Part shown: one piece after another, positions 1 to 64,000 of the stretch | How positions within the stretch are numbered: the stretch's first letter is position 1 | How the letters are laid out: the number at the start of each line of letters is the position of its first letter | Assembly: GCA_026996855.1 (NCBI GenBank) | Contig: JALWJZ010000016.1 | Coordinates: forward strand, 567-64,566 | DNA length: 64,000 bases | Direction of reading: 5' to 3' | From: Anaerolineales bacterium | GTDB lineage: Bacteria; Chloroflexota; Anaerolineae; Anaerolineales; DRMV01 | Notes under the pieces: generated by a model | Database searches by the model: none | The model's input: only the letters and a program-made list of their open reading frames with translations | What the model was told of the DNA's origin: nothing | Position numbers and translations under genes: made by a program

Positions 1-220
1 CGCTTTGCAGCACCCAAAAATGGAAGGGGAAGGCCCAGGTGCCCACGAACCAGGCCGCGAGGTGCCCTCGCATGGCGGCCCAGGTCCACAAACCCCACAA
101 CCCGGGAAGCAGGCCCCAGGCCAGGAAAGGGGGACGGGCCCCTGCGGCCCAGCGTTGCCACAAGGCGGCAGGGGTGCGGGGGGCGCGTTTTCGCGTGGGC
201 GATGGGTGGGTGCGGGTCAT
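1..220 (-). CDS. possible 5' part of a Trp-rich membrane protein running off the left edge
   Basis: Own reverse-strand translation from CAT 218-220: MTRTHPSPTRKRAPRTPAALWQRWAAG..GLLPGLWGLWTWAAM.., open to nt 1. Absent from the ORF track (no stop in window). No clear SD. Confidence 0.25.
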   Translation of the reverse strand, partial: MTRTHPSPTRKRAPRTPAALWQRWAAGARPPFLAWGLLPGLWGLWTWAAMRGHLAAWFVGTWAFPFHFWVLQS

Positions 221-553
221 GGTTCGATACGATGCCTTCGCGAGGGGCTTGGCCATAGGCGAAGCGGAAAGGACCGTCCTCGCCACAAAAGTACCCTTTC
301 ATTGTACCCCATACCCTTTGCATCCCCGCGGACGCGATGCCTCCCTGGCGCAGTTGGAGGGTCCAATGGAGGTCCCTTGCGGGTTTTTTGACAGGCGGCC
401 CGACCTGCGTTTATGATGGATAAAGCCCATGCACAACCGTATCCGGCTTGTGCTTGGGGAAATCCGCCAATTTTTGCTGAACCGCTGTCCAAGTCAATGG
501 GCTCGATGCGTCCATAAAACCACCTTTGAAGGGTTTACGGAGAGCCGTTCATC

Positions 554-1069
554 ATGCAGTGGAAATGGAAGGACACCCAGGTGCCGGTGGAAATCACGCC
601 ACTGGTCGGCGGCGGTTTCCGATTGCAAGTGGGCGATTGGGCGGTCGAAGTGGATGCGGTGCGGTGGGAGGGCCCCCGGCTGGCCTTTCGTCAAGGGGCA
701 ACGTGGTACACCCTGTGGGTGGCCGAAACCCAAGAAGGGGTGTGGGTAGGCACTCAGGGCCGGGTCTGGTTCCTGGAGCCGTCCCGCGGTCGTCCAAAAC
801 GGAGCGGGGGCCCCTCCGGGACGGGCGACGGACGCTTGCGGGCACCCGTCCCTGCCCAGGTGCGGGAGATTCGTGTGCAGGAGGGGGAGCGGGTTTCCCA
901 GGGGCAGGTGGTGGTGGTGCTGGAGGCCATGAAAATGGAATTTCGTCTTCAGGCTCCCTTTCCCGGTGTGGTAAAACGGGTGGCTGCATCCCCCGGTCAG
1001 GTGGTGGAACGCGAATCGGTGGTGGTGGAGATTCTTCCCCTGGAAGGGGAAAGGCAACACGAGGGTTGA
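554..1069 (+). CDS. biotin/lipoyl attachment domain protein (biotin carboxyl carrier-like)
   Basis: C-terminal biotinyl domain with the EAMKM biotinylation motif (VVVVLEAMKMEFRLQAPFPG). Confidence 0.75.
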   Translation: MQWKWKDTQVPVEITPLVGGGFRLQVGDWAVEVDAVRWEGPRLAFRQGATWYTLWVAETQEGVWVGTQGRVWFLEPSRGRPKRSGGPSGTGDGRLRAPVPAQVREIRVQEGERVSQGQVVVVLEAMKMEFRLQAPFPGVVKRVAASPGQVVERESVVVEILPLEGERQHEG

Positions 1070-1171
1070 GTTGAGGGTGCCTCTCGGGCTGCCTTGGAAC
1101 CGGCAGGAGGGGCGCGGCTTTCTTCCCCGTTCTGCACGGCTGGGACGACCCAACGAAAAAGGAGGTCTTTC

Positions 1172-1726
1172 ATGGGTTTGAAGAACGATGCCTGGATACG
1201 CCGCATGGCGCTGGAACACGGCATGATCGAGCCCTTCGAGGACCGTCAGGTCCGTCAGGGTGTCATCTCCTACGGGCTTTCCTCCTACGGTTACGACATT
1301 CGGGTCGCGGATGAGTTCAAGATTTTCACCAATGCCTATTCCGCGGTGGTGGACCCCAAGCATTTCGACCCACGCTCTTTTGTGGATTTCAAAGGCCCTG
1401 TGTGCACCATACCGCCCAACTCCTTCGTCCTGGCACGTTCGGTGGAGTATTTCCGGGTGCCGCGAGGGGTGCTGTGCTTATGCGTGGGGAAAAGCACGTA
1501 TGCCCGATGCGGCATCGTGGTCAACGTGACCCCCTTGGAGCCGGAATGGGAGGGGTACATCACCATCGAGATTTCCAACACCACACCTTTGCCGGCCCGC
1601 ATTTACGCCCATGAAGGCATTGCCCAGGTCATTTTCCTGGAAGCCGACGAAGCATGTCAGGTTTCCTACGCGGACCGGAAGGGAAAGTATCAAGGCCAGC
1701 AGGGCATTGCCCTGCCGAGGGTATGA
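1172..1726 (+). CDS. dcd: dCTP deaminase
   Basis: [55 protein letters not shown] is typical Dcd. Internal ATG at 1172 is preceded by GGAGG at 1161-1165. Confidence 0.9.
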
Positions 1727-1765
1727 GGGCTGTCCCCATTGCCGGGGAGCGGCGGATTTTGGGAG

Positions 1766-1800
1766 CCGAAAAAGGAACAGGGGCAGACCTGCGCTGCCCC
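1766..1800 (-). terminator. intrinsic terminator downstream of tRNA-Met
   Basis: Stem ggggcag (1780-1786) / ctgcccc (1794-1800), followed on the minus strand by a U-run (plus-strand gaaaaagg 1768-1775). Confidence 0.5.
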
Positions 1801-1811
1801 TGAGGGTGGCA

Positions 1812-1884
1812 TGGGCCCGGAGGGACTCGAACCCCCAACCAAGCGGTTATGAGCCGCCTGCTCTAACCGTTGAGCTACGGGCCC
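1812..1884 (-). tRNA. tRNA-Met (anticodon CAT, elongator-type; Ile2 not excluded)
   Basis: Reverse complement folds as a cloverleaf: gggcccg acceptor, ggcgg-ctCATaa-ccgct anticodon arm, ggggg-ttcgagt-ccctc T arm. CCA is not encoded. Confidence 0.85.
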
Positions 1885-1922
1885 ACACGAGGATGCCTCT
1901 ACCCGACGCGTTTCTTGGAGCC

Positions 1923-1960
1923 AAAACGGGGATGGGGCCGAGGATGGCCCACCATCCCCG
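1923..1960 (-). terminator. hairpin plus U-run between tRNA-Trp and tRNA-Met
   Basis: 9-bp stem cggggatgg (1927-1935) / ccatccccg (1952-1960) with an inner ggcc/ggcc. On the minus strand it is followed by tttt (plus-strand aaaa 1923-1926). Confidence 0.5.
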
Positions 1961-1965
1961 TACAG

Positions 1966-2037
1966 AGCGGGCGACGGGATTCGAACCCGCGCATGGCGGC
2001 TTGGAAGGCCGCTGCCTTACCACTTGGCTACGCCCGC
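1966..2037 (-). tRNA. tRNA-Trp (anticodon CCA)
   Basis: Reverse complement gcgggcgtagccaagtggtaaggcagcggccttCCAagccgccatgcgcgggttcgaatcccgtcgcccgct folds as a cloverleaf. CCA end is not encoded. Confidence 0.85.
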
Positions 2038-2270
2038 ATCCGGCCTTAATTCTAACGGGTCATCTTTGGGGAATCAAGCGCGCAAATAAGAAATGTACGC
2101 AGCAGCCAAGCCGCTGTGTACATTATCCCTCTCTTGTTTGCGTATAGCCTTCGGTGACGGTTTATGCTATCATAAGCCCGGCCGATAAATACCGAAGTGG
2201 GATGCGAGGAAGGGCCTTCCCATGCGCCCTTCCTTTTGCAAAAATTCGTTGAACGGGAGAGGAACGGACC

Positions 2271-4796
2271 ATGCAACGCTCCTTCTGGCCGTACCTGGTG
2301 GAAACGGGTGACGTGTTCCCGGAAGATTGGGAACCGCCTGCCGATTGGCGCCAGATGTTACGCTTTCTGCAAACCCAGCATCAATTGCTTTCGGAAATTC
2401 CCGACACTCCTTTGAACGAAAAGGGGACGTTGGTTCTGCCCGTCCTGCCCCTGCGGGGCATGGTGGTGTTCCCCGGTATGGTGGCGCCCATCGCGGTGGG
2501 GCGTCCCTTTTCCAAGGCCGCGGTGGATGCGGCCATGTCCTCGACCCGCACGTTAATTGCCCTTCCCCAATTGGATCCAGAGGTGGAATATCCCGAACCC
2601 AGGGACTTTCACACCGTAGGCGTGGAAGTAGTGCTGGGCGAGCCGCAAATGACCGAAGAAGGCATTTACACCCTGGTGGTGCAGGGTCGGCGTCGGGTGC
2701 GGGTGCTGCGTTGGGTGCAATTACAGCCCTTCTTTCTGGTGGAAGCGGAGCCTCTGGAAGAGCGGCTTCGGGAAGATGAGGCGGAGATTTTGGAACGGGC
2801 TTTGCGCCACAAACTGGAACAGGTGGTGCAAATGGCCCACCTGCCCATGGAAGTGTTGGACATCGCCAACGACATCAACGACCCCGGCGCACTGGCCGAC
2901 ATGGTGGCTGCAGGGGTGTTGCGTCTTACCTATCAGGATTTGCTGGAACTGCTCAGCACCACCGACGTGACCCAACGGCTGCGCCGGGTACTGCACGATT
3001 TGGCGCGAGAAATCGAGGTTTTGCAACTGGAGGCCCGCATCCAGAACCGGGTGCGGGAAGAGATGGAGCGTTCCCAGCGGGAAGCCTACCTGCGGGAGCA
3101 GATGCGGGCCATTCAAAGCGAATTGGGTGAGGGGGATTTCTGGCAGCAGGAACTGTCCGCGCTTCGGGAGCGCATCGAAAAGGCCGAACTCACCGAGGAG
3201 GCCCGCAAGACCGCGTTGCGGGAATGGGAGCGCCTGAGCCAGATGCCGCCCATGTCGCCCGAGGTGGGCATTGTGCGCAATTACATCGAGTGGATTTTGG
3301 AACTGCCCTGGACCAAGAAGACCGAGGACAACCTGGACCTTCGCCGCGCGGCCCGGATTTTGGACGAAACCCACTTTGGCCTGCCCCGGGCCAAGGAGCG
3401 CATTCTGGAACACATTGCGGTGCTCTCCCTGAAGCCCAAACGCAACCGGCAGCCCATCCTGTGCTTCGTGGGGCCGCCGGGTACGGGCAAGACTTCCCTG
3501 GGCCGGTCCATCGCCAAGGCCCTGGGCCGGGAGTTCGTGCGGGTTTCCCTGGGCGGTGTGCGGGACGAGGCCGAGATTCGCGGCCATCGGCGTACGTACA
3601 TCGGCGCGCTCCCTGGCCGCATTTTGCAGACCATGAAGCGGGCCGGTACCGTCAATCCCGTGTTCATGCTGGACGAAATCGACAAACTGGGCACCGATTT
3701 CCGGGGTGACCCCGCGTCCGCACTGCTGGAGGTGCTGGACCCCGAACAGAACGCAGCCTTTTCCGACCATTATCTGGAGATTCCTTACGACCTCTCCAAC
3801 GTGCTCTTCATCACCACGGCCAATACCTTGAGCACCATTCCCCCGGCTTTGCTGGACCGGATGGAGGTCATCGAGTTCCCCGGGTACATTGAAGAGGAAA
3901 AGGTGGAAATCGCCCGGCGTTTCCTCATCCCCCGCCAGTTGGAGGAAAGCGGCCTGGAGCCGGGTGAACTCACGTTCACCGAGGCGGCTTTGCGTCGTAT
4001 CATTCGGGAATACACCTACGAGGCCGGGGTGCGCAACTTGGAACGCACCATCGGCCGCATTTGTCGCAAGATTGCCCGTCGCAAGGCCGAAGGCCGCCGA
4101 TACCCCACCCGCATCACGCCTCGCTGGGTGGAAATGTTATTGGGGCCGCCTCAGCACTTCCACCTGGATGCTCTGGTGAAAGAAGACACCGTGGGTGTGG
4201 CTTTGGCCCTGGCCTGGACCGAAGCCGGGGGTGACCTGCTGCCCGTGGAAGTGGCGGTGATGGAAGGCAAGGGGAATTTGCAAATCACCGGTCAGGTGGG
4301 GGAGGTCATGCAAGAGTCGGCCCAGGCCGCGCTGTCCTTCATTCGTTCGCGCGCCCGGCAATACGGCTTGCAGCCGGACCTGTTCGAGAAGCGGGATTTG
4401 CACATCCACGTACCCGAGGGCGCGGTGCCCAAAGACGGCCCCAGTGCAGGCCTGGCTCTGCTGACCGCCCTGCTTTCGGCGTTGACGGAGCGCAAAGTAC
4501 GCCACACCGTAGGCATGACCGGGGAAATCACCTTGCAGGGACGGGTGCTTCCCGTGGGTGGCATTCGGGAAAAGGTGCTGGCCGCCCATCGGGCGGGCCT
4601 CAAGACGGTGTTGCTCCCCGAACCCAACTTGAAAGACCTGGTGGATGTGCCCAAAAGTGTGCGGGAGGAATTGGACATCGTACCCGTGCGCCATGTCGAA
4701 GAGGCCTTGAGCCGGGCTTTGCATCCGCCTCGGGAGCGGGAACGTGCTTCGCGGACGCGTCGTGCTCGGCCCGGGGTGGCATCTCCCGCGGTGTAA
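2271..4796 (+). CDS. lon: ATP-dependent Lon protease (LonA type)
   Basis: [15 protein letters not shown]-domain, Walker [10 protein letters not shown], and the protease motif PKDGPSAG. 841 aa. Confidence 0.95.
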
Positions 4797-4877
4797 ACCG
4801 GGTTTGGCGTCGAACTCGCAGGCGTTGCTCGTAGTATGGTAGGGTCGAGCCTCTCAGGGTTGATAAGGAGCGTGCCC

Positions 4878-5804
4878 ATGGACGAGGGAACCCGCTTTCT
4901 GCCCGTGACTGCGGAAACGCCCATTGCACCCACGCTGGGTGTGTGGGAGAAGTATTTGGAGGAAGAGGGCCGTTCGCCGTATACAATTCGAGGTTTCGTG
5001 AGCGATTTGCGGCTTCTGGCCACTTTCCTTTCGCCAGAACGGCCCGTGGGGCAGATCCGCCTCCAGGACCTGGAAGGCTTTCTGGAGTGGCTTCAGTATC
5101 GGCGCGGGGTGCCGTGCAGTCCCAAGAGCCTGGCCCGGCGCATTACCAGCATCAAGGCTTTCTTCCGGTGGTTGCACAAGTACGGCGTCATCGAGGCCAA
5201 CCCGGCCGAGCGTCTGGTGCAGCGTTCGGTGACCACCGCGCCGCCGCGCGCCCTCTTCCCCCGAGAAGTGTACACGGTGCTGGAAACCGCCCAGGCTTTG
5301 TGGACCGGCGCCGAGGCGGACCCGCGGCCTTACACCCTGTTTACCCTGCTTTACGCCACAGGCATGAAAAAAGGGGAAGTGCTCGGCCTGCGGACGAAGC
5401 ACCTGGTGCTGGACGGGCCGCAAGGGCCGTATCTGTTCGTGCGTTATCCCAAACCCAGCCAGCGGTACAAAGAGCGGCGTCTGGCCCTGCCTCACGCGTG
5501 GGTGCCGGCCTTCGAAGCGTACCGGAAGCGGTACGCGATTGTGGACCGGCTCTTCCCCTGGTCACCCCGTAACGTGGAGTACGTGCTGGAAAACCTGGGC
5601 AAGGCCGCGGGCCTGGAGCGCCGGCTTTCCTTCGTGGTGTGTCGGTGGACGGCTGCTCTGCGGGATTGGCGCAACGGCATGGAACCGGAAGCCTTGCGGG
5701 AAAAATTGGGCCTTTCACCGGTGCAATGGAAGGACGTGGCCCGGAAACTGGCCCTTTTGGATGCCACCGTGCCCAAGGACGAACCGTATCCCGAACTGGA
5801 TTGA
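4878..5804 (+). CDS. tyrosine-recombinase (XerC/D)-like protein with degenerate active site
   Basis: The SAM-like N-domain (SPYTIRGFVSDLRLL..SIKAFFRWL) and the LLYATGMKKGEV box resemble Xer. ATG at 4878 has AAGGAG at 4865-4870. Catalytic positions appear substituted (see findings). Confidence 0.7.
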   Translation: MDEGTRFLPVTAETPIAPTLGVWEKYLEEEGRSPYTIRGFVSDLRLLATFLSPERPVGQIRLQDLEGFLEWLQYRRGVPCSPKSLARRITSIKAFFRWLHKYGVIEANPAERLVQRSVTTAPPRALFPREVYTVLETAQALWTGAEADPRPYTLFTLLYATGMKKGEVLGLRTKHLVLDGPQGPYLFVRYPKPSQRYKERRLALPHAWVPAFEAYRKRYAIVDRLFPWSPRNVEYVLENLGKAAGLERRLSFVVCRWTAALRDWRNGMEPEALREKLGLSPVQWKDVARKLALLDATVPKDEPYPELD

Positions 5805-5854
5805 CGGGGAGCCGTTGGAGAACGAAAACGAACGGTCACCTGACCGCCCGTTTT

Positions 5855-6379
5855 TCATGAGGTTGCGTTGTGCCCGTTCTTGCGGGGACAGATGTGGGTC
5901 TCCAGGTCTTCAACGATTTGCCCACATTGCGGACATGTGGGCAGGGTGCTGCGCAACACTTCCATACTCCACAGCACCAGTTGCAGAACTTGGTCTCGGG
6001 TGCACCAAAAGCGCACGGTACGAGGGGAACCCCTTTGTTCCCGGGCCACCTGTTCCCGTAGTTCCAACACCACCAGGTCGTTTTCTGGGTCATAACCCAG
6101 ACCCACGGTGCCTACCCGGAACAGCGGGGACAGGGGTGGAAACAGCCCCATTTGTCCCTCTTCCACGCTGTGGCCTTCGGGAGGCAGGTGGGGATAGCGC
6201 TCATGGACCTCGGCCAGGAACTCGGGGATGCCTGTGGTGAGGGCTTGCAGCATTTCCAGGCTGAGTTCCACCGTGATTTGGCGGGCACCGATGCGTCCTT
6301 GCAGATAGAAAGAAGCAGGTTCTCGTCGTGCCAGGGCCACGGTGAGGATGTCCACCGGCCCCAGGTCGATTCGGGACAT
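5855..6379 (-). CDS. DUF3090 family protein
   Basis: MSRIDLGPVDILTVALARREPASFYLQ..FRVGTVGLGYDPENDLVVLEL..CPQCGQ matches my recollection of DUF3090/TIGR03847. Internal ATG at 6379 has an AAGGAG SD. Confidence 0.65.
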   Translation of the reverse strand: MSRIDLGPVDILTVALARREPASFYLQGRIGARQITVELSLEMLQALTTGIPEFLAEVHERYPHLPPEGHSVEEGQMGLFPPLSPLFRVGTVGLGYDPENDLVVLELREQVAREQRGSPRTVRFWCTRDQVLQLVLWSMEVLRSTLPTCPQCGQIVEDLETHICPRKNGHNATS

Positions 6380-6544
6380 AAGCACTCCTTGCGGGAAAGG
6401 CTTTCTTCCTTCCACTTTACCACGGAATGCTTTTTTTAGCAGCGGCACTCCGGTCTTTTTTGGAAAGAAAAGGATGGTATAAGGAGACCGGATGCTTCCT
6501 GTTCCCATCCCCTCCATCTACAACCTGCGTTTCGGGAGTGCTCT

Positions 6545-8083
6545 ATGAAGTCTGGTACCAACGCAAACGGGCACGCTTCCAGGGATGGGTCCCTGGCGCT
6601 GTTGCTGGTGCTTGGGTTGCTGGCAACCATTCTGGTGCCTTACGTCTATTTGTACTGGGCGGGCATGCATCAAGGCCGGGTTTTCATCGGGGTGATTTAT
6701 AACCTGCCCGATAACCTGTCTTATCTGGCCAAAATGATGCAAGGGTACCGGGGTGCCTGGCTCTTTCGCTTGCCTTACACCGCGGATGCCGAACCCACCG
6801 CGGTGCTGTTCGTCTTTCACCTGGCCCTGGGCCACCTGGCCCGGATGCTGGGGTGGCCCATTCCTCTGGTTTACCACCTGGCCCGGTTGAGCGGCGCGGC
6901 CCTGTTGGTACTGACCCTGGGATGGTGGTATCGGGCCTGGTCCGGGAACGCTCCCTGGTGGCGTAAAGCCTGGGCCTGGGGGGTCTTCGCGGTGGGCATG
7001 GACGCGTGGGGTTTCTTGTTTTTCCAGGGTTTGGCAGTTTCCGAAGTATACCCCTTTCTGTCGGCCCTGTTCAACGCCCACTTCCCCTGGGCCTTGGTCC
7101 TGCTGGTGGTGGCCATGCATCCCCATTGGCCCCGGTGGTTGCAGGCCCGTCGGGGGTACGGGTTGGGACTTTTGCTTTTGGGCCTGGGCATGGCGCTGGT
7201 GGCTCCTTTTGGGGTGTTGGTGGCCGGGCTGGCTTGGGGCCTGTGGGGCCTGTGGGAGAAAGCGCGACACGGCCGTTCCCCCTGGGCCGCCTGGACCGTG
7301 GCTACCCTACTGGGCCTGGGCGCCGCGCCGTATTTGGGATACGTGCTGTGGGCCGTCCGCCAGGACCCCTGGCTGGCCGGGTGGAACGCGCAAAACCGAA
7401 CGCCCATCATGGGTTTCTGGACCACCTTTTTCCTTTTTGCCCCCTGGTGGGTGGGCGTGGTGGTGGGCTGGCGGAGCCGTCGAGAGGATTGGGCCTTCTT
7501 CTGGGTGCTTTCCAGTTGGGCGTGGGCTTTGGCCCCCCTGGCTTTGCAGCGTCGTATGTGGCTGGGCGTGGCCATCCCTATGGTTGGCCTGACCGTGGCC
7601 GCACGGCATCCCTGGCCCCGTTGGGCGCGCTGGTTGCTGCCCCTGTTGGTGGCGCCCACCTGGGGCCTGTACCTGGTGGGTGCCATGTACAACGCCCATC
7701 TGCCCCATAGCCCGCTCTTCTTGAGTCGGGAAGAGGCGGATCTCTTCGTCTGGATGCGGACCCACCTTCCTGTGGATACCCGGGTGCTCACCGGGCCGGT
7801 AACGGGCATGTACGTACCGGCCTTTGCGGGGCAGCGGGTGTTTTACGGGCACGATTTCGAAACGGTCAATGCCGACGAGGAACGGGCCTGGGTAATTTGG
7901 ATGTTGTGCGAAGCGCCGCCGGCCGCGGCCCGGGAGGCGTTGCAACGCCGGCGGGTGGATGCGGTCCTGTGGACGGCGCGGGAAAGCCGTTTGTGCGGCC
8001 ATGGGCCGCCAGCGTGGGTGAAGAGCGAGCCGGTACTCTGGTCGCGCGGCTCGGTGCGGCTGTATCGAGTGGGCCAACGGTAA
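6545..8083 (+). CDS. polytopic membrane protein, GT-C (ArnT/PMT)-like glycosyltransferase candidate
   Basis: 512 aa with many hydrophobic Trp-rich segments. No soluble-domain motif recognised. Family assignment is by general architecture only. Confidence 0.45.
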   Translation: MKSGTNANGHASRDGSLALLLVLGLLATILVPYVYLYWAGMHQGRVFIGVIYNLPDNLSYLAKMMQGYRGAWLFRLPYTADAEPTAVLFVFHLALGHLARMLGWPIPLVYHLARLSGAALLVLTLGWWYRAWSGNAPWWRKAWAWGVFAVGMDAWGFLFFQGLAVSEVYPFLSALFNAHFPWALVLLVVAMHPHWPRWLQARRGYGLGLLLLGLGMALVAPFGVLVAGLAWGLWGLWEKARHGRSPWAAWTVATLLGLGAAPYLGYVLWAVRQDPWLAGWNAQNRTPIMGFWTTFFLFAPWWVGVVVGWRSRREDWAFFWVLSSWAWALAPLALQRRMWLGVAIPMVGLTVAARHPWPRWARWLLPLLVAPTWGLYLVGAMYNAHLPHSPLFLSREEADLFVWMRTHLPVDTRVLTGPVTGMYVPAFAGQRVFYGHDFETVNADEERAWVIWMLCEAPPAAAREALQRRRVDAVLWTARESRLCGHGPPAWVKSEPVLWSRGSVRLYRVGQR

Positions 8084-8099
8084 GGGTGTGTTCAGGAAA

Positions 8100-8138
8100 A
8101 CGGACGAGGGGCGGCTGGCAAAGCCGCCCCTCGTCCGT
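8100..8138 (-). terminator. intrinsic terminator after the FprA-like gene (between convergent genes)
   Basis: Perfect 16-bp inverted repeat acggacgaggggcggc / gccgcccctcgtccgt with loop tggcaaa. A U-run follows on the minus strand (plus-strand aaaa 8097-8100). Confidence 0.6.
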
Positions 8139-8196
8139 CACGGAGGTGAAGCCATGCGAAAGGTAAAGGAGAAGGTGCGGCCCGATGGAGGCTTCT

Positions 8197-9537
8197 TTAT
8201 GCGTGTTCCAGCAGGCCCATGGCCTGGAGCATGGCTTCGTTGCTGTCGAATTTGAATTCTGGCAATCCGCGGCGTCGGGCTTCTTCCTGTTCCACGGCTT
8301 CCAAGCGCTTCACGTCTTCCCAGGTGATGACGGGTTTCTGAACCCTCTTTCGAATGGTTTCGAGCAACGCGTCGAGGTCCACGTCTACAGGCTCCAGGGT
8401 TTGGAGATACTGCCAGACGGCCTGGGCCGCGTTTTCTCCGTCTTTGCGCGCGGTGCCGACCAATCCTGTGCTGGGCTGCCGGGCCCATCCGGCTACGAAA
8501 ATACCCTCAATGGGCTGGCCCGTTTCGGGGTCGTAGGCTTCATAAGAGGTGCCTTCTACCGGGAAGCGGGGGTTGGGGTTCGTGGCGTACGCGTTCCATT
8601 CCAGAGGAAGGCCGAAGTTGGGGTCCACCCGGTCGCCGATGGAAAAGATGACCGTGTCCACGTCCAGGGTGTAGGTGGTGCCCAGGCGTTTGGCCTTGGT
8701 GCGCCCATTCTCCAGAACCAGTTCGGTGTCTTCCAGTTCCAGCGCGCGCACCCGTCCCTGCTCGTCGCCCAGGATGCGTTTGGGGGAGGATAGGAAGCGG
8801 AAACGGAACACCGTGGGTGAACCCGTCTCCGGCGCGCCCTCGGCCATGCCCAGAATGAAGCGTTTGGCTTCTTCGGGGTCCTGGCCCACTTTGCGCAGGC
8901 GGTCCGCAATGCGCTCGATTTCCTTTTCGAAGTCTTGTACATCCAGGTTGTGGGCGAAACGCTTGAACTCCTTTTTGTCGAACTTGACCTCGAAAGGACC
9001 GCGGCGGGCAATGGCATACACTTCGTCCACCTTCAGGTCCTTGATGAGGTAGGTGGCGATGTCGGCCATTACATTCCCCACGCCGATGATGCCCACCTTG
9101 CGGCCGATCTTGAATTCCATTTGGCTGTACGGCGGCAGATGGTTGTAGTGGTAGACGATTTCCTTGGCGTGGTACACGCCTTCCAAATCCTCACCCGGCA
9201 GGCCCAGGGATTTGGTACCCTGCGCGCCGGTGGTGACCAGGATGGCCTGGAAGCCCAGTTCCTTCAGGTCGTCCAGGGTCAGGTCGCCCTGCTGGCCGAT
9301 GGTGATGTGGCCCAGGTACGTAATGCCGGGCATGTCCAGAATGCGGTGGAACTGTTTCCGCAGCCCGGCCTTCATCTTGTGTTTGTCGTGGTAAATGCCG
9401 TATTCGGCCAGGCCGCCGGGTTTGATGTCCCGGTTGAAAATCACGACGTGTGCCCCCTTTTGGGCCAATACGCGAGCCGCGTACAACCCTGCGGGGCCGG
9501 CTCCGATGACGGCCACCAAGTACCCTTTTTCATTCAT
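8197..9537 (-). CDS. FAD-dependent NADPH:ferredoxin/adrenodoxin oxidoreductase-like (FprA type)
   Basis: Dinucleotide fold VAVIGAGPAGLYAA and second fold KVGIIGVGNVMAD, with FprA-like length. ATG at 9537 follows GGGAGGTG. Confidence 0.75.
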   Translation of the reverse strand: MNEKGYLVAVIGAGPAGLYAARVLAQKGAHVVIFNRDIKPGGLAEYGIYHDKHKMKAGLRKQFHRILDMPGITYLGHITIGQQGDLTLDDLKELGFQAILVTTGAQGTKSLGLPGEDLEGVYHAKEIVYHYNHLPPYSQMEFKIGRKVGIIGVGNVMADIATYLIKDLKVDEVYAIARRGPFEVKFDKKEFKRFAHNLDVQDFEKEIERIADRLRKVGQDPEEAKRFILGMAEGAPETGSPTVFRFRFLSSPKRILGDEQGRVRALELEDTELVLENGRTKAKRLGTTYTLDVDTVIFSIGDRVDPNFGLPLEWNAYATNPNPRFPVEGTSYEAYDPETGQPIEGIFVAGWARQPSTGLVGTARKDGENAAQAVWQYLQTLEPVDVDLDALLETIRKRVQKPVITWEDVKRLEAVEQEEARRRGLPEFKFDSNEAMLQAMGLLEHA

Positions 9538-9775
9538 GGATGCACCTCCCAAGTATGGTCCTCCAATTGGGACGCCGAGTTGCTTCGCAAAACCCTGTAT
9601 TGCAGCCCGTCCTCCCCTGGGCCGCCCCGCATTATACTCCCCTTGGGGTTCTTCTGTCTATGGGTCAAATGTCACATTTTTCCGAGGAATTGTGGGCACG
9701 TCAGCCCGGAAATCCCGTCGCATTGTTCTTTCTCCGAGGCTGGTCCATACTGGGAAAGGGTGAAGTTCCTCCGTT

Positions 9776-11194
9776 TCACCACAACAACCACAAGCCGTGG
9801 ACTGTGAGCAGCAGGGCAAACAAGACGGTAACGATTTGCACGGCCCAGCGCAAGGCTCGGACCTCGTTGGCTGGCACTTGGTTCGCGGGATGGTGCCAGG
9901 CTTCCATGAGTAACGTGAGGCCCAGATAGGCGGCGGTGAGCTCGGAGCCGCCGTAGGCGGCAAAGGGGATGGGCATGCCGGTGAAAGGCAACAGGCGCAG
10001 GGTGCCGCCCACGACCAGGGCCGTTTGCAAGCCCCACCACCAGGCCAGGCCCCAGGCCGTGCCTCCGGCGACGGTGGAAGGGCCGGCCCGGAGGGCCACC
10101 ACGAAGGCCCAGTACACCACCAGCAGCAGGCCACCCAGGAGGACCGCCGCACCCATCCAGCCCCAGATTTCGGCCACCGCGGCGTAGAACATGTCGGAGT
10201 GCACCAGGGGCACCCGCTGCGGATGGGCCAGCGCGGGTCCGGTTCCCGTCCAGGCCCCGCGGCGCAGGGCTTTTGTCGCCTGGAGGATTTGATAACCCGC
10301 ACCCCAGGGGTCGGTTTGGGGCGCCAGCCAGGCCAGCAGCCGGGTCTGGACGCGAGGGAGACGCCAGGCCCAGGCCCCGCCCAAGACCAACAAAAGCCCC
10401 AGTCCGGGAAGCAGGTGTTTGCGGTACTCGGCGTATCGAGCGGTCATCGTTGCGGTCATCAACAGGAAGAGGGCCAGATTGCCCAGGTCGCCTTGCAAGA
10501 ACAGGAGTACCCCGGTCAGGGCCAGGCCGGCCCACCAAAGGCGGTGCCGATGCCGATAGACCCAGCGCCATCGTTCGTTTTTGGTCCAACGGGCGTGCTG
10601 TCCGAACGCACCATCCAGGCCGCTCCCCAGACCCCAGGCCAGGTAGCCCAGGGTGGTCACCTTGTGCCAGGCCGCGGGTTGGAAGTACACGCCGCAACAG
10701 CCCAGCCACAACCGTACCTGTTGTCCGCCAGGGTGCACTCCGATGGCCAGGGTAAGCGCCATGAGCCCACTGGTGAGCAAATACCCTCCGAGGAGTACCG
10801 GCGTACTGAAAAAGGACCTCTTCCAGGTCTTTCGAACCAACACCAGGCCGTACAGGCCCAACACGCCCAAGAGAAAAGCCAGGGCCTGGTGCAAGGCATA
10901 CCCCGGATGGATGAGGGCCAGGGTGTGCAGGCTCCACCCGGTGAGCAAGGTGGCCAGAGCCGTACCGGCCCAAAGGGTTTCGGGGAAGGCGCGATAAGCC
11001 AGGAGCATGTACACACCGTACCCCAGGCCCCATACCAGGGTGACCCCGTAGAAAATCGTATCCAGGTCGGGGCGGAGGCGGGCCAGTTTCCAAGCCAGCA
11101 CGGCCATGAGGAACAGAGGCACCGCCGCGGTCATCGGTGGCCCGCGGCGGTGCAGAAACGGTCGGGCCGGGTCCGAACCGAGGTCGGGGTTCAT
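9776..11194 (-). CDS. FtsW/RodA/SpoVE (SEDS) family peptidoglycan polymerase
   Basis: C-terminal SEDS signature PLVHSDMFYAAVAEIWG..LLPFTGMPIPFAAYGGSE. The ATG at 11194 forms an ATGA overlap with the upstream stop; 11134 is an alternative start. Confidence 0.8.
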   Translation of the reverse strand: MNPDLGSDPARPFLHRRGPPMTAAVPLFLMAVLAWKLARLRPDLDTIFYGVTLVWGLGYGVYMLLAYRAFPETLWAGTALATLLTGWSLHTLALIHPGYALHQALAFLLGVLGLYGLVLVRKTWKRSFFSTPVLLGGYLLTSGLMALTLAIGVHPGGQQVRLWLGCCGVYFQPAAWHKVTTLGYLAWGLGSGLDGAFGQHARWTKNERWRWVYRHRHRLWWAGLALTGVLLFLQGDLGNLALFLLMTATMTARYAEYRKHLLPGLGLLLVLGGAWAWRLPRVQTRLLAWLAPQTDPWGAGYQILQATKALRRGAWTGTGPALAHPQRVPLVHSDMFYAAVAEIWGWMGAAVLLGGLLLVVYWAFVVALRAGPSTVAGGTAWGLAWWWGLQTALVVGGTLRLLPFTGMPIPFAAYGGSELTAAYLGLTLLMEAWHHPANQVPANEVRALRWAVQIVTVLFALLLTVHGLWLLW

Positions 11195-12108
11195 ACCAAG
11201 GGCGCTCCGCAGCGATGGCAATAGTGGGCGTCCGGCAGGCTCCGGGCGTGGCAAACGGGACAGGCGCGGACCTTACCCGGGCGGCCGCGTTTTCTACCGC
11301 GGGTCGGTTGGGACCGTTCTTTCCACCATACCCAACCTGCCATGCCCAACACCAGCAGGCCCAGGCCCGTCAACACCCAGGGCAGGTAGGTGCTCCAGGC
11401 GGCCTTCCACCAACCCGTATCCGGTTTCGCTTCCGGGCCGGGTGGCGTCTGGCCCACTTTTTGTTGGGCTTCCAGGTGTTCCACGGTCAGGACCTCGTCG
11501 GGTTTGTGGTAGCGGATTTCCACTTGCAGGGGCGTGCCTTTGGGCAGAGACCCCAGGTCCTTCTCGTACATCTCCAGGCCGAAGTCCGTGGCCCCAATGG
11601 GTTCCAGGGGTGGATGCACCTGCAAGTCCGTTGCGTTCCAGGGTTTTTGCACGTGCACGATGAGCCGGTCCACTTCCAGGTCACCCGGCCATTCGTGGAC
11701 GAAGGAACGGAGCGTGCCCTCTTTTTCCAAAGCCGGGTCGTAGTATTCCACCTGTACATAGGGCTGCTCTACCTGAATGTGGAGCCAGGCCCAGGGACTG
11801 CCGGCATCGCCTTGATACTCGTAGGCTGCGTTGATGAGCGTTTCATCGGGGGAAGGGGCATGGGCCACCGCGTGGGGCCGTCCGGCCCGGGTGGGAATGC
11901 GTAGCGAAAGCCTCCCGGGCAGGGTCGCGTCCGGGGGCAGGGTGATGCGGTAGATGACCAGCATGGCCGGACGGTCGAACTCCGGCCAGAATTCCATGCG
12001 CAACAGCGCCACCCGTTCCAGGGGCGGTGTTTCTGCCCGGGGGAATAGGACCTGAGCGGCCCCTGTGAACAGGAGAAGCGCTGCCAGGCTCAAGAGAACA
12101 CGTTTCAT
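11191..12108 (-). CDS. signal-peptide protein with a single C-proximal TM helix and a cytoplasmic zinc ribbon
   Basis: MKRVLLSLAALLLFTGAAQ signal peptide, TM segment YLPWVLTGLGLLVLGMAGWVWW, and tail CPVCH..YCHRCG. ATGA overlap with the Nudix stop. Confidence 0.6.
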   Translation of the reverse strand: MKRVLLSLAALLLFTGAAQVLFPRAETPPLERVALLRMEFWPEFDRPAMLVIYRITLPPDATLPGRLSLRIPTRAGRPHAVAHAPSPDETLINAAYEYQGDAGSPWAWLHIQVEQPYVQVEYYDPALEKEGTLRSFVHEWPGDLEVDRLIVHVQKPWNATDLQVHPPLEPIGATDFGLEMYEKDLGSLPKGTPLQVEIRYHKPDEVLTVEHLEAQQKVGQTPPGPEAKPDTGWWKAAWSTYLPWVLTGLGLLVLGMAGWVWWKERSQPTRGRKRGRPGKVRACPVCHARSLPDAHYCHRCGAPLV

Positions 12109-12653
12109 GGCTTGGCCTCCAGGGTTTGGAGATAGGGAAAGGCCAGAAAAAGGGCTGCCAGGGTTTTGCCGTCCTGGATTTCCCCCTCGCGCACCATGTG
12201 CCACACCTGGGGCCAGGGCAAGGCCACGGGTTCGATGATTTCGTCCGAATCGTGTTCCAGCGGCGCGGGCTTGAGTTGTTGGGCCAGATAAGCGACAATT
12301 TTCTCCGTGGTGTAGCCCGGTGCGGGGTAAAGGCTTCCCAAGAAGGCCCATTCCAGGGCCATGAAGCCAATTTCCTCTCGTAATTCCCGTTGGGCGCACA
12401 CCAGGGGGTTCTCCTCGGGTTCCAGGGTGCCGGCCGGAAGTTCCAGGAGGGTTTGATTCACTGCATAACGATACTGCCTGGTGAACCAGATGTTCCCCTT
12501 TTCGTCGATGGGCAAAATGAGCACCGCTCCCCGATGCTCCACGATATCCATGGTGGTTTCCCGGCCGTTGGGCAATCGGATGCGGTCCTGACGAAGCCGA
12601 AAAACTCGACCTTCAAAGAGCACCCGGCGTTCCAGTACATCCACCTGGGTCAT
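12105..12653 (-). CDS. NUDIX hydrolase (ADP-ribose pyrophosphatase-like)
   Basis: Nudix box GTLEPEENPLVCAQRELREEIGF. Confidence 0.85.
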   Translation of the reverse strand: MTQVDVLERRVLFEGRVFRLRQDRIRLPNGRETTMDIVEHRGAVLILPIDEKGNIWFTRQYRYAVNQTLLELPAGTLEPEENPLVCAQRELREEIGFMALEWAFLGSLYPAPGYTTEKIVAYLAQQLKPAPLEHDSDEIIEPVALPWPQVWHMVREGEIQDGKTLAALFLAFPYLQTLEAKP

Positions 12654-12716
12654 GGTTTTGCTCCTGGGGAAAGAAGGTCCGTCGCCGCCATGAGGGTCTG
12701 GTCGGGGTTCGAAGTG

Positions 12717-12725
12717 ATATTACCA
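12717..12725 (-). promoter_or_regulatory. candidate extended -10 (TGGTAATAT) for the Nudix/zinc-ribbon/SEDS operon
   Basis: The minus strand reads catGGTAATATcac about 65 nt upstream of ATG 12653. No good -35. Confidence 0.3.
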
Positions 12726-12877
12726 TGCTTTGGGGAAAGGGAAAAACCGGGTTGTCCTTGACGCATCGGTCCTCTGCCTGGACACGTACCTGGGATGCGG
12801 ATGCAAGGATGACCAAGATGACGTTGTCCCAGCGGGATGGCAATGAGAAAGGGCGGCTCAAACCGCCCTTTTTACGT

Positions 12878-12990
12878 CCGGTTCCAGGGGCCAGGTGGCA
12901 TGGGGCGTCACATACCGTACCTGCCGCATCCGGTATTCGTACACCGTGCCGTAGTAGGTGTGCACCCGGATGAGGTCGCCCCAGCGCGGT
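12878..12990 (-). pseudogene. orphan sortase-domain fragment (no start; homologous to 13664-13775 of the giant gene)
   Basis: Reverse translation gives RWGDLIRVHTYYGTVYEYRMRQVRYVTPHATWPLEPD, against RWGDIIRVHVYGTVYEYQVRQVRYVPPHATWPLEPI in the intact gene. Flanked by hairpins at 12851-12868 and 13000-13020. Confidence 0.7.
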
Positions 12991-13000
12991 ATCTAAAAAG

Positions 13001-13520
13001 GGGCGGCACAAAGCCGCCCCTTTGTGCTGCCACTTCACCTTCACCAGCACCATCCGCACCACGGTGTGGTTTTTGAAAACATCGGTGGCCTCGTCGTACG
13101 CACCTCAGGTGAGCAGGGTGGGCCAGGCGTAGCCGGAAAAGTAGCGGCTTTCATGGCCGCTACTTTTTCCCTATCAGCACCGCCCGCACCACCACGTGGT
13201 TCTTGAAACCGCCCGTGATTTCGTCGTACTGGCCGTAGGTGAGCAGGGTGGGCCAGGCGTAGCCGGAAAAGTAGCGGCTTTCATGGCCGCTACTTTTTCC
13301 CCATCAGCACCGCCCGCACCACCACGTGGTTCTTGAAACCGCCCGTGGCTTCGTCGTACTGGCCGTAGGTGAGCAGGGTGGGCCAGGCGTAGCCGGAAAA
13401 GTAGCAGCTTTCATGGCCGCTACTTTTTCCCCATCAGCACCGCCCGCACCACCACGTGGTTCTTGAAACCGCCCGTGGTTTCGTCGTACTGGCCGCAGGT
13501 GAGCAAACTGGGCCAGGTGT
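13001..13520 (-). repeat. four tandem 130-bp orphan modules, each the last 33 codons of the sortase domain plus stop plus terminator hairpin
   Basis: Exact 130-bp period: ggccaggcgt/ggccaggtgt at 13121, 13251, 13381 and 13511, then aaccaggtgt at 13641 in the intact gene. A fifth unit (13521-13650) is the real 3' end of the 13550-18673 gene. Confidence 0.9.
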
Positions 13521-13549
13521 AGCCGGAAAAGTAGCGGCTTTCATGGCCG

Positions 13550-16500
13550 CTACTTTTTCCCTATCAGCACCGCCCGCACCACCACGTGGTTTTTGAAACC
13601 GCCCGTGGCTTCGTCATATTGCCCACAGGTGAGCAAAGTCAACCAGGTGTAGCCGTCGTCTATCGGCTCCAGGGGCCAGGTGGCATGGGGCGGCACGTAG
13701 CGCACCTGCCGCACCTGGTACTCGTACACCGTGCCGTACACATGCACTCGGATGATGTCGCCCCAGCGCAGGGTGTGAATCTGCGCGAAGGGGCCGGGCA
13801 GGCCCGAAGGCAGCCAGTTGTGCGCGGTGAGCACGCTGTTCCCCTGCCAGCCGGGGAAGGCGGTGTTGGTCATCCAGGCCACATCGGTCAGCCAGGTGAG
13901 GTCCGCGGTGGGCTCGACACCCACGACTGGCGCCTCCACGCCCAGGCGGGGGATTTCCACCCACACCGGTCCCAGGTTCTGGTAAGGCAGCCGCGCCGGC
14001 GCGGCCGGGATGCGGGTCACCCGGCCCGGCGCGAAGCCCGTCTTGGGCAGGGGCGGCGGATAGGCCCGGGTGGGGTCGTCCGGCTCCGGCGTGGTGGGGT
14101 CGTCGGTGAGGGCAGGGGTGTCGTGGTCCACGTTGGCGTCGCCGGAGCCGACGGTGCCATCGCCGTTCTCGTCCCAATGGGCCAGGCCCTGGTTTTCCAC
14201 GTAGGCCGGTGCTCCCTCTACCTCGGTCTGGAAGGAGACGACCAGCGCATGGGCCGCGTCATGGGGATCGGTCACGCCCGGGTCCGGCGCGAGGTCGGCT
14301 TCTACTTCAATGTGTCCCGTCGTTGTATTGTAGGTGCAAACGTGCACCACGGTGGCGCCCTGCCCGGTGCAGGTCAAACTCCCGGGCACGTAGCGGGTGT
14401 TGGCCGGAATGGGGTCCGAAATCTGCACCCGCAAAGTTGTGGCGTTGCTGTTGTTCACCCATATCATTCGCCATATCAGCAGGGGCCAACCGTCATCGTC
14501 CACCGTTTTCCAACTCTCGGGTGGGTCGAAGAGGGTGGTTGCTTGAGCGGTCGCGTAATCGTCTTCGCGTGGGTCCCAGTTTCCCGGTGTGCTATCGGGG
14601 TCGGGTTGGTCGGCCGCGGTGATCTCGGCCACGTTGAGGTGCTCCCCGGCCCGGACCGTGGCCTGGAAGGTCAGGGCAACGCTTTCCCCGGGGTTCAGTC
14701 GGTCCACGGTCCAGCGCAGAATGGGCGCGGCGCTCTCGTCGGGGGTGATGACCGCTCCGGTGCTGCCGGGGTCGCCGCCGATGCTGCCGACGACGTAGGT
14801 GTAACCGTTGGGCAGGCGGTCCTCCACCTGCACCTGGGTGGCGTCGGAAGGCCCGTCGTTGCGCAGGGTGAGGGTGAACGTCACGGTGTCGCCGGGCTCC
14901 GCGGTGGTGGGCGTCACGCGCTTGGTCAGGCTCAGGTCCGCGCTCTGGGCCACCGCGGTGTCTTCGCTGGCGGTGTTGTTGTCCGTGTTCGGGTCGGGGG
15001 TGGTGGCGCTGACCTGGGCGGTGTTGGTCAGGGTGCCGGTGGCGCTGCTGCTCACCTGCACGGTGACCTGGCAACTGGCATGGGCGCCGTTCGCCAGGCT
15101 GCCCACGTTCCAGGTCCAGGTGGCGCCGCTCACGGAGCCACCGCAGGTGTCGCTCTGGTAAGAGACGTCCGCGGGCAGGGTGTCGGTGACGGTAACGCTG
15201 CTGGCATCGCTGGGGCCGTGGTTGGTCACGGTGAGGGCGTAGGTGAGGGTGCTGCCGGCGGTCACGGGGTCGGGGCTATCGGTTTTGGAAATGCTCAGGT
15301 CCGCGGCGGCCTGAATGGTGAGGACGTAGTCCTCCACTTCCCCATCTCGCATGGCCCCTGTGGGAGCCGAAGCGTTCAAGTTGGGGTCGGTGGAAAGGCG
15401 CAGGCGCAGGTAGGTATCGCCGGCCACCAGGCCGGAAAGGCCGCTCCAGGTCAGGGTCACGGTGCCCGCGGTGCCGTTGGGCACGGTCTGGCTCGCGGCC
15501 TCGGCGGGCTCGAAGGTGCCGTCCCGGTCGAAGTCCACCCAGCCCACCAGGGTGGCGTCCCGGCCCGTGTTGTTGGTGACCTGCACATCCAGGCTGTAGG
15601 AGGTCATGCCCTGGTGCAGGGGCGGCAGGGTGCTCACGCCGTCTTCGTCGTCGATGCCCGTTCGGTCGTCGCCGTCCGCGTTGGGGCCGTGGAGCGCGGG
15701 GTTTTCGCTGTCGGGCGGCGCGGCGCCCAGGTGCAGACCGCCCACCACGCCGTGGGCCGGATCGCCATAGCCCGCGGGCGCGTCGCCCCGGTCGCTGGTG
15801 ACCGCAATGTTGGGCCCGAACTCCGAAGTATTGCCGTCCGCGTCGGTGGCCGTGGTGGTGATTTCATCACCCAGACTCAGACCGCTCACGCCGGTAATGG
15901 TGCAGGCGAAGGCCCCGTTGGTCCCCAGAGTCACCGTGCAGGAACCCAGGTACTCGGCGCCCTCGCCGTGGGGCACGCGCTGGCCGTCCCCGGCTTCCAC
16001 CTCGCCGTCTTGGTTCGCGGGGTCGTTGTCGGCCTTGAAGACCTCGAGGGTGAAGGTGCCGCTGAGCCATTGGGCGGCCCGGTTGCTGCCGATGTAGCCC
16101 CACAGGTGCAGATCGGTGCCCACCAGGACCGCAGAGGTTAGGATGGGGTAATCCACCCCCCGGTTGCCCAGGTCGGGGTCCAGCGCGCCGTCGTTGGCCG
16201 TGACTCCGTCCCCCGGAGGTGCACTGGGGCTGCGGTTGGCCAGGTCGATACCCAGGTGGGCGTTGTCGTACACATGGTTTTGAGTCAGGGTGTTGCCGTG
16301 GGCGGCACGGTCTTCGGTGTTCACATAGATGCCCACGGTATTTCCGTACACCAGGTTCTTGCGCACGGTCACGCCCGAGGCGCCCTTGCGAATCATGATG
16401 CCGGCCAGGGCCGCGCCGTAACTGGTATTGTTCTCGATGAGGGTGTTGGTGGGCGGCTGGCCCGCGGAGCGGGAACCCACCTCGATGTTGCTTCCGCCCC

Positions 16501-18673
16501 CGTCGAAACCGCCATCGGTGGTTTGGTTGTACACCAGGTTGTAGCGCACCACGGAGTTGACGCCGTCCATATCGATGCCGTCGTGGGAGTCGGAGCGCCA
16601 GCCGTTGTGGGCCACCTCGTTGTATTCCACCAGCAGGGCGCTGTTGTTGAGGATGCCCAGGATGCCGCTGCGTCCGTTGTAGGCCACCAGGTTGTAGCGG
16701 GCAATCAGGTTGTACCGGCCCACGGGCGGCGGCGAAGAAGGTGAACGTTGCCGGATGCCGAAGTCCTGATTCTTCAACGCGTCGGGGGTGGGTGCGGTGC
16801 CGTCGGCCCGAGGCCCGACAAAGGTGTGTTCCACCACCCGGTCGGTGCCCGAACCGCCGTTGAAGGTGAGCGCGTCGTCCGCGTTGTACACGCTCAGGTG
16901 GCGGAGCACCACGCGAGAGGCGTTCCCGGCCACGGTGAAGGGGTCGCTGTCGTTGGCGTTGATTTCCAACTCTTTGCGCTGGAATTGGGGGAAGGGGACG
17001 GCATCCACGCCCACGGTGCCGCCGCTGCCCACCTGACCGGGGTTGGTGTCGCGCGTGGTGGTGCCATCGTCGTATTCGTAGGCGGTGCCGTCCACGGTGG
17101 TGTCGTGGTCCAGGATGACGGGCAGGCCACCGAGTTGCAGGTCCACCCGCCACCAGGCCCCGCCGCTGCCGCCGGCGTTGGTGCTCACCGTGGGCACGAA
17201 GTGCATGGCGTTGGCCCCGGCGATGGCGTTGGCGTTCTGGACGAACTGGCGCAGGCAGCCCTGGCAGGTGCGATCCGCAGCGGGGTCGTCGTCCCGGTCG
17301 TTCACGTTGGTCACCACGTTGAAGGAGAAACCGAAGTCCAGGCCGCTCACATCGGCGCTGGAAACCACCACCTTGGCGATGTGCTCCGCGCTTTCCAGGG
17401 TGGTGGCATCGTCGGAGGTGCTCCCCCGGCGCCCTCCCATGCAAGGCCCGGCCGAGGTGCGCACGTAAGGGTCGCCCGCACCCAACAGGCCGTCGGGGTT
17501 GGCGCAGTAGGCCCCCGCGGGACCGTAGGTTTGCTCGGCCCACACGTCACCCTGGTCGTAGCCGGTGTTGAAGCCGGCGTTGGGGGCGATGGTTTTGGAA
17601 TCCACCACCAGCCAGTAGGTGGCATTGGGGGCCGCGCCCAGGGCGAAAGAGCCGTCGCTGCCCGTCGTGGTCTGCGCGTGCAGCGGGTCCCCCGCGTCGG
17701 GCTGGCCGTCGCCGTCGTCCTGGAACAGAAGCACCTGCACATTGGGACGACCGATGCCATCGCCCAGGTTCCCATCGCCGTTGGGGTCTTCGTACACCCG
17801 GCCCTGCAGGGCAACCGGCTCGAAGTTGTACAGCACGTCATCCGTGGGACCAAAGGCGATGCGGAGACCGTCCACGAACATGCGCACGTCGCCGTTCCAG
17901 CCGGAGCCCACACCGACTTCCACACCCAGAACATAGGTCCGGCCCTGGCTCAAATCGGGAGGCGTGGGATCGCCCGGCAGGCCCGTTACGGGCCCGGACA
18001 GCCATTCCGGCAGGCTCGTATCGTAGTTCTGGACCGCGCCGGAGGCCGTCCCCGGGCCGGGGTCGCAATCCATGCAATACATCCAGAAATCGGCCTGGCG
18101 CAAATCGATGGTGCGTTGCACCCATACGTCTTCGGGAATGGGGGTAAAGGTGCCCCAATCTTGATAGACCTCTTCGTAAATCAAAAGGCCATAGGTGTCG
18201 TCTTGGGGGTTCGTGGGCGTGTTGCCGTCGTTGTACCAATACAGTTTGAGGGGTGGGTGAAAATGGGAAGCCACCGTGGTGCCGGCCGAGGCGCGGTAGT
18301 ACGCGTAGGCCAGGTGGCTCAGGGTATCCAGCCGCCGACCGGGGAAGTCCACCCCAGGCGTGCCGGGATCTTCCCAAATCAGGCGGAAATCCACCTTGTC
18401 CTGGCCGGGCGTGGTGAAATGCGTGACGAATTCCAGGGAACCCAAAGCGGGTGAAAGGGCGGTGTAGGGCGTGGCCCCGGAAAGGAAGGAGTCGGAATCG
18501 GCCCGTTTGTTGGCCTGGGTCCAGCCATGAGGGTTCGAGGGCGACACCACAATTTGTGTAGGGGCGGAAGCGGGGCGCAGAGGCGGTGTTGGGGCGCTTG
18601 AAACCAGAACGCTTGCGACGCCCAACCACCAGGCTCCAAGGCCCAGCCAGAGCAAAACCGCACGTTTTGCCAT
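13550..18673 (-). CDS. giant secreted surface protein: signal peptide, SdrD/Cna-B-like, parallel beta-helix (PbH1), GEVED, two DUF11 repeats, LPKTG, C-terminal sortase domain
   Basis: MAKRAVLLWLGLGAWWLGVASVLV signal peptide, NLVAYNG..YNEVAHNG..YNLVYNQ..NLVYGNT beta-helix repeats, MRDGEVEDYVL, and DLSISKTDSPDPV../DLSLTKRVTP.. DUF11 repeats. SD is GAGGAGGAGGG. Confidence 0.9.
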   Translation of the reverse strand: MAKRAVLLWLGLGAWWLGVASVLVSSAPTPPLRPASAPTQIVVSPSNPHGWTQANKRADSDSFLSGATPYTALSPALGSLEFVTHFTTPGQDKVDFRLIWEDPGTPGVDFPGRRLDTLSHLAYAYYRASAGTTVASHFHPPLKLYWYNDGNTPTNPQDDTYGLLIYEEVYQDWGTFTPIPEDVWVQRTIDLRQADFWMYCMDCDPGPGTASGAVQNYDTSLPEWLSGPVTGLPGDPTPPDLSQGRTYVLGVEVGVGSGWNGDVRMFVDGLRIAFGPTDDVLYNFEPVALQGRVYEDPNGDGNLGDGIGRPNVQVLLFQDDGDGQPDAGDPLHAQTTTGSDGSFALGAAPNATYWLVVDSKTIAPNAGFNTGYDQGDVWAEQTYGPAGAYCANPDGLLGAGDPYVRTSAGPCMGGRRGSTSDDATTLESAEHIAKVVVSSADVSGLDFGFSFNVVTNVNDRDDDPAADRTCQGCLRQFVQNANAIAGANAMHFVPTVSTNAGGSGGAWWRVDLQLGGLPVILDHDTTVDGTAYEYDDGTTTRDTNPGQVGSGGTVGVDAVPFPQFQRKELEINANDSDPFTVAGNASRVVLRHLSVYNADDALTFNGGSGTDRVVEHTFVGPRADGTAPTPDALKNQDFGIRQRSPSSPPPVGRYNLIARYNLVAYNGRSGILGILNNSALLVEYNEVAHNGWRSDSHDGIDMDGVNSVVRYNLVYNQTTDGGFDGGGSNIEVGSRSAGQPPTNTLIENNTSYGAALAGIMIRKGASGVTVRKNLVYGNTVGIYVNTEDRAAHGNTLTQNHVYDNAHLGIDLANRSPSAPPGDGVTANDGALDPDLGNRGVDYPILTSAVLVGTDLHLWGYIGSNRAAQWLSGTFTLEVFKADNDPANQDGEVEAGDGQRVPHGEGAEYLGSCTVTLGTNGAFACTITGVSGLSLGDEITTTATDADGNTSEFGPNIAVTSDRGDAPAGYGDPAHGVVGGLHLGAAPPDSENPALHGPNADGDDRTGIDDEDGVSTLPPLHQGMTSYSLDVQVTNNTGRDATLVGWVDFDRDGTFEPAEAASQTVPNGTAGTVTLTWSGLSGLVAGDTYLRLRLSTDPNLNASAPTGAMRDGEVEDYVLTIQAAADLSISKTDSPDPVTAGSTLTYALTVTNHGPSDASSVTVTDTLPADVSYQSDTCGGSVSGATWTWNVGSLANGAHASCQVTVQVSSSATGTLTNTAQVSATTPDPNTDNNTASEDTAVAQSADLSLTKRVTPTTAEPGDTVTFTLTLRNDGPSDATQVQVEDRLPNGYTYVVGSIGGDPGSTGAVITPDESAAPILRWTVDRLNPGESVALTFQATVRAGEHLNVAEITAADQPDPDSTPGNWDPREDDYATAQATTLFDPPESWKTVDDDGWPLLIWRMIWVNNSNATTLRVQISDPIPANTRYVPGSLTCTGQGATVVHVCTYNTTTGHIEVEADLAPDPGVTDPHDAAHALVVSFQTEVEGAPAYVENQGLAHWDENGDGTVGSGDANVDHDTPALTDDPTTPEPDDPTRAYPPPLPKTGFAPGRVTRIPAAPARLPYQNLGPVWVEIPRLGVEAPVVGVEPTADLTWLTDVAWMTNTAFPGWQGNSVLTAHNWLPSGLPGPFAQIHTLRWGDIIRVHVYGTVYEYQVRQVRYVPPHATWPLEPIDDGYTWLTLLTCGQYDEATGGFKNHVVVRAVLIGKK
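13553..14035 (-). other. sortase catalytic domain (in cis, last 161 aa of the giant protein)
   Basis: His in NSVLTAHN, TLxTC-type Cys in WLTLLTC (codon 13625-13627), Arg in HVVVRAV. No hydrophobic anchor between LPKTG and the domain. Confidence 0.8.
14036..14050 (-). other. LPXTG sorting motif (LPKTG) inside the giant ORF
   Basis: Reverse strand ctg ccc aag acg ggc, in the context PPLPKTGFAPGRV. Confidence 0.85.
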
Positions 18674-18780
18674 ACGAAACCCTCCTCCTCAGGCATAGGT
18701 TCTTGCGTTCCCAGAAATCCCGGCGCCTATGTTGTCATCCGATTTCGTCGTCTTCGTTTTGCGATGAGTGATGAGATACA

Positions 18781-18795
18781 CATGAAAGTTTCATG
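18781..18795. promoter_or_regulatory. perfect 7-1-7 palindrome catgaaa-g-tttcatg, candidate operator in the giant-gene 5' leader
   Basis: Lies in a local AT-rich island just downstream of the candidate -10. Confidence 0.3.
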
Positions 18796-18808
18796 AAAAC
18801 CTAAGAGA

Positions 18809-18837
18809 ATTGTACTAAGTTAGTGAAATTTTGCTAA
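18809..18837 (-). promoter_or_regulatory. candidate sigma70-type promoter of the giant surface-protein gene
   Basis: The minus strand reads TTAGCA - 17 nt - TACAAT, about 130 nt upstream of ATG 18673. Confidence 0.4.
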
Positions 18838-19134
18838 GGATACTCCTACTCGAGGATCGCCCAGGCGTTTTTCATGTTCGAACGCATGTTTACACGGGGG
18901 GGGTACGGAGGGCATAGCGTATCCGCTATGAAATGGGGGGCGGAGCCGCGCGTCAAAGTGGGGGGCCGAATGAGTCTTGCCCAGAATTAGAGTAGTTTCA
19001 GGGCTTCGTCTTTCGTGCATCACCGTTGGGTGCACGGTGGTGTTTCGGCATGGTGGTCGAAGGAGTCTTTTTCCCGTAGGGTCGGCATTCGCGATGCGGG
19101 TATAATGGGGCCGTGCTTAGGTGAAGTTGTTTCG

Positions 19135-19758
19135 ATGTTGCAGGGTGTTTCGGCTATGGTCTTTGCTTGGAACGCTTCTTTAGTAGTTGCTTTGGGCTTG
19201 CCCCTTTTGGGTGGATTGCTTCCCGCCGTGGCTCGCGATTGGCGTTGGATTTTGCTGGGCGTGGTGCTGGCCGAAGGTGGGGTGGGCTGGCTGTTGTTGC
19301 AGGTCTGGCCCCCTGCCATGGCTTTGAGTTTGTGGATGGCCGGTTGGATAGCCGCGGTTTTTTTGGGTTTGGGGCAGAGTCACCAATGGCGCCAGGGCGC
19401 GCCCTTGCCCACGGCCTGGGGCGGGCGTCTGTTTCGTTTTACGCTGGTGGGTTTTGCCTTGGTGTTGCTGGCTTTGCACGTCGGCCGGGCCGCGGCCTGG
19501 TTGCCCGAAACCATGGGAATGGTGCAAGCCTGGGCCGCGTTGGGCCTCATCCTGGCGGGGGTGCTGCACCTGGCCATGACCCAGCATCCCTTCCGGGTTA
19601 CCGTCAGTCTGATGGTGTTGCTCGCGGGCTTCTCCCTGGTCTATGCGCATTTGGAACAATCTTTGTTGCTCACCGTGCTTTTGGTAGGGGTGACCCTCTT
19701 TCTGGGCGCGATGGGGAGTTATTTGCTGTTCGGCCCCTTACCGGAGGCAGGCCCATGA
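19135..19758 (+). CDS. polytopic membrane protein, translationally coupled to the NuoN-like gene
   Basis: About 6 hydrophobic segments (MLQGVSAMVFAWNASLVVALGLPLLGG..). Its stop overlaps the next start (ATGA at 19755-19758). Confidence 0.5.
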   Translation: MLQGVSAMVFAWNASLVVALGLPLLGGLLPAVARDWRWILLGVVLAEGGVGWLLLQVWPPAMALSLWMAGWIAAVFLGLGQSHQWRQGAPLPTAWGGRLFRFTLVGFALVLLALHVGRAAAWLPETMGMVQAWAALGLILAGVLHLAMTQHPFRVTVSLMVLLAGFSLVYAHLEQSLLLTVLLVGVTLFLGAMGSYLLFGPLPEAGP

Positions 19759-21179
19759 ACGCACCCTGGCTGTGGATTCTCCTTCCGGGCCTGGTAGCCG
19801 GGGGCCTCATCCTCTGGCCGGCTTCCACCCGGACCAAGGCCCGGGTGGGAGCCGGGGTGGCCCTGTTTCTGGGTGTGCTGGCCGGGTTGCTTCCCATCGA
19901 CCGAGTCTTGATGCCCTGGCCGGGCCGGGTGGTTTTCAAGGTGTCTTCCGAATGGGTGCTGTTGGGGCGTTCCCTGGTGGTGCCCGATTCATTGCGTCCC
20001 TGGCTGATGGGTGTGTACGGGAGCCTGGCTTTGTGGCTGTGGGCTGCACCCTGGGCGCGCATGCGGCCCAACTTCGTGGGTTGGGGGTTGATGGTCACGG
20101 TTTTCCTGGTGAGCGCTCTGGCGGTGCGGCCCTTTCTGTACGCGGCCCTCTTGGTGGAAATGGCCGTGCTGGCCGCCATTCCCCTGCTTACGCCGGCGGA
20201 CGAACCGGCTACCCCGGGCGTGGTGCGTTATCTGGCCTGGATGACCCTGGGAATGCCCTTTTTGTTGCTGGCCAGTGAGCTCCTGGTGGGTCTGGAAACG
20301 GGTCTGTTGGAGTCGCCTCTGGTGCTTCGGGCCGCGGTGGTGCTGGTTCTGGGGTTTTTGCCCTGGTTGGGTATCGCGCCATTCCACAGCGTGGCTCCCC
20401 TGCTGGGAGAATCCACCCCGCCTTATCGGGCTGCCTTCGTGCTCACCATGACCACCAGCATCATGGGGCTGTTTGCCCTGGGTTTTTTGGAGCAATATGC
20501 CTGGCTTCGGGAAACACCCCAGGTGTACACGGCCCTGCGCCTGGCCGGAATGTTCATGTTCTTGCTGGGGAGCCTGTGGGCGCCGTTTCAGCCCCATGCG
20601 GGCAGGGCGTTGGGTTACGCCTGGGTCGCCGAAAACGGTCTGGGCATTTTGGCCCTGGGCCTGGGCGGGAAAGCGGGACTGAGCACGTACGCCTGGCTCA
20701 TGCCGGCCCGTATGGCCCTGTTTTGGGCTTTGGCTCTGAGTTTGAGCGTGCTCGCTGCCGATGGGAAAGGGTATCACCGGGACGTGCTGGAGGGCCGCTT
20801 CTGGACCCACCCCTGGGCTTCTCTCCTGTGGGTGCTGGCCTGGGCCGGTCTGGCCGCCCTGCCTGTGACCTTGGGCCTGTGGCCCCGTTGGCATCTGGCC
20901 CGGCAACTCATGGCCCGGGGGCCGGCCTGGTCCGGATGGTTGTTGTTGGGTTTTCTGGCACTGGCCGGCACCGGTTTGCGCTGGTTGCGCTTTTTCCTGG
21001 ACCAGGAAGCCGGGAAGGTCGCTTCGGAGTCCCCGAGCACCCCTCGAGAAAAGACTTGGGACCGCCTGGCTCTGGGTTTTGGCTTTGGTTTGCTGTTGAT
21101 AGGATGGCTGTGGCCCCAGGGGGTGGTTCGCTGCTGGGCCGAATGGGCCGTGTTGCACTTTCCCCAATTGGTGAAATGA
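19755..21179 (+). CDS. divergent proton-conducting membrane transporter family protein (NuoN/MrpD-like)
   Basis: About 14 TM segments. LGIAPFHSVAPLLGESTPPYRAAFVLTMTT resembles the PfH.W.P....g.P motif region of PF00361 proteins. Confidence 0.5.
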   Translation: MNAPWLWILLPGLVAGGLILWPASTRTKARVGAGVALFLGVLAGLLPIDRVLMPWPGRVVFKVSSEWVLLGRSLVVPDSLRPWLMGVYGSLALWLWAAPWARMRPNFVGWGLMVTVFLVSALAVRPFLYAALLVEMAVLAAIPLLTPADEPATPGVVRYLAWMTLGMPFLLLASELLVGLETGLLESPLVLRAAVVLVLGFLPWLGIAPFHSVAPLLGESTPPYRAAFVLTMTTSIMGLFALGFLEQYAWLRETPQVYTALRLAGMFMFLLGSLWAPFQPHAGRALGYAWVAENGLGILALGLGGKAGLSTYAWLMPARMALFWALALSLSVLAADGKGYHRDVLEGRFWTHPWASLLWVLAWAGLAALPVTLGLWPRWHLARQLMARGPAWSGWLLLGFLALAGTGLRWLRFFLDQEAGKVASESPSTPREKTWDRLALGFGFGLLLIGWLWPQGVVRCWAEWAVLHFPQLVK

Positions 21180-21239
21180 GGTGAGGTTCGGTCCCCGGCT
21201 TTCTTTCCCATGTAAGGGAAAGGTCGTTTTGCGGGGTGT

Positions 21240-21923
21240 TCACCCTTCCACCACGTAGTCAAAGGCCAGGAAAGCGGCGGTGCCGAAAAGCACGTCGTAC
21301 ACCAGGAGCAGGTTGACCCAGGTACGCACTTCGTCCCAGGGCAGGCCCGTCAAGAAGCCTTCGGAGGCCCGAACCGCGGCTACCAGGATGGGCAGGACCA
21401 GAGGAAAGAGCAGCAGGGGGAGCAGAATGTCGCGCGTGCGGGCCTGTACCGTCATGGTGGCGATGAGGGTGCCCACGGCGATGTAGCCCACGAACCCCAG
21501 TACCAGCACCGCGACGAAACCGCCGTTCAGGAAGGACACGTTGTACAGCGCGCTGTACAGGGGAATGACGATGGCCGCGGTGATGTGCAGGAAGACCAGG
21601 TTGGCCAGCACTTTGCCCAAATAGAGCGCGCCCCGGTCTACCGGCGCCAGGAGCAACCCTTCCAGGCATTGATTCTCCCGCTCCATGCTCATGGAACGGT
21701 TCAGCCCCAGGGTTCCGGCAAAGGCGAACAGGGTCCAGAGAACGCCCACGGCCACCCGTTGCTGGGCGCGGGGGTCGAATTCCAGCGCGAAGTCGAAGAT
21801 GAAAATCACCAGCAGGGCAAAGGTCCATTGTGCAGTGAGGATTTCCCGGCTGCGCCATTCCGCGGTCAGGTCTTTGAGAAAGACGGCCCAGGTGGCCTTC
21901 CAGAAGGAAGTCGGACCCTTCAT
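21240..21923 (-). CDS. ccmB: heme exporter permease CcmB
   Basis: SFWKATWAVFLKDLTAEWRSRE..LLAPVDRGALYLGK.. is typical CcmB. ATGA overlap with the ccmA stop. Confidence 0.8.
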   Translation of the reverse strand: MKGPTSFWKATWAVFLKDLTAEWRSREILTAQWTFALLVIFIFDFALEFDPRAQQRVAVGVLWTLFAFAGTLGLNRSMSMERENQCLEGLLLAPVDRGALYLGKVLANLVFLHITAAIVIPLYSALYNVSFLNGGFVAVLVLGFVGYIAVGTLIATMTVQARTRDILLPLLLFPLVLPILVAAVRASEGFLTGLPWDEVRTWVNLLLVYDVLFGTAAFLAFDYVVEG

Positions 21924-22678
21924 GATGGAACCTCGATGGGGTTGATGAGTTGACTCTGGTACCACTCTTGCAATTCGCTCAGGGTCAGATGTCGATTGGG
22001 CAGGGTGGCCTGAAGGCGCCCACGGTGCAACAGGTCGAAACGGGTGGCCAGGGGAAGCACCCGGGGGAAGTCGTGGGACGTCAGCACCAGGGTGTGGCCC
22101 TGGTGCTGCAATTCGGCCAGGATGCGGCTCAACATCCGGGCGCCATCCTGGTCCAGTCCGGTGAAGGGTTCGTCCAGGAGCAACAGAGGGGGACGGGTCA
22201 ACAGCACCCGGGCCAGGGCCAGGCGCTGTTGCATTCCCCGGGAGAAGGTACGCACCGGGTCGCGGCGCCGTGCAGCCAGGCCCACCTGAGCCAGGAGATG
22301 ACTCAGGCGCTCTTCGGCATGGGGCACCTGATAGAGCCGGGCGTAAAAGCGCAGGTTTTGTTCCGCGCTCAGGTCCGGGTAGAGGAAGGGTGCATGGCCC
22401 AGGTAACCGATGCGCTGCCGGGCCTGGGTGGCTTCCTTGGGCAGGGCGGCACCCACCACTTCGACGCGGCCTCCTTGAAAACGAGTCAGGGTGGCCAGCA
22501 CCCGGAGCAGGGTGGTCTTGCCCGCACCGTTGGGTCCCAAAAGCACCACCGTTTCACCCGGCTCCACCTGCCAATCCAAACCCCGCAATACCCAGTGGTA
22601 TCCAAAACGTTTGTGCAAGCCCTGTACGCGAACGATGGGGGATGGGGTCGTCAAAGCACTGTCTCCGATGGAATGCAT
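21920..22678 (-). CDS. ccmA: ABC transporter ATP-binding protein (heme exporter CcmA-like)
   Basis: Walker A GPNGAGKTT, signature FSRGMQQRLALA, Walker B LLLLDEP. An alternative TTG start at 22654 has a better SD. Confidence 0.8.
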   Translation of the reverse strand: MHSIGDSALTTPSPIVRVQGLHKRFGYHWVLRGLDWQVEPGETVVLLGPNGAGKTTLLRVLATLTRFQGGRVEVVGAALPKEATQARQRIGYLGHAPFLYPDLSAEQNLRFYARLYQVPHAEERLSHLLAQVGLAARRRDPVRTFSRGMQQRLALARVLLTRPPLLLLDEPFTGLDQDGARMLSRILAELQHQGHTLVLTSHDFPRVLPLATRFDLLHRGRLQATLPNRHLTLSELQEWYQSQLINPIEVPS

Positions 22679-22760
22679 GGATGCGTTTTGTCGGGGTCGC
22701 TGCGTCTTCCGCACCCGGTCGCGGCGGGACGGGCCGCCTCCGAGGGTGCCTTCGGAGGTT

Positions 22761-23273
22761 TCAGCCGGAACCGTAGGATACGTCCACAATGGTGATTTCC
22801 ATGGGACCGGCAGGCGTCATCACGGTTACCCGGTCGCCCTTCCGGCGGCCCATAAGGGCCCGACCCATAGGGGATTCATGGGAAATCTTACCGTTGGTCG
22901 GGTCGGCTTCCGTGGGCCCCACGATGAGGTAGGTTTCCGGCGGATAACCGTCTTCTTGAATGGTCACACGCGCTCCCAGGTCTACCACGTCCTTGTGGGT
23001 ATCCTGGTCGATGATGACTGCATAGCGCAAGATGGTTTCCAGTTCCTGGATGCGTCCCTCGACGAAGCCCTGCTCTTCCTTGGTGGCGATGTAGTCGGCG
23101 TTTTCCGAGAGGTCGCCCATCTGGATGGCCGCGCGCAAACGTTCTGCCAGTTCCCGACGCTTTTCGTTCTTCAGATACTCCAATTCGTCCTTGAGTTTGC
23201 GGTAACCTTCGTGTGTCAGGTGGAATACCGGTTTTTTCTGCTGACTTGTGTTCTTGAACTTTTGCCGCGCCAT
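22761..23273 (-). CDS. greA: transcription elongation factor GreA
   Basis: LTHEGYRKLKDELEYLK..AIQMGDLSENADY..GKISHESPMGRAL. SD is GGAGGG. Confidence 0.9.
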   Translation of the reverse strand: MARQKFKNTSQQKKPVFHLTHEGYRKLKDELEYLKNEKRRELAERLRAAIQMGDLSENADYIATKEEQGFVEGRIQELETILRYAVIIDQDTHKDVVDLGARVTIQEDGYPPETYLIVGPTEADPTNGKISHESPMGRALMGRRKGDRVTVMTPAGPMEITIVDVSYGSG

Positions 23274-23698
23274 CCTCGTTCCCTCCTGCCATGCCCCTGT
23301 TCCTGGAAAGGGGTTCGGTGCTGCTTGAGTGGGATAAAATCCACCCTTTCCCATCCGCTGGTTTTGCGGCGGGATGCCCTCATTTTAGCCAAGCCCGTTC
23401 AGGGTTTCAACTCCATCAACATCTGACCACGCGTTTTTCAAAATCCAACACATCGCACTTTCTCACGGAGACACAGAGAACACAGAGAAAATTTTGACCT
23501 TCTCCAGCAAATACTCCGTGTTCTCCGTGGCTCTGTGTGAGCACTCATTAGAACATGCGAAACGCCTGGATAAGGAGCCAGAACCGTTTTGAATTCGGTG
23601 GGAGCGGGTATAATGACAGACATGTCGTGGCTCGATGGGAATGAGCCTTCTCGGTCGGCCCAAAAGGCTTCGGGACCTCCTCAAGAGGTGAAAGGTCG

Positions 23699-26600
23699 AT
23701 GATCAGTTGGATGTTGTTTTCCCTGGGGTTGAGCCTGCTGGCTACACCTTTTTTCATTTGGGTGGTGTACAGCCGGCGTTCCACGTTGCAACACGCGTTC
23801 CCCTGGGCCCAATTTACGGCGATGAGCATGACCCTCTCGGTGTGGAGTTATGCGTTATCCCTATTTGGGGTCAATGTGGAGGCCAAACGGCTTTTGTATT
23901 TGATGGCGATTTTCTTCCTTAACTTGAGCGCAATAGCCGCTTCTTTTTTCGTTTTGGCTTTGGTGTTCCAGCGGTCCCGTTGGCTGGTTCGGGCTGCCAT
24001 TGCAAGTTTCGTTGTGTTGGGACTGGCCTACATCCCGTTACTGTTGGGCGAGGTTACCTGGCGTACCGTCGTGGTGGAGGAGGCGTGGTTACAGGTTCAG
24101 GTGCCGGTTTCCCTGCCGGGGCGTTTTTGGCGAGCAGCGTTGACTTGGATCATCTTGGCCCTGGCCTTTCTGGTGGCCGCATGGCAGCGCTTGCGAGGGC
24201 TGTCCCTCTATCGCTGGCGTCAGGTGTTGATTTACTTCGTGGGCCTTTTGTTGCCCTACCTGTGGTGGGCTGTGGATACACTGTGGGCGCCCTTTCCAGG
24301 ACTTTCTCTTTTGTGGACCCATATCTGGGTCACGGTGGTACTGTGGACCGCGGGCATGTATTGGGGTCGGCTGGGGGAGATTCCCGTTGTGACGCCGGAG
24401 CAAGTCTTGCATCATAGCGAGATTGGTGTGCTGGTGTTCGCCCATCCCGAACACGACATTCTCTGGTGGAACGAGCGGGTGGCTCGCTGGTTTGGGGGGG
24501 AGGATGGTTTACAGTTGCCAGCCGACCTGTTGGTTCGGCTGCCGGTTTTGTTGGGGATGGCGACCCACCGCCAGGTGGATTTGCCTACTCGCGAAGGTGC
24601 ACGAACGTTTCAAATTGCCTCGGTGGCGTTGGAGGCCAACGACCGGCCTGTGGCCTGGGCTTTGCTACTGCACGACATCACCGAAGAGGTGGACGCGGCC
24701 CGGGAAATCGAACGGCAACTGGTGCTGGCTTCTTTGCGGGAGGATTTGCTGGCATACGGGTTGGAGGCCGAATCCATGGCGGACCTGGCACGGCGCATGG
24801 TGCGCCGCCTGGCCCAGCCCTGGCCGGATTTCATTCCCGTGGGGTGTGCTCTGTACCTTTGCGAAGGCGAGCACCCGGAGGCCCATGGTGAACAGGTCTT
24901 TTCCGGGCGTCTGTTGGCCGCGTATCCCGAAGATAAGCCCTGGCGTACCACCTGGCAGGGCATGCTTCAAGACCTGGTTCCGCTGGAGGAGGTACCTCTG
25001 TTGCCTCCTGACCAGTTCGATGAATCGCATGTAGTAAGTTGTCTTCCCCTTTACACCCCTGACCCCGAAAACAAACGATTGTGGGGCCAGGTGGTTTGGG
25101 TCCTTCCTCAAGAGCATGGCCCGGCCAAAGCCGGCTGGAAGGCTGCCCTGGAAGACCTGTCTCCGGTTTTGTCCTTCCTCTTGCATGCGGTTCGAGAACG
25201 CGTCCAGCAGAGCATCATGGAGCAGGCTTTCGCCGCCATGCCCGTTCCCGTCTTGTTGCTGAATCGTCGAGGCACATTGCGTATGTGGAATCGCGCCCTG
25301 GGTAGGCTCCTGGAAACGCAGGGGGTGTCCCTTGAGCGTTTTATGAAGGAAAACACACCTTTCACGGATCAATGGCTGGGCCTGCCTTTGTGGAAACAAA
25401 TTTTGGAAGGCCTGGAAACTCGTGGGTATTGGAGTCAGATTTTGATTCAGGAGCGGGATGGACGGAAATATTATTGGTGGTTGACCGCCTATCCGATACG
25501 ACGCATTGGGAAGGAAGTGGTGGAAATTGGGCTGGTGTTGAACGATTTTTACCCCCTGGAACGCGCCCGTCAGGAGGCCCAGGCCCAGCAAGCGTTTCTG
25601 GAGCGTTTGTTGCACGCGGTTCAGCTCATGTGGCAGGCTCTGCCTTCCATCAACCGGCTTTTGCAAGAGGTTCTGCGCTTGTTGCGTTCCTGGTATCCCC
25701 AGGCCCATGTTTCGTTGGTGTTGGTGGACCGAGACAAGTTGGGCCGCATGTACGTGACCACCTGGATGCGGGAGACAGGTCTGCAAGCCGTTCCGCCCTT
25801 CTTCCACCGCATGCTGCACGAAGGCGCCATGGGCTGGGCTTTGCGTCACCAACGATGTCTGTCCATCCCCGACGTGCAATCTTCTCCTCACTGGAGCGAG
25901 CGGGACCTTCCCGGTGCCAAGGTGCGAAGCGCCCTGGTTGCGCCTATGCTCTATCGCGGGCGGCCTCTAGGCGTGTTGGTTGTGGGGCATCCCGAACCGG
26001 GGCAATTCACGGAGACGGATTGTCAATTGCTGGAGTCCATGGCCCACTGGCTGGCCCTGGCTTTGCAAAATGCCCGGTTGTACGAAGACGAAACTCGTCT
26101 GCAGCGTTTGCACGAGCGTCTGCAGCAGCATATGACTCGTTTGCGCATGAACCAGGAGCGGATTTTCCGCTATCTCAGCCAGGAACTGCGGGTACCCCTC
26201 CAGGCGTTTGCCACTTACCTGAATCAGGTGCAGACCCAGCCGCCGGGAAACGGTGTGGTAGCGGAAGTGCTGGACCACATTCATCATGCAGTGGAGGATA
26301 TGGTCAGCACCATCAATGTGTACCTGGACAGCCAACAACGCGCCCAGGCCCAAATGGATGAGGTGGTTCAGACCTTCCAGATTCGGGAAGTCTTCCAAGA
26401 GATTCGCGAGGTGCTACAACCTTTGCTGGAGCGTTACCAGGTGACTTTGGAATATGAAGTCTCGCCCAAAACCCTGGAGATGACACAGCCCCGTCGGGTG
26501 CTACGTCAGGTGTTGCAGTACCTGGTGGAACTGGGGGTGCGCCGTTCGCAAGGGGGGCAGGTGGTCTTGCGGGCTTTTTACGACCCTGAATCGGTGCCTC

Positions 26601-26866
26601 CGGGCGTGGTCTTTTGGGTGCTGGATACGGGCGAGCCGGTGGACCCCAAGGAGGTGGAGCGCTTTTTGGAGGCCGACCAGGCCGGTGGTGCCGTGTCTTC
26701 TGCCCTGCCCCTGGTCTTCCTTTCCCAGCAAATCAACCTGGCCCTGGTGCGGGAGCGCGTTCGCGATTTGGAGGCCGTTTTGCAAGTGCGTACGGTGACG
26801 GGTTTCGGCTTGGCCTTTTGGTTGTGGGTGCCTTTACGTCCTTCCCGGATGACCGCATCTTCTTGA
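23699..26866 (+). CDS. membrane sensor with PAS/GAF and a degenerate histidine-kinase core (pseudo-kinase)
   Basis: The N-terminal ~230 aa are multi-TM. GAF-like segment LVAPMLYRGRPLGVLVVGHPEPGQFTE. The H-box reads YLSQELRVPL, with Gln (26180-26182) at the phospho-His position. Confidence 0.75.
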   Translation: MISWMLFSLGLSLLATPFFIWVVYSRRSTLQHAFPWAQFTAMSMTLSVWSYALSLFGVNVEAKRLLYLMAIFFLNLSAIAASFFVLALVFQRSRWLVRAAIASFVVLGLAYIPLLLGEVTWRTVVVEEAWLQVQVPVSLPGRFWRAALTWIILALAFLVAAWQRLRGLSLYRWRQVLIYFVGLLLPYLWWAVDTLWAPFPGLSLLWTHIWVTVVLWTAGMYWGRLGEIPVVTPEQVLHHSEIGVLVFAHPEHDILWWNERVARWFGGEDGLQLPADLLVRLPVLLGMATHRQVDLPTREGARTFQIASVALEANDRPVAWALLLHDITEEVDAAREIERQLVLASLREDLLAYGLEAESMADLARRMVRRLAQPWPDFIPVGCALYLCEGEHPEAHGEQVFSGRLLAAYPEDKPWRTTWQGMLQDLVPLEEVPLLPPDQFDESHVVSCLPLYTPDPENKRLWGQVVWVLPQEHGPAKAGWKAALEDLSPVLSFLLHAVRERVQQSIMEQAFAAMPVPVLLLNRRGTLRMWNRALGRLLETQGVSLERFMKENTPFTDQWLGLPLWKQILEGLETRGYWSQILIQERDGRKYYWWLTAYPIRRIGKEVVEIGLVLNDFYPLERARQEAQAQQAFLERLLHAVQLMWQALPSINRLLQEVLRLLRSWYPQAHVSLVLVDRDKLGRMYVTTWMRETGLQAVPPFFHRMLHEGAMGWALRHQRCLSIPDVQSSPHWSERDLPGAKVRSALVAPMLYRGRPLGVLVVGHPEPGQFTETDCQLLESMAHWLALALQNARLYEDETRLQRLHERLQQHMTRLRMNQERIFRYLSQELRVPLQAFATYLNQVQTQPPGNGVVAEVLDHIHHAVEDMVSTINVYLDSQQRAQAQMDEVVQTFQIREVFQEIREVLQPLLERYQVTLEYEVSPKTLEMTQPRRVLRQVLQYLVELGVRRSQGGQVVLRAFYDPESVPPGVVFWVLDTGEPVDPKEVERFLEADQAGGAVSSALPLVFLSQQINLALVRERVRDLEAVLQVRTVTGFGLAFWLWVPLRPSRMTASS

Positions 26867-27019
26867 GGGAGAAACGACAAAGCGGTTGCTTGGTTGCCAG
26901 CGGCCGTTGCGTTGTCCTTGGTAAAAAGAGCCATCCATGCATCGCATACGGTGCGACGCGAACCTTCGCCAAGGGAGCTATTCCCGGGGTGGCAATCCCC
27001 TTCGTCGAGGTTGGTCATC

Positions 27020-27763
27020 ATGCGAAAAGGTCGGCCCGTTTTGTATGCCCTGGCGTTCATGGGTTTCTTCCTGTTGGCCGGGTGTGGTGCGTTCGTGGGT
27101 AAAAGGGAGGGTACACCTACGGTGTTTTGGCTTCCCACCCTGCCGGTATCCACTGCCACGCCCACCGTGCCTCCCACCTTCGTGCTTCCGGCGGGGAAAG
27201 AGGTGCTCTTTTTCGACGATTTTTCCAATCCGGAGCAGGGTACCTGGCCCACTCGTTACGGCCCTTGGGGGGCTATGGGGTACATGGCAGGCGGCTATCG
27301 CATGACCGTCTCCCTGGCCCGGACGGATGTGTGGGCCGTGGCCGGCCTGCCGCCCCTGGACGATGTGCGGGTCGAGGTGGATGCGGTCGCGGTAAGCGGC
27401 TCCGAATACAACTCCTTTGGCGTCCTTTGCCGTTACCAGGATGACGACAACTTTTATTTCTTCGTGGTGAGCAACGCGGGTTTTTATTCCATCATCAAGA
27501 AGGAAGGAGGGGACCAGTACCAACTCCTCCCCGAACGTCAGTTCGCACGGCGGGATGTCATTCGTCCGGGGGGGCAGGTGAACCGGGTGCAGGGAGAATG
27601 CGTGGGGAACACCCTGCGTTTGTACGTGAACGATGTCCTCCTGGCCGAGGTGCGGGATGAACGTACCCCCCTGCCCCCGGGGGATGTGGGCATCCTGGCC
27701 GGGGCTTTCACCGACGCGGGGGTGGTCATTCACTTTGACAATTTCCTGGTGATACGTCCATGA
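27020..27763 (+). CDS. lipoprotein with a concanavalin/DUF1080-like beta-sandwich domain
   Basis: Lipobox FFLLAGC. C-terminus is ..LRLYVNDVLLAEV..GDVGILAG..HFDNFLV. SD is GAGGT. Confidence 0.6.
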   Translation: MRKGRPVLYALAFMGFFLLAGCGAFVGKREGTPTVFWLPTLPVSTATPTVPPTFVLPAGKEVLFFDDFSNPEQGTWPTRYGPWGAMGYMAGGYRMTVSLARTDVWAVAGLPPLDDVRVEVDAVAVSGSEYNSFGVLCRYQDDDNFYFFVVSNAGFYSIIKKEGGDQYQLLPERQFARRDVIRPGGQVNRVQGECVGNTLRLYVNDVLLAEVRDERTPLPPGDVGILAGAFTDAGVVIHFDNFLVIRP

Positions 27764-27794
27764 AAAAAAGCGGGCCTTCTCTGGCCCGCTTTTT
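27763..27794. terminator. bidirectional intrinsic terminator between the lipoprotein gene and leuA
   Basis: aaaaaaa-gcgggcc-ttctct-ggcccgc-ttttt. Confidence 0.8.
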
Positions 27795-29417
27795 CTAAAC
27801 CTCCCGCCGCAGGGCGGCCACCACTTTGTTCAGTGCGGTCAGGTAGGCTTTGGCACTGGCTTTGATGATGTCCGTATCCGCGCCGTAACCGCCGAAGGCC
27901 CGCCGCCGGACGCGGCCCGTCTGGGGGGAAGCAGTCTCACCTGTTTCTTCGATGCGGGGTTCCAGGCGCACCGTGACCTCGCCCACCGCGTCAATGCCTT
28001 CGGTGACGGCATTCACCACATACTCGATGAGCACGGTGGGCACCCCCACGATGTTGTCAATGGCTTTGAAGGCGGCATCTACCGGGCCGGTGCCCATGGC
28101 CGTGGCCGTGTATTCCTCGTCGTCCGGCCCCCGTAAACGCACCGTGGCCGTGGGCATCCCCGTGCCTGCAATGACTTGCAGGGCCTCCAGTTGGAAGAGT
28201 TCCTCTTCGGGGCTGATGGACCGCTCTTCCGAAACCAGGGCAATCAAGTCGGCGTCGGTGATGCTCTTCTTCCGGTCGGCCAGGCGTTTGAAACGCTGGA
28301 AGACGTCGTCCAGTTCCTCCCGGGAGAGTTTGTACCCCAACTCTTCCAGCCGCACCCGCAGCGCGTGGCGCCCGGAATGTTTCCCCAGCACCAGTTTGGA
28401 CTGGGGCCAGCCCACCGTTTCCGGCCGCATGATTTCGTAGGTTTGATGGTGTTTGAGCATGCCGTCCTGGTGAATGCCGGCTTCGTGGGCAAAGGCATTG
28501 GCCCCCACGATGGCTTTGTTAGGCTGCACGGGCATACCGGTAATGCGGGAGACCAATCGACTGGTCTTGACGATTTGGGTGGTGTCAATGCCCGTTTCCA
28601 GGCCAAAGAAATCCCGCCGTACCCACAGGGCCATGACGACTTCTTCCAGCGCGGTGTTGCCCGCACGTTCGCCGATGCCGTTGATGGTGACTTCGGCCTG
28701 CCGTGCGCCAGCCATCAGGCCTGCCAGGGTGTTCGCAGTGGCCAGACCCAGGTCGTTGTGGCAGTGCACGGAGACCACCACGTTCTCAATACCGGGCACG
28801 TTCTCCATGATGCCCTTGATGAGGTCGTAGAACTGCCAGGGCGTGGTGTAGCCCACGGTATCGGGGATGTTGATGGTGGTCGCGCCGGCTTCGATGGCCA
28901 CGGCCAGCACTTCGTACAGGAATTCGGGGTCGCTACGCCCCGCGTCTTCGGGGGAAAATTCCACGTCTTCGCACAGCGATTTGGCATAAGCGACCATGTC
29001 CCGCACCCGTTGCACCACCTCCTGTGGGGTCATACGCAGTTTGTACTTCATGTGAATGGGCGAGGTGGCCAGGAAAGTATGGATGCGGGGATAGGTCGCA
29101 TGGCGCACCGCTTCCCAGGCTTTGTCGATGTCTTCTTTCGTGGCGCGGGCCAGGCCCGCGATGATGGGCACGTGTCCGCCGTTGCGCGAGGAAGGGTTCC
29201 CCACCTCGATGGCAATGCGGCGGACGGCCTCCAGGTCGTCGGGGGAGGCTGCGGGGAACCCGGCCTCGATGACGTCCACCCCCATGCGGGCCAGTGCGCG
29301 AGCAATTTGCAGTTTCTCCGACGAGGTCATGGTCGCGCCGGGCGATTGTTCCCCGTCCCGTAAGGTGGTATCGAAAATGCGCACGTAATTGGGGTTGCGT
29401 TTGGGGTCGCGAATCAT
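27795..29417 (-). CDS. leuA: 2-isopropylmalate synthase
   Basis: [44 protein letters not shown] at 29417 follows AAAGGAGGTG. The longer track ORF is read-through across the repeat spacer. Confidence 0.95.
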
Positions 29418-29437
29418 GGTTGCACCTCCTTTGGGGG

Positions 29438-29535
29438 AGTGGTCAGTGAACAGGAGTGAGGGGTGAGCAGTCAGCAGTGGGCAGTCAGCGAACTGCCGAC
29501 CGCAGACCGCGGACTGCCGGCTGCTGATTGCCGAC
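29438..29535. repeat. heptamer tandem array (14 units) in the ilvC-leuA spacer
   Basis: agtggtc agtgaac .. agcagtc agcagtg ggcagtc agcgaac tgccgac cgcagac cgcggac tgccggc tgctgat tgccgac. Internal hairpin 29475-29485 / 29494-29504. Confidence 0.9.
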
Positions 29536-29539
29536 CGCG

Positions 29540-30562
29540 CTATATCTCCCATCGCTCCGGGTCCACCTCCACAGGGTCGAGGAAGGGCATCATACGGCGC
29601 AGGCGACGGCCCACCGCTTCGATGGGGTGTCGGGCTTCTTCGCGACGCTTTTGGTTGAACCAGGGTCGTCCTTTGGCATTTTCCTCGATCCATTCCCGAG
29701 CGAAGGAGCCGTCCTGGATGGCCTGGAGCACCTCCCGCATGGTCTGGCGCACGTGCTCGTCGATGATGCGTGGGCCGACTTTGTAGTCGCCGTATTCCGC
29801 GGTGTCGGAAACCGAGTACCGCATGTAGGTCAGGCCGCCCCGGTAGAGCAGGTCCACGATGAGTTTGAGTTCGTGCAGGGTTTCGAAATAGGCCAGTTCG
29901 GGCTGGTATCCGGCTTCCACCAGGGTTTCGAACGCGGCCTTGATGAGCGCGGTCACACCGCCGCACAGCACCGTTTGCTCGCCGAAGAGGTCGGTTTCGG
30001 TTTCCTCTTTGAAGGTGGTCTCCAGTACGCCGGCACGGGTACATCCGATGCCCCAGGCGTAGGCCAGGGCCACGTCTCGGGCCTGGCCGCTGGCATCCTG
30101 ATGCACGGCCAGAAGGGCCGGTGTGCCCGCTCCCTGGGTGAAGAGTTCCCGCACCCGGTGGCCCGGGGCCTTGGGCGCGACCATGCTCACGTCCACAAAG
30201 GCCGGCGGACGGATGGTGCCGTAATGGATGTTGAAGCCGTGGGCGAACATGAGGGTCTGGCCTTCCCGCAGGTGAGGTTCGATGGCCTCGGTGTACACCC
30301 GGGGCTGGACCGTATCCGGAAGCAGCACCATGACCACGTCGGCCCATTGCACCACATCGGGAATGGTGCCGACCGTCAGGCCCTGGGCCTCGGCCCGGTC
30401 CCAGGAAGGGCTGCCGGGCCGTAAACCCACCCGTACCTGGATGCCGCTATCCTTCAAGTTCAGCGCGTGCGCGTGGCCCTGAGAGCCAAACCCCAGTACC
30501 GCCACTTTGCGTTCCAGGATGGCCTGGGGGGAAACGTCCGTATCGTAATACATGCGAGTCAT
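29540..30562 (-). CDS. ilvC: ketol-acid reductoisomerase
   Basis: [42 protein letters not shown]. Confidence 0.95.
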
Positions 30563-30576
30563 GAGAAGCCTCCTTG

Positions 30577-30680
30577 GTGGGGATGTGGAATGAATGGGGA
30601 TATGCGAATGAGCGGATATGCGAATGGGCGGATGAGCGAATATGCGAATATGCGGATATGCGAATGGGCGGATGGGTGGA
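30577..30680. repeat. octamer tandem array (about 13 units, T[AG][TG]GCG[AG]A) upstream of ilvC
   Basis: tatgcgaa tgagcgga tatgcgaa tgggcgga tgagcgaa tatgcgaa tatgcgga tatgcgaa tgggcgga tgggtgga. Confidence 0.9.
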
Positions 30681-30693
30681 AGGACGGCGTTGT

Positions 30694-32400
30694 TCATTCG
30701 GCGCGCAGGCAGGCAGGGTCCGTTTCGGGGGGAAGGAGCAGGATGCCGGATTCCAGTTGCTTCCACACCCGAAAACCGGCCTGGCGCAAATCCTGGAGCA
30801 GCACTTCGGCCCAGGCGCGCTCCTCTTCCAGTTGCACGTTTTCGTCCATGAGGACCAAAACCAGGGCGCACGTGCCCTGGGTGCGCTGGGCCAGGTCTTT
30901 GGCCCAATCTTCGGGGGTGGTATAGGGCACAGGGTGACACTCGCCCTGCACGGGGTTGCAGTAAAAGGCCCGGCCTTCCCGCCACACCGGCCGGCCCCGG
31001 AGCCGGAAAGCGGGTCGGTCGGCGTAGTACAGGGTTTCTTCGCGTTCGTTGGTGTACACCGGCACCTTGGGGGGCAGGCTGCGGAGCGCCGGCCATGCGT
31101 CCAGGGTTTGCCATCCTTCGCCCCTGAGCAGAGCGCCGGCCCGGTGCCAGCGTCCCAGCAGGAAAAACTCGTCGTCCACCTTGGCGGTGCGCATCATGTG
31201 CACCCATGCCCACAGAAGCACCAGGGCCAGGGGCCACCACCGGGCCAGGGCAAACCAAGCGGCCACGCCTGCCAGCAGGGAAAGGGCCAGGTGTTCCGGC
31301 GCCAGAAGCCGCCAGTCCATGGGCGTGGAAGCATCCAGGAAGGCAATGGCCGCGACCAGGCCCAGGGCGTACAACACCGCAAAACTCCCCCAGCGCACGA
31401 AGAAGGCCTCCAACGGCACCAGGTTCCGTTTCCTTTGGGGGAAGGCCGGGGCCTGGATACGCGCCAGGAACACCAGCAGCCCCAGGCCCACCAGCAGCCC
31501 GGCGCTTCGTACCACCGCTTCTTGTGGAGTGAAGGTGCGGTAATGGGGCACCAGCCAGGAAGCCAGGGTGTACGCGGCCTGCAACCAGCGCTGGGTATCC
31601 GGGGGGTGCCATCCCAGGGTGCGGGAGGCCACCGCGCCGTCGGCCAGGCGGGAGGCCAACATCAGCCCCAAAATGGGCCCTCCCGAGGCGGCGAGAAAGG
31701 CCCCTACTTGTTGCTTCCATCCGGTGGGTCGCTGCTTCCTCCAGGTCCAGGCCAGGTAAACCAGCGTCCAAGCCGGCAAGACGAGGCCCAGCCAGCGGTT
31801 GCTCACCGACCAGGCCGCCAACAGTCCCGTCAACACGGACCGGGAGGGGCCAGGCCGCTGCCGCCAGCGTTCCATGGCCCAGGCCGTGGCCATGATTTGC
31901 GCCAGGAACAGGGCTTCGCTCCACACCCCCGCGAACATGCGGAGTAGGTGGAAGGAGACCCCCAGCCAGAGGACCGTGGTCGCGGTGGGGAACAGGTGCC
32001 GGGTGGCGCGATACACCTCGTACGCGGCCAGGGCCAGCACGAGGGCCAGGCTGGCCATGTTCACGGCCAGGGCCGCCAGGGCTTCATCGCCGTGGGTGAA
32101 GGTCATGAACACGGCAATGGCCAGGGGGTAACCGGGCGGGAAATGGCTTACAGGGTCCAGGCCTCCGTGGGGAAGGGGAAAGCCATAGCGCCCTCGCCGG
32201 TGGAGTTCCCGGGCCAGAACCAGGTAAGTCAGCCCGTCGGAATTGGCTCCCGGTCCCCAGTTCTCCGTGGCTTTGTACACCAGTCCCAGTCCCAGCCCGA
32301 TGGCGGCCAGGGTCACAAGCGCCACCGGCAGGGGATGCTCCCATAGGGGATGGTTGCGAAAGCGTTCCCAAAGGGCTTGGCCGGGCAATCGCCAGGTCAT
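30694..32400 (-). CDS. polytopic membrane protein, GT-C (ArnT/PMT)-like, with a C-terminal soluble domain
   Basis: [37 protein letters not shown].. then about 11 TM segments and a ~170-aa tail. Start chosen at the internal ATG 32400. Confidence 0.45.
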
Positions 32401-32438
32401 GGTGGTTCCCGCAGGAAGAAGTGGGGGCTTTCCCGGTT

Positions 32439-34868
32439 CTACACGGCGGGCACTTCGGGCGGCGCGGTTTCCATGCCCTGGGAGGGCCCAGCGCCGTCGT
32501 CGCCGTTCCCTTGTTCCCGTACCAGTCGAGCGAAGGTTTCCAGCCGTTTGGCCACCGCGTGGTGGAAGGTGCCTTCGGGAAAGGTCCCATCGGGTTGGCG
32601 CTGGCCCGGTTCCATCCCCGTCAAAAGGCCGATGGCCTCGTCGATGGTCTCGACGGCCCAGATATGGAAGCGGCCTTCCCGCACGGCTTCCACCACCTCT
32701 TCCCGGAGCATAAGGTGTTTTCGATTGGCCTTGGGGAGAATCACGCCCTGGGTGCCCGTCAGGCCCAGGGCTTTGCACGTGGCAAAGAACCCTTCGATTT
32801 TCTCGTTCACCCCGCCCACGGCCTGGATGTTGCCGTGCTGGTCCACCGAACCGGTGATGGCCACGTCCTGCCGCAGGGGGATTTGGGCGATGGCGGAAAG
32901 CAAAGCCAGCAACTCCGCAGCCGAAGCGCTGTCGCCTTCCACCCCTTCGTAGGATTGCTCGAAGGTGATGCGCGCGCTCAAACTCAGCGGCCCCAGGTGG
33001 CCGTACTGGTGGCCCAGATAGCCCCCCAGAATGAGCACGCCCTTGGTGTGAATGGGGTCGCCCAGTTCCGCCTGTTTTTCGATGTCCACCACCTCGCCCC
33101 GGCCTGGGGCTGCGGTCGCGGTGATGCGCACCGGCCGACCGAAGGCATAATCGCCCAAGAAAATCACGGCCAGGCCGTTCATTTGGCCCACGGTTTCGCC
33201 TTCCACCTTCACCCGGAAGACGCCTTCCCGGATGATTTCCCGGATGCGTTCCTCCAGGTAGTTGGCGCGGTAGATGCGGGCTTCTTCGGCCTGGCGCAGG
33301 TCCTCCGCGGTGATGACTCCCCGCTGGTTTTGCCCGGCCCAGTAGGCGGCTTCCCGCAGGTAGTCGGTCAGCAGGCCGAAACGGGTGGAGAGTTTGTCTT
33401 GATGCCCGGCCAGCCGGGAGCCGATTTCCACCAGGCGGGCCACCGCGGTGGCGTCCAGCGGCGGTAGGTTTTCCGTGGCCTGGGCGATGCGGGCAAAGAG
33501 GGCGTACTCTTTTTCCGTTTCAGGGGTGCGGGGCATGTCCAGCGCGAACTCGGCCCGCACTTTGAACAGTTTGGGAAAATCTTCATCGTAACGGCGGAGC
33601 AGGTAGTAGAGCAAAGGCGAACCGATGAGCACCACTTTGGTTTCCAGGGGCACGGGTTCGGGTTCCAGGGTCACGGTGGTGATGAGGCTCAGGTCCGCGG
33701 CCAGTTCGATGATGCGCACCCGGCCTTCTCGTAAGGCGCGCTTCAGGCCGTACCAGGCGTAGGGGAGCAGGAGCACATCCAGAGCAGGAAGCACCAGATA
33801 CCCGCCCGCAGCCCGATGAAGCGCGCCGGCCCGAATCAAAGTATGGTCGGTGCGGGTCACGCCCATGACCACTTCGTGTTCGATGCGGCCCAACAGGTTG
33901 CCATACGAGGGGTGGTTTTCCACCACCACGGGCGCGCCTTTCAAGTCGCCGTTGTCCACGACCACGTTTACCTGATACCGGCGGGACCATACTTCCCACT
34001 GCGCTTCGGGGATTTTGCCCTCGGCCAGGTCCAAAAACGCTTTCCGATTGCGCACGATGTCTTCCTGCACGGCTTGCAGGTACGCCGAGACGCCTTCCAC
34101 CGGGCCGTGTTTCTTTTCCAATTCCTCTACCAGGTGTTCCACTACGAAAGTGGTGGTGCGCCGGTCCAGTTCTTCGAAGGCTTTGCGGGCTTTCTCTTCG
34201 ATTTCCCGGAGGCGGCGCAGGGTCTTTTTGATTTCCTCTTCCAGTCGGGCCTTGGCTTCCTCTCGTTGCTGGTCTTCTTCTGGGGATTCGGGCGTTTGCT
34301 CGCCTTCACCGCCGTCGGTGGCCGGTACCAGGGCAAAGCCAAAGGGGGTTTCCACCAGGTTGAAGCCCTCGTCCTGGGCTTTTTTCTTGAGTTTGCGCAT
34401 TTCTTGTTGTTGGCGCTTCTGCACCGTCTGGGCAATACGTTCCCGGGCCTGGCGGTAAGAGTCGCTTTGGAAAGCCCGCGGCAGTTCACGGCGGCAGGCT
34501 TCGAGCAGGCGTTGCATATCCTGGGCAAAGGCGCGGCCCTGCCCCGGTGGAAAGCGCAAGGCCTGGGGCCGTTTGGGGTCTTGGAAGTTGTACACATAGG
34601 CCAGATCGGGAGGAGTGGGCTGTTGTGCGGCCTGCTCTTGCAAAAAGCGCACAGTGAGGGAGAGCCGACCCGAACCGGGCCAGCCCAGTACGAACATGTT
34701 GTAACCTTTGGAGGGAATGCCGCTCCCTACCTTGAGGGCCTGGAAGGCCCGGGGCTGGCCGATGGGGCGAAACTCCAGGGGCAGTTCCTCGGTGGTCTGA
34801 AAGCCCAAGGCTCTTGGGTCGCAGGTTTTGCGCAGCATTTCAGGACCGAGTTCGGGAATGTTGGTCAT
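32439..34868 (-). CDS. LonC-type Lon-like protease with degenerate Walker A
   Basis: P-loop position reads GWPGSGRLS (no Lys). Long coiled-coil insertion. Lon protease domain YEGVEGDSASAAELLALLSA..VGGVNEKIEGF. SD is GAGGAGGTG. Confidence 0.8.
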   Translation of the reverse strand: MTNIPELGPEMLRKTCDPRALGFQTTEELPLEFRPIGQPRAFQALKVGSGIPSKGYNMFVLGWPGSGRLSLTVRFLQEQAAQQPTPPDLAYVYNFQDPKRPQALRFPPGQGRAFAQDMQRLLEACRRELPRAFQSDSYRQARERIAQTVQKRQQQEMRKLKKKAQDEGFNLVETPFGFALVPATDGGEGEQTPESPEEDQQREEAKARLEEEIKKTLRRLREIEEKARKAFEELDRRTTTFVVEHLVEELEKKHGPVEGVSAYLQAVQEDIVRNRKAFLDLAEGKIPEAQWEVWSRRYQVNVVVDNGDLKGAPVVVENHPSYGNLLGRIEHEVVMGVTRTDHTLIRAGALHRAAGGYLVLPALDVLLLPYAWYGLKRALREGRVRIIELAADLSLITTVTLEPEPVPLETKVVLIGSPLLYYLLRRYDEDFPKLFKVRAEFALDMPRTPETEKEYALFARIAQATENLPPLDATAVARLVEIGSRLAGHQDKLSTRFGLLTDYLREAAYWAGQNQRGVITAEDLRQAEEARIYRANYLEERIREIIREGVFRVKVEGETVGQMNGLAVIFLGDYAFGRPVRITATAAPGRGEVVDIEKQAELGDPIHTKGVLILGGYLGHQYGHLGPLSLSARITFEQSYEGVEGDSASAAELLALLSAIAQIPLRQDVAITGSVDQHGNIQAVGGVNEKIEGFFATCKALGLTGTQGVILPKANRKHLMLREEVVEAVREGRFHIWAVETIDEAIGLLTGMEPGQRQPDGTFPEGTFHHAVAKRLETFARLVREQGNGDDGAGPSQGMETAPPEVPAV

Positions 34869-35034
34869 GCGGCACCTCCTCGAGACGGTTCCATTGTACT
34901 CCATCTCGAGGGGGAAGGGGCCGAACCGGGGCCAACTTCCCGGTTGGCGTTCTTTTGGTTTGTCAAGGTGCCGTTGACGGCCGAACGGACCTCGGCCTTT
35001 GGTACGCCTTTTCGTCCCGTATGCCCAGGACCCA

Positions 35035-35580
35035 TCAAACCGTAGGGCGATGGCCGTTGGCCCCGGGCAGATGGCGGTGACCGGCCGCCATGCCACGGGT
35101 CATGGCCACGTGGCCGGTGCGCACCACTTCCACCAGGCCCGCGGGCCGGAGCAGGTCGATGAGGCTGTCCACCTTTTCCGGCGCGCCCGTGATTTCCACC
35201 GTGACCGTCTCAGGGGAAACGTCCACGATGTTGGCCCGGTACACCGCGGCCAGGTTGATGATCTCCGTGCGCTGGCCCGGCGGCGCTTTCACCTTGATGA
35301 GGGCCAGTTCCCGCACCACCGCGGGCCGGTCGGTCACATCCTGCACGTCCAGCACGTTCACCAACTTGTACAGGTTGGCCTCGATGAGATGGGCCTTCTC
35401 GTCCTCGATGTCCACCACGATGGTCATGCGGGAAACCCGGGGGTCCTGGGTGGTGCCCACGTTCAGGGAGTGGATGTTGTAATTCCGCCTGCGGAACAGG
35501 GACGCCACCCGGTTCAGCACCCCGGGCTTGTTCTCCACCCAGGCGATGAAAATGTGGGGTCGGGGACCATTGGGGTTCAT
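35035..35580 (-). CDS. ilvN: acetolactate synthase small (regulatory) subunit
   Basis: HIFIAWVENKPGVLNRVASLFRRRNYNIHSLNVG ACT domain. Confidence 0.9.
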   Translation of the reverse strand: MNPNGPRPHIFIAWVENKPGVLNRVASLFRRRNYNIHSLNVGTTQDPRVSRMTIVVDIEDEKAHLIEANLYKLVNVLDVQDVTDRPAVVRELALIKVKAPPGQRTEIINLAAVYRANIVDVSPETVTVEITGAPEKVDSLIDLLRPAGLVEVVRTGHVAMTRGMAAGHRHLPGANGHRPTV

Positions 35581-35598
35581 GGGACACCTCCAGGAGGG

Positions 35599-35661
35599 AG
35601 TGGACAGTGGACAGTGGTCAGTGGTCGGCTAACGGCTATCGGCTATCGGCTATCGGCTAAC
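35599..35661. repeat. heptamer tandem array (9 units) in the ilvB-ilvN spacer
   Basis: agtggac agtggac agtggtc agtggtc ggctaac ggctatc ggctatc ggctatc ggctaac. Contains the ilvB stop (35650-35652). Confidence 0.9.
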
Positions 35662-37359
35662 CACTTCCCCCGCCGGCCTCCGAATCATCTCGTGCAGGGA
35701 GACACCCGAGGGCACCATGGGGAAGACGTGCTCCTCCTGTTCCACCACGAACTCCAGGACCACGGGGCCTGGATGTTCGCGGGCGAAGGCCACGGCCTGG
35801 GGAATCTGCCCCCGTTCCGTCACCCGCATGGCGGGGATGCCGTAGGCCTTCGCCAGTTGGACGAAATCCGGGTTGTGCATGAGCACCGCGGAGTAGCGTT
35901 TCTCGTAAAAGAGTTCCTGCCACTGCCGCACCATGCCCAGGTAGTTGTTGTTGACGATGACCACTTTCACGTTGGCCCCCTCCTGCACCGCGGTGGCCAG
36001 TTCCGCCTGGGTCATCTGGAAGCCGCCGTCGCCCTCGATGACCCACACCTCTTTTTCGGGATGGGCGAACCAGGCCCCGATGCCCGCGGGCAGGCCAAAG
36101 CCCATGGTTCCCAGCCCACCCGAGGTGATGAGCCGGTAGGGTTGTTCCAGTTTGTAGTACTGGGCGGTCCACATCTGATGCTGGCCCACCCCCGTGGCGA
36201 TGATGACCTCCTGGCCCGCGGTGGCCTTCCACAGGTCGTGGATGGCCTGGGCGGCCCGCAACGGTCCGGGCTGGTTGCGGTAGAGGATGTCCCGCCGGCG
36301 GGTATCGGCCTTCCAGGATTCGATTTGGTCCCACCAATCTTCGGGCTGTTTGGGTTCCACCAGGGGGATGAGGTCCTGCAGCACGGCCTTCAGGTCGCCC
36401 AGCAGGGCCACGTCCGCGCGCACGTTCTTGTGGATTTCCGCGGGGTCGATTTCCACGTGGATGACCTTCGCGTGGGGCGCGTAGGTCTCCAGTTTGCCCG
36501 TCACCCGGTCGTCGAAGCGCATCCCCAGCGCGATGAGCAGGTCCGCGTGCTGGATGGCCATGTTGGTGTAATACTCCCCGTGCATCCCCATCATCCCCAG
36601 GCTCAGGGGGTGGGACGCGGGCAGCACGCCCAGGCCCAGCAGGGTCATGGCCACGGGGGCCTGGAGTTTCTCCGCGAGTTGGCGCAGTTCTTCCATGGCC
36701 CCGGACATGAGCACGCCCTGCCCCGCGAGGATGACGGGCCGCTCCGCTTCCGCGATGAGCCGGGCCGCGCGTTCCAGGTCCTGGGGGTCGGCCTTTTCCG
36801 GGGGATGGTAGCCGGGCAGGTCCACCCGTTCGGGCCAGGACCATTCGGCTTCCTCAATCTGCGCGTTCTTGCACAGGTCGATGACCACCGGGCCGGGCCG
36901 TCCCGTGCGGGCGATGTGGAAGGCTTCCCGCACCACGCGGGGGATATCCTCTGCGCGGGTGACCAGGTAGTTGTGCTTGGTGATGGGCAACGTGATGCCC
37001 GTGATGTCCGTTTCCTGGAACGCGTCGCTCCCCAGGAGGGAAGCCGATACCTGGCCGGTAATGAAGACCACGGGGGACGAATCCATGCGGGCCGTGGCGA
37101 TGGCCGTGGTGAGGTTGGTCGCGCCGGGGCCGGAGGTGGCCATGGCCACGCCCACTTTGCGCCTGTGCCGCAGCGCGCGGGCGTAGCCGTCGGCCGCGTG
37201 GCCCGCGGCCTGCTCATGGCGGGTGAGCACGTGCTTCACGGGGTAATCCAGCATGGCATCGTACACGGGCATGATGGCCCCACCGGGGTACCCAAAGACC
37301 ACCTCCACGCCTTCCCGGATGAGGGCTTCCCACAGCAGGCGAGCACCGGACATCTTCAT
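35650..37359 (-). CDS. ilvB: acetolactate synthase large subunit
   Basis: MKMSGARLLWEALIREGVEVVFGYPGGAIMP..GGLGTMGFGLPAGIGA. ATG at 37359 follows GGAGGTG. Confidence 0.95.
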   Translation of the reverse strand: MKMSGARLLWEALIREGVEVVFGYPGGAIMPVYDAMLDYPVKHVLTRHEQAAGHAADGYARALRHRRKVGVAMATSGPGATNLTTAIATARMDSSPVVFITGQVSASLLGSDAFQETDITGITLPITKHNYLVTRAEDIPRVVREAFHIARTGRPGPVVIDLCKNAQIEEAEWSWPERVDLPGYHPPEKADPQDLERAARLIAEAERPVILAGQGVLMSGAMEELRQLAEKLQAPVAMTLLGLGVLPASHPLSLGMMGMHGEYYTNMAIQHADLLIALGMRFDDRVTGKLETYAPHAKVIHVEIDPAEIHKNVRADVALLGDLKAVLQDLIPLVEPKQPEDWWDQIESWKADTRRRDILYRNQPGPLRAAQAIHDLWKATAGQEVIIATGVGQHQMWTAQYYKLEQPYRLITSGGLGTMGFGLPAGIGAWFAHPEKEVWVIEGDGGFQMTQAELATAVQEGANVKVVIVNNNYLGMVRQWQELFYEKRYSAVLMHNPDFVQLAKAYGIPAMRVTERGQIPQAVAFAREHPGPVVLEFVVEQEEHVFPMVPSGVSLHEMIRRPAGEVVSR

Positions 37360-37373
37360 GGGGCACCTCCTTT

Positions 37374-37450
37374 TCGTTGGTGGTCGTTGGTCGGTGGTCG
37401 TCAGTCCACAGTTAACCATCGACTATCGACCGTCGACCATCGACCATCAA
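37374..37450. repeat. heptamer array (11 units) forming an imperfect palindrome across the ilvD stop
   Basis: tcgttgg tggtcgt tggtcgg tggtcgt cagtcca cagttaa ccatcga ctatcga ccgtcga ccatcga. Arms 37385-37405 / 37418-37438. Confidence 0.9.
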
Positions 37451-39115
37451 AATCGCGCCCTGGTCCGCGCTGGTGACGAAGTGGGCGTAGCGGCGCAGCC
37501 AGCGGCTGGTGGTGCGGGGCTGGAAAGGCGGCAGGGCCTCCAGCCGACGGCGGATTTCGTCGTCGGAAAGGTGGACGTCGATGCGCCGCGCGTCCAGGTC
37601 GATGGTGATGAGGTCGCCATTCTGCAGGGCCGCGATGGGGCCACGGGCCGCGGCCTCGGGACTGATGTGGCCCACGCACAGGCCGCGGGTGCCGCCGGAA
37701 AAGCGTCCGTCGGTGATGAGCGCGACCTTTTCCCCCAGGCCCATGCCCACGATGGCCGAGGTGGGCGCGAGCATCTCCTGCATCCCCGGCCCGCCCCGGG
37801 GCCCCTCGTAGCGGATGACCGCCACATCCCCCGGCTGCACTTCCCCGGCCAGGATGCCTTGCATGGCTTCTTCCTGGCTTTCGTAGATGCGGGCCGGGCC
37901 GGTGTGGCGGCGAATATGGGGGGCAACGCCTCCCGTTTTGATGACCGCGCCCTTGGGCGCCAGATTCCCGAAGAGCACCGCCAGGCCGCCATCGGGCCGC
38001 AAGGGGTCCTCCACGGGCCGGATGACCTGGGCATCCCGCACCCGGGCCTGGGCGATGTTCTCGGCCAGGGTCTTCCCCGTCACGGTGATGCGGTCGGGGT
38101 GCAGCAGGCCGTGCCGGGCCAGTTCCGCGAGCACCGCGGGCACGCCGCCCGCGGCGTGCAGGTCCTCCATGTGCCAGGGCCCCGCGGGGCTCATGTGGGC
38201 CAGGTAGGGGGTGCGGTCGGCCACCGCGTTGATGCGCTCCAGGGGGTAATCCAGGCCGGCCTCGTGCGCGAGGGCCAGCAGGTGGAGCACGGTGTTGGTG
38301 CTGCCGCCCAGGGCCATATCCAGGGCAAAGGCGTCGTCGATGGCTTCGGGGGTGATGATGTCCCGGGGCCGCAGGTCCCTCCGCACCAGGTCCATGATGC
38401 GGTGCCCGGCTTCCCGGGCCAGGGCTTCTCGTTCGGGGGATTGGGCCAGCGCGGTGCCGTTGTAGGGCAGCGCAATGCCCAGGGCTTCCATGAGGCAGTT
38501 CATGGAGTTGGCCGTGAACATGCCCGAACAGGAGCCGCACGCGGGGCAGGCCACGCGTTCCAGTTGGGCCAGTTCCTGCTCGGTGATGTGCCCGGCCTGG
38601 AGCGCGCCCACGCCCTCGAACACGCTGATGAGGTCCACCACCCGGCCGTCGGGCATCCGGCCCGCGGGCATGGGCCCGCCGGAGACGAACACCGCGGGGA
38701 TGTTCACCCGCACCGCGGCCATGAGCATCCCGGGCACGATTTTGTCGCAGTTGGGGATGGCCACCATGCCGTCGAACGCGTGGGCCTGGAGCATGGTTTC
38801 CACGCTGTCCGCGATGAGCTCCCGGGAGGGCAGGCTGTACTTCATGCCCTCGTGGCCCATGGCGATGCCGTCGTCCACCGCGATGACGTTGAACTCGAAG
38901 GGCACGCCCCCGGCTTCCCGGATGGCCTGCTTCACGATTTGGGCAAATTCCCGCAGGTGCACGTGGCCGGGGACGATGTCGGTGTAGGAATTCACCACCG
39001 CGATGAAGGGCTTGTGGAAATCCTCGGGGGATTGGATGGCTCCCGTGGCCCAGAGCAGCGCCCGATGGGGCGCCCGTTCGTAACCGTTCTTGATGATGGT
39101 GGAACGCATGGTCAT
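37412..39115 (-). CDS. ilvD: dihydroxy-acid dehydratase
   Basis: [42 protein letters not shown]. Confidence 0.95.
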
Positions 39116-39124
39116 GGCTCTACT

Positions 39125-39160
39125 CCAAAAAAGAGGGCCGCTCCGGTGTGGAGCGGCCCC
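39125..39160 (-). terminator. attenuator terminator immediately upstream of ilvD
   Basis: Perfect 10-bp stem gggccgctcc (39135-39144) / ggagcggccc (39150-39159), followed on the minus strand by tcttttttgg. Confidence 0.8.
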
Positions 39161-39184
39161 GAAGTGGCAGGTTGTACCCTGGCG

Positions 39185-39292
39185 TTACATGCGCCCCGCT
39201 GCCGCTCCACCGCGCGAAATGCCCAGGACCAGGATAAGAAGGCCCAGGGCGAAAAGAGCGGCGGTAAAGCGGACTTCGAAGCGCGAGAACAT
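39185..39292 (-). CDS. ilv-leu leader peptide (35 aa) MFSRFEVRFTAALFALGLLILVLGISRGGAAAGRM
   Basis: GGAGG lies 6 nt upstream of ATG 39292. Contains a run of six consecutive Leu/Ile/Val codons (LLILVL). Its 3' end overlaps the antiterminator segment. Confidence 0.6.
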   Translation of the reverse strand: MFSRFEVRFTAALFALGLLILVLGISRGGAAAGRM

Positions 39293-39318
39293 GGGCATCC
39301 TCCGTAGTGTGGCTCCCC

Positions 39319-39346
39319 AGTATAGGGGGAAACGGATTTTCCGCAA
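39319..39346 (-). promoter_or_regulatory. candidate promoter of the ilv-leu operon
   Basis: The minus strand reads TTGCGG - 16 nt - TATACT, about 20 nt upstream of the leader SD. Confidence 0.4.
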
Positions 39347-39393
39347 CGGCAGATTGCACATCGTTTTACCGGAATATCTGTGCAAACGGCTGT

Positions 39394-40059
39394 TCAGCGT
39401 TCGCGCAGCGCTTCGGGTACGGGGCAGTGGTATTGCCAGGCTTCCCGGCAGCGGGCCGTGATAGGGCGCAAGGGCACGCCGGTTCGGCGGTGCAAAGCCC
39501 GAAGCACGTGGCACACGGGCAGGCCCACCACGTTGGCGAAACAGGCGACAGGTCCCAGGCGGGCCACGGGTTGGAAGGGTCGGTCCTGGATGCCGTATGC
39601 GCCGGCTTTGTCCAGGGCCGCGCCGGAGGTGATGTACTGGTGGATTTCGCCCTGCGTGTAGTCCCGCATGTACACCTGGGTGGACACCACTTCGGTGTGC
39701 TCCCAGGCGTCGTCCCAGGGGCGCAGGGTGAAGCCGGTCAGCACCCGGTGCCTGCGGCCGCGCAGGGCCTGGAGCATGGCCTGGGCTTCCTGGGGTGTGG
39801 CGGGTTTACCCAGGATGCGCCCTTCCAGCACCACCGCGGTATCCGCGGCCAGCACCACCCAGCGGGCCGGGATGGTTCCCACGGCATGGGCCTTGGTTTG
39901 GGCCAACCGGGCCACGTAGTCCTCGGGCGTTTCGCCCGGCATGGGGGTTTCGTCCACTCGGGCCGGTTGTACCCGCAAAGGCAGGCCCAGCCACCGGGCC
40001 AGTTCCTGGCGGCGGGGTGAAGCGGAGGCGAGAAGGAGGCCGTGAATCGCGGGGGACAT
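39394..40059 (-). CDS. maf: Maf-like nucleoside triphosphate pyrophosphatase
   Basis: LLLASASPRRQELA..VLAADTAVVLEGRILGKP..KAGAYGIQ. Confidence 0.85.
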   Translation of the reverse strand: MSPAIHGLLLASASPRRQELARWLGLPLRVQPARVDETPMPGETPEDYVARLAQTKAHAVGTIPARWVVLAADTAVVLEGRILGKPATPQEAQAMLQALRGRRHRVLTGFTLRPWDDAWEHTEVVSTQVYMRDYTQGEIHQYITSGAALDKAGAYGIQDRPFQPVARLGPVACFANVVGLPVCHVLRALHRRTGVPLRPITARCREAWQYHCPVPEALRER

Positions 40060-40132
40060 GCGGGTCACCTCGATGGGGATGAAAAAAAGGCGTCCCCAGC
40101 TCGGGGACGCCTTTTCGCACCGGAGAGGAGGG

Positions 40133-41311
40133 TTATTCCTCGATGGGCCAACCGGTGGGGATTTCACCGGCCTCCAGGCCCTTGCGGATTTCCTCCAACT
40201 TGTCCTTCACTTCCTGCGGGATGGCGTCTTCAAAGTCGTGGAAGGGGGCCAGGCCCACGCCGCCGTAGTAATTGCCCGCAGGGAAGTTGCCTTCCTTGGC
40301 CATCTTGATGAGGTCGAACACACCGGGGGTGATGAGTTTCATGGCGCTGGTCACCAGGCAGGGCCGGGCCTCGGGCACGGTGTACCACTGGTCGGTGTCC
40401 ACGCCGATGCAGTACACCTCTTTGCCGGCCTTGGCCGCTTCGGCCACTTCGATGAGCGCGCCATTGCCCGTCTTGCCGCCGGCGCCGAAGATGACGTCAT
40501 AGCCCTGGTCGATGAGCTGTCGCGCGGTGGCCGCGCCCCACTCAGGGTCGGTGAAGGCCACGTCCAGACCGCCGGGGTGGTAGATGACCTTGGCTTCCAC
40601 GTTCTCGTTCACGTACTTGGCACCATTGATATAGCCGGTGCCGAAAGCCTTCACGGGCGGCACCAGGTCCGTGCCCAGCACGCCGGCAATCTTGTTGGTC
40701 TTGGTAATCATGCCTGCCAGCGCGCCGGCTAGGAAGCCCGCGCGGTCCTCGTGGAAGATGAGGCCGGCCACGTTGGGCAGGTCGTTGCCCGTGTCATCGT
40801 CCACGGCCCAGGCCTGGAATTGGTCCACACCGATGAAGTAGACCTCGGGGAATTCCTTGGCCATGGTTTGGGTGGCTTCGCCCAGGGCAAAGCCCACGGT
40901 CACGATGACGTCGAAGCCGTTCTCCGCGAAGAGGCGAATGTTGGCCTCGTAGTCCTTGGGGTCCTTGGTCTCGATGTAATCCACATAAGCCCCCAGTTCT
41001 TCTTTGGCCTTGAGCACGCCTTCCCAGGCCGACTGGTTGAAGGACTTGTCGTCGATTTCACCCACGTCGGTCACCAGGCCCACGCACAGCACGTCGGGAC
41101 TGGCGCAATCGGGCATTTCGCCTTCTTCCGCGGCTTCGGTGGGTTCTTCGGTGGCCTTGGGAGCCTCTTCGGTCATGGCCGGCGCCTCGGTGGCTTTGGG
41201 GGCTTCTTCGGTCATGGCCGGGGCTTCGGTGGGCGTCGGTGTGGCCTTCTCGCAGGCGGCCAGCCCCAGGGCCAGCGCCAACACGGTCAGAAGAATCATC
41301 CACTTGCGCAT
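40133..41311 (-). CDS. BMP family (PnrA/Med-like) ABC transporter substrate-binding lipoprotein
   Basis: Lipobox LGLAAC, with GLVTDVGEIDDKSFNQSAWEG..GVDQFQ. SD is GAAGGAGGAG. Confidence 0.85.
   Translation of the reverse strand: MRKWMILLTVLALALGLAACEKATPTPTEAPAMTEEAPKATEAPAMTEEAPKATEEPTEAAEEGEMPDCASPDVLCVGLVTDVGEIDDKSFNQSAWEGVLKAKEELGAYVDYIETKDPKDYEANIRLFAENGFDVIVTVGFALGEATQTMAKEFPEVYFIGVDQFQAWAVDDDTGNDLPNVAGLIFHEDRAGFLAGALAGMITKTNKIAGVLGTDLVPPVKAFGTGYINGAKYVNENVEAKVIYHPGGLDVAFTDPEWGAATARQLIDQGYDVIFGAGGKTGNGALIEVAEAAKAGKEVYCIGVDTDQWYTVPEARPCLVTSAMKLITPGVFDLIKMAKEGNFPAGNYYGGVGLAPFHDFEDAIPQEVKDKLEEIRKGLEAGEIPTGWPIEE
41147..41224. repeat. 39-nt tandem duplication within the lipoprotein linker (EAPAMTEEAPKAT x2)
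   Basis: 41147-41185 and 41186-41224 are near-identical. Confidence 0.8.
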
Positions 41312-41371
41312 ACGTCTTCTCCTCCTTCGTGAGGTTTTTGAGAATGAACGGCCAAAGGTCAGGCCAAGAAG

Positions 41372-41400
41372 GTTATACCCGCAAGAAGGGGATTTGACAA
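41372..41400 (-). promoter_or_regulatory. candidate sigma70 promoter of the BMP lipoprotein gene
   Basis: The minus strand reads TTGTCA - 17 nt - TATAAC. Confidence 0.5.
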
Positions 41401-41518
41401 GCCCGTCGGCCGTGGGGGAATTTACCCCATGGTTCCCCTTCCCCACCAGGGTGGAGAAGGGGAACCCTCCTGGATTCTGCCGTTTGCCCTTGGCCTGGTT
41501 CCATGGAGGAAACTCATC

Positions 41519-41545
41519 TTGACAATCCACCTGGTTGGGTATAAA
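41519..41545 (+). promoter_or_regulatory. candidate promoter of feoABC
   Basis: TTGACA (41519-41524) and TATAAA (41540-41545), but the spacer is only 15 nt. Confidence 0.3.
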
Positions 41546-41589
41546 AAACAGCCAGAAACCTAAAAAATGGGCCGTGCGAGGGTGCCGAG

Positions 41590-41856
41590 ATGAAAGGCCA
41601 CAACAACGGTGAATTTTCTCTGGACGAAATGCCTCCGGGAACGTGGGCCGAAGTGGTGCGTGTGGATGGTCCTCTGTATTGGCGCCGCCGTTTGTACGCT
41701 TTGGGTTTTCGTCCGGGGGTGTCCGTGTATGTGGAGCAGACCGCTCCTTTAGGAGACCCGGTCCAATACCGCGTTCTGGATACGTGGTTCGCTTTGCGAC
41801 GCCAGGAAGCCCGGCGCATTCGGGTGCGCCATGTGTCCAGGCCCTCTAACCCGTGA
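41590..41856 (+). CDS. feoA: ferrous iron transport protein A
   Basis: FeoA SH3-like: LDEMPPGTWAEVVRVDG..RLYALGFRPGVSVYV. Confidence 0.85.
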   Translation: MKGHNNGEFSLDEMPPGTWAEVVRVDGPLYWRRRLYALGFRPGVSVYVEQTAPLGDPVQYRVLDTWFALRRQEARRIRVRHVSRPSNP

Positions 41857-41885
41857 ACGGAACGCCCCGCGAGTTTTGATAAACC

Positions 41886-44150
41886 ATGAATACCCGACGC
41901 CATGCTCCCTCTGAGGTCACGTGCCCCCGATGTTCCTCTGTTGAGGTTCCCTGGGAAACCGTCACCCAACAGGCTGCCTATACCGTGGCCCTGGTAGGTC
42001 CCCCTAACGTGGGTAAGACCAGCCTGTTCAATTACCTGACGGGCCAGTTTCAGCACGTAGGCAACTGGCCGGGCAAAACGGTGACGTACCACGCCGGTTT
42101 GCTTCCCGCGGAGCCGGGACCGGTCTTGGTGGTGGATTTGCCCGGTTTGTACAGCCTGGTTCCCCTTTCTGCCGAGGAGGAACTGGCCCGGGAGTTGCTG
42201 TACCTGTACCCCTTCGATGCCCTGGTCAACGTGGTGGATGCATCCCATCTTCCCCGGAGCCTGTACCTGACCGCGGAACTGCTGGAACTGGGCCGGCCGG
42301 TGCTGGTGGCCCTGAACATGTGGGATGTGGCCCGTCGCGAGGGCATCCAAATCGACGTGGAACGCATGGCCGTGCTTCTGGGGGCGCCCGTGATTCCCAC
42401 GGTGGCCCGCTCCGAAGAGGGCATGAAAGTCCTGCAGGAGCATCTGCCCCGTTGGTTGGGGGAAGGCCCTGCGCCCGGTCGCGCGCCCCGCTACCCGGAA
42501 CGCATCCAGGAGGCTCGGGAGCGTCTCCAGGCCCTCATCGAACCGTACCTTCCCGAGTGGCCCGAAGCGCAGGTGCAGGGCCTGGCCCTGAAACTCCTGG
42601 AAGGGCAGACGGATTTATTGGGGAAACTCTTCGAGCCGGAAACGGCGGCCGCGTTGAAGGCCCGCGTGGAGGCTCTGCGGGAGGTATATCGCCGCACCTG
42701 GAAGGAGGACCCGGCCCTGGCCGTGGCCGATGCCCGCTTCGGTTGGGTGGAGGGAGTGTTGCGGGCTTCGGTGCGGACCACCGCGCCCACTCGTTTCACC
42801 CTTACCCGCCGTCTGGACGCCGTGGTCACCCATCGCTGGCTGGGCCTGCCCCTGTTTTTCCTGGTCATGTGGCTGGTGTTTCATTTGGTGGTGAACGTCA
42901 CCGAGCCTTTCATCGGCTGGGTGGAGGGGGTGTTCCAGGGTGTGGTCCGATACGCGCTGTTGGAGGTCCTGGCCGGGCTTCGCGCGCCTTTGTGGCTCCG
43001 CTCCCTGGTGGTGGACGGCGTGTTGGCCGGGGTGGGCAGTATGCTCTCCTTCCTCCCGGGGCTGACTCTGCTGTACCTCTTTCTGGCCTGGCTGGAAGAC
43101 AGCGGTTACATGGCCCGGGTGGCTTTCGTCATGGACCGGATGATGCAAGCCGTGGGATTGCACGGCAAGGCCTTCCTCCCCCTGATGCTGGGCCTGGGTT
43201 GCAACGTGCCCGCGGTATATGCCACCCGCACCCTGGAGCGCTGGCAGGACCGCCTGACCACGGCCCTGGTCATTCCCTTCGTTTCCTGTTCGGCGCGCCT
43301 GCCCGTGTATTTGGTGTTCGCGCTGGCCTTTTTCCCGAAAAACACAGCCACCGTGGTGTGGGGCATGTACCTGCTGGGATTCGTGGTGGCCCTGGCCTCG
43401 GCCTGGGTGCTGCGTCGTCGGGTGCTTCCCCAGGGGCAGGAGGCCCCCTTCCTGTTGGAATTGCCGCCATACCATTGGCCCAACTGGACGGTCATCGGCC
43501 GTCAGGTGAAACGCCAGGTGAGCGCCTTCGTGACCCAGGCGGGTACGGTCATCGTGGGCGTGGCCGTGGTGCTCTGGTTCTTGATGAACCTGCCCTGGGG
43601 CGTGGAGGACCCGCGAGCCAGTTGGTTCGGGCGGGTGAGTGCGGCCGTGGCCCCTGCGTTGCAGCCCCTGGGCTTTGGGCGCTGGGATGCGGCCGGCGCG
43701 TTGCTTTCCGGTTTCATCGCCAAAGAGGTGGTGGTGAGCACCATGGGCCAGATTTATCTGGGGGAAATGCAACCCACGGCCGCGTTGTTGGCCCGTCCGA
43801 CGGGCGAAGAGTGGCAGGCCGCCCTGGACCATTTGGGGCCGGGCCTGCTCCGTGCCCTGCGGGAAGCCTTTGCCCGGTTGATGGGATGGAAAGCCGGTGT
43901 GTTCCAGGTAGGGGAAGACGCGGTCAACGCGCATTTGCTGGCCGCTTTGCAAAGCCGGTATTCCCCCGCCGCGGCCCTGGCCTTTTTGGTGTTCGTGCTT
44001 TTGTACGTGCCCTGCATGGCTACGGTGGCGGCCTTGCAGCAGGAATTCGGCGCCCGTTGGGCCGCGTTTTCCCTGATTTATCAAATCACCGTGGCCTGGG
44101 TCCTGGCCTGGGCGGCCTATCACCTGGCTTTGGCCCTGGGCCTGGGCTGA
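41886..44150 (+). CDS. feoB: ferrous iron transport protein B
   Basis: G-domain VALVGPPNVGKTSLFNYLTG..DLPGLYSL, followed by a polytopic permease. Confidence 0.95.
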   Translation: MNTRRHAPSEVTCPRCSSVEVPWETVTQQAAYTVALVGPPNVGKTSLFNYLTGQFQHVGNWPGKTVTYHAGLLPAEPGPVLVVDLPGLYSLVPLSAEEELARELLYLYPFDALVNVVDASHLPRSLYLTAELLELGRPVLVALNMWDVARREGIQIDVERMAVLLGAPVIPTVARSEEGMKVLQEHLPRWLGEGPAPGRAPRYPERIQEARERLQALIEPYLPEWPEAQVQGLALKLLEGQTDLLGKLFEPETAAALKARVEALREVYRRTWKEDPALAVADARFGWVEGVLRASVRTTAPTRFTLTRRLDAVVTHRWLGLPLFFLVMWLVFHLVVNVTEPFIGWVEGVFQGVVRYALLEVLAGLRAPLWLRSLVVDGVLAGVGSMLSFLPGLTLLYLFLAWLEDSGYMARVAFVMDRMMQAVGLHGKAFLPLMLGLGCNVPAVYATRTLERWQDRLTTALVIPFVSCSARLPVYLVFALAFFPKNTATVVWGMYLLGFVVALASAWVLRRRVLPQGQEAPFLLELPPYHWPNWTVIGRQVKRQVSAFVTQAGTVIVGVAVVLWFLMNLPWGVEDPRASWFGRVSAAVAPALQPLGFGRWDAAGALLSGFIAKEVVVSTMGQIYLGEMQPTAALLARPTGEEWQAALDHLGPGLLRALREAFARLMGWKAGVFQVGEDAVNAHLLAALQSRYSPAAALAFLVFVLLYVPCMATVAALQQEFGARWAAFSLIYQITVAWVLAWAAYHLALALGLG

Positions 44151-44180
44151 AGGTGCGCATGGTGAAAGGACGGTCTGGAC

Positions 44181-44438
44181 ATGGAAGCAGGCCCTTTGAT
44201 GCAGGTATGGCAGGTGGTGCAAAGGACCCGCGGGGCAGTGACGCCCGCCATGGTGGTGGAAGCCACCGGCCTGAACCTAAAGATGGTGGAAGCCGCGCTG
44301 GATTGGCTGGCGCGCCGAGGCTGGGTACAGCGCGTCCAGGAAGGCGCCGTGGTGTGCCGGGCCGGGTCGGTTGCCTGGTGCCGGGTTTGCGCCTGGAAGG
44401 GGACGTGTCCCATCCAACCGGAGGGGGACGGCTCATGA
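44181..44438 (+). CDS. FeoC-like winged-helix protein with a C-terminal Cys cluster
   Basis: Sits directly after feoB. LNLKMVEAALDWLARRGWV then C-x8-C-x2-C-x5-C. The start may be 44199. Confidence 0.5.
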   Translation: MEAGPLMQVWQVVQRTRGAVTPAMVVEATGLNLKMVEAALDWLARRGWVQRVQEGAVVCRAGSVAWCRVCAWKGTCPIQPEGDGS

Positions 44439-44583
44439 GCAAAGCCTTGCACGCGTTTGTATTCCGTTTGCGAACCGTCGTTGGATTGGGTATAACCAAA
44501 TTGCCAAATGCCCGGCGCTTTCAGAGATGTTCAAGCGCTGGAAAAAGTGTGTTTTCTTACACTTGGGTTGCAAGGAGTAGACG

Positions 44584-45738
44584 ATGTCCTTGCCTGCTAC
44601 CGCGGAGGTTGTCATCGTCGGCGGTGGGGTGATGGGTACCAGTATTGCCTATCACCTGACCCGGCGCGGCGTGAAGGACGTGGTGCTCTTGGAACGGGAG
44701 CCCTTCCTGGGCCAGGGAGCCACCGGGCGTTGCGCGGGCGGCGTGCGCTACCAATTCGCCACCGAGGTCAACATCCGGCTTTCCCAGGTCAGCCTGCCCA
44801 TGCTGGAGCGTTTCAAAGAAGAAATTGGCGTGGACGCGGGGTATCGGCCCATTGGGTACCTGTTCTTCCTGACCCGGGAAGAAGATGTACAGGCCTTTCG
44901 CCGAAACGTGGTGCTGCAACACCGCCTGGGCGTGGCTACCGAGTGGCTCAGTGGCGACGAGGTGCGCCGACGTTTGCCCAACATGCGCCTGGACGACGTG
45001 CTGGCCGGCACGTTTCACGCCAAGGACGGCCTGGCCGACCCCCACAGCGTGGTGCAGGGGTATGCCCGGGCCGCGCGGCGTCAGGGCGCCCGCATTTTCA
45101 CCGACGTGGAAGTGCAGGACATCGAGGTGCAGGGCGGCCGGGTGCGGGGCGTGGTCACCTCCCGGGGACGCATCGCCACTGAGGTGGTGGTCAACGCGGC
45201 CGGTCCCTGGGCCGGCGTGGTGGGCCGTATGGCCGGGGTGGAGATTCCCATCACGCCCTTGCGGCGCCAGTGGCTGACCACCACGCCCATCCCCGATTTG
45301 CCGCCCGATTTCCCCTTCGTCATCGACTTTGCCCAGGCCCTGTACTTCCATCCCGAGGGGGAAGGGATTTTGACGGGCATGTCCAACCCCAACGAGAAGC
45401 CCGGTTTCGACCAGAACGTGGACCCGGAATGGGAACTGGTGCACATGGAGGCCGCGATGGCCCGGATGCCCGCCCTGGCCCGGGCCGGGGTGGTGAGCCG
45501 GGTCGCGGGGCTGTATGAGGTCACGCCCGACGCCCATCCCATTTTTGGCGCCACGCCGGTGGAGGGTTTCTACGTGTGTGCGGGCTTTTCCGGCCACGGC
45601 TTCATGCACGGTCCGGTGGCCGGCCTGCTCATGGCGGAAATCTTGCTGGACGGTCGGGCCCAAACGGTGGACGTTTCCATGCTGGACCTGGCCCGCTTCG
45701 CGGAAGGGCGGTTGATTCGTGAGTACAATGTGGTGTGA
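44584..45738 (+). CDS. FAD-dependent oxidoreductase (DAO family; sarcosine/glycine oxidase-like)
   Basis: VVIVGGGVMGTSIAYHL..GFSGHGFMHGPVAG. Confidence 0.8.
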   Translation: MSLPATAEVVIVGGGVMGTSIAYHLTRRGVKDVVLLEREPFLGQGATGRCAGGVRYQFATEVNIRLSQVSLPMLERFKEEIGVDAGYRPIGYLFFLTREEDVQAFRRNVVLQHRLGVATEWLSGDEVRRRLPNMRLDDVLAGTFHAKDGLADPHSVVQGYARAARRQGARIFTDVEVQDIEVQGGRVRGVVTSRGRIATEVVVNAAGPWAGVVGRMAGVEIPITPLRRQWLTTTPIPDLPPDFPFVIDFAQALYFHPEGEGILTGMSNPNEKPGFDQNVDPEWELVHMEAAMARMPALARAGVVSRVAGLYEVTPDAHPIFGATPVEGFYVCAGFSGHGFMHGPVAGLLMAEILLDGRAQTVDVSMLDLARFAEGRLIREYNVV

Positions 45739-45774
45739 TGGTCGCTGGTTGGCGGTCGTTGGGGAGGTGATACA

Positions 45775-47028
45775 GTGAGCAAGGGCAAGGCGTTCGATGT
45801 GTTCCCCCGGCTTCGGGATGTACGCATTCAACCTCTTACGTACCAGGGGCGGCGGGGGGTCCTGTTGCAGGATCCGCTCCGCCTTACGGACCAGACCCTG
45901 TTCGTCCCCGCGGAACTGGCCGGCGCGTTGATGTTCATGGACGGACGCCACACGCTGGAGGCCATTCGCAGCGCGCTGGCCGTGCGCTTTGGCTTGCAGG
46001 TGCCCATGGATGCCCTCAAGAGCCTGGTTCAGGCCCTGGACAGGGCGTTGATGCTGGACAACGGCCGGTTTCGCAACGTGTACCGGGAGGCCCTGCGCCA
46101 CTTCCGGGAGGCGCCGGCGCGGCCCATGACCCATGCGGGCAGCGTGTATCCCGCGGACCTTCCGGCCCTGCAAGACGCCCTGGAAGGCTATGGAAAACGG
46201 GTGTCCTCCTGGCCCGAAGCGCCCGTCGCGAGGGTGGTCGGGGTGGTCAGCCCGCACATCGATTACCAACGGGGCGGCGCGGTGTATGCGGCCACCTGGC
46301 TGCCCCTGGCCCGGGCCCTCCAGGGTGTGGAGCAGGTCGTGGTCCTGGGCACCGACCACAACGGCCCCTCCGGCTCCATGACGTTGACCCGCCAGCACTA
46401 CGCCACACCCTACGGGGTGCTGCCCACCAACCGCCAGGCCGTGGACACCCTGGCGGCGGTTTGGGGTGAAGAAGCCGCGTTTGAGCACGAACTGCACCAT
46501 CTGGGCGAGCATTCCATCGAACTGGCTTTGGTCTGGCTGCACCACGTGTTGGGGGGCCGTTCGGTGGAGGTGGTGCCCGTGCTGGTGGGGGGTATCAACC
46601 ACTACATCGAAACCGGTCAGGTGCCCTGGCAGGACGCGCGGCTGGAGGCCTTCATCGAAGCCATGCGCGACCTCATGGAAGCGAAACCCACCTTGGTGGT
46701 GGCCGGGGTGGACCTGGCCCATGTGGGGCCGGCCTTTGGCGACCCCGCGCCCTGGGGCCTGGCCGAGCGGGCGCGCCTGAAGCGGGAAGACCAGCGCCTC
46801 ATGGATGCCATTCGCCAGGGCGACCCATACGCCTTTTACCACGCCGTAGCCGAGGTGAAAGACCGCTTCCGCATTTGCGGTTTTGCCCCCCTGTACCTGT
46901 ACCTGCGCCTGCTGGAGGGTCGTCTGGCCACCATTACCGGCTATGAACTCTGCCCCGCGGACCCTGAGTTTGGCTCCATTGTGTCCATCTGCGGCGCGTG
47001 GACGTCTGGTTCGATGACGATGGCGTAA
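45775..47028 (+). CDS. Memo-like protein (AmmeMemoRadiSam system protein B family)
   Basis: HAGSVYP..VVSPHIDYQRGG..VVLGTDH..GEHSIE..AGVDLAHVG. Confidence 0.8.
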   Translation: MSKGKAFDVFPRLRDVRIQPLTYQGRRGVLLQDPLRLTDQTLFVPAELAGALMFMDGRHTLEAIRSALAVRFGLQVPMDALKSLVQALDRALMLDNGRFRNVYREALRHFREAPARPMTHAGSVYPADLPALQDALEGYGKRVSSWPEAPVARVVGVVSPHIDYQRGGAVYAATWLPLARALQGVEQVVVLGTDHNGPSGSMTLTRQHYATPYGVLPTNRQAVDTLAAVWGEEAAFEHELHHLGEHSIELALVWLHHVLGGRSVEVVPVLVGGINHYIETGQVPWQDARLEAFIEAMRDLMEAKPTLVVAGVDLAHVGPAFGDPAPWGLAERARLKREDQRLMDAIRQGDPYAFYHAVAEVKDRFRICGFAPLYLYLRLLEGRLATITGYELCPADPEFGSIVSICGAWTSGSMTMA

Positions 47029-47133
47029 GGACGGTGGGGGAAACTGGGGGCGAAACAGGTTGGGGAGCGGGACTTCGAACCTTCTCCGGAATTAAGGGCC
47101 TCGGTGCCCGTTCCAAAGAGGGTATACGGCCCC

Positions 47134-47985
47134 ATGATTCACGAGTTACGGGCCCAAATCGAGCGCTTTTTGCTTCGGGACCGCTTCTATGCCGCGTACG
47201 CCCTGGCCGACCTGGAACCCGCTTTCTTCCCTCATACCCGCTGGTGGGTCGTGCGACGGGGTGCAGGGTTGACCGCGCTGGCTTTGCTCTTCACCCGACT
47301 CCATCCACCGCCTCTGCTCCTCATGGGAAATGTCCGAGATATGGCCCACCTGTTGCGCGTGGCCGCGGGAGGGGAACCGGAAAAGGCGGTTCTTTTTTGG
47401 GCGCCCCCCGAAGCCCAAGCAGCCGACCCTCGCCTGCCCCGTCGGGTGTTGTTGAGTTTCCGGGAAGATTTGCGGGAGGCCGTCCTCTCCACCTTCCGCC
47501 TGCATCCAGGGCAGCGCATGATGCGCATGGTTTTGGAGCCACAACGTTTCTTCCCAAGGGGGCTGGAAGGGCTCCCCGTGGAACGCCTGGGGCCGGAGCA
47601 TGCCGCGGAAGTGCAGGTTTTTTATCATAAAGCCGCGCGCTGGGGTGGCGGCGATGCGTTTTCCCTGTATCAACTGGAGCACGGGGTGTATTATGGCGTG
47701 TGCGTTCGGGGCCGGCTGGTCGCGGTGGCCGGGACCCATTTCCTTTCCCCCACCTATCGCCTGGCGGCACTGGGCAACGTGTTCACCCTGCCGGCGTATC
47801 GGGGCCGGGGCTACGCGACGGCTTGCACCGCCGCGGTGCTGCGAGAACTCCTGGCCCGGGGCCTGGACGTGATCCTCAACGTGGCCGAGGACAACGCCGC
47901 GGCCGTGCATATCTATCGAAAGTTGGGCTTCCGCCACCATTGCACGTTTTGGGAAGGTGTGGGGGAAACAGGCATGTTCGAGTAA
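47134..47985 (+). CDS. GNAT family N-acetyltransferase
   Basis: Acetyl-CoA motif FTLPAYRGRGYATACTAAV..AAVHIYRKLGF. GTG at 47104 is an alternative start. Confidence 0.7.
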   Translation: MIHELRAQIERFLLRDRFYAAYALADLEPAFFPHTRWWVVRRGAGLTALALLFTRLHPPPLLLMGNVRDMAHLLRVAAGGEPEKAVLFWAPPEAQAADPRLPRRVLLSFREDLREAVLSTFRLHPGQRMMRMVLEPQRFFPRGLEGLPVERLGPEHAAEVQVFYHKAARWGGGDAFSLYQLEHGVYYGVCVRGRLVAVAGTHFLSPTYRLAALGNVFTLPAYRGRGYATACTAAVLRELLARGLDVILNVAEDNAAAVHIYRKLGFRHHCTFWEGVGETGMFE

Positions 47986-48121
47986 ATGCATCCCTTTTCA
48001 TTTCGCGCCGTTTCAGATAACTTCGCAAAACCGTCGTGTTCCTTGGGCTTTTCGTGAAAAGTTGGCTTGTGTTCCTTTTACCGGAGTAAAATTGGGGAAC
48101 CCTTCCGGCGGACGTGCCCCG

Positions 48122-50119
48122 ATGCGCCCAACTTTGCAGAGATTTCCACGCTTGGGAGCCTGGTGGCCCTTGTTTTTGGGAGGCCTGGTCGTTTGGGCCG
48201 GTTTGCGCCAACCCCTGCCCCCGAACCCCAGTGCAACCACGGGACTTCCCGCGCTCGCATACACCGGGCTTTCTCTGGCCGTATGGGTTCTCCTGGTACT
48301 CTTGGGTGTGGCTTTGGGGAAACGAGTGTTGCGCATGTTGCGGCTTACCGGATATGCTCCGGCGGAAGCCTGGATATGGGCTTTGCCCACCGGCCTGACG
48401 TTGTTGGGGTATCCGGTATACGCCCTGGGGATGTTGGGGTTGTTCCGGCGGGAAGCCCTGGCTCTGCTTTTCTTGGCGCTGACCCTGGCACTACGCCAGG
48501 AGGTGCACGCCGCCTTGCGGGAAGGGAGTGCACTGTTGCGCGCAGCCGGACGAGGGTGGCGGAAAGCACCTCGCGTGGCCCAGGTGGGTTGGGGGCTGAT
48601 GGCCTTTTTGATGACCGGCGCCTTCCTGCTGGCCCTGACGCCGCCCACGGAATACGACGTCCTGTGGTATCACCTGCAGGCCCCGCGATTGTTCTTGCAG
48701 GCCGGGCGCATCTACCCTGAATGGAACAACTGGCCCGCGAATTACGCCTTTGCCGTGAACATGCTTTACGCCCTGCCCATGGCCCTGGGCACGGATAGCG
48801 CGCCCAAACTCCTGCACTGGACCTTCGCGCTGGCTCTGCTGCTGGTGACCTACCATCTGGCCCGACCTTACGCGGGAAAATGGGCTTGGATCGCGCCGGG
48901 TTTCGTCTTGTTGCCTTCTTTCGTGGTGCATCTGTACCCTTCCGCTCTGGTAGACGCGGCCATGGGGGTTTTGGAATTGCTCGCTTTTGGAGCATTGATG
49001 CGAGCGGTGGAAGCCCGGAATCCTTCCTGGTTCCGGGCTGCGGGATTTTGGGCCGGGTTGAGTTTGAGCGTGAAACTGGCTTCATTGCCGGTTTTGTTGG
49101 TAGGTGCGCTTTTCTGGTTGCTTTGGGGATTTCCGAACACACTTCTTGCCAGAGTCAAAACATTGATCGCCTTTATCCTTTCGGGCCTTGGTATGGCCAT
49201 GCCCTGGTATCTCAAAAATGCCCTCTGGTTTGGAACGCCTTTGTTTCCCGTCGCATTGCCTTCGCCCGACCAGGCCATTCGTTTGCGTAGTTATCTTTTG
49301 AGCGCATATACGAACCGGGATGTGCACGGTTTCCGGCGTCTTGGATTTTTGATATGGTTGCTTGTCTCTCCGCTACGTTTGGATTATTTGGGTTCCGTCG
49401 GGGAATTGCCTTTCCTTGTGGGGACTTTTGGGTTGCCGATATCGCCTCCGGTCGCATACGTTTTGACACTTCTTTTGCTTCGGCTCGCGTTTTGGGTCAT
49501 GGGTCCTCCCATGATTCGTTTTTTGCTTGCGGTGTTTGCCCTTGCTGGAATTGCTTTGGCTATACTCATCACCAATGGTTTTGCAAGTCCATCTACTCGA
49601 ACACAACGCATCGCCCGACTTCTCCTTTCGGGTCATATGGTTGTTTTGGTGCTCATAGGAATGCGTACCGGACTCTTTCTTCGGATACAACGTCCTTGGC
49701 TACCGGCCTTGGGCATCGAGAGCCAGCGGGACTATTTGGAGAGGACGATGGATGGGTATCGTGGCTTTCAGTTCTTGAGGAAGCAAAAAAGAGGGGGCGT
49801 TCTCCTCATTGGCGATGCTCGGCATTATTACTGTCCAAGCGTGTGCGACCCCGAAGCCGACCAATTCACCTGGACCCGCATCGCCATGCAGGCGGAATTC
49901 GATGTTCCCGCCGTGCTCCGGGAACTGCAACGACGAGGCATTACCCATCTGTGGCTACACAAATCCAGTATGCGATGGCTTGTGGCGCACGACGTACAGG
50001 GATGGGTAAAACGTAGTTACACGTTCCTAAATACCCGCGTATTGCCCCAATGCGGATCGCTGGTATACGAAGACGAGGATGTGACCATTGTGGCGCTTCC
50101 TTGTTTGCAGGCCCCTTGA
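48122..50119 (+). CDS. polytopic membrane protein, GT-C-like, with a C-terminal soluble domain
   Basis: MRPTLQRFPRLGAWWPLFLGGLVVW.. then about 13 TM segments. Visible drop in GC in the second half. Confidence 0.45.
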   Translation: MRPTLQRFPRLGAWWPLFLGGLVVWAGLRQPLPPNPSATTGLPALAYTGLSLAVWVLLVLLGVALGKRVLRMLRLTGYAPAEAWIWALPTGLTLLGYPVYALGMLGLFRREALALLFLALTLALRQEVHAALREGSALLRAAGRGWRKAPRVAQVGWGLMAFLMTGAFLLALTPPTEYDVLWYHLQAPRLFLQAGRIYPEWNNWPANYAFAVNMLYALPMALGTDSAPKLLHWTFALALLLVTYHLARPYAGKWAWIAPGFVLLPSFVVHLYPSALVDAAMGVLELLAFGALMRAVEARNPSWFRAAGFWAGLSLSVKLASLPVLLVGALFWLLWGFPNTLLARVKTLIAFILSGLGMAMPWYLKNALWFGTPLFPVALPSPDQAIRLRSYLLSAYTNRDVHGFRRLGFLIWLLVSPLRLDYLGSVGELPFLVGTFGLPISPPVAYVLTLLLLRLAFWVMGPPMIRFLLAVFALAGIALAILITNGFASPSTRTQRIARLLLSGHMVVLVLIGMRTGLFLRIQRPWLPALGIESQRDYLERTMDGYRGFQFLRKQKRGGVLLIGDARHYYCPSVCDPEADQFTWTRIAMQAEFDVPAVLRELQRRGITHLWLHKSSMRWLVAHDVQGWVKRSYTFLNTRVLPQCGSLVYEDEDVTIVALPCLQAP

Positions 50120-50202
50120 GGGTACCTGCCGTGGTCGCCCAAAAACGAATGCGTTTTCCAAACCCCTTTACCTCTGCCACCGCTTCGGATAAGGACGCAG
50201 AA

Positions 50203-51471
50203 ATGCATGAAACGCTGCTCGCCTGCCGCCGTCTATGGAATCCGCCCTGGGCGCCCTTGTGGATCCGGGCTTGGAAAGGGGTCATTTTCGGGCTTTTAGG
50301 GGGACAAGGGCTGGCCTTTCTGGTGAACTTGTTGCAACACTTTCCTTACCAGTCGGTGGATTTCGCCCAATATTATTTCCTGGCTCAATGGGTCCATCAG
50401 GGAGGAGCCTTTGCGGACCCTGAGTGGCCGTTCAAAGTGGGGATCCTTTGGCCGAAATGGGTCTATCTCGTCACGCCTTTTTTGCCTTACCAACCGCTGT
50501 TGCTTCCGGTTATGCGCGTCTTGCGTGCCCTGCCTTACACATACGCTTATTTGGTGTGGAGCGGTGGAGCCATTTTACTGTTGTGGCTGCTTGCTGGACG
50601 CCTGGCCCGGAATTTGACCGTATCCCCTTTGTGCATACGGGTGGCTTTGCTTTGCTTTCCATCGCTTTGGTTTGGAATGTACTGGGGAAACGTGGATCTT
50701 TACCTGGCGGCTGGGGTTTTGGGGGCTGTTTTGTTGTTTTATGAAGGGCGGGTGGCATGGAGTGGATTTCTATGGGGATGGCTGGGCGCTTTCAAACCGT
50801 TTCTCCTCTTTGGAGCCGCACCGGCCCTGCGTCGCGGAGGTCGCTCCTTTCTTCTCGGCCTGATAGGAGGGGGTATGAGCGCATTTTTGGTCGCCTGGCG
50901 TGCTGTGGGTGGAAGGGGCTTATGGTTTCTTTTGGAACGCCTGCCTCAATACACCCAAAAGACGGCCCAATGGTTTCTCGATGGAAATGCTTCGATAACC
51001 GGCTGGCTTTCTTTCTGGGTGGGACCGGAAACGGCCCTATCCCGTCCCTTGCTCTTTCACCTTCCTTCGGTTCAGCCTTTCGCCCTGGTGTTGGGCCTTG
51101 TCCTTTTGGTCGTTACCGTCTGGGCATGGCGGAAGGCGCCTGCGCCGGCACCCTGGTTGGAGGAAGGCCTCTGGCTTACGTTGGGCATGCTAATGGCTCC
51201 CTTCGCGTGGCCTCAATACCTGCTTTACCTTTTTGGCCCCTTGGCGGTCCTCTATGCGCGGTTCGCACAACCGGCAAAACCGCATCGGGCCTGGAGCGCC
51301 ATCGCGTATCTCCTATTGCCCGCACTGCTTACCGGTTTCCTTTGGGGTGGCGTGGATACCCATCTGCTGGCGCTCATTCGGTTCCGGGTGGTGTCGTTGT
51401 TTGCCGGAAGCATCTATTTTGCCCTCTGGCTTCTCTTTTTGGTAAGTATCCTGGAACCGCGTCCCGCATGA
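50203..51471 (+). CDS. polytopic membrane protein (DUF2029/GT87-like candidate)
   Basis: About 11 TM segments, with W/F-rich loops. Assignment is by architecture only. Confidence 0.4.
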   Translation: MHETLLACRRLWNPPWAPLWIRAWKGVIFGLLGGQGLAFLVNLLQHFPYQSVDFAQYYFLAQWVHQGGAFADPEWPFKVGILWPKWVYLVTPFLPYQPLLLPVMRVLRALPYTYAYLVWSGGAILLLWLLAGRLARNLTVSPLCIRVALLCFPSLWFGMYWGNVDLYLAAGVLGAVLLFYEGRVAWSGFLWGWLGAFKPFLLFGAAPALRRGGRSFLLGLIGGGMSAFLVAWRAVGGRGLWFLLERLPQYTQKTAQWFLDGNASITGWLSFWVGPETALSRPLLFHLPSVQPFALVLGLVLLVVTVWAWRKAPAPAPWLEEGLWLTLGMLMAPFAWPQYLLYLFGPLAVLYARFAQPAKPHRAWSAIAYLLLPALLTGFLWGGVDTHLLALIRFRVVSLFAGSIYFALWLLFLVSILEPRPA

Positions 51472-51544
51472 AATGCGCTGAACTTTGGCTTTTTGCGGTG
51501 GGCCTTCGTCCACCGCAAGATGAAATGCAGGAAAGCCCCGGTTT

Positions 51545-52954
51545 TCACGATGCCGGGAAAAGTTCCTCCACCGCGCGCTTCGCCTGGGCAATCACATCCG
51601 GGATGCCTACTCCCTGGTAGGCGTTGCCCACCAAGTGCAAGCCGGGCCATTGAGAAGCACGCTGGAAGATGGCTGCCACTCGCTCCCCATGGCCCAGGGT
51701 GTACTGGGGCAGGGCCGGCCGCCATCGAAACACCCATGCTCGCTCTGGTTCCCCGGTGATGCCCATGGTCTCCCGCAATTCCTGGCGGGTCAGGGCCAGG
51801 AGGTCTTCCTCCGGCCAGGAGGCCACCTCGTCCGCGCCGGCCCGGCCGAAGAAGCATCGCAGCAATACTTTCCCTGCTGGCGCTCGGTGAGGAAACTTGC
51901 TGGAGGTCCACGAACAGGCCAGCAAAGGCCTGCCTTCCACCCGGGGAACCACGAAGCCCGAGCCCTCCAGGGAATGGGGGACCTGGCTGCGGTCGTAAGC
52001 CACGGAGACGATGACCGAAGCCGCGTAGGGAATTTCGGCCAACAGGTGGGCCAGGTCGGGGTCGAAGTCCTCCACCAGGGGTGCGGCCGCGTGGGCCGGT
52101 GTGGCCACCACCACGTGCTGGGCCTCCAGCGCGCCGTCGTCCAGGTATACCCGCCAGCGTCCCTGGTCCAGGGGTTCCAGGCGGGTGACCTTCATGCCCA
52201 GGTGCAGGTCCGCGAGGCCCTGCAGCCGTGCGACCAGCGCTTCCACCATGCGCCCCAGGCCGGTGCGCAGGGTGACGAAGGGGGTATAACGTGGACGAAA
52301 GCCGTTGGGATGGCGCTTTCTCTGACGCGTTCGATGCAGCAAGCCTCGCAACAGGCTGCCATATTGGCGTTCCAGTTCCAGCAGTTGGGGGTACGTGGTC
52401 CGCAGGCTGAGTTGTCGGGCATCGCCGGCGTAAATTCCCGCGAATAAAGGCTCGACCAAGCGCTCGAAGACCTCCCGGCCCAGGTGTCGGGTGACGAATT
52501 CGGCCACGGAAACGTCCTGGCCATCGGGCGTCCGATGGGTCTGCACCAGATTCCAGGCGGCTCGCAGCTTCCCCCGCCAGGAGAGCAGGAAGGTGCGAAA
52601 CAGGGGTCCCAGCCGCGCGGGGATCATCAGGGTCAGACCTTCGGGAAAGGGGTGCAGTCTGCCTCGAAAGAAAATGAAAGCCCGCCGACCGGGCGCGGTG
52701 CCCATGATTTCGTCTTCCAAACCCAGGTCCTGCCACAGGGCCAGACCAGCGGGCTTGAAGGAGAGGATGCTGTCGGGCCCGCCTTCCACGATGAAGCCCC
52801 CTTCCCGCACCGTGCGAATGACGCCGCCCCAGCGGTTCGAGGCTTCCAGCACGTGCAAATGCAAGGGGCGGCCCTGGCTCCGGGCCTTTTCCAGGAGAAA
52901 ATAGGCGGCACTCAGCCCACCGATGCCGCCGCCGATAATCGCGACCGTGGTCAT
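51545..52954 (-). CDS. hemY: coproporphyrinogen/protoporphyrinogen oxidase (HemY/CgoX)
   Basis: VAIIGGGIGGLSAAY..GGVIRT..GGPDSIL..GVGIPDVI. ATGA overlap with the PIN gene stop. Confidence 0.9.
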   Translation of the reverse strand: MTTVAIIGGGIGGLSAAYFLLEKARSQGRPLHLHVLEASNRWGGVIRTVREGGFIVEGGPDSILSFKPAGLALWQDLGLEDEIMGTAPGRRAFIFFRGRLHPFPEGLTLMIPARLGPLFRTFLLSWRGKLRAAWNLVQTHRTPDGQDVSVAEFVTRHLGREVFERLVEPLFAGIYAGDARQLSLRTTYPQLLELERQYGSLLRGLLHRTRQRKRHPNGFRPRYTPFVTLRTGLGRMVEALVARLQGLADLHLGMKVTRLEPLDQGRWRVYLDDGALEAQHVVVATPAHAAAPLVEDFDPDLAHLLAEIPYAASVIVSVAYDRSQVPHSLEGSGFVVPRVEGRPLLACSWTSSKFPHRAPAGKVLLRCFFGRAGADEVASWPEEDLLALTRQELRETMGITGEPERAWVFRWRPALPQYTLGHGERVAAIFQRASQWPGLHLVGNAYQGVGIPDVIAQAKRAVEELFPAS

Positions 52955-53412
52955 GATGCGCCTTCCTCACCCAGAAGGTGGACATGGGGGAAATGGGGCC
53001 GCACCAAGCGGGCCAGCCGACGGTCTGCCGTCCAGAAAGGGGCCTGAAGACGCCGGGCCAGAGCCAGGTAATGGGCGTCGTATGTCGCGGGCAATCGCCA
53101 CTGGTGGGCTAGACGCAGGGCCTCCTGGTGGAGTTCCGGGTACGTCACCAGGTCGATGTCCAGACGCAACGCCGTTTCCAAGACCTGAAGGGCGCGCTCC
53201 AGGGAGAACAAATCTGCCCTCACATATCGGTAAACAGCATTGGAAATCTCGAAGAACATCAACGGCGGAGCCACCAGCCTTCGGCCTTCCTTTTGCCACC
53301 TGACCCAAAGACGGTCGGCGACTGGGCCTTCTTTTGAGTCAACCAACATCCGGACAACAAAACTGGCATCAAGGCAGATGGTCGAAGCCGAGGGCTTCCA
53401 TGATCTGAGCAT
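52951..53412 (-). CDS. PIN-domain toxin (VapC-like)
   Basis: Acidic residues in CLDASFVV, FFEISNA, TYDAHYLALA and FWTADRRL. Overlaps the antitoxin 3' end. Confidence 0.75.
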   Translation of the reverse strand: MLRSWKPSASTICLDASFVVRMLVDSKEGPVADRLWVRWQKEGRRLVAPPLMFFEISNAVYRYVRADLFSLERALQVLETALRLDIDLVTYPELHQEALRLAHQWRLPATYDAHYLALARRLQAPFWTADRRLARLVRPHFPHVHLLGEEGAS

Positions 53413-53698
53413 CGCGTTCCTCCCGCATTTGCCGAATGATTTCTTCAGGTGGAGGAAGTTGTCGGTCCCCCAGTTCTTTGCGTATTTGCGCACGCAAGGC
53501 CAGAATCCGCTCCAGGGTTTCCTCCCAGGCGGGTCGGGCTTCTCCCCCTTGCAAACGGCGATAGGCTTCATAGGACAGCATCACCACATAGGGCTGGCCG
53601 CTTCGGGCCACGATGATGACGTCCCCCTGTTCCGCGGCGCGGCGCATCCATTCGCCCAGCCGAATTCGGGCCTCGGTTGCACTGATAACCCGTTCCAT
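53369..53698 (-). CDS. Phd/YefM family antitoxin
   Basis: ISATEARIRLGEWMRRAAEQGDVIIVARSGQPYVVMLSYEAY. Confidence 0.8.
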   Translation of the reverse strand: MERVISATEARIRLGEWMRRAAEQGDVIIVARSGQPYVVMLSYEAYRRLQGGEARPAWEETLERILALRAQIRKELGDRQLPPPEEIIRQMREERDAQIMEALGFDHLP

Positions 53699-53765
53699 AA
53701 CACGCCTCCAATCGATTAATGCATGGCCTGCTTCCAGTATAGCGGAAAAACGTCCGGTGATTCCC

Positions 53766-54854
53766 TCATTCCAGTGCGCGGGCAGCCGTGCGCACCATTT
53801 CGCCCAATGCGGTGATAAAGGCTGGGTCGTCGTTCAAAGACTCGGTGCGGCGCACCTGGACGCCCAAAGTGCGGGCCCGTTGTTGCAATTCGATGTCAAT
53901 GTCGTACAGGATTTCCACATGGTCACACACGAATCCAATGGGCACGACCAGGACCTCCCGCACACCCTGCCGGGCCAGGTCTTCGACCAGGTCGCCCACG
54001 TCGGGCCCCAGCCAGGGCACGGCCGAGGCGCCTGCGCTCTGGTAGGCCACATGCCACGCGTCCAGCCCCAGGTGCTCGGCCACCCGGCGCGCGCTTTCCC
54101 GAACCTCCTTGTCATAAGGGTCGCCCTGCTCCACCACCTTTTGAGGCAGGCTGTGCGCGGTGAAGACCACCACAGGCTTACTTCCCTCCCAGGCAGATAG
54201 GGCCTCTTCCACTTTGTGAGCCACAGCCTGGATGAAGCCTGGATAGGTGGACCAACGGGTGATGAAGACGCTGGTCAGCGGTCGGCGGTGGGCCGTGGGC
54301 AGTGGGCGGTCGGTAGTCGGCGGTGGGTAGTCAACAGAAGGCAAAGAGGGGGCATCGCCCTGTGTCCACACTTTTACTTCGCATCCGACCTCAGATTGCT
54401 GACTGCTCGCTGCTGATTGCTCCCAGCCTTCTGCTTGCGTCAAAGGCCGATACCCCTGGGCTTCCAGGGCTTTTTCCAGCGCCTGCCGGTAAGCGCCGAT
54501 GCTCATACGGGAATAATGGGGGGCCATGGGCAGGGCCACAATCCGGCGAAAGCCCTGGTTCAGGATGTCCGGAAGCACTTCGTGGATGTAAGGGTGCCAG
54601 TGGCGCATGCCCACGAAGGTTTTGAAGTGCGGCCCCAGATGTTGGTGCAGCCAGGCCTCCAGCGCCCGGGCCTGGGCCTGGGTGTGCTCCAGCAGGGGGG
54701 ATTTCCCGCCGATGAGGCGGTACCGTTCCCGCACTTCTTCCACCAACTCTTGGGGTGTGGGACGACCGTGGCGCACGTCCAGTAGATAAGGTTTGACATC
54801 GTCCAGGGAAAGGGGACCCCCGTAGGCGAGCAAGAAGACGGCGGTGGGTTCCAT
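53766..54854 (-). CDS. hemH: ferrochelatase (coproporphyrin ferrochelatase type) carrying a ~55-codon repeat-derived insertion
   Basis: VFLLAYGGP..RYRLIGGKSPL..AHSLP..VPIGFVCDHVEILYDID. 362 aa, against the ~310 aa I recall as typical. Confidence 0.9.
   Translation of the reverse strand: MEPTAVFLLAYGGPLSLDDVKPYLLDVRHGRPTPQELVEEVRERYRLIGGKSPLLEHTQAQARALEAWLHQHLGPHFKTFVGMRHWHPYIHEVLPDILNQGFRRIVALPMAPHYSRMSIGAYRQALEKALEAQGYRPLTQAEGWEQSAASSQQSEVGCEVKVWTQGDAPSLPSVDYPPPTTDRPLPTAHRRPLTSVFITRWSTYPGFIQAVAHKVEEALSAWEGSKPVVVFTAHSLPQKVVEQGDPYDKEVRESARRVAEHLGLDAWHVAYQSAGASAVPWLGPDVGDLVEDLARQGVREVLVVPIGFVCDHVEILYDIDIELQQRARTLGVQVRRTESLNDDPAFITALGEMVRTAARALE
54272..54422. repeat. arm-core-arm heptamer element inside hemH
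   Basis: Left arm, 9 units (tggtcag cggtcgg cggtggg ccgtggg cagtggg cggtcgg tagtcgg cggtggg tagtcaa). Then a ~50-nt unique core. Right arm cagattg ctgactg ctcgctg ctgattg. Confidence 0.9.
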
Positions 54855-54873
54855 CGTAACCTCCGTGAATAGG

Positions 54874-54908
54874 GGATTGGTGGTCAGCCGTCAGCGGACA
54901 GCGGACTG
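54874..54908. repeat. heptamer array (5 units) across the hemE stop and hemE-hemH spacer
   Basis: ggattgg tggtcag ccgtcag cggacag cggactg. Confidence 0.8.
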
Positions 54909-56005
54909 CTTCGCTCATGCACATATTCCACGACAAAGGCCACCTGGTCCGGGTCGGTTTCGGGAAGCACACCGTGGCCCAGGTTGAAGATGTGGCCTGC
55001 CTGGCCTCGGGCTTCTGCAAGCACCGCATCCGCCTGGCGGGCCAGTACCTCCCGTGGGGCCAGCAGGGCCACCGGATCCAGATTCCCCTGGATGGCGTGG
55101 TGGCCTCCAACCGCCTCCCAGGCCGCGCCCAGGGGTACCCGCCAGTCCACGCCGATGACCTCCGCATCCAGGTCATGGAAAAGGGGTAGCAGGCCTGCGG
55201 TGCCGGTGGAAAAGTAAATTCGAGGGACGCCCGTCACTTGCAATCCCCGCAGCAGGGCCTGGACGTGGGGTTTCACATAACGGGCATAGTCCCCAGGACT
55301 CAGGGCACCGGCCCAACTGTCGAAGATTTGCACCGCCTGCGCGCCGGCGTCGATCTGGGCCTTGAGGTAATCCAGCGTGACGCGGACCAGCCGCTTCATG
55401 AGGGCGTCCCAGGCCTGGGGATGGTGGTACATCCAGCGTTTGGTCTCGACGTAATGGCGGGAACTCCCGCCCTCGATGGCATAAGAAGCCACGGTGAAGG
55501 GCGCGCCGGCAAAGCCGATAAGGGGCGTTTGGGGGGCTTCAAGCCGTACCCGGCGCACCGTCTCGAAAACGAAGCCCAGGGCTTCGTGCACGTCCACCAG
55601 GGGGAGGGTTTCCACCCGGTCCGGCGTCAGGCGGGGTTCCAATACCGGGCCGCGCCCTTTCTCAAAACGCAACCTCAGCCCCAGCGCTTCCAGTGGAAGC
55701 AGGATGTCCGCGAAGAGGATGAGGGCATCCACGCCCAGACGCAGGGGAAGCAGCGTCACCTGGGCGGCCAGGTCGGGCTCGCGCATGAGTTCCAGCAGGC
55801 CGTAGCGCTCCCGCAGCGCCCGGTATTCGGGCATGTAACGCCCGGCCTGCCGCATGAACCACACCGGCGTGTAGGGTGTGGGCTGCCGATAGCACGCGGC
55901 GAGGAAGGGGGGAAGGCGGTCGGCGGACAGCGGACGGCGGACGGCGGTCGGCTGTCGGCTGTCAGCGGACGGCGGTCGGCGGTCGGCCGTTGGCGGTTTC
56001 AGCAT
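54884..56005 (-). CDS. hemE: uroporphyrinogen decarboxylase with a repeat-encoded N-terminal extension
   Basis: TPVWFMRQAGRYMPEY..SWAGALSP. The only SD-preceded start (GAGGAGG, ATG at 56005) lies upstream of 30 array-encoded codons. Confidence 0.9.
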   Translation of the reverse strand: MLKPPTADRRPPSADSRQPTAVRRPLSADRLPPFLAACYRQPTPYTPVWFMRQAGRYMPEYRALRERYGLLELMREPDLAAQVTLLPLRLGVDALILFADILLPLEALGLRLRFEKGRGPVLEPRLTPDRVETLPLVDVHEALGFVFETVRRVRLEAPQTPLIGFAGAPFTVASYAIEGGSSRHYVETKRWMYHHPQAWDALMKRLVRVTLDYLKAQIDAGAQAVQIFDSWAGALSPGDYARYVKPHVQALLRGLQVTGVPRIYFSTGTAGLLPLFHDLDAEVIGVDWRVPLGAAWEAVGGHHAIQGNLDPVALLAPREVLARQADAVLAEARGQAGHIFNLGHGVLPETDPDQVAFVVEYVHERSSPLSADG

Positions 56006-56112
56006 TCGTGTTCCTCCTCATGCATTCGCTCACTGCTGATGGCTGACTTGCTGACTGCTGATTGCTCACTGCCGTCTGCTCACCGCTGACCGCTCACTGC
56101 TGACCGCTGACT
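55912..56112. repeat. 13-unit G-rich array, 26-nt core with the hemE SD and ATG, then 12-unit C/T-rich array
   Basis: gtcggcg gacagcg gacggcg .. (55912-56002), and ctcactg ctgatgg ctgactt gctgact gctgatt gctcact .. (56029-56112). Confidence 0.9.
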
Positions 56113-57410
56113 GCCCCAAACGCTTCCCGCGCCGCCTCCAGCGTGCGTTCCAGGTGCTCCTCCTCGTGGGCCAGGGACATGAACGCGGATTCATACTGGG
56201 AGGGCGGGTAATAGACCCCACGGGCGGCCATCTCCCAGAACCAGCGGGCGAAACGCTTCGTGTCGGCCTGGCTCACCTCTTCCCATGTGGTGGGCGCGCG
56301 GTCCAGGAAGAACACGGTGAACATGGTGCCCACGTGCTGCACGGTGACCGGGACGCCCGCCTCTTCCGCCGCCTGCGCCAGGCCCTGGGCCAGCCGTTGG
56401 GTGCGGGCTTCCAGCGTCTCCCATACCCCCGGCTCCCGCAGGGCATCCAACGTGGCGATGCCCGCAGCCATGGCCAGGGGGTTGCCCGAAAGGGTCCCGG
56501 CCTGGTACATGGGTCCTGCCGGGGCCACGTAGCGCATGATGTCTTTGGGGCCGCCGTACGCGCCCACAGGCAGCCCGCCGCCAATGACCTTGCCCAAGGT
56601 GGTGATGTCGGGCCGGACGCCATAGCGCGCCTGCGCGCCGCCCAGGGCCACCCGGAACCCCGTCATGACCTCGTCGAAGATGAGGAGCGCGCCGTAGCGG
56701 TCGCACAGCGCGCGCAGGCCCTCCAGGAAGCCCGGTTGGGGCGGCACCACGCCCATGTTTCCGGCCACCGGTTCCACGATGACCCCCGCGATGTCCTGGC
56801 CATGGGCTTCGAAAAGGGCTTCTACCGCGGCCAGGTCGTTGTAGGGTGCGGTCAGGGTGTCCTGGGTGGTGCCGGGGGTCACGCCGGGGGAATCGGGCAG
56901 GCCCAGGGTGGCCACGCCGGAGCCAGCCCGAACCAGGAGCGCGTCCACGTGGCCGTGGTAGCACCCGACGAACTTGACGACTTTCGTCCGGCCGGTGACC
57001 GCGCGGGCCAGGCGGATGGCGCTCATGGTGGCTTCGGTGCCCGAATTCACGAAGCGCACCATTTCGATGGAAGGCACCATCTCGATGACCCGCTCCGCGA
57101 GGTCGATTTCCAGGCGGGTGGGCGCGCCGTAAGACGTACCCCGTTCCGCAGCCTGCTTCACCGCTTCCACCACTTTGGGGTGGGCATGCCCCAGGATGAG
57201 GGGTCCCCAGGAGAGCACGTAATCGATGTAGCGGTTACCGTCGGCATCCCACAGGTAGGGGCCCCGGGCCTTTTCGATGAACAGGGGGACGCCGCCCACG
57301 GCGCGGAAGGCGCGGGCCGGGGAATTTACCCCACCCGGGATGACTTCCTGGGCCTTCTCGAACAGGCGTCGGGACGTCTCCACGCGTAAAGGTCGGGTCA
57401 GGGCTTCCAT
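56094..57410 (-). CDS. hemL: glutamate-1-semialdehyde 2,1-aminomutase
   Basis: [33 protein letters not shown] at 57410 follows GAAGGAGGAG. Confidence 0.95.
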
Positions 57411-57424
57411 GGTGCTCCTCCTTC

Positions 57425-57466
57425 GGCTGTCCGCCCACTGCTGACTGCTCACCGCTCACTGCCCAA
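57425..57466. repeat. heptamer array (6 units, C-rich type) across the PIN stop and hemL upstream spacer
   Basis: ggctgtc cgcccac tgctgac tgctcac cgctcac tgcccaa. Confidence 0.8.
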
Positions 57467-57940
57467 CACTGTCTCCAGGTGAAAGTCCTCGGCGAAGGGG
57501 TTGACGAAATGCACGCCTTCGATGGTGCTGCCGATAGCGAAGTCCTCGGTGAAGACCAGGGGGATTTGGTGCATCCGGGCCACGGCCCAGATTTGGGCGT
57601 CCCAGTAGGAAAAGCGGTACCGCCGCACCCCGCGTATAGCCTCCAGCACCACGGTTTCGGTAACGGGCAGCACCCGGAACGTGCGGGCCAGGTCCTCCAC
57701 CAAAGCCTGGGCCTGTTCGGGCGAGAGAGCAGGCCGGAGTTTCCGGGTGACCGTGTTGAAAAATTCGCCCAGAATCTGCGTGCTGATGATGCCCAGGCCA
57801 TGCTGTACCAGGCCTTCCAACACTTGCAAGGCACGGGCCTGCTTCTCTGGCTCGGAGCGGTCGTAGGCATACACCAGGACGTTGGTATCCAGGAAGACAT
57901 TGTTCCACTTATTTGCGGGGCCAGCGAAGACGTTCTTCAT
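57449..57940 (-). CDS. PIN-domain toxin (VapC-like)
   Basis: [37 protein letters not shown]. Confidence 0.75.
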
Positions 57941-58187
57941 AGAGCTCCTCCCTGGTCCAGGTTCGTCCTCCGGGCACGGGACCTTGGCTCATCCACCATT
58001 CGGCGAAGGCTTTGAGCCGTTGCCAGGCTTCCTGGCGTTCCCGTTCCTCCAGCGCCTGGCGGAGATACAAATCCAGCGCCCGGCGGATGAGTTCGGCTTC
58101 GGAGACCTGAAGCAGCCGGGAAAGGGTCTTCAACCGCTGCTCCTGGTGGGGTTCTAGATAGATTTGCTTGCGCACCATTCGGGCCAT
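57909..58187 (-). CDS. ribbon-helix-helix (CopG/VapB-like) antitoxin
   Basis: KQIYLEPHQEQRLKTLSRLLQVSEAELIRRALDLYL. SD is GGAGGTG. Overlaps the PIN start. Confidence 0.7.
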   Translation of the reverse strand: MARMVRKQIYLEPHQEQRLKTLSRLLQVSEAELIRRALDLYLRQALEERERQEAWQRLKAFAEWWMSQGPVPGGRTWTREELYEERLRWPRK

Positions 58188-58201
58188 AGCACACCTCCGT
58201 A

Positions 58202-58222
58202 TACATCACATGTACATCACAT
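58202..58222. promoter_or_regulatory. 10-nt direct repeat tacatcacat-g-tacatcacat upstream of the RHH antitoxin (candidate operator)
   Basis: Two identical 10-mers with an 11-nt period, 15-35 nt upstream of ATG 58187, touching the hemA stop codon. Confidence 0.3.
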
Positions 58223-59520
58223 CATACCAGGCCCGAAGGGCCGCTGGCCCCGCGTTTTCCGTCTTCTTCCAACTCGAACAGGCGGGCCAGGGCTTGGGCG
58301 TAGGGCGCTTCGTGCCCCTCCTGGGCCAGGGACCGCAGGTTGCGGGCCGGGATTTGCAGCCATTTCTCCAGCAGGATGCGGGTGACCTCCTCCACCACCT
58401 CCTGGGTCTCGCCGTTGACGTGCAGGCGCTTCAGGGTGCGCCGGACCACGTCCTGGCGCAGGGCCTCGGCGCGACGGTGCAGGGCCGTGAGCAAGGGCGC
58501 CACCCGGCGGGCCTGCCACCACCGAAGGAATTCCGCCATCTCCTCCCGCAAGATGGTCTCGGCCTGAGGCACCGCGGCCCGACGTTGGGCCAGGCCGGCA
58601 TCCACCACGCCCCGCAGGTCGTCGATGTCGAACAGGCGCACCTGGGGCAGGTCGGCCAGCCGGGGGTCCACGTTGCGGGGCACGCCGATATCCACCATCA
58701 GCAACGGCCGCTCCCGCGCGGCCAGCACGGGCGCGGCCGCCTGGTAGGTGAGCACGGGCTGGGGCGCGGCCACCGCGGTAACGACCACATCAGCCCACAG
58801 GAGGGCCTCATGCCAGGCCTGCCAGGGGAAGGTACGGCCCTCCACTTCCCGGGCCAGGTCCTCGGCTCGCTGGGGGGTGCGGTTCATGACCGCCAGGTGC
58901 CGAAAGCCCAGGCTGTGCAGATGCCGGGCCACGGTGCGGGCCATGGCCCCCGCGCCCACCACCAGGGCCCTGTGCCTGGGCGAGGCGTGTTCCCGCACCA
59001 GGTGGGCCGCGGCCGAGCTGACCGAAGCCGGCGCACGGCCAATGGCCGTTTCCCGCCGCACCCGCTTGCCCGCGGTCACGGCCTGCTGGAACAGGCGGTG
59101 CAGGATGGGACCCACCACGCCGGTCCGTCGCGCGGCCTGCCAGGCTTCCCGCACCTGGCCCAGAATCTCGGGTTCGCCGAGAATCATGGAATCCAGGCCC
59201 GCGGCCACCCGGAAGAGGTGCCAGACCGCGTCCCGGTCCTCCAGGAGGTAGAGGTGTTCCTGTAAGGCCTGCAGGGAAAGCCCGGCCAAACGGTGCACCA
59301 GGGCGTTGTACCCCGCGTCCGCGGCCTGGGCCGACTCGGCCACCAGGTAAACCTCGAAGCGGTTGCAGGTGGAAAGCACCACGGCTTCGTTGGGATGGGG
59401 GCCTTCGCCCTGGAGCACGGCCTGCACCGCGGGCCAGAGGCGACTTTCCTCCACGGCCAGCCGTTCCCGCAACGCCACCGGCGCGGTGCGATGGTTCATG
59501 CCGTAAAGGACCACCTGCAT
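58222..59520 (-). CDS. hemA: glutamyl-tRNA reductase
   Basis: GMNHRTAPVALRE..VLSTCNRFEVY..VVGAGAMA. Confidence 0.92.
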   Translation of the reverse strand: MQVVLYGMNHRTAPVALRERLAVEESRLWPAVQAVLQGEGPHPNEAVVLSTCNRFEVYLVAESAQAADAGYNALVHRLAGLSLQALQEHLYLLEDRDAVWHLFRVAAGLDSMILGEPEILGQVREAWQAARRTGVVGPILHRLFQQAVTAGKRVRRETAIGRAPASVSSAAAHLVREHASPRHRALVVGAGAMARTVARHLHSLGFRHLAVMNRTPQRAEDLAREVEGRTFPWQAWHEALLWADVVVTAVAAPQPVLTYQAAAPVLAARERPLLMVDIGVPRNVDPRLADLPQVRLFDIDDLRGVVDAGLAQRRAAVPQAETILREEMAEFLRWWQARRVAPLLTALHRRAEALRQDVVRRTLKRLHVNGETQEVVEEVTRILLEKWLQIPARNLRSLAQEGHEAPYAQALARLFELEEDGKRGASGPSGLV

Positions 59521-59530
59521 GGGAACCTCC

Positions 59531-59607
59531 CAGCGGTCGGCAGTGAGCAGTGGGCAGTCAGCGGTGGGAAGTGGGCTGTGGGCGGTCGGCGGTTGGTGGA
59601 TGGTAGT
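59531..59607. repeat. 11-unit G-rich heptamer array (left arm flanking the four-helix-bundle gene)
   Basis: cagcggt cggcagt gagcagt gggcagt cagcggt gggaagt gggctgt gggcggt cggcggt tggtgga tggtagt. Confidence 0.9.
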
Positions 59608-59639
59608 AAAATTTGTGCAGATGGCATGCGAGGTGGGGT

Positions 59640-60008
59640 ATGGGGCGCATGCGGTCGCATCGTGATTTGGAAGTGTGGAAGCGTTCGGCCCAATTCGCGC
59701 AGCGGATTTACCAGGTGACCGCCCACTTCCCCGACCAGGAGAAATACAACCTGACTGCGCAACTGCGGCGGGCCAGCACGTCGATTCCCGCCAACATCGC
59801 CAAAGGCCATGGACGTCGCACCGAGGGCGCGTTTGCTTTGCACCTGGATATTGCCTTGGGTTCGCTGGCGGAAATCGACACGTTCCTGTACCTGGCGCAC
59901 CATTTGGGCTATCTCTCCCAAGATGTTTACGAAGAATTGCTGAACGAACTCACCATTATCCGTCGCATGCTGTACCGCCTCTACAACCGCGTCCAATCTA
60001 ACCGCTGA
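59640..60008 (+). CDS. four-helix-bundle protein (TIGR02436 / 23S rRNA intervening-sequence protein family, Avd-like)
   Basis: RDLEVWKRSAQFAQRIYQVTAHFPDQEKYNLTAQLRRASTSIPANIAKGHGR..ALGSLAEIDTFLYLA. The start could be 59649. Confidence 0.85.
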   Translation: MGRMRSHRDLEVWKRSAQFAQRIYQVTAHFPDQEKYNLTAQLRRASTSIPANIAKGHGRRTEGAFALHLDIALGSLAEIDTFLYLAHHLGYLSQDVYEELLNELTIIRRMLYRLYNRVQSNR

Positions 60009-61143
60009 CGGCCGACGGCCGACCGCCGACCGCCGTCTGCCGTCCGCTGACTGCTGCCGGCTGATACACACACAACGGGTCCCATTCCAGCGGGTCGCCG
60101 AAGACCGCGTAAGCCCGGGCGCGAGAGCCGCCGCAGACCTTGCGATACTCGCAGTAGCCGCACTTTCCCTTGAGTTGGTCGGGGTCCCGCAGGGCGCGGA
60201 AGAGGGGGTGGTTGCGGTAGACCTCCACAGGGTGATGGGTACGCACGTTGCCCGTCACGATGGGCAGGAACCCCGCGGGATAGATTTCCCCAATGTGGGA
60301 AACGAACATGATGCCCGACCCATCCCGGATGCCGAAGCCAAAACGGAGGCGTTTGGGCATCTCTCGATTGCCTTCGGCTTTGGCCCGCTGCAAGGCCACC
60401 CGACGGTAGTGATGGGCTTCCGTAGTCTTGATGGCAAAGGGCGCTTCCTTGGCAAAGTCGTACAGCCAGTTGAGCAGGTCCTCGGCCTGTTCTGGGGTGA
60501 TGTCGCCCAGCACCTTCCCCCGGCCCACCGGGACTAAGAAGAACACGCTCCAGCGCTCCACGCCCAGGTCCACCAAAAGGCGGCCGATGTTGGGGATGTC
60601 GTCATAAGTCTCCGCGCAAACTAAGGTGTTGATTTGCAAAGGGAGACCCGCCTCCTTGGCCCAGCGAATGGCCGCAACGGTTTGTTCGAAACTCCCTGGC
60701 ACCATGCGGATGGCGTCGTGGCGCTCGGGCGTGGAGCCGTCCAAACTCACCGACATCATCCACACGCCCACGTCTTTGAAGCGGTGGACCACGTCCCGGG
60801 TCAGCGCATAGGTGCCGCTGGGGGTGATGGCAGTGAGGAAGCCCCGTTCTACCGAAGCCTGAAGCAAATCGAAGAGGTCGGGCCGCTTGAGGGGGTCACC
60901 GCCGGTGAACACGATGTGGGGCTTGGGTTCCCCGAATTCCAGGAATCTGTCCAGCAGGGCCAGACCCTCTTCGGTGGTGAGTTCCAGGGGATGGCGATGG
61001 GGCTGGGCCTCGGCCCGGCAGTGGCGGCAGACCAGGTCGCAGGCCCGGGTGACTTCCCAGTAGATGAGCATGGGTGCCTTGTGAATGTCGGGCCGCTGGA
61101 AGGCCGGGGGCCGTTTGCCGTTGGTCGGGGAAGGACGTGCCAT
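59998..61143 (-). CDS. radical SAM/SPASM protein of the AhbD (heme b synthase)-like type
   Basis: WEVTRACDLVCRHCR radical SAM cluster, and C-terminal CGYCEYRKVCGGSRARA. The last ~19 aa (AAVSGRQTAVGGRPSAVSG) are array-encoded. Confidence 0.75.
   Translation of the reverse strand: MARPSPTNGKRPPAFQRPDIHKAPMLIYWEVTRACDLVCRHCRAEAQPHRHPLELTTEEGLALLDRFLEFGEPKPHIVFTGGDPLKRPDLFDLLQASVERGFLTAITPSGTYALTRDVVHRFKDVGVWMMSVSLDGSTPERHDAIRMVPGSFEQTVAAIRWAKEAGLPLQINTLVCAETYDDIPNIGRLLVDLGVERWSVFFLVPVGRGKVLGDITPEQAEDLLNWLYDFAKEAPFAIKTTEAHHYRRVALQRAKAEGNREMPKRLRFGFGIRDGSGIMFVSHIGEIYPAGFLPIVTGNVRTHHPVEVYRNHPLFRALRDPDQLKGKCGYCEYRKVCGGSRARAYAVFGDPLEWDPLCVYQPAAVSGRQTAVGGRPSAVSG
60001..60063. repeat. 9-unit C-rich heptamer array (right arm flanking the four-helix-bundle gene)
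   Basis: accgctg acggccg acggccg accgccg accgccg tctgccg tccgctg actgctg ccggctg. Confidence 0.9.
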
Positions 61144-61161
61144 GGAAGACCTCCTTTTGAA

Positions 61162-61273
61162 GGGCCGTTGGCCGGCAGCCGTTGGCCGTTGGTGGAAAGC
61201 AGTCGGCGGTCAGCGGACGGCGGTCGGCCGTCGGCCGTCGGCTGACTGCTCACCGCTCACTGCTGACCGCCGT
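61162..61273. repeat. 16-unit heptamer array forming a near-palindrome in the hemQ / radical SAM spacer
   Basis: gggccgt tggccgg cagccgt .. cggcggt cggccgt cggccgt | cggctga ctgctca ccgctca ctgctga ccgccgt. Confidence 0.9.
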
Positions 61274-61909
61274 AATAATCGGTGTATCCCGCAAGGTGAA
61301 CTTGCGGGCCTCGGTGCTGCGCAGGTCCTGGACCAAATCCGAGAACTGGACCACGTCGTCGGTTTCGTAGACCACGACGAACTCCTGGTCCTGCACGCCA
61401 AAGGAGTACAGCAGGAGTTGCAGAATCTCGGGGTACTGCCGGCCCACCCGGATGTGTTCGTTCATCATGCCCTGGCGGGCATCCCGGCTCATCAGGTACC
61501 ACTCGGCCGTCTTGACGAAGGGGTACACGATGAGGTAGCGCTTGCGGACTTCCCCGAAGGGGTCGATTTCCTGGGGCGAACGGCCTTTCGCATAGATGGA
61601 GGGTTTGGTCACGCCCCACAGGGTGAGGGGCACTTCGGCATAGGGGTGCAGCGGTTCAAAGGCCCGGGCGAAGCCGGTGAAGAACCGGGCCGGGGTTTCG
61701 GGGTCTTCGTAGGGAATCGCGCACCAGAGGAGCACGTCGGCCTCGTGGCGGCTGGGGAAGACCTGGTACAGGTAGCGCCGCGGGGCCGCCTCGGCCAGGG
61801 CTTCCACCACCTGTTGCAGAAGGCCCTCGCGGGCCGCAGGCTCCAACTGCCAGTACGCGGGGCGGAACTTGAGCAGGGTGAAGTGGTTCAGCGAGCGTCG
61901 TTCAGCCAT
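61250..61909 (-). CDS. hemQ: coproheme decarboxylase (HemQ/ChdC, chlorite dismutase family)
   Basis: [38 protein letters not shown] is AGGAGG. Confidence 0.88.
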
Positions 61910-62877
61910 CGGGCCACCTCCTTGGCGTGATACGTGAGGATGAGGTCCGCGCCGGCGCGTTTGATGGCGGTGAGGATTTCCAGGGCCACCGCGCGCTCGT
62001 CCAGCCAGCCCCGCTGGGCCGCGGCCTTGACCATGGCGTACTCGCCGCTCACGTTGTACGCGGCCACCGGCACGGGGAAGGCCTCCCGCACGGCCCGGAT
62101 GACGTCCAGATACGCCAGCGCGGGCTTGACCATGACGATGTCCGCGCCTTCCGCGATGTCCAGGGCCACTTCCCGCAGGGCTTCCCGGGCGTTGGCCGGG
62201 TTCATCTGGTACCCCCGGCGGTCGCCGAACTGGGGCGGACTCTGGGCCGCGTCCCGGAAGGGGCCGTAGAAATGACTGGCGTACTTGGCTGCGTAGGCCA
62301 TGATGGGGATGTGGGCGTACCCGGCCTCATCCAGCGCGCGGCGGATGGCCGCAACCTGACCGTCCATCATCCCGCTGGGCGCGACCATGTCCGCGCCGGC
62401 CTGGGCATGGGTCACGGCCACCTTCCCGTAAATCTCCAGGGTCTCGTCGTTGACCACCTCGCCTTCCCGCACGATGCCGCAATGGCCGTGGTCGGTGTAT
62501 TCGCACATGCACACATCGGTGATGACCACCAGGTCGGGCACGGCCTGCTTGATGGCCCGGATGGCCTTGGGGATGATGCCCTCCGGGTCGAAGTTCTCCG
62601 TACCGATGGGGTCCTTGTGGGCTGGGATGCCGAAGAGGATGACCGCGGGGATGCCCAGGGCCGCGGCCTCCTCGGCTTCCCGCACGGCTTCGTCCACCGA
62701 AAGTTGGTAGACGCCAGGCATGGACGGAACCTCCCGGCGCACCCTTTTCCCATGAACTACGAAGAGGGGATAGATGAGGTCGTCCACCGTGAGCACGGTC
62801 TCCTGCATCATGCGCCGCAAGGCCGGGGTCCGGCGCAGACGCCGCAAGCGGGTTTGGGGGAAGGAGCCAAGGTGCAT
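61888..62877 (-). CDS. hemB: porphobilinogen synthase
   Basis: [33 protein letters not shown]. Confidence 0.95.
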
Positions 62878-62891
62878 GGGATACCTCCGGG

Positions 62892-63059
62892 GAAGTGGAC
62901 AGTGGACAGTGGTCAGTGGTCAGTGAACAGTGAACAGTGGTCAGTGGCGGTGGCGGTCGGCAGTCGGCTATCTGCTGTCTGCTATCTGCTGTCGGCTATC
63001 TGCTGTCTGCTATCTGCTATCTGCTCACTGCTGACGGCTGTCCGCTGACCGCTCACTGC
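62892..63059. repeat. 24-unit heptamer array in one uninterrupted register (hemD 3' end / hemB upstream)
   Basis: gaagtgg acagtgg acagtgg tcagtgg .. agtcggc | tatctgc tgtctgc tatctgc tgtcggc .. tgaccgc tcactgc. Confidence 0.95.
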
Positions 63060-64000
63060 TTCTACCAGTCCTTCCATGGTGTACTGCTGGGCCACGGCGT
63101 GGACGGGCAGGCCGGCCTCGCGCGCGGCCCGGGCGGTGATGGGGCCGATGCACACCACCCGCACGCCGGGCGGCAGGGGCCGTCCCCCCAGGGCCTGGAC
63201 GAAGCCCTGCACCGTGGACGGGCTGGTGAAGGTCACCACGTCCACCTCGTCCAGCGGGGGCGGCGTATCGGGCGGGGCCACTAAGGTGCGGTAGGCCACC
63301 ACCTCGTCCACCTGGGCGCCCCGGCTCTGGAGGATTTCCCGCAGCGTGGGCCGGGCCCGGTCGGCCCGGGCCAGCAGGATGCGCAACCCCCGCACGTCGC
63401 CCAGGGCATCGGCCAGGGCTTCGGCCACGTAAGCCGGGGGGATGAGGTCCGGCTCCCGGCCCTGGGCCTGTAAGGCCTTCGCGGTGGCGGGGCCGATGAC
63501 GGCGATGCGGACGTCCGCGGGCACTCGCAGGCCCAGGGCCTGAAGTCGGTTCCACACGAAGCGCACGCCGTTGGCCGAGGTCAAGACCAGCCAGTCGTAC
63601 CCGCCCCGGCTCAGGCGGTGCAGGGCCTGGTCCAGGGGTCCCCAGTTTTCGGGCGGCGCGATGCGGATGGTGGGGTAGAGCACAGGCTCGTACCCTGCCT
63701 CCCGCAGGCGGGCCAGCCATGCCTCGGCCTGCTCCGGGGGCCGGGTGATGAGGACGCGGAGCGGACGGCGGTCGGCAGTCGGCAGTCGGCTGTCCGCTGT
63801 CGGCTGTCCGCTGACCGCTGCCTGCTGACCGCTGCCTGCTGACTGCGCACTGCGCACTGCGGACTGCCCACTCCGCACCTGCATCGCCAATTCCCGTCCC
63901 AACCCCTCCGCTTCCTCCATCGGGGCCTGGCCCCGGACGCGATAGGGCGTGCCGTCGGCCGCGACGTACAGGGCGGTGAGGGTGAGGGTTCCTCCCTGCA
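62982..64000 (-). CDS. hemD: uroporphyrinogen-III synthase, continuous with a HemC (porphobilinogen deaminase) C-terminus through a repeat-encoded linker; 5' partial
   Basis: LRVLITRPPEQAE..WLVLTSANGV..VTFTSPSTV is HemD. The frame stays open upstream of M at 63920 to nt 64000 (..TLTALYVAADGTPYRVRGQAPMEEAEGLGRELA, HemC-like). Confidence 0.8.
   Translation of the reverse strand, partial: QGGTLTLTALYVAADGTPYRVRGQAPMEEAEGLGRELAMQVRSGQSAVRSAQSAGSGQQAAVSGQPTADSRLPTADRRPLRVLITRPPEQAEAWLARLREAGYEPVLYPTIRIAPPENWGPLDQALHRLSRGGYDWLVLTSANGVRFVWNRLQALGLRVPADVRIAVIGPATAKALQAQGREPDLIPPAYVAEALADALGDVRGLRILLARADRARPTLREILQSRGAQVDEVVAYRTLVAPPDTPPPLDEVDVVTFTSPSTVQGFVQALGGRPLPPGVRVVCIGPITARAAREAGLPVHAVAQQYTMEGLVEAVSGQRTAVSSEQIADSRQQIADSR
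63756..63881. repeat. 18-unit heptamer array translated as the hemC-hemD linker
   Basis: gcggagc ggacggc ggtcggc agtcggc agtcggc tgtccgc tgtcggc tgtccgc tgaccgc tgcctgc tgaccgc tgcctgc tgactgc gcactgc gcactgc ggactgc. Confidence 0.9.

Follow-up and report, generated by a model that had tools for sequence, protein, structure and literature searches.

A recombination-prone array of pseudogenised 3' ends behind a sortase-bearing adhesin gene in an Anaerolineales bacterium

In a 64-kb stretch of an Anaerolineales genome (the whole of the DNA analysed, hereafter the window), the last 34 codons of a giant adhesin gene are followed by four more copies set at an exact 130-bp period. Because related strains hold one, two or four terminator-bearing units, we read the extra copies as decaying by-products of unequal recombination. 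The array probably consists of pseudogenised duplicates of the 3' end of the gene and its terminator, in flux by ordinary homologous recombination and without dedicated machinery. It is a recombination-prone array of pseudogenised 3' ends and not a demonstrated on/off switch. Variation at the catalytic Cys codon among the tandem orphans resembled such a switch, a suggestive pattern with an ordinary cause: a displaced, older gene end accounts for it, together with neutral decay and unequal crossing-over.

The adhesin gene and its surroundings

The gene encodes a 1707-aa protein made up of a signal peptide, a beta-helix, a GEVED domain, DUF11 repeats, an LPKTG motif and a C-terminal sortase domain (Table 1). 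The sortase domain matches PF04203 at 5e-20 (71.9 bits vs a Pfam cut-off of 26.6), reaches the cut-off of no class-specific NCBIfam sortase model, and retains His (LTAH), Cys (LLTC) and Arg (VVRAV) residues; the His, the Cys and the VRAV Arg region are conserved across the alignment of the adhesin family. TLLTC aligns with the TLVTC of solved class C sortases, and its Cys is by homology the catalytic one. The LPKTG motif lies about 25 aa ahead of the sortase domain, with no transmembrane segment behind it, and the same motif occupies the matching place in 75 of the 80 family loci.

The gene is hypervariable: strains with 98% identity elsewhere share 67% of amino acids over 1007 aa of its product. 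The exact protein has no record in public collections, and protein searches returned identities of at most 54%, or at most 52% for full-coverage matches. Peptide patterns from the sortase domain identified no relative in JGI metagenome contigs, where the hairpin T1 described below was not found either, and literature searches on sortase fusions in Chloroflexota turned up nothing relevant. Within the annotated flanks (2.3-26.9 kb of the window), we detected no reverse transcriptase among the ORFs, no sign of a mobile element and no dedicated recombinase for the array, the sole recombinase being a conserved Xer-like gene 7 kb off. The single ORF that spans the array region has no Pfam match.

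Table 1. Positions in the window of the adhesin gene, the array units, the hairpins and the downstream gene
Feature	Position	Strand	Description	Basis
NUDIX gene	12105..12653	-	downstream, co-directional	context only; anchor for finding related strains
T3	12848..12873	-	third terminator-like hairpin, AAAAGGGCGG-TTTGA-GCCGCCCTTT, directly behind frag	folding
frag	12879..12987	-	84% copy of 13664-13769 (RWGD...PLEP)	sequence alignment
T_anc	12995..13023	-	ancestral terminator-like hairpin, GGGGCGGC-TTTGT-GCCGCCCC, with a T5 run	folding; comparison with L001
u4	13024..13133	-	old displaced 3' end, WPTLLT then stop, tail VLVKVK	alignment, strain comparison
u3	13134..13263	-	orphan, WPTLLTY and Ala to Ile, with T1	unit alignment
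u2	13264..13393	-	orphan, WPTLLTY (Cys to Tyr), with T1	unit alignment
u1	13394..13523	-	orphan, WPSLLTC, with T1 whose stem change allows a G-U pair	alignment, folding
u0	13524..13654	-	live 3' end (GYTWLTLLTCGQYDEATGGFKNHVVVRAVLIGKK then stop) with T1; Cys codon TGT at 13625-13627	unit alignment
Live gene	13550..18673	-	1707 aa	ORF list and translation; Pfam and NCBIfam matches
Sortase domain	13565..13960	-	aa 1572-1703	PF04203, class C sortase alignment, family alignment
LPKTG motif	14036..14050	-		translation; comparison of family loci

Structure of the array

Tandem Repeats Finder placed the array at 13045-13635 (period 130, 4.5 copies, 92% matches, no indels, score 958), the sole long-period repeat of the window. 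Set in register, the five units have a mean column identity of 91%, and the junction TTTTCC/GGCTAC recurs between them. From u0 to u4, the homologues of the catalytic Cys codon read TGT, TGC, TAC, TAC and TGA. These codons stand exactly where a preliminary description of this DNA had placed them; that description had also reported the four further copies at a 130-bp period, the peptides of the units and a fragment (frag) copying the preceding part of the sortase domain, all of which were borne out by the repeat search, the unit alignment, our translations and the match of frag within the gene. frag is a paralog born within this lineage and is common to all related strains. Every orphan has Pro at a site that is Leu, Ile or Val in almost all of the 80 relatives tabulated and Pro in none.

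The AT-ending codons that had been pointed out in the live copy are real, but its GC3 of 0.735 is not exceptional within the gene, since 13.6% of 34-codon windows are equally low, and we rejected it as a gene-wide outlier. A third, more degenerate relic past T3 (CGCTGGGACAACGTCATC) was also rejected, its score of 21 comparing with a mean of 19.2 and a maximum of 28 in shuffles. Across the window there was no Rfam match at gathering score to a known RNA family, and the 12400-13900 region gave only sub-threshold, chance-level matches.

Hairpins behind the units

The hairpin T1, GTAGCGGC-CATGAAA-GCCGCTAC, occurs four times, once with a single mismatch, compared with none expected in shuffles. It forms a 14-bp stem from a perfect inverted repeat of 14 nt that takes in the last codons, AAA AAG TAG; the end of the coding sequence (AAA AAG TAG CGGC) makes up its left arm. 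The hairpin had been described as repeated four more times; T1 is limited to u0-u3 and the fifth unit, u4, ends in a different hairpin, T_anc, so that there are three extra T1 copies (on u1-u3) and not four. T_anc folds at -25.2 kcal/mol (z -4.4), and because it matches the hairpin of the closest homolog (L001), we take u4 to be the old gene end. In all, folding gives six consecutive hairpins with strong stems on the coding strand, whereas a consensus terminator scan called none of the array hairpins; we think that this miss comes from A/U pairing that lengthens the stems into the T-runs.

A row of six hairpins might have been kept by selection as a multi-terminator insulator, one that stops transcripts of the adhesin gene from running on into the NUDIX-FtsW genes. 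T1 has hardly changed between copies, its one change keeping G-U pairing, the T_anc stems are identical between lineages despite a loop difference, and T3 carries a compensatory G-C to A-T change between strains. Since the stems of T_anc and T3 were kept while loop and flanks changed, the hairpins may themselves be under selection. As an account of the array, however, an insulator is highly unlikely: two haplotypes (L093 and L109) have just three hairpins, copy number varies freely, the coding part of the units hitchhikes and decays, and the terminator scan called no hairpin.

Copy number in related strains

Close strains were reached via the small neighbouring genes and their cluster members, with the NUDIX gene as anchor; look-ups of P0055 and P0059 led to a more distant species, with NUDIX behind leuD and no adhesin, and were set aside. 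Comparison of the locus across related strains, as suggested in the preliminary description, revealed that unit number does vary. A 90%-identical lineage (L093-L098, six contigs from ENA and Logan assemblies) has one T1 unit, arranged as live end, T1, old orphan, T_anc, frag, T3 and NUDIX, and its intergenic region is 505 bp long vs 896 bp in the window, which has four T1 units. L099 and L100, which are 96% identical to the window and possibly one assembly, have one extra T1 unit (two in total) and a 634-bp intergenic region. L109 again has one T1 unit: its live end, the same as that of L099, is joined straight to the old orphan, and the joint runs through the T1 variant found on the extra unit of L099. 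This haplotype looks like a contraction. The old unit u4 was found in all related strains.

In L001, the closest homolog, the 3' end is single and lacks an array, and its tail (VLVKV..) and hairpin match u4 and T_anc. The flanking genes of L001 are unrelated, for which reason it was rejected as a syntenic ortholog and used as outgroup only. A search of the 80 other family loci for additional copies of each locus's own 3' end found no such array; terminator inverted repeats made up nearly all extra matches, and the rest comprised one further sortase gene, a direct repeat of 26 bp, a repeat at a contig end and a few short stretches that matched kilobases off.

The four-plus-one copy number of the window is that given by its own assembly. 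Two Logan contigs from SRR13622958 match the window at 100% and 99.99% and end exactly at the edges of the shared repeat. An assembly artefact, in which strain variants or a graph cycle were written out as tandem copies, could be suspected from contigs built at k=31 that end at both repeat edges; breaks at the start of shared 28-30-mers are, however, expected of a true repeat. The T1/GGCTAC junction and orphans also occur in separate assemblies and samples (L099, L101, L106, L107, L109 and L110), as does the old orphan in L093-L098, and a single 150-nt read is long enough to link combinations of the differences between units, which reach 8%. We regard such an artefact as exceedingly improbable. 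The window and the Logan contig L083 differ at one site only, 13592 (AAA vs AAG), which is synonymous, distinguishes the paralogs and is also polymorphic among live ends.

Recombination among the units and a proposed origin

The units bear several marks of exchange. u4 is free of differences from u2 and u3 over its first 28 nt, and the following 74 nt contain 22-25 (P about 1e-4 for the block, 0.002 for such a run anywhere); these first 28 nt have been converted to the type of u2 and u3. At its 5' end (ACC TGG CCC AGT TTG), u1 is identical to the old orphan of L093, and its 3' end resembles the live end. More generally, the extra T1 units are chimeric: their 5' end is u4-like and has the Pro codon in place of an invariant Leu, and their 3' end is like the live end; the extra unit of L099 likewise joins 5' sequence of the old orphan to 3' sequence of live type. 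Chimeric units of this kind are what unequal crossing-over predicts.

We propose the following origin. An old partial duplication, of which the related strains preserve the outcome, left u4 with T_anc, and frag with T3, downstream of a new live end. This new end stops inside the new hairpin T1, a state common to all related strains. Judging from its sequence, T1 may have arisen when the gene end was copied by fold-back (template switch). Strain comparison then shows that, in the lineage of the window, u4 and the live end underwent unequal crossing-over or gene conversion, which yielded chimeric units with T1 and took the array from one to two to four T1 units; the Pro codon on every orphan comes from the u4-type 5' end gained in that recombination. 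The relics have since decayed at a rate consistent with neutrality, with the live end kept intact by purifying selection. The GGCTAC/CGCTAC microhomology put forward in the preliminary description is superfluous for the young units, since the T1/GGCTAC junction was already present between live end and u4. The differences between strains show that the array changes, yet some of the changes may be selected. In the lineage with T1 orphans, the live end has nine differences from the sister live end within 33 nt near the Cys codon (binomial P 3e-4, Fisher P 7e-4). Eight of these are synonymous changes in codons 5-13, and such a cluster is not what simple neutral drift would predict.

An alternative of the Rhs/CDI kind is serial displacement, whereby new 3' tips, gained through horizontal transfer or recombination with diverged alleles, push the older tip and its terminator downstream. 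The hypervariability of the gene fits this reading, as do u4 and T_anc as a displaced old end, the resemblance of the extra unit of L099 to the GC-codon live end of the sister lineage next to a current live end that is patched (9/33 nt), and a distant family member (L025) that has the 36-mer of the patch with only 4 mismatches. We nonetheless consider serial displacement unlikely. Outside the patch, the live end and T1 are nearly identical to the orphans, and all T1-type orphans share the 5' Pro codon of u4 and reuse one junction, which is explained by unequal crossing-over and not by the arrival of foreign DNA. No unit has a cargo or immunity gene, and the same domain tip is encoded by all of them.

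Orphan C-terminal toxin/immunity modules do occur downstream of rhs and cdiA genes, and the likeness drawn to them earlier holds in part. The units here are likewise promoterless homologous 3' fragments downstream of a main gene, and u4 is a displaced former end, as its match to the tail and hairpin of L001 indicates. Unlike those systems, this locus has no Rhs or CdiA protein, polymorphic toxin domains, immunity-like or cargo genes: no Rhs/YD-repeat or CdiA domain was found in the adhesin, for which Pfam and NCBIfam give beta-helix, GEVED, DUF11 and sortase only, and the orphans are damaged near-copies of the same 34 codons, each followed by a hairpin only. A diversity-generating retroelement was rejected as well, since the mismatches involve all bases and are not adenine-specific, and no reverse transcriptase lies among the annotated neighbours.

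Decaying relics and an intact live end

Between L093 and the window, identity is 84% for u4, 80% for T_anc, 88% for frag, 84% for T3 and 86.5% for intergenic DNA, compared with 90.7% at third codon positions of the NUDIX gene. The old relics thus diverge at or above the synonymous rate, consistent with neutral decay. Damage in relics and orphans includes loss of the Cys (to Tyr, Arg or a stop), a stop within frag and a deletion of 2 nt, and orphans of different strains bear private damage (the 2-nt deletion, GSSK and the stop in frag). All five live-end haplotypes recovered keep WLTLLTC.

These observations bear on the idea, raised in the preliminary description, that recombination between modules switches the sortase. 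Its first half stands, as the modules do recombine, with a mosaic u4, an exchanged 5' end in u1 and one, two or four units per strain. Its second half does not: no switching is seen in the expressed copy, given five intact live ends, Pro in the orphans and relics that diverge at or above the synonymous rate. As a contingency (phase-variation) locus, the array would reversibly toggle the cis-acting sortase through recombination between the live end and defective cassettes, the off state arising from Cys to Tyr or stop and from Leu to Pro, with the adhesin wall-anchored in one state and unprocessed or released in the other. Recombination and variation of the array between close strains favour this reading, as do the location of two of the three catalytic residues, Cys and Arg, on the repeated segment and the fact that the only mismatch between the window and L083 falls at the paralog-distinguishing site 13592, polymorphic among live ends. 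We nevertheless judge it quite improbable. Besides the intact live ends, the divergence of u4 and frag and the private damage of the orphans, the private synonymous changes of the live end near its Cys codon imply no recent orphan conversion in that stretch, a crossover of the deletion type could not be reversed, the 80 other family loci have nothing comparable, and there is no dedicated recombinase. Less probable again is a working contingency locus with frequent on/off switching of the sortase within the population, in which the synonymous cluster at the Cys codon is selected to tune the recombination rate. If this were true, the giant adhesin would toggle between a wall-anchored and an unprocessed or released state.

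Relation to known systems and implications

In bacteria, unequal crossing-over and gene conversion make tandem segmental duplications and amplifications grow and shrink. The array resembles them in its head-to-tail exact period, strain differences in copy number, chimeric edge units, reused junction and decaying copies. It differs in that the unit is only 130 bp, a gene tip with a terminator, and that the array lies behind an older displaced gene end, which supplies the homology for expansion. With its constant period, copy-number variation between strains, recombination breakpoints and neutral decay, the array qualifies as a tandem duplication evolving by unequal recombination.

The silent pilS copies of Neisseria hold intact, diverse coding information that is donated to the expressed pilE gene. 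Truncated silent copies near an expression locus and sequence exchange among copies are common to both systems. The copies here are, by contrast, degenerate, and donation to the live end is not seen in five haplotypes: in the contigs, all five live ends are intact, and one synonymous site (13592, AAA/AAG) varies in an orphan-like way. The orphans lack the usable coding sequence of a silent cassette, having Pro at the Leu/Ile/Val position and Tyr or a stop at the Cys codon, and the old relics decay at a rate consistent with neutrality. Quasi-palindrome (template-switch) mutations, which create perfect inverted repeats, offer a parallel for T1, in which the end of the coding sequence forms the left arm of such a repeat, perfect over 14 nt; here, the putative event would also have made a working terminator and the duplication junction.

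For the bacterium, likely consequences would be several hairpins lined up before the NUDIX gene and a standing risk that recombination gives the sortase a defective tip. The passenger-LPxTG-sortase architecture of the adhesin gene may be the more interesting lead. The locus offers a clean natural series of one, two and four units in strains 90-99.9% identical, which shows the birth, expansion and contraction of a partial gene duplication, and how the end of a coding sequence may give rise to a terminator.

A recombining array of gene ends behind a sortase-domain adhesin

The array lies downstream of the live gene, which encodes a 1707-aa surface protein. Tandem Repeats Finder returned a period of 130 with 4.5 copies, 92% matches and no indels, no second long-period repeat being found anywhere in the 64 kb scanned, and the five units (the live 3' end, u0, and the orphan copies u1 to u4) share a mean per-column identity of 91% when aligned in register. 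The array is real: its period, peptides and Cys-position codons (TGT, TGC, TAC, TAC and TGA) agree with the preliminary description, as does a further fragment (frag), which matches at 84% the stretch of sortase domain preceding the repeated part. Two Logan contigs of SRR13622958, representing the same sample or strain, match the window at 100% and 99.99% identity and end at 13136 and 13586, the exact starts of sequence shared between units; this fits a true repeat, without confirming array length, and an assembly artefact is extremely unlikely. One site that distinguishes units (AAA vs AAG) is the sole mismatch in 9.9 kb between the window and Logan contig L083 and is also variable between other strains' live ends, which could reflect conversion, polymorphism or the assembler's choice.

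Positions of features in the window and, where compared, in contig L093 of a related strain
Feature	Window (strand)	L093	Identity, L093 vs window
Adhesin ORF	13550-18673 (minus)		
Adhesin segment with 95% match to L082, L085 and L087	17183-18664		
Sortase domain and preceding LPKTG motif	13550-14110 (minus)		
Sortase-domain part copied in frag	13664-13769		
Tandem repeat	13045-13635		
Patch around live Cys codon	13615-13648		
AAA/AAG site	13592		
Hairpin T1	13531-13553 and copies	3704-3738	
u4			84%
Hairpin T_anc	13000-13020	about 3856-3876	80%
frag	12879-12987		88%
Hairpin T3			84%
Remaining intergenic DNA			86.5%
NUDIX gene, third codon positions			90.7%
Xer-like ORF	4836-5804 (plus)		
7-nt arrays	35625-63878		
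Examples of 7-nt arrays	55911-56114, 62894-63047, 63766-63878		

Pfam domains of the protein comprise a beta-helix, a GEVED domain, DUF11 repeats and the C-terminal sortase domain (PF04203, 5e-20, aa 1572-1703); no class-specific sortase model reached its cut-off for this protein. LTAH and TLLTC align with the catalytic His and Cys motifs of solved class C sortases, and homologs (~50% identity), found exclusively in Anaerolineae or Chloroflexota metagenome-assembled genomes, have the active-site consensus WLTLLTC; the catalytic Cys and the conserved Arg region therefore fall inside the repeated segment. The live end follows the family pattern, and every orphan carries Pro where nearly all of 80 tabulated relatives have L/I/V and none has Pro.

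An LPKTG motif lies ~25 aa upstream of the protein's own sortase domain, with no membrane anchor past it. [LIV]Px[TS]G occurs at the equivalent place in 75 of the 80 family loci (L001-L080) and a long upstream passenger in 78. The motif might serve as a cis-substrate (self-anchoring) or as a pseudo-substrate lid; a literature search on a motif placed before its own sortase found nothing. The adhesin gene is also hypervariable relative to related contigs L082, L085 and L087, though flanking genes are ~98% identical: outside the matching segment it has diverged, with 67% amino-acid identity over 1007 aa. Elsewhere in the window, many short tandem arrays have 7-nt units (e.g. GGACGGC, GCTGACT, GTCTGCT, AGTGGAC), some with super-periods of 14, 21 or 28 nt.

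Three hairpins and the polarity of the array

One correction to the preliminary description concerns the hairpin that it reported as repeated four more times behind the gene. T1 (GTAGCGGC-CATGAAA-GCCGCTAC; four occurrences vs 0 expected) does recur on u1 to u3 but is restricted to u0 to u3; the fifth unit, u4, ends instead in T_anc (GGGGCGGC-TTTGT-GCCGCCCC), and T3 follows frag downstream. Folding energies of T1, T_anc and T3 are -21.4, -25.2 and -17.8 kcal/mol (z-scores -4.0, -4.4 and -1.9, so that T3 beats shuffles weakly), and a simple terminator scan called none of the three. T1 forms a perfect inverted repeat of 14 nt that takes in AAA AAG TAG. Its left arm, both in the window and in L093, coincides with the 3' end of the coding sequence, stop codon included (GAAAAAGTAGCGGC / GCCGCTACTTTTTC), which suggests a terminator possibly made de novo by template-switch or fold-back copying of the gene end. 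The stems of T_anc are identical across lineages, and the loop and closing pair of one lineage are, one base excepted, the reverse complement of the other's (GC-TTTGT-GC vs GC-GCAAA-GC), suggesting a small hairpin-loop inversion.

The closest homolog, L001 (85% amino-acid and ~73% nucleotide identity), was used solely as an outgroup because its genomic context differs. It lacks the array and has a single 3' end, ...VLVKVGDE*, followed by GGGGCGGC-CTTGGT-GCCGCCCC-TTTTT. The u4 tail (VLVKVK..) and T_anc match this end, so u4 with T_anc is the old gene end, and the tail VLIGKK* with T1 is derived. Displacement driven by horizontal transfer we regard as unlikely. Compared with L001, frag has derived states in common with the live gene plus three ancestral states no longer present in that gene, a mixture pointing to an old duplicate born within this lineage.

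When 80 family loci in species-representative genomes were scanned for further matches to the gene's own 3' end, no tandem copy of the gene tip appeared at any of them, nearly all extra matches being the terminator inverted repeat; the array is not a family feature. The exact 1707-aa protein, sortase-domain peptide patterns and T1 had no match in the collections.

Chimeric units and strain differences

Related contigs were found through exact look-ups of small neighbouring genes, and other-strain haplotypes through members of the protein cluster of the downstream NUDIX gene.

Layouts from the adhesin gene to the NUDIX gene
Contigs	Relation to window	Layout	Intergenic length
L093-L098 (six contigs; ENA, Logan, NCBI)	about 90% identity	live end-T1-old orphan-T_anc-frag-T3-NUDIX	505 bp
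L099/L100 (possibly from one assembly)	about 96% identity	as L093-L098 plus one extra T1-type unit	634 bp
L109	identical live end (u0)	live end directly joined to old orphan	
Window		three extra T1-type units	896 bp

The joint in L109 uses a T1 variant, CTACCTTTCC, found in L099 on the extra unit, and its layout resembles a contraction. L106, L107 and L110 carry further unit combinations, one with a 2-nt deletion in u4.

In every strain the old orphan has CCC (Pro). All T1-type orphans share one plan: the unit is old-orphan-like at its 5' end, always with CCC, and live-type at its 3' end, plus T1; live-type sequence starts immediately past CCC in the L099 extra unit and past CCC AGT TTG in u1. 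The first 28 nt of u4 are now u2/u3-type, up to the base preceding the A of TGA, with zero differences (P ~1e-4; 0.002 for such a run anywhere). Such products are what would be expected of unequal crossing-over or gene conversion between live end and old orphan. All new units reuse the existing T1|GGCTAC junction, so the microhomology-mediated duplication proposed earlier is unneeded for the young units.

In the lineage of the window and L099, the live end departs from the sister live end and the orphans at nine of 33 nt surrounding the Cys codon, and at hardly any of the following 90 nt (binomial P 3e-4, Fisher P 7e-4). This patch spans codons 3-13 of the live unit; in codons 5-13, all eight differences are synonymous. 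L025, a distant family member, carries the same 36-mer at position 6433 with 4 mismatches. The patch could be a short imported conversion tract, or could reflect selection against homology with defective copies.

Selection and possible function

The identities between L093 and the window, set against NUDIX third codon positions, indicate that the old relics are not being conserved at the sequence level; damage in the orphan units is private and differs by strain. Near the Cys codon, changes private to the live end are synonymous. The hairpin stems of the old relics are preserved between strains. A selected multi-terminator is very improbable. Genes annotated at 2.3-26.9 kb are housekeeping, and the only recombinase among them is an Xer-like tyrosine recombinase ORF, flanked by lon and a DUF3090 gene, that is 7 kb off the array and conserved in all related strains; nothing connects it to the array.

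Chimeric units and strain differences support the earlier proposal that the modules recombine. That recombination thereby switches the sortase between active and inactive forms drew no support from any recovered haplotype, WLTLLTC being present in 5/5 live ends, and we consider such a contingency switch quite unlikely. The array is most likely a recombination-prone set of decaying 3'-end duplicates on an older displaced gene end, a kind of array already known, of which this is a new and well-resolved instance.

Follow-up and report, generated by a model that had tools for sequence, protein, structure and literature searches.

We have analyzed the gene for a giant secreted protein in a 64,000-nucleotide stretch of Anaerolineales DNA, referred to here as the window. 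The gene occupies positions 13550..18673 on the minus strand, as do all of the features described below; the ORF listing gives it an ATG start, and its 1707 codons are closed by a TAG stop (13550-13552). A protein record in a public collection (P0121, from a 66.8-kb contig) is identical to the window protein. The N-terminus, MAKRAVLLWLGLGAWWLGVASVLVSSA, is a Sec-type signal peptide (residues 1 to ~27, 18593..18673; MAKR, a hydrophobic core and SSA, with a putative cleavage site) and forms the only membrane-grade hydrophobic stretch of the protein, the sole one to exceed a KD19 of 1.6 (2.03 at residue 6). Behind it lies the passenger (residues 28-1541, 14051..18592), in which Pfam and NCBIfam scans identified a Beta_helix match (residues 735-815, 16229-16471), a GEVED match (residues 1042-1118, 15320-15550), a DUF11 match (residues 1125-1237, 14963-15301) and a DUF11/DUF7927 match (residues 1247-1365, 14579-14935). 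These results bear out the signal peptide and the adhesin-like modules described in the initial annotation.

Positions 13553-14050 cover exactly the final 166 residues, beginning with Leu1542, which are treated here as a cassette of three parts. The LPXTG motif, LPKTG, comprises residues 1542-1546 (14036..14050, codons CTG CCC AAG ACG GGC), with Thr1545-Gly1546 as the presumed scissile bond. A conserved linker of 25 residues, FAPGRVTRIPAAPARLPYQNLGPVW (residues 1547-1571, 13961..14035), is delimited by family conservation and predicted order, and the sortase catalytic domain with its His/Cys active site (residues 1572-1703, 13565..13960) by PF04203, AlphaFold2 and Foldseek. The protein thus carries an LPXTG-type pentapeptide near the C-terminus and a signal peptide at the N-terminus, as canonical sorting-signal proteins do, and lacks the membrane-spanning segment and positive tail that follow the motif in them. 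Between residue 1542 and the stop KD19 peaks at 0.89, below the level of a membrane anchor; what follows LPKTG, in place of the hydrophobic segment and charged tail, is 161 residues of folded domain. The ORF, the PF04203 match and the position of the motif all agree with the earlier claim that motif and sortase share one polypeptide, and the hydrophobicity profile with the claim that no anchor stands behind the motif.

The identity of the C-terminal domain was assessed by profile and structure. PF04203 matches residues 1572-1703 with an E-value of 5e-20 (71.9 bits against a cut-off of 26.6). The window module also passes TIGR01076 (46.7-52 bits, cut-off 39.35), which matched all 93 aligned family members. 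The AlphaFold2 model of the window cassette has a pLDDT of 93.3 and the eight-strand pattern of the sortase beta-barrel. In a Foldseek search of the PDB the top 50 matches listed were all sortases, with TM ~0.6 over ~140 residues, the best being the class C sortase 2xwg (E 9e-11). All four lines agree that the domain is a sortase, as had been annotated. The class-specific NCBIfam models gave a different picture. The class F model (NF033748) was the best of them by E-value for the window module, though it scored only 52 bits against a cut-off of 166; the class C model (NF033745) scored 41 bits against 160, and the models for classes E, D and GN scored 36, 25 and 25 bits against cut-offs of 158-165. 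The class A and B models did not match at all. Across the 93 members no class-specific model came near its cut-off; the best class C E-value among them was 1e-17, far short of it. The domain whose limits and class the initial annotation had left to a PF04203 search is therefore a sortase at residues 1572-1703 that fits no class A-F model. Some database records of relatives carry the name class F sortase.

Two members of the catalytic triad proposed in the initial annotation stand. Alignment with S. aureus SrtA pairs His1618 in VLTAHN (13820..13822) with His120, and Cys1683 in TLLTC (13625..13627) with Cys184. The third, the arginine of VVVRAV, must be reassigned: this residue, Arg1700 (13574..13576), aligns with a non-catalytic SrtA position four residues past the canonical one and is a family-specific second arginine at Cys+17 (Arg in 292 of 341 modules, Gln in 35). 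The canonical position on beta8, at Cys+13 and equivalent to SrtA Arg197, is occupied in the window protein by His1696 (CAC, 13586..13588), so that by alignment the catalytic Arg is absent. Conservation was counted over 342 non-redundant homologous modules. Among these the catalytic His is present in 342 (100%) and the Cys in 341 (99.7%), and Cys+13 is Arg in 336 of 341 (98.5%). A His at Cys+13 is found only in P0265 and in the window protein (counted twice, as the window ORF and as P0121), and the nearest relatives, L001 and P0122, keep the Arg. The substitution may lower the activity of the window copy. The window module is also the most divergent of the set, and deviates in 7 of the 43 highly conserved columns, where the median module deviates in 1; this divergence and the His at the Arg position both count against self-sorting, the activity proposed below, in this particular copy. 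Such deviations might indicate that the window gene alone is a decaying relic, its cassette inactivated and left as a C-terminal appendage. We regard this as very unlikely, since His, Cys, full LPKTGF and reading frame are all preserved, Arg1700 shares a strand with His1696, and P0265, an independent member, has the same His at Cys+13 with everything else conserved. Moreover, five of the seven deviations are common to P0122 and L001, and so mark a sub-clade rather than decay.

The cassette is not peculiar to this genome. A profile scan with a 6-sequence alignment yielded 361 confirmed genome loci; among the best 80 of these, 78 were named Anaerolineae or Chloroflexota, and every named locus among those 80 was from Anaerolineae or other Chloroflexota. 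At 50% identity (E<=1e-30) the family comprises at least 688 clusters. The initial annotation had pointed to similar LPxTGFAP-sortase sequences in Chloroflexota metagenomes, and these counts show the unit to be abundant in the phylum. The recurrence of the same architecture in hundreds of independent assemblies rules out an assembly or fusion artefact. Each of the best 150 representatives carries the cassette at its very C-terminal end. The host proteins are large (~620-4975 aa), and most of 41 complete homologues have a signal-peptide-like N-terminus. No transmembrane-grade stretch follows the motif in these 41, and KD19 stays below 1.6 in that region in 68 homologues. The passengers are mutually unrelated and include PMP/beta-helix, PQQ, Kelch and DUF5122 propellers, DUF7933 x7, DUF11 and DUF7507; many have DUF11, DUF7933 or SpaA-like Ig folds, and the mature N-termini of the passengers show no conservation. 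Several genomes have 2-4 cassette genes, some in tandem. The presence of the cassette on unrelated passengers is a distribution typical of a sorting signal.

Gene neighbourhoods amounting to 1.29 Mb of related DNA were searched for other sortases and their substrates. All 86 sortase ORFs found there (86/86) have their own motif, and no other sortase types were seen among these neighbourhoods. Canonical tails, with LPXTG followed by a hydrophobic segment and KR, were absent both from the 1.29 Mb and from the window. Clustering of neighbours across 83 loci revealed no conserved partner gene, only inherited housekeeping synteny, with aminotransferase, phosphoglycerate kinase and triose-phosphate isomerase as recurrent neighbours. 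Housekeeping genes adjoin the cassette genes, and no pilin operon was found around them.

By itself, a lone motif in one sequence is weak evidence. No [LIVM]Px[TS]G other than LPKTG occurs in the 1707-aa protein, and from composition 0.105 LPxTG would be expected per whole protein and 0.0025 per given 40-residue stretch. It is the conservation in the family, and not this single-sequence statistic, that rules out a chance motif. Among the 342 modules the motif is conserved as strongly as the active-site residues: L in 83%, P in 99.4%, T in 97.9% and G in 100%, while X is free (at least 14 residues). Family conservation begins precisely at the Leu of LPxTG and continues into the linker (F 98.5%, A 88%, P 92%, T 88%), the consensus of which is F-A-P-[GND]-x-[VI]-T-x-L-P-x-Q-P-x4-Y. 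The Thr and the Cys lie 138-143 residues apart in 95% of 145 representatives. AlphaFold2 predicts the linker to be ordered (pLDDT 94-98), and in two members pLDDT climbs from 54-72 to 91-98 from the motif onward.

Two further observations connect the motif with the enzyme behind it. P0223 is the only module with a Cys-to-Arg change and also the only one with a motif Thr-to-Asn change, a coincidence with a chance of ~1/327, albeit in a single sequence. Position 1 of the motif co-varies with residue 147 in the beta6/beta7 loop, modules with NPxTGF, IPxTGF and VPxTGF being enriched for Thr147; the Fisher p of 1.8e-6 ignores phylogeny, and the co-variation is partly phylogenetic. In SrtA and SrtB the beta6/beta7 loop reads the first residues of the motif.

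The best structural and profile matches of the cassette are class C pilus sortases (A. oris SrtC-1, 2xwg; S. pneumoniae SrtC-1, 2w1j; GBS SrtC1/C2). As in these enzymes there is a beta-barrel with a His/Cys active site, and a substrate-resembling segment is ordered on the domain ~25 residues before beta1 (see PMC3493515 for the class C lid). There are also differences. The cassette has a genuine LPxTGF (LPxTGF-APG) where class C has its DP[FWY] lid, it is without N- or C-terminal membrane anchors, it has no pilin operon at its loci, and it forms the last part of a secreted protein of 600-5000 aa rather than a separate enzyme. In class C enzymes the lid lies in the LPXT groove and acts as a pseudo-substrate (PMC3493515). 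In the profile alignment the motif region of the cassette, together with the linker, falls on the lid region; docking of the motif in cis is thus sterically precedented. In the same alignment the lid Pro pairs with the Pro of F-A-P and not with that of L-P, so that FAPG might fill the groove and LPKTG lie a few residues beyond it, an arrangement that would count against self-sorting.

This resemblance raises the possibility that LPxTGF is itself an uncleaved autoinhibitory mimic, like the DP[FWY] lid, and that the tethered sortase works in trans. The class C affinities in structure and profile, the alignment of the motif with a known pseudo-substrate (PMC3493515), the predicted order of the motif segment and an invariant aromatic Phe after the Gly, reminiscent of the lid aromatic, would all suit such a role. 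A lid, however, has no need of L, P, T and G all conserved with X free, which is the signature of a substrate. Canonical substrates for an enzyme acting in trans are missing from the 1.29 Mb of neighbourhoods, the Cys and the scissile Thr are lost together in P0223, and a sortase on every giant protein, behind passengers of unrelated kinds and in several copies per genome, is more easily read as a signal than as a housekeeping enzyme. We consider the lid interpretation unlikely.

The kinship with pilus-polymerising sortases could also be read as intermolecular processing, in which the sortase domain of one molecule would cleave the motif of a second copy and attach the cleaved chain to an amine (Lys or N-terminal) of a sibling molecule, giving covalent fibres or a surface mesh in the manner of pilus sortases. 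Class C enzymes are the nearest relatives, tandem paralogues occur, and the DUF11, DUF7933 and SpaA-like Ig folds of many passengers are typical of pilins and isopeptide domains. Passengers such as propellers and beta-helices are nevertheless too diverse to offer a common pilin-type acceptor, and their unconserved mature N-termini do not supply one. The fixed-length, ordered linker favours a defined cis geometry over a flexible tether, and the loci show no pilin-operon context. On this evidence polymerisation, too, is improbable.

The comparative data support a function that the sortase unit would direct at its own polypeptide. We propose, with a probability of about one half, that the cassette is a portable, single-turnover self-sorting unit that would cut its own Thr-Gly bond and transfer the passenger to an amine of the envelope. 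Sec would export the whole protein, the cassette emerging last, beside the membrane. The motif would sit in the substrate groove of its own sortase domain, where class C sortases hold their lid, and Cys1683 would attack Thr1545-Gly1546, leaving the 1545-residue passenger thioester-linked to the enzyme. An amine, most likely that of a peptidoglycan or lipid II stem peptide, would resolve this intermediate. A gene for FtsW/RodA within the window indicates that the organism makes peptidoglycan. The passenger would end up covalently fixed to the envelope, and the sortase domain (~18 kDa), now starting with GFAPG, would be released after acting on its one substrate, in a manner formally akin to Hedgehog or intein autoprocessing. 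A secreted, unanchored sortase has no obvious route to lipid II, and this speaks against self-sorting.

The same lack of a membrane anchor to hold the enzyme near lipid II would fit a C-terminal domain that merely hydrolyses its own Thr-Gly bond and frees the passenger into the medium, serving as an autoprotease or as a folding or secretion aid without transpeptidation. Sortases do slowly hydrolyse the acyl intermediate when no nucleophile is available, and engineered sortase-LPXTG fusions cleave themselves. Sortases are poor hydrolases, however, and giant adhesin-like passengers would be expected to remain on the cell. The strictly kept transpeptidase active site and the conserved residues after the Gly also exceed the needs of plain release, and we give simple self-removal little credence.

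The proposed self-sorting unit can be set beside three known arrangements. Like a Gram-positive cell-wall sorting signal, it is a C-terminal LPXTG with a free X on varied, adhesin-like secreted proteins with signal peptides. In that system LPXTG is followed by a hydrophobic segment and an Arg/Lys tail and is served by a separate membrane-anchored class A or E sortase, whereas here a folded sortase domain replaces segment and tail, and enzyme and substrate are one chain, with one enzyme per substrate. In a working analogy with Hedgehog C-terminal (Hint) domains and inteins, the cassette would be a C-terminal domain that forms a thioester at the peptide bond of its N-terminal junction, passes the passenger to a nucleophile and is itself released after a single turnover; the sortase beta-barrel is unrelated to Hint domains and inteins in fold and ancestry, and the nucleophilic Cys of the cassette lies ~140 residues downstream of the junction rather than at it. 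Engineered SrtA-LPETG-target fusion tags also have enzyme and motif on one polypeptide and self-cleave at Thr-Gly, their artificial order being enzyme-motif-cargo. The natural order in the cassette is the opposite, cargo-motif-enzyme, which would make the enzyme itself the leaving group.

Textbook sortases are trans-acting and membrane-anchored, and each serves many substrates. This picture would change if, throughout a large natural family, each substrate came with an unanchored sortase of its own. The unit recurs on hundreds of surface proteins of unrelated kinds and looks like a hitherto undescribed anchoring device, complete in itself. The initial annotation knew of no functional description of an LPXTG-sortase fusion, and none was found in the searchable open-access literature. 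We suggest tentatively, at somewhat less than even confidence, that the family is a new functional class of sortases: single-turnover auto-sortases, each fused to its sole substrate, that would replace the membrane-anchor part of the sorting signal and attach giant adhesins covalently, by way of a self-made thioester, to the envelope of Anaerolineae. The proposed device would explain how giant surface proteins are displayed by filamentous Anaerolineae, which occur in abundance in sediments, digesters and wastewater sludge and whose envelope is little understood. If the auto-sortase reading is true, bacteria would have in this family their own equivalent of Hedgehog-type autoprocessing, and protein engineering would gain a self-ligating tag of natural origin and a compact module of ~170 residues for making self-cleaving or self-ligating proteins.

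A search for relatives of the last passenger domain, aimed at copies that a classical anchor follows, gave one fragment, and cassette-free passenger paralogues, sought in the loci examined, came down to pieces of frameshifted giant genes. P0065, a candidate stand-alone short sortase, proved to be the last fragment of such a frameshifted gene. P0001, on the other hand, is a true orphan module, with neither signal peptide nor passenger.

The giant gene is a 1707-codon ORF with an ATG start (window 13550-18673, minus strand). The sole membrane-grade hydrophobic stretch of its product is residues 1-27, made up of MAKR, a hydrophobic core and SSA (Kyte-Doolittle 19-residue mean 2.03); the highest such value from Leu1542 onward is 0.89. 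Pfam matches were found to Beta_helix (residues 735-815), GEVED (1042-1118), DUF11-type Ig-like modules (1125-1365) and the sortase domain PF04203 (1572-1703), the last scoring 71.9 bits (E 5e-20) against a gathering score of 26.6. LPKTG at residues 1542-1546 (window 14036-14050, minus strand) is the only [LIVM]Px[TS]G sequence in the protein. The initial annotation described a signal peptide and an LPXTG signal fused to a sortase domain, with no hydrophobic anchor after the motif, and both hydrophobicity and Pfam agree; its interval, 13553-14050, runs exactly from Leu1542 to the last codon. Composition predicts 0.105 chance LPxTG motifs in this protein and 0.0025 in a given 40-residue stretch, so a lone motif is only mildly surprising. 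The case for a motif-sortase unit, or cassette, takes its weight from the family and not from the single motif.

The last 184 residues returned 170 matches in a word-indexed search. About 100 of the 120 matches listed carry [LIV]PxTGF directly ahead of the sortase domain, the architecture for which a survey had been proposed; the remainder are mostly N-truncated fragments. HMMER, run exhaustively on 1.84 billion representatives, yielded 4377 proteins at E<=1e-3, of which 1510 reach <=1e-10 and 688 reach <=1e-30. All of the best 150 matches sit at the protein C-terminus, in proteins of up to 4975 residues. Among 185,579 species-representative genomes scanned, 361 loci were confirmed; 78 of the best 80 are named Anaerolineales, Anaerolineae, Chloroflexota or similar, which bears out the initial mention of LPxTGFAP-sortase sequences in Chloroflexota metagenomes. 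The other two, L026 (an Acidithiobacillus ferrivorans bin) and L042 (a Solirubrobacteraceae bin), are on contigs of only 2.8-3.8 kb and so are probably mis-binned rather than members of the family outside Chloroflexota. Several genomes yield two to four cassette loci. Tandem pairs occur in four loci; the family grows by local duplication. The paired giant genes, each with its own LPxTGF-sortase cassette, are at 3-3080 and 3473-10546 in L027, 2-5080 and 5558-10546 in L059, 2-10588 and 11257-16806 in L037, and 2-10555 and 11523-18482 in L040.

Conservation was counted over 342 non-redundant modules. The first motif position is Leu in 83% and otherwise I, V, M, N or A; P is found in 99.4%, G in 100% and the following F in 98.5%, while X takes at least 14 different residues. 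The motif Thr is conserved in 97.9%, with Ser in six modules and Asn in one. The six residues ahead of the motif Leu are unconserved, and the motif is followed by A-P-[GND]-x-[VI]-T-x-L-P-x-Q-P-x4-Y. Thr and Cys are 138-143 residues apart in 95% of 145 representatives. From this pattern the conserved unit starts exactly at the Leu of LPxTG and includes a linker of fixed length. Predicted order in AlphaFold2 models agrees: in the window module the block holding LPKTGFAPGR brings pLDDT from 59-72 up to 94, and in P0004, a typical member, values go from 54-68 to 91-98 at the motif. A large subset of homologues (among them P0003, P0004, P0005, P0022 and P0026) carries F-N-x2-S-T-E-R-[WFLS]-Y-D-P-x5-8-Y 40-55 residues before the motif. 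The window protein does not have this segment, which may close a last passenger domain that these members share.

Of the three catalytic residues originally named, His1618 (VLTAHN) and Cys1683 (LLTC) stand, pairing with His120 and Cys184 of S. aureus SrtA in a profile-profile alignment. The third, Arg1700 (VVVRAV), does not. The family's conserved Arg at Cys+13 pairs with the catalytic SrtA Arg197, as also in a phmmer alignment with the class A sortase 7s54, and in the window protein this position is His1696 (CAC, window 13586-13588, minus strand); Arg1700 lies four residues further on and is a second, family-specific Arg (Cys+17). The catalytic His is present in 342 of 342 modules and the Cys in 341; Arg occupies Cys+13 in 336 of 341 and Cys+17 in 292, with Gln at the latter in 35. 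Only the window protein and, independently, P0265 have His at Cys+13 among the 342 modules, and the closest relatives, L001 (module 85% identical) and P0122, have Arg. The window module is the most divergent of the set, differing at 7 of 43 highly conserved columns (median 1), and five of these seven deviations are common to its sub-clade. The change from Arg to His favours reading the window copy, and this copy only, as a partly inactivated relic, which we consider quite unlikely. In the window protein Cys+13 and Cys+17 are residues 1696 and 1700 (window 13574-13588). Gln takes the place of the Cys+17 Arg in about 10% of modules, and Lys, Gly or Ser does so in a few. Modules that lack this Arg keep the one at Cys+13, except the Lys-bearing P0154 and L053 (Arg one residue later). 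Arg at Cys+13 was lost independently in the window protein and P0265; each has His in its place and retains the Arg at Cys+17.

The AlphaFold2 model of the last 186 residues (93-sequence alignment; mean pLDDT 93.3, pTM 0.86) has the eight-strand sortase pattern. Its best Foldseek matches in the PDB were class C pilus sortases (2xwg, E 9e-11, TM about 0.6 over about 140 residues; then 2w1j and 3g66), with class D, E and A enzymes ranking below. The family profile ranked PDB sequences in the same way (E. faecalis Ebp class C sortase, 2.7e-17). The window module passes the generic NCBIfam sortase model, as do all 93 aligned members. Against the class models it scored 52 bits for F (cut-off 166), 41 for C (160), 36 for E (160), 25 for D (165) and 25 for GN (158), and no class model came near its cut-off in this module or in any of 93 aligned members. 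The profile search proposed earlier gives domain limits and no fitting class: the domain is a member of the sortase superfamily outside all described classes.

Motif and enzyme vary together. P0223 is the only module with the Cys replaced (by Arg) and the only one with the scissile Thr changed to Asn (LPANGF); given one loss of each kind, chance coincidence is about 1/327. In SrtA and SrtB the beta6/beta7 loop reads the first motif residues. APC-corrected mutual information (328 modules, ~254 effective) ranks motif position 1 (module residue 21, window protein residue 1542) and residue 147, in the short helix of that loop (window protein residue 1668), 71st of about 14,000 pairs. Leu-type motifs are paired with Leu or Phe at 147, whereas Thr at this position accompanies NPxTGF in its sub-clade as well as several variants beginning with I, V or A. 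A residue other than Leu begins the motif in 12 of 18 modules with Thr147 and in 44 of 308 without (Fisher p 1.8e-6, ignoring relatedness of modules). In the NPxTGF sub-clade this looks like a joint change of specificity in enzyme and motif. The eight sequences of that sub-clade have Thr, Ala or Asn, not Leu or Phe, in the loop helix.

In the family profile alignment the motif region falls at the class C lid, the lid Pro pairing with that of F-A-P and not of L-P, which makes the exact register in the groove tentative. Cozzi et al. (PMC3493515) showed the class C lid to coincide with the LPAT peptide of the SrtA complex and to serve as a pseudo-substrate, so a segment at this chain position can reach the groove in cis. 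The same likeness bears on the unlikely alternative that the motif is an uncleaved pseudo-substrate lid and the enzyme acts in trans.

A signal-peptide-like N-terminus is present in most of the 41 homologous ORFs that are complete, which range from about 620 to 3332 residues apart from two shorter, probably truncated ones. In 68 modules, no hydrophobic stretch of membrane grade follows the motif. Ten homologues carry passengers that bear no relation to one another and include Chlamydia-PMP/beta-helix, PQQ, Kelch and DUF5122 propellers, seven DUF7933 repeats, DUF11 and DUF7507; in this the unit resembles a portable sorting signal. A domain HMM run on 1.29 Mb of related DNA and the window found 86 sortase ORFs, all 86 with their own LPx[TS]G[FY], that is, one enzyme per substrate within the sampled DNA. 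No other sortase type was detected there, and ORFs ending in a classical LPXTG-hydrophobic-Arg/Lys tail were absent. Nor did a conserved partner gene emerge: the neighbours that loci have in common are housekeeping genes kept by synteny. The window neighbours encode Lon, a XerC-like recombinase, FtsW/RodA and NUDIX, and the FtsW/RodA gene shows peptidoglycan synthesis in this organism. An ORF with no Pfam match (window 11191-12399, minus strand) separates the NUDIX gene from FtsW/RodA. Its product has a signal-peptide-like start internally (MKRVLLSLAALLLFTGAAQ), carries a hydrophobic segment close to the C-terminus and ends in a zinc-ribbon-like motif, CPVC...HYCHRCG.

We infer a self-sorting mechanism, to which we give a probability of about one half; as far as sequence analysis goes, the initial interpretation is supported. 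After Sec export the cassette would fold last, near the membrane, with the motif in the groove of its own sortase domain. Cys1683 would attack Thr1545-Gly1546, joining passenger and enzyme by a thioester that an amine would resolve, most plausibly a stem-peptide amine of peptidoglycan or lipid II. The passenger would thereby be fixed to the envelope and an enzyme of about 18 kDa, beginning GFAPG, released. The alternatives are intermolecular polymerisation, which is improbable, and hydrolytic self-release, which is less probable still. A self-sorting cassette would work most like a merger of a classical LPXTG sorting signal and a class C-like sortase, with a formal likeness to Hedgehog or intein autoprocessing. 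Missing from the cassette are the membrane anchors and the hydrophobic, charged tail by which the known enzymes and the known signal, respectively, are defined; the window copy also lacks the canonical sortase Arg. No description of a natural substrate-sortase fusion was found in the open-access literature or in a 2021 review of sortase roles, in line with the initial remark that no functional description was known. Database names of relatives are only 'sortase', 'class F sortase, partial', 'LPXTG-site transpeptidase family protein' or 'hypothetical protein'.

Some members take other gene forms. P0001, an orphan 184-residue LPKTGF-sortase (L081 10001-10555, and the same in L082 2744-3298), has intact His, Cys and Arg and no signal peptide or passenger. 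It is preceded by about 340 nt of stop-rich, non-coding-looking DNA and flanked by F420-related genes on one side and a cytochrome c gene on the other. P0001 represents either what is left of a deleted giant gene or a module expressed on its own. Giant cassette genes split by frameshifts into several called genes occur at L083 1752-8534 (P0065, 8001-8534), L048 2515-10579, L038 3724-10510 and L008 1487-10585, in at least one case probably through indel errors of long-read assembly. Database entries for short 'stand-alone sortases' can therefore be gene-calling artefacts.

Follow-up and report, generated by a model that had tools for sequence, protein, structure and literature searches.

The 64,000-nt window analysed here, from a MAG of Anaerolineales (Chloroflexota), an uncultured bacterium, carries a family of 7-nt tandem-repeat arrays concentrated at the cistron junctions of the hem and ilv-leu operons. 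These arrays are best read as the arms of quasi-palindromic elements resembling the intervening sequences (IVS) of 23S rRNA, made of hypervariable heptamers and riding housekeeping operons, a reading to which we give about an even chance of being right. The same kind of array was found in at least 120 metagenome stretches with GC contents from 0.18 to 0.73, so the arrays are not peculiar to the window's genome; we found no description of such arrays in Chloroflexota in the literature.

Results

Period-7 arrays in the hem and ilv-leu operons

A first-pass annotation, made from the letters alone, had listed uninterrupted heptamer runs at 13 loci. Tandem Repeats Finder and lag scans of the window identified 12 of them as true period-7 arrays, while the remaining one, a "trace" at 45740-45765, was not significant, being absent both from the Tandem Repeats Finder output and from a 21-nt scan (threshold, at least 17/21 matches at period 7). 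The segments called by Tandem Repeats Finder at period 7 (also 14/21/28) were 29455-29489, 35599-35659, 37381-37448, 54273-54331, 54892-54906, 55911-55996, 56028-56114, 57436-57462, 59531-59593, 60001-60054, 61163-61270, 62894-63053 and 63766-63878. Self-match of at least 70% in 42-nt windows occurred at lags 7 and 14 only, bar one 8-nt array. Moreover, the 21-nt scan returned 16 period-7 segments in the window against a mean of 0.04 in shuffles, and the motif GTSRGCN x3 occurred 20 times against 0.01 expected. With head-to-tail 7-nt units far above chance, an intergenic bias near ORF ends and copy numbers that vary at the same sites, the arrays are heptanucleotide simple-sequence repeats (SSRs).

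The bias towards junctions held up. Neither Tandem Repeats Finder nor the 21-nt scan detected a period-7 array in the first 27 kb, as the first reading had claimed, and a dozen or more further co-directional junctions of the window were free of arrays. Arrays were present at 8 of the 13 hem junctions, plus one intragenic site, and at 3 of the 6 ilv-leu junctions, plus one octamer array; "nearly every" hem junction and four ilv-leu junctions was therefore a generous count. The sites in the ilv-leu operon are as follows.

29438-29535, minus strand: ilvC-leuA intercistronic hairpin (fold z = -4.1); in mRNA sense a G-rich arm (29535-29487) and a C-rich arm (29486-29438), flanked by the ilvC stop (29540-29542) and the leuA SD/ATG (29417)
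30578-30680, minus strand: period-8 array of ~12 units (YCATYCGC/ATATYCGC in sense) that takes up the junction of an unknown 568-aa gene with ilvC
35599-35661, minus strand: ilvB-ilvN junction array, (GATAGCC/GTTAGCC)x5 then (GACCACT/GTCCACT)x4, up to the SD; the two arms are not complementary
37374-37450, minus strand: ilvD-ilvB hairpin, (GATGGTC)x5 then (GACCACC-type)x4, then SD/ATG (z = -6.6)

The octamer array at 30578-30680 has a single arm and fills its junction in a related way, without being a heptamer array. In the hem operon we mapped the following features.

54272-54422, minus strand: in-frame 49-aa insert in ferrochelatase HemH (gene 53766-54854), made of arm A (54422-54395), a ~60-nt core and arm B (54330-54272)
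54874-54908, minus strand: short array between hemE and hemH, overlapping the hemE stop (54884-54886)
55912-55995, minus strand: C-rich arm, translated as a ~30-aa N-terminal extension of HemE
56028-56112, minus strand: G-rich partner of 55912-55995, filling the hemL-hemE spacer, with the hemL stop (56094-56096) inside it
57425-57466, minus strand: single G-rich arm between PIN and hemL, ending at the hemL SD and supplying the PIN stop codon (57449-57451)
59531-59607, no strand assigned: arm beside the S23p gene, G-rich on the plus strand
59640-60008, plus strand: four-helix-bundle gene, PF05635 (S23p / 23S_rRNA_IVP), E 1.4e-37
60001-60063, no strand assigned: partner arm of 59531-59607
61162-61273, minus strand: hemQ-radical-SAM junction hairpin, a G-rich arm and a long C-rich arm up to the SD (z = -2.4)
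62892-63059, minus strand: hemD-hemB composite array of four unit families; the first part encodes the HemD C-terminal tail (stop 62982-62984) and the last part (ACTGACC/ACTGTCC) stops at the hemB SD
63756-63881, minus strand: paired arms in the HemD frame, an N-terminal extension or linker (z = -3.0); the frame is open upstream as far as the window end

Complementary arms and their folding

The arrays are not the simple runs that had been described but inverted pairs, with a G-rich arm (RGTSAGC-type units) 5' and a complementary C-rich arm 3' in 22/22 pairs; among the metagenome loci, arm order A to B versus B to A was 6:0. Between the arms lies nothing, an SD and ATG, a protein loop or a gene. 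Two of the supposedly uninterrupted runs are divided, 54272-54422 by its non-repeat core and 55912-56112 by a 32-nt spacer that holds the hemE SD (GAGGAGG) and ATG (56005). Some arrays are single-armed or have non-complementary arms. The GTCRGC/GCYGAC skeleton reported earlier is one unit family, and RGTSAGC-type, AGTGGAC/AGTGGTC/AGTGAAC, GATAGCC, AGATAGC and GGTCGAT units are also present, with heterogeneity both within and between arrays. GGG occurs in some units only, and most units would be incapable of forming a G-quadruplex.

The paired arrays are quasi-palindromes that can form hairpins between and inside hem and branched-chain amino-acid genes. Folding was better than in shuffles at four junctions (z = -2.4 to -6.6) and no better at four array sites, namely ilvB-ilvN, the HemH insert, hemE-hemH and PIN-hemL. 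The summed MFE was -408 kcal/mol for the sense mRNA strand versus -540 kcal/mol for the antisense strand, against a background difference of only -1.6 per 130 nt; that the sense strand folds worse speaks against strong stems having been selected in the hem mRNAs. As first proposed, the arrays are not decayed coding repeats and they cross start and stop codons, and arms are translated in the HemE N-terminus, the HemH insert and the tails of the radical-SAM protein and HemD.

An S23p gene enclosed by heptamer arms

The S23p gene, whose product matches PDB 2GSC XCC0516 (E 3.6e-24), lies antisense to the hem operon between the radical-SAM gene and hemA, enclosed by two heptamer arms. In hem mRNA sense, 59531-59607 forms the C-rich arm and lies just before the hemA SD/ATG (59520), and the radical-SAM protein (59998-61143) has its C-terminal tail encoded by 60001-60063. 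This element (59531-60063) has the layout of an S23p-type IVS, with a PF05635 ORF within stem-forming terminal inverted repeats; its position is not that of helix 25 or 45 of 23S rRNA, and the window holds no rRNA.

When S23p homologues were retrieved from other lineages by their protein only, Bacteroidota, Acetothermia and Acidobacteriia among them, 9 of 12 flanks had period-7 arrays against a background of 7% (P = 8e-9), an association that crosses phyla. The S23p genes of loci L101, L114, L115 and L162 abut heptamer arrays or sit between them. Homologous genes are placed within nuo, hydrogenase/hdr, ccm and kdgK-eda operons and just upstream of a DNA polymerase III alpha gene. Around 8 of the 10 S23p genes tested, the arms gave duplexes of -55 to -110 kcal/mol; the duplexes were weaker at L214 and L208, the L214-type loci having only 2-3 weak units. 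S23p loci from different taxa had no unit sequence in common, and homology of the arms can therefore not be shown. On these sequence comparisons, the chances are evenly balanced that the flanking arms tie these heptamer repeats to a known, poorly understood selfish element, the IVS.

Variation among relatives

The same array sites occur in relatives with different copy numbers. Compared with the window, L001 and L002 show a 42-nt gap in the HemE N-terminal arm, which is shorter there, and a 21-nt gap in the HemH insert. That insert is located where the match to B. subtilis HemH breaks; relatives at ~70% identity have a ~30-aa insert without heptad-coded arms, and more distant relatives have no insert. 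The whole S23p module is missing from L002. The site in L002 is not a cleanly empty one, and no target-site duplication was seen either. Over 1.7 kb, strain L083 and the window share 96.9% identity. The differences seem to cluster in the ilvB-ilvN array, where different units replace those of the window; outside it we estimate ~99% identity. These comparisons indicate that arrays turn over far faster than their flanks. The arrays are also specific to the lineage, with 2 in each of the loci L001-L003 (6-15 kb) versus 5 in 1.36 Mb of 77 unrelated hemE loci.

Discussion

Relation to known repeats

Xanthomonas and cyanobacteria were already known to have paired heptamer repeats, and the Coxiella IVS to have heptamers with inverted repeats. 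The closest analogues of the arrays are the Xanthomonas GGGAATC pairs (PMC4692102) and the S23p-bearing 23S rRNA IVS (PMC4990558), rather than the STRR heptamers named at first, which are a fair comparison in kind; because of these two, the statement that nothing similar had been described for GC-rich genomes was too strong. Xanthomonas campestris/axonopodis carries 70 convergent GGGAATC heptamer pairs, mostly transcribed and with no function found (Rehm et al. 2015, PMC4692102). Common to both systems are a GC-rich genome, 7-nt units, a non-coding bias near ORF ends and the flanking of the same genes in relatives with varying length and sequence, and in all 22 pairs here neighbouring opposite-strand arrays have G-rich strands converging on the centre. 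Repeat #15 of that set runs over the start codon of the crystallised S23p homologue, XCC0516, and the paper makes no mention of an S23p link (PMC4692102). In contrast to the Xanthomonas pairs, the present arrays belong to another phylum, have other units than GGGAATC, most of them probably without its G-quadruplex potential, saturate two operons and form in-frame translated parts of several enzymes.

The 23S rRNA IVS of Coxiella and Leptospira is regarded as a selfish element on a highly transcribed operon, and that of Coxiella combines an S23p ORF with terminal inverted repeats, is excised by RNase III and contains heptamer repeats that vary between strains (PMC4990558). It shares with our module the inverted repeats enclosing a PF05635 ORF and the variable heptameric direct repeats adjoining that ORF. 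However, the IVS sits in helix 45 or 25 of 23S rRNA and is excised by RNase III, whereas the host here is a protein-coding operon, most copies have no ORF and some are translated.

The STRR units of heterocystous cyanobacteria are CCCCAGT, TTGGTCA and CAACAGT, and some units here are one base away from STRR2 and STRR3 (TGGTCAG vs TGGTCAT; GAACAGT vs CAACAGT). With units such as RGTSAGC, AGTGGAC, GATAGCC and others, in an Anaerolineales host, the arrays are not STRRs in the strict sense. They share with STRRs and with the TAACTGA repeats of Beggiatoaceae tandem heptamers in intercistronic regions or 5' UTRs that end just before start codons, and a reverse orientation that is translatable (PMC4679880). 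STRR and TAACTGA repeats, however, mostly consist of one unit repeated in a single direct array, and their genomes are AT-rich, while the arrays described here are heterogeneous GC-rich inverted pairs.

Alternative explanations

A possible, though rather unlikely, explanation is that the arrays are neutral microsatellites born of slippage in unconstrained sequence, with no shared origin and no function. The S23p association would then be incidental, gene and arrays coinciding because both accumulate in permissive spacers. Copy number does vary by whole units, several arrays are single-armed or non-complementary, units differ from taxon to taxon, and reports cited in PMC4679880 and PMC4692102 name heptanucleotides as the most frequent type of long SSR in many genomes. 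Slippage alone, however, explains neither complementary arms around a payload with a uniform G-then-C polarity, nor the S23p association, nor the lack of arrays at the other co-directional junctions of the window.

We consider it improbable that the arrays are non-autonomous MITE/REPIN-type elements whose arms are terminal inverted repeats and which a transposase from elsewhere in the genome (RAYT-like or other) moves in trans. The variable core within inverted arms, the module missing from L002, the array replaced between near-identical strains and the one in-frame insertion, reminiscent of Rickettsia palindromic elements (RPE), would fit. REP/BIME/REPIN sequences of enterobacteria and pseudomonads are intercistronic imperfect palindromes in operons, and REP can affect mRNA stability; RPEs insert in frame into ORFs. 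Both have a conserved sequence of fixed length and no 7-nt periodicity, and REP, with its palindromic unit of ~35 nt, has a cognate RAYT transposase. The arrays, by contrast, have no conserved termini, target-site duplication or fixed length, and no conserved unit beyond 7 nt, their copies sharing only short units. No RAYT or other transposase was found among the ORFs scanned in the window, where the sole recombinase-like gene is an XerC/D-type integrase (4836-5804), the L002 site is not cleanly empty, and the HemH insert grew from a pre-existing ~30-aa loop instead of arriving whole.

Quite improbable is a binding platform for a single-strand RNA/DNA-binding protein with a 7-nt footprint (e.g. 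cold-shock proteins, which have been suggested in the case of TAACTGA repeats) that tunes downstream translation. C-rich arms do run right up to the SD of leuA, ilvN, ilvB, hemA, the radical-SAM gene and hemB, and the Beggiatoaceae TAACTGA arrays stand immediately upstream of start codons, CspB binding the heptamer units (PMC4679880). Heterogeneous units, arrays in C-terminal tails and within HemH, and the swapping of an array for unrelated units between strains all count against it.

Phase-variation contingency loci, in which gain or loss of one unit would switch a gene on or off by frameshift, are very unlikely: the period is not a multiple of 3 and some arrays are N-terminal, as in classical phase-variable genes, but the genes concerned are essential housekeeping enzymes and, since the two in-ORF differences between relatives are 21 and 42 nt, the frame is conserved, not toggled. 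Finally, an assembly or sequencing artefact is extremely improbable: short-read contigs often break in arrays (L081 and L082 begin inside 35599-35661) and, of the 138 arrays in metagenome loci, 28 have a contig end no more than 150 nt away, but the independent Logan assembly of run SRR13622958 (L204) matches over 13,266 nt at 99.99%, gapless and arrays included, three arrays being reproduced exactly, orthologous arrays are present in MAGs from other samples, and reading frames are maintained through the arrays.

Possible IVS-like elements riding operons

If the arrays are arms of IVS-like elements, each element consists of a G-rich arm and a complementary C-rich arm, with or without a payload between them; the one at 59531-60063 still carries the S23p gene, the others being ORF-less. 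They occupy transcribed, permissive operon positions, namely intercistronic spacers, gene termini and the insertion-tolerant HemH site. Replication slippage would make arrays grow and shrink in 7-nt steps, complementarity might be restored by template switching in the palindrome or by exchange between arrays, and selection would police only the reading frame, stop codons and SD/ATG. In RNA the arms may pair into long imperfect stems that, by analogy with 23S rRNA intervening sequences, RNase III would cut; junction elements would then act as intercistronic processing or stability sites. RNase III processing is possibly their function, although cutting within translated arms would damage those mRNAs, which counts against such a role.

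A more speculative, and doubtful, extension is that heptamer-armed S23p modules are widespread operon-riding selfish cassettes, in which the pentameric S23p bundle (an Avd relative) would generate, maintain or mobilise the 7-nt arms and of which the ORF-less hem and ilv arrays would be non-autonomous progeny. If this were true, one unrecognised class of cassette would unite cyanobacterial STRRs, the Xanthomonas GGGAATC pairs, Beggiatoaceae-type repeats and the 23S rRNA IVS.

Heptamer arrays at operon junctions

Tandem Repeats Finder returned period-7 arrays, with higher orders of 14, 21 and 28 nt, at every main locus of the first-pass annotation, and none before 29.4 kb of the window, in line with its remark that the first 27 kb carried no such repeats. 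A strict lag-7 scan (17 or more matches in 21) gave 16 segments against a shuffle mean of 0.04, confirming the family, and three successive copies of GTSRGCN occurred 20 times where 0.01 were expected. In 42-nt windows, 70% self-identity was reached at lags 7 and 14 only, bar one 8-nt array at 30.6 kb. The trace that had been proposed at 45740-45765 was not significant, and two of the runs described as uninterrupted each turned out to be two arms split by unique sequence.

All array-bearing genes lie on the minus strand, in two clusters:

Gene order in the hem and ilv-leu clusters
hem, start (minus strand): unidentified ORF (possibly hemC), hemD, hemB, hemQ, radical-SAM gene
hem, middle: antisense S23p gene (59640-60008, plus strand), then hemA
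hem, next: RHH+PIN toxin-antitoxin pair, then hemL, hemE, hemH
hem, end: PhdYeFM+PIN pair, then hemY
ilv-leu (minus strand): ilvD, ilvB, ilvN, LonC-like gene, unknown 568-aa gene, ilvC, leuA

Nearly every hem junction had been said to carry an array; the actual figure is 8 of 13, plus one intragenic site. Four ilv-leu junctions had been named; three of the six are heptameric, and one more holds an octamer array. The window's other co-directional junctions had no arrays. The octamer array (30578-30680, period 8, about 12 units of ATATYCGC/YCATYCGC in the sense direction) is a single arm that fills the junction 5' of ilvC and stops at the ilvC Shine-Dalgarno sequence (SD); it is the period-8 equivalent of the heptamer arrays.

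The ORF 5' of hemD, a 55-aa fragment, had no Pfam match, so its identity as HemC is not supported and a HemC-HemD fusion is only a possibility; an exact-protein look-up of HemB also gave no match. Both toxin-antitoxin pairs sit within the hem operon, RHH+PIN at 57449-58205 between hemA and hemL, and PhdYeFM+PIN at 52951-53660 between hemH and hemY. The ilv-leu operon is interrupted between ilvN and ilvC (30694-35096) by the LonC-like protease gene (32439-35096) and by the 568-aa gene (30694-32400), which lacks a Pfam match.

An independent Logan assembly of run SRR13622958 matched the window at 99.99% over 13.3 kb spanning three arrays, and in related MAGs the corresponding junctions carry arrays too, so an assembly artefact is effectively excluded. 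Short-read contigs often stop within the arrays.

Other repeats and genes in the window are of a different kind. At 13045-13635 a 130-bp unit is present in 4.5 copies of about 92% identity, each comprising the last ~28 codons of a sortase-domain end, a stop and a GC-rich hairpin with a T-run; its source is the gene for a 1707-aa surface protein (13550-18673, minus strand), downstream tandem copies have therefore arisen from the 3' end of this gene together with its terminator-like hairpin. Within the N-terminal part of a Bmp/PnrA-like lipoprotein gene (minus strand, 40133-41530), a stretch of 39 nt (13 codons) at 41148-41232 is duplicated in tandem (2.2 copies, 89% identity), an unremarkable repeat in coding sequence with no relation to the heptamers. 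The array-free first part also holds two minus-strand tRNA genes (1812-2037) and a XerC/D-type tyrosine recombinase gene (4836-5804).

Paired arms with a fixed polarity

Read in the mRNA sense, a typical junction runs from the upstream 3' end or stop through a G-rich arm (RGTSAGC-type units) and a complementary C-rich arm (GCYSACY or CCACT type) to GGAGG and the ATG. The G-rich arm came first in all 22 inverted pairs, nine in the window and 13 at other loci, and in metagenomes a strand-symmetric search for the pattern returned the order A to B six times and B to A never. The rule (5' arm G-rich, 3' arm C-rich) is true on either strand, and the reverse arrangement was never seen in the window or in the comparison loci L092-L222. 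A stop-codon logic for this order, with the C-rich arm closed in all frames and the G-rich arm open, was rejected, as TGA/TAG units are possible in both arm types.

What the arms enclose differs between sites. Without a payload they form hairpins (ilvC>leuA, ilvD>ilvB, hemQ>radical SAM and the hemD N-terminus; folding z of -2.4 to -6.6), while the hemE pair encloses the SD and ATG of hemE, the hemH pair a core of about 60 nt, and the 59531-60063 pair the whole gene at 59640-60008. Some sites have one arm only, or arms that are not complementary, and these folded no better than shuffles. A gathering-threshold Rfam scan of the whole window found two tRNAs only and no known RNA family at the arrays, where intrinsic terminators and promoters were likewise not above shuffle expectation and T-tracts were absent.

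The hem and ilv arrays sum to a minimum free energy of -408 kcal/mol for the sense (mRNA) strand versus -540 kcal/mol for the antisense (plus) strand, with a small background strand difference of -1.6 kcal/mol per 130 nt. Selection on the sense RNA through G·U pairs was therefore rejected, since the opposite strand is the favoured one; the weaker sense folding resembles avoidance of stable structure by translated mRNAs more than it does selection for structure. Where the arms mismatch, the mRNA strand has A·C and the opposite strand G·U, and across the 29438-63881 arrays the plus strand, which is sense for the S23p gene, folds far more stably. No consistent strand bias in folding was found around the S23p genes of other taxa.

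Arms translated within essential enzymes

Several arms are read as protein. The SD of the HemE ATG (56005) is conserved, and no other start precedes the conserved domain; about 30 N-terminal HemE residues are therefore encoded by the C-rich arm (55912-55995). In HemH the array at 54272-54422 forms an in-frame insert of 49 aa (query residues 146-194), located exactly at the break in the match to Bacillus subtilis ferrochelatase. Relatives of about 70% identity have an insert of about 30 aa without heptad-coded arms at this site and more distant ones have no insert, from which it follows that the arms grew on either side of a pre-existing variable loop. The radical-SAM protein and HemD have array-encoded C-terminal tails, and the frame 5' of HemD stays open through the array.

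Between the window and two of its relatives (L001 and L002), array lengths within ORFs differ by 42 nt in HemE and 21 nt in HemH, and the reading frame is thus conserved. Phase variation was effectively excluded.

Array turnover between relatives

The nearest HemE loci, at 92-96% amino-acid identity, belong to three MAGs with the label Anaerolineales bacterium, which places the window in an uncultured lineage of Chloroflexota. The arrays are lineage-specific: 77 unrelated GC-rich hemE loci (1.36 Mb) held five, against two in each of the related loci L001-L003. L001 and L002 share array sites with the window at different copy numbers, and L002 lacks both the entire arm-S23p-arm module and the RHH+PIN pair. 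In another strain (L083), which is 96.9% identical over 1.7 kb, the ilvB>ilvN array (35599-35661 in the window) consists of entirely different units; the mismatches appear to be gathered there, with an estimated identity of about 99% outside it. The arrays therefore change at a much higher rate than point substitution, and in other ways besides unit gain or loss.

Association with S23p genes

The gene between arms 59531-59607 and 60001-60063 belongs to PF05635, "23S rRNA intervening sequence protein" (E = 1.4e-37), and its product matches XCC0516, a pentameric four-helix bundle (PDB 2GSC). Genes for these four-helix-bundle (S23p) proteins are very common. Four successive GTSRGCN units were found in at least 120 metagenome stretches (GC 0.18 to 0.73); sorting these arrays by ORF context was too noisy in GC-rich DNA for a junction-bias figure. 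Among 80 of these stretches, S23p-like genes lay between heptamer arms at three loci (L101, L114 and L115), a fourth adjoined one array (L162), and a fifth, weaker match (L123) may itself be encoded by an array.

Further S23p homologues were fetched by protein alone to remove selection bias:

S23p loci fetched by protein
L205, same sample as the window: nuoD>S23p>nuoI
L208, Salinimicrobium soli: flanked by genes for a methyltransferase and an aminotransferase
L209, Acetothermia: in a hydrogenase/hdr operon
L210, genome of 69% GC: just upstream of a DNA polymerase III alpha gene
L214-L221, 40% GC: ccmE>S23p>ccmF
L222-L229, Acidobacteriia: kdgK>S23p>eda

A period-7 array lay within 100 nt on nine of 12 S23p flanks, versus 7% of background windows (binomial P = 8e-9). 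The arm units vary by locus (AGATAGC/GCTAACY, GGGTGAC/GCGTCAC, GGTACTG/CCCAGTA and others), with period, inverted pairing and polarity constant, and copy number varies between strains (L205 versus L207; L222 versus L223). Two units of the nuo-operon module, AGATAGC and GTTAGC, reappear in the window's ORF-less hemD>hemB (62892-63059) and ilvB>ilvN arrays. The S23p gene lies within a co-oriented gene run in five of the six locus families, including nuo, ccm, hydrogenase/hdr and kdgK-eda. Many PF05635 homologues among proteins P0121-P0240 occur only on contigs of 500-1200 nt that hold little beyond the gene itself, as would fit flanking repeats breaking short-read assemblies.

Discussion

Heptanucleotides are reported as the commonest long simple repeats in many genomes, and in Beggiatoaceae, cyanobacteria and Bacteroidetes TAACTGA arrays directly precede start codons (PMC4679880). 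GC-rich Xanthomonas has intergenic GGGAATC arrays near ORF ends, forming about 70 convergent pairs, at sites kept between species with variable length, mostly transcribed and with no known function (PMC4692102); their convergent orientation is the polarity of the window's arm pairs. Repeat #15 of that study overlaps the crystallised S23p homologue XCC0516 at its start codon, beside bccP (PMC4692102, supplementary table), an independent data point for the S23p link on which its authors did not remark. The Coxiella 23S rRNA intervening sequence (IVS) combines an S23p ORF with terminal inverted repeats that RNase III cleaves, and has strain-variable GACAGAT heptamers beside the ORF (PMC4990558). 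We found no other literature tying S23p to heptamers, no general statement of the link, and none tying heptamer repeats to Chloroflexota or Anaerolineae.

We know of no established function or generating mechanism for bacterial heptanucleotide repeats. Neutral microsatellites, MITE/REPIN-type mobility and protein-binding platforms were weighed, and the best reading is that the arrays are IVS-like, heptamer-armed quasi-palindromes on constitutively transcribed housekeeping operons. The first-pass observation stands, and its interpretation is borne out in part. One copy has the S23p ORF and the others have none; slippage and either intra-palindrome template switching or exchange between arrays would reshape them, and selection would be limited to keeping the frame, avoiding stops and preserving SD and ATG. 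A slip of one unit leaves a complementary tandem-repeat stem paired, and the architecture may persist for that reason. Processing of junction stems by RNase III is the most concrete functional hypothesis, a difficulty for it being the markedly weaker folding of sense relative to antisense RNA.

What is new here is the presence of paired heptamer repeats in another phylum, their unusual density and their in-frame translation in essential enzymes: HemH, HemE and HemD tolerate fast-changing, repeat-encoded peptide inserts, the frame being kept by changes of 21 and 42 nt. Gene annotation and MAG assembly are affected too, as contigs break at the arrays. The window unites heptamer repeats, an S23p gene and an IVS-like element. 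The analysis also gives a statistical, cross-phylum link between S23p genes and inverted period-7 arms, a lead of real interest should it hold across whole genomes, and a concrete hypothesis becomes testable, that the arms may be the slip-tolerant stem of an operon-riding element and possibly an RNase III site.

Follow-up and report, generated by a model that had tools for sequence, protein, structure and literature searches.

What controls the branched-chain amino acid genes of an Anaerolineales bacterium is the question raised by the spacer in front of ilvD in the window, the 64,000-nucleotide stretch of DNA analysed here. On the minus strand, 278 nt separate the stop codon of a Maf-family gene (39394) from the ATG of ilvD (39115). 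A reading made from the sequence alone had placed a transcription attenuator in this spacer, complete with a promoter candidate, a leader peptide and four alternative pairing segments. We re-read the minus strand base for base and found each of these elements at its assigned position; the features are collected in Table 1. As judged from the sequence and its comparison with relatives, the ilvD leader is in all likelihood a ribosome-mediated (leader-peptide) transcription attenuator of ilvD-ilvBN(-ilvC-leuA), and multivalent attenuation by Leu, Ile and Val is the reading of it that we prefer, with considerable confidence.

Table 1. Features of the ilvD leader and of the genes downstream of it (window positions).
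Feature	Sequence	Positions	Strand	Remarks
Candidate -35	TTGCGG	39341..39346	(-)	read by eye; 3/6 match to TTGACA; putative
Candidate -10	TATACT	39319..39324	(-)	16 nt after the -35; putative
Leader SD	GGAGG	39299..39303	(-)	6 nt ahead of the ATG
Leader ORF, 35 codons + UAA	MFSRFEVRFTAALFALGLLILVLGISRGGAAAGRM	39185..39292	(-)	ATG 39292, UAA 39187-39185
Segment 1	CCGCUUUACCGC	39261..39272	(-)	anti-antiterminator 5' arm, leader codons 7-11
Regulatory codon block, L13-I25	LFALGLLILVLGI	39218..39256	(-)	read from sequence
Core run, L18-L23	CUU CUU AUC CUG GUC CUG	39241-39224	(-)	within the regulatory codon block
Inner hairpin	GCCC.GGGCC / GGUCC.GGGC	39221..39250	(-)	minimum-energy fold; 10-nt loop with CUU-CUU-AUC-CU
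Segment 2	GCGGUGGAGCGGC	39201..39213	(-)	in leader codons 27-31; partners: segment 1 or 3
Segment 3	GGGGCCGCUCC	39148..39160	(-)	terminator 5' arm (39160-39150) and start of the loop; partner of segment 2 over 39157-39148
Segment 4	GGAGCGGCCCU	39134..39144	(-)	terminator 3' arm; terminator dG -24.9 kcal/mol
U tract	CUUUUUU	39127..39133	(-)	UCUUUUUU at 39134-39127
ilvD SD	GGAG	39126-39123	(-)	read from sequence
ilvD (dihydroxy-acid dehydratase)		37412..39115	(-)	predicted first regulated gene; NCBIfam TIGR00110, 823 bits
ilvB		about 37359-35650	(-)	NCBIfam TIGR00118/TIGR00119 search (ilvB/ilvN)
ilvN		35580-35035	(-)	NCBIfam TIGR00118/TIGR00119 search (ilvB/ilvN)
LonC-like protease		34868-32439	(-)	Pfam LonC_helical, AAA_32, Lon_C; between ilvN and ilvC
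569-aa membrane protein		32403-30694	(-)	no family match; between ilvN and ilvC
Insert between ilvN and ilvC, 4.2 kb		30694..34868	(-)	genes of the LonC-like protease and the 569-aa protein
ilvC		30562-29540	(-)	NCBIfam TIGR00465/NF002086 search (ilvC/leuA)
leuA		29390-27795	(-)	NCBIfam TIGR00465/NF002086 search (ilvC/leuA)

A short ORF rich in Leu, Ile and Val codons precedes ilvD

The leader ORF has its own SD and start codon, and its stop codon lies 69 nt ahead of the ilvD ATG. The six consecutive Leu/Ile/Val codons attributed to it are there, as the run LLILVL. Ten of its 35 residues are Leu, Ile or Val (6 Leu, 2 Ile, 2 Val), an enrichment in precisely the codons that an attenuator of these genes should contain. 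Half of the Leu codons of the leader (3/6) are CUU, as against ~12% of those in the long ORFs of the genome, an excess that lends weak support to attenuation.

Upstream of this ORF, the hexamers TTGCGG and TATACT are present with the 16-nt spacing that had been reported for them. The -10 hexamer is good, and TATACT, TACAAT or TATAAT was found by eye ~30-80 nt before the leader ATG in 6/6 family relatives with upstream sequence. The -35 hexamer is weak, however, and a consensus promoter scan called no promoter at the leader because only three of its six positions match. The pair therefore stands as a candidate promoter of the leader, as the sequence-only reading had called it.

The terminator and the antiterminator exclude each other

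The sequence elements of the leader and the mutual exclusivity of their pairings are established. The terminator hairpin, GGGGCCGCUCC-ACACC-GGAGCGGCCCU at 39160-39134, has 11 bp, nine of them G-C pairs, and a 5-nt loop; it ends (39134) 8 nt before the ilvD SD, and with a dG of -24.9 kcal/mol and the U tract behind it, it has the properties of an intrinsic terminator. Pairing of segments 3 and 4 ahead of a U run had been predicted with GGAGCGGCCC (39144-39135) as the 3' segment, and it is present. The hairpin is the only terminator-like match in 38800-39700 and by far the strongest minus-strand site of this kind in the 13.5 kb from 27000 to 40500.

The competing structure begins inside the leader ORF. 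The core of segment 2, GUGGAGCGGC (39210-39201, leader codons 28-31), is fully complementary over 10 bp to GCCGCUCCAC (39157-39148), a stretch of segment 3 that comprises most of the terminator 5' arm and the first bases of the loop. The perfect 10-bp antiterminator that had been described is thus confirmed: its formation excludes the terminator and uses the 3' end of the leader ORF. When segment 4 is left out, the 2:3 domain folds with -32.6 kcal/mol.

Folding of the leader, a check that the sequence-only reading had itself proposed, gave -96.4 kcal/mol for the 191-nt RNA, compared with -71.4 +/- 4.3 in 200 dinucleotide shuffles (z = -5.8, no shuffle as good). The minimum-energy fold contains a 1:2 helix of 12 bp, formed by CCGCUUUACCGC (39272-39261) and GCGGUGGAGCGG (39213-39202) and lengthened by an outer stem. 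Segment 1 had earlier been identified as GCCGCUC (39262-39256), pairing over 7 bp with segment 2; that sequence is indeed found there, but the better partner lies further 5'. Compared with shuffles, the 1:2 pairing in the window is borderline, at p = 0.055, and was scored as an anti-antiterminator. The inner hairpin of the same fold (39250-39221) sits between segments 1 and 2, and most of the regulatory codons fall in the loop that these two segments close.

The same minimum-energy fold also pairs GGAGU (39126-39122), at the ilvD SD, with an ACUUC that immediately precedes the terminator stem. This raises the question of whether control could be mainly translational, the alternative structures setting access to the ilvD SD and not termination; a sequestor of the SD does replace the terminator in some attenuators (PMC9413887). 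Here, however, the pairing that would hide the SD is just 5 bp long, while a G+C-rich stem followed by a six-U run, as found at this locus and in almost every relative, is what marks transcription termination. We consider translational control the least probable of the readings weighed here, with hardly any chance of being right.

Leader ORF, terminator and antiterminator are conserved before ilvD

Conservation in front of ilvD in related genomes, the other check proposed, was assessed on up to 450 nt before ilvD from 80 public loci and from kin genomes. A leader was counted when a short ORF had at least nine Ile, Leu or Val residues in a 12-residue window and a hairpin with a T run followed no more than 110 nt after its stop codon. 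Of the 50 closest ilvD loci, 45 carry both the ORF and the terminator, as do 13 of 14 loci from kin genomes. By comparison, 21 of 1309 other regions upstream of long ORFs in the genome (1.6%) contain an ILV-rich short ORF, and none of the 1309 also has a terminator. The leader of the window, with 8/12 ILV, falls just below the threshold of 9/12; its relatives have 9-12/12.

The closest ilvD loci in public genomes, which are at most 73% identical, come from Anaerolineales, Anaerolineae or Chloroflexi (e.g. Bellilinea caldifistulae), and nearly all of the 50 loci counted above carry one of these three labels. The earlier impression of a non-proteobacterial genome was therefore right. Among cultured relatives, Bellilinea caldifistulae GOMI-1 and Ornatilinea apprima P3M-1 have this unit as well.

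The peptides encoded in these leaders share little beyond the hydrophobic run, their length and their other residues being variable (MFYLFSDRFLVLFMVQVLFLLGLILVLGPFCAGAVRGRAP, MFSLIAVLALLILVLLVLTLEASAAGARAVWVYEVRP, MMFAALALVLIVLFILVLLGREALARTRAVAALRG and MPSTRVVSLQVLGLLLGLLVLEEETMRAGGSVSSPR are examples). What is kept is the pairing. In 56 of 64 loci the 3' part of the leader pairs with the 5' arm of the terminator better than 95% of dinucleotide shuffles do (mean z -3.1 across the 64 loci), and in 59/64 the 3' end of segment 2 precedes the leader stop codon, by 3-31 nt with a median of 15 and typically by 10-20. The terminator sequence itself depends on the clade (GGCCGCUC.., GAGCCGCCC.., GGGCUGCCC.., ACCGCCCGG.., GCCUCCC..), the window's own family having the GGCCGCUC type, and segment 2 changes in step with it. 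Within that family, helix 2:3 shows C-G/U-A/G-C and A-U/G-C/C-G at two aligned positions and C-G versus G-C at a third. Covariation was counted on anchored segments, because a global MAFFT alignment misplaced segment 2 of one sequence; for one locus (L103) the anchor and row were set by hand. Conservation and covariation of the leader are, like its elements, established. Support for the 1:2 pairing is more local: it reaches p <= 0.005 against shuffles in 5 of 7 members of the window's family, and is weak in the wider class, where p <= 0.05 in 28% of the loci. Many Anaerolineae leaders have a comparable small hairpin whose loop contains CUU-AUU-CUU, for instance GGUCCUUAUUCUUAAGGACC followed by a U-rich stretch. 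We infer that the inner hairpin, which presents regulatory codons, may make the polymerase pause and so keep it in step with the ribosome.

The conservation data also bear on whether the ORF might be a gene in its own right. The peptide resembles a single transmembrane helix, and there is no terminator between maf and the leader, so that one could picture a genuine small hydrophobic membrane peptide, with the hairpin serving as an ordinary constitutive or partial terminator of that gene or of maf, and ilvD expressed by leak-through or from another promoter. Against this, only the hydrophobic run of the peptide is kept within the family, its C-terminal residues follow the pairing of the RNA with that arm of the terminator, and a Pfam search with the peptide returned no family match. 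The unit stands directly before ilvD whatever the upstream gene, which varies among relatives; the terminator therefore belongs to ilvD, not to maf. The 8 nt ahead of the ilvD SD, moreover, give neither room nor signal for a separate promoter. A free-standing membrane peptide is thus, in our estimation, very improbable, and attenuation by a translated leader remains the preferred explanation of the conserved unit.

How the attenuator would work

The arrangement described above suggests the following course of events, in which leader translation, ribosome stalling, the start site, amino-acid-dependent read-through and the downstream reach of control are what we infer. Transcription would probably start ~20 nt before the leader ATG, and a ribosome would load at GGAGG/AUG and translate the 35 codons while RNA polymerase advances. 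As long as charged Leu-, Ile- and Val-tRNAs are abundant, the ribosome would reach the UAA codon (39187-39185), leaving segment 2 (39213-39201) either inside the ribosome or re-paired behind it with segment 1 (39272-39261). With segment 2 occupied in this way, segment 3 would be free to pair with segment 4, and the 11-bp terminator and the U tract would release the transcript at 39133-39127, before the ilvD SD. Should one of the three tRNA classes become scarce, the ribosome would be expected to stall in L13-I25 (core LLILVL). A stall at L13 would cover segment 1, and in other stalls the ribosome, lying between segments 1 and 2, would keep them apart. Segment 2 would then capture the newly made segment 3 over 10 bp, and if this happens before segment 4 is transcribed no terminator would form and the polymerase would enter ilvD.

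We placed a ribosome footprint, taken as 28 nt by assumption, at several points of this path. With L13 in the A site it covers segment 1; in stalls at L18-L23 it lies within the 1-2 loop and covers neither segment 1 nor segment 2; and at the stop codon it contacts segment 2 at its 3' end only. When the footprint is masked, equilibrium folding retains the 1:2 and 3:4 helices and does not switch to 2:3, as expected of a kinetic switch. Switching must accordingly depend on kinetics or on steric hindrance, the 1:2 helix presumably not being easily closed around a ribosome. Kinetic or steric switching is common to all classical attenuators. Among the points that call for caution in reading the locus as an attenuator are the borderline 1:2 pairing of the window, the weak -35 hexamer, and the footprint at L18-L23, which misses segment 1.

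The leader matches no catalogued regulatory RNA

We scanned 38500-40000 with cmscan against the 4227 families of Rfam 15, and no leader, T-box or riboswitch family came up, even with the cut-off relaxed to E <= 10. None of the leader families (Leu_leader, Thr_leader, His_leader RF00514, Trp_leader, Leu/phe leader) matches the locus, nor does the T-box (RF00230). Sub-threshold matches to suhB (25 bits, cut-off 41) and Xoo2 (25 bits, cut-off 45) are chance matches driven by the terminator. A full-text literature search found no description of such a leader in Chloroflexi or Anaerolinea; a cross-phylum comparison of attenuation from 2010 (Lopatovskaya et al., PubMed 20198868) lay outside its scope. 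The Anaerolineae ilvD leader family is thus absent from Rfam and from the literature searched.

These results help to judge a further explanation, that the terminator/antiterminator switch is real but is set by a trigger other than the ribosome, such as a protein that binds the RNA, a tRNA or a small ligand, the ILV-rich ORF being incidental or modulatory. A stall at L18-L23 leaves segment 1 unmasked, four T-box-like matches, all sub-threshold and on other contigs, occur elsewhere in the genome, and in Streptomyces coelicolor the codons of the ilvB leader are reported not to matter (PMC1262725). The absence of T-box and riboswitch matches at the locus speaks against such a trigger, as does the family alignment, which has no conserved unpaired core resembling a ligand pocket. 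The ORF and its start are retained in nearly all the loci compared above while the sequence drifts, and the placement of segment 2 within the last codons of the ORF is sensible only if translation matters. We therefore regard a trigger other than the ribosome as improbable, and return to the translating ribosome as the sensor.

The ilv-leu gene cluster contains a LonC-like insert

The products of ilvD, ilvB, ilvN, ilvC and leuA make Leu, Ile and Val, in keeping with the mixture of codons for these three amino acids in the leader. In relatives ilvB and ilvN follow ilvD in the same order, and five kin genomes have a contiguous ilvD-ilvB-ilvN-ilvC-leuA cluster of ~7 kb that lacks the insert between ilvN and ilvC. 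Among the relatives compared, the 4.2-kb insert was found inside the operon only in this genome. Two kin genomes have orthologues of the LonC-like protease whose flanks, over ~1.4-1.5 kb, are free of operon genes, and in one of the two the orthologue lies on a contig other than that of the ilv operon. Because the kin operons are contiguous and the flanks of the kin orthologues are free of operon genes, the insert appears to be confined to this genome, or to it and close relatives with contigs that stop short of the region.

The sequence-only reading had extended control by the attenuator to the whole 11.5-kb operon. The ilv-leu genes do lie on the same strand, and the scan of 27000-40500 found no strong minus-strand terminator inside the gene cluster, so that read-through is permitted. 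The insert qualifies this view, however, since a TACAAT hexamer (34898-34893) located 12 nt before the SD of the LonC-like gene could be an internal promoter of the insert. Control of ilvC and leuA by the attenuator, across the insert, is accordingly best regarded as a hypothesis.

If read-through does extend into the insert, stalling on Leu/Ile/Val codons would also induce the LonC-type protease and the membrane protein. A second unusual feature would be a ribosome that acts as a wedge in the 1:2 loop and not by covering segment 1. We consider this reading unlikely; were it true, proteolysis or envelope remodelling would be coupled directly to the supply of branched-chain aminoacyl-tRNA. This lineage-specific insertion of a LonC-like protease within an attenuated operon is the sole part of the locus that might lead somewhere new.

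Comparison with known attenuators

The leaders of ilvGMEDA (ilvL) and ilvBN (ivbL) in Escherichia coli and Salmonella are textbook cases of multivalent attenuation by Ile, Leu and Val. Like them, the ilvD leader of the window encodes a peptide of ~32-35 residues with a mixed run of Leu/Ile/Val codons and can form alternative 1:2, 2:3 and 3:4 pairings, of which a stalled ribosome would favour the antiterminator; as in the enterobacterial case, an intrinsic terminator immediately precedes an ilv operon with ilvD among its genes. Unlike ilvL and ivbL, to which it has no similarity in sequence or by Rfam model, it belongs to a host of the Chloroflexota, class Anaerolineae, and precedes an operon of the order ilvD-ilvBN-ilvC-leuA. 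Its regulatory codons are also placed differently: most of them are found not inside segment 1 but between it and segment 2, some in the loop of the inner hairpin.

Outside Proteobacteria, leader-peptide attenuators of ilvB, or candidates for them, have been described in Actinobacteria (Corynebacterium, Mycobacterium, Streptomyces; PMC1262725, PMC10272879, PMC11857589). These share with the window a short ORF with runs of Ile/Val/Leu codons and a terminator after or overlapping it, before ilv genes; they differ in that the first gene is ilvB there and ilvD here, and their sequences are unrelated. Classical function cannot be taken for granted in leaders of this kind: alteration of the candidate regulatory codons of the S. 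coelicolor ilvB leader left regulation unaffected, as reported in PMC1262725. Some components of the attenuator are missing or disputed in the actinobacterial leaders (PMC1262725), whereas the leader of the window has all four segments, and these covary. For Firmicutes, too, leader-peptide attenuators or candidates have been described (PMC9413887, PMC5794164). As described in PMC5794164, the ilv-leu operon of Staphylococcus aureus has a leucine-rich attenuator peptide that acts with CodY, which resembles the present case in placing a branched-chain-rich leader peptide before an ilv-leu operon outside Proteobacteria.

The classical attenuation logic that had been proposed for the locus is therefore borne out in its sequence hallmarks, all of which are present and are conserved, with covariation, before ilvD in relatives. 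The further claim, that finding it in a host outside Proteobacteria, here an Anaerolineales-like one, is notable, loses weight in view of the actinobacterial and Firmicutes examples (PMC1262725, PMC5794164, PMC9413887). The leader is very probably a lineage-specific version of the textbook attenuator, real and ordinary in kind, and the gain in concept is small, a textbook mechanism being added for one more phylum as was done earlier for Actinobacteria and Firmicutes. Its value is more practical. Anaerolineae are a widespread class of which few members are in culture and whose gene regulation has hardly been studied by experiment. For them the model offers a testable scheme for the regulation of branched-chain synthesis, and their ilvD leaders, short ORFs and terminators that are currently unannotated, could enter annotation pipelines.

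Other candidates in the genome

We also scanned the genome for other attenuators, requiring a terminator, codon runs within a short ORF and a gene downstream of them, a crude procedure that would miss leaderless or SD-less ORFs. Only the ilvD leader stood out. A Phe-rich candidate on contig C97 proved to be the C-terminal end of a longer ORF that has a terminator of its own, and an ILV-rich match on contig C12 looks like a small pilin-type protein.

An insertion within the operon

The gene order ilvD-ilvB-ilvN-ilvC-leuA, elsewhere conserved, is broken in the window by a gene for a LonC-like protease and an ORF of 569 codons, the product of which had no family match. The operon runs without interruption in five related genomes, and the LonC-like orthologues of two relatives have flanks of roughly 1.4-1.5 kb that contain no operon gene. 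Shortly before the SD of the LonC-like gene lies the hexamer TACAAT, identical to the -10 of the ilv leader promoter in relatives that belong to the window's leader family. It is possible that this hexamer represents an internal promoter that arrived with the insert. A single TTGACA was found at 34966-34961, without a matching -10.

Features upstream of ilvD

In the minimum-energy fold of the window sequence, the ilvD SD (GGAGU, 39126-39122) is paired with the ACUUC that forms the base of the terminator hairpin, a predicted pairing that might add translational damping. At the related locus L084 a comparable CUUCC/GGAGG pairing seems possible.

Relatives of the same leader family carry a conserved A/T-rich motif, AAAATTTTAAGRTTC, 5' of the leader promoter, reduced to GTTTTAAGATTC at L103 and missing from the window and L084. 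This motif may represent an UP element together with a -35, or else a site for a regulator.

Several Anaerolineae have two leader ORFs rich in Ile, Leu and Val codons in tandem, each followed by its own terminator, an arrangement that suggests duplicated or two-stage attenuation. At three of these loci (L039, L044 and L049) the pattern M..LVLVLIVIVLVILGG... describes the first ORF, while ...LLLALEKE... is that of the second.

Since the window's own genome holds four T-box-like matches on other contigs, all under the Rfam cut-off (30-58 bits vs 93), T-box-type and leader-peptide control may both be present in it.

In other phyla (labels Ignavibacteria, Calditrichia, Bacteroidetes and others), ilvD is preceded by long ORFs of 45-60 codons with an Ile/Leu-rich tail (e.g. 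...IIIGISIIISLLGIILS), where a G+C-biased terminator filter returned few terminators. Some order-level relatives have an extra small ORF of about 40-70 codons (e.g. MNEEFTPQADLSYDGVPGEPVVTPEAEAAQWVSDAMFDAYNG) between attenuator and ilvD.

Positions of the features described (numbers alone, window; L, compared ilvD loci; C, other contigs of the same genome)
Feature	Position or loci	Strand	Remark
TACAAT hexamer	34893-34898	minus	12 nt 5' of AGGAGG SD of LonC-like gene
LonC-like protease gene and 569-aa ORF	30694-34868	minus	
SD/terminator-foot pairing	39121-39167	minus	minimum-energy fold
A/T-rich motif	L085, L086, L087, L096, L103		about 20-25 nt 5' of TACAAT/TATAAT -10
Tandem leader ORFs	L009, L035, L039, L044, L048, L049, L092		upstream of ilvD
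T-box-like matches	C111:14428-14604, C15:60437-60767, C69:32448-32570, C95:33786-33935		Rfam, sub-cut-off
Long ORFs, Ile/Leu-rich tail	L051-L053, L062-L063, L065, L068, L070-L073, L075, L078-L079		
Extra small ORF	L090, L095		between leader terminator and ilvD
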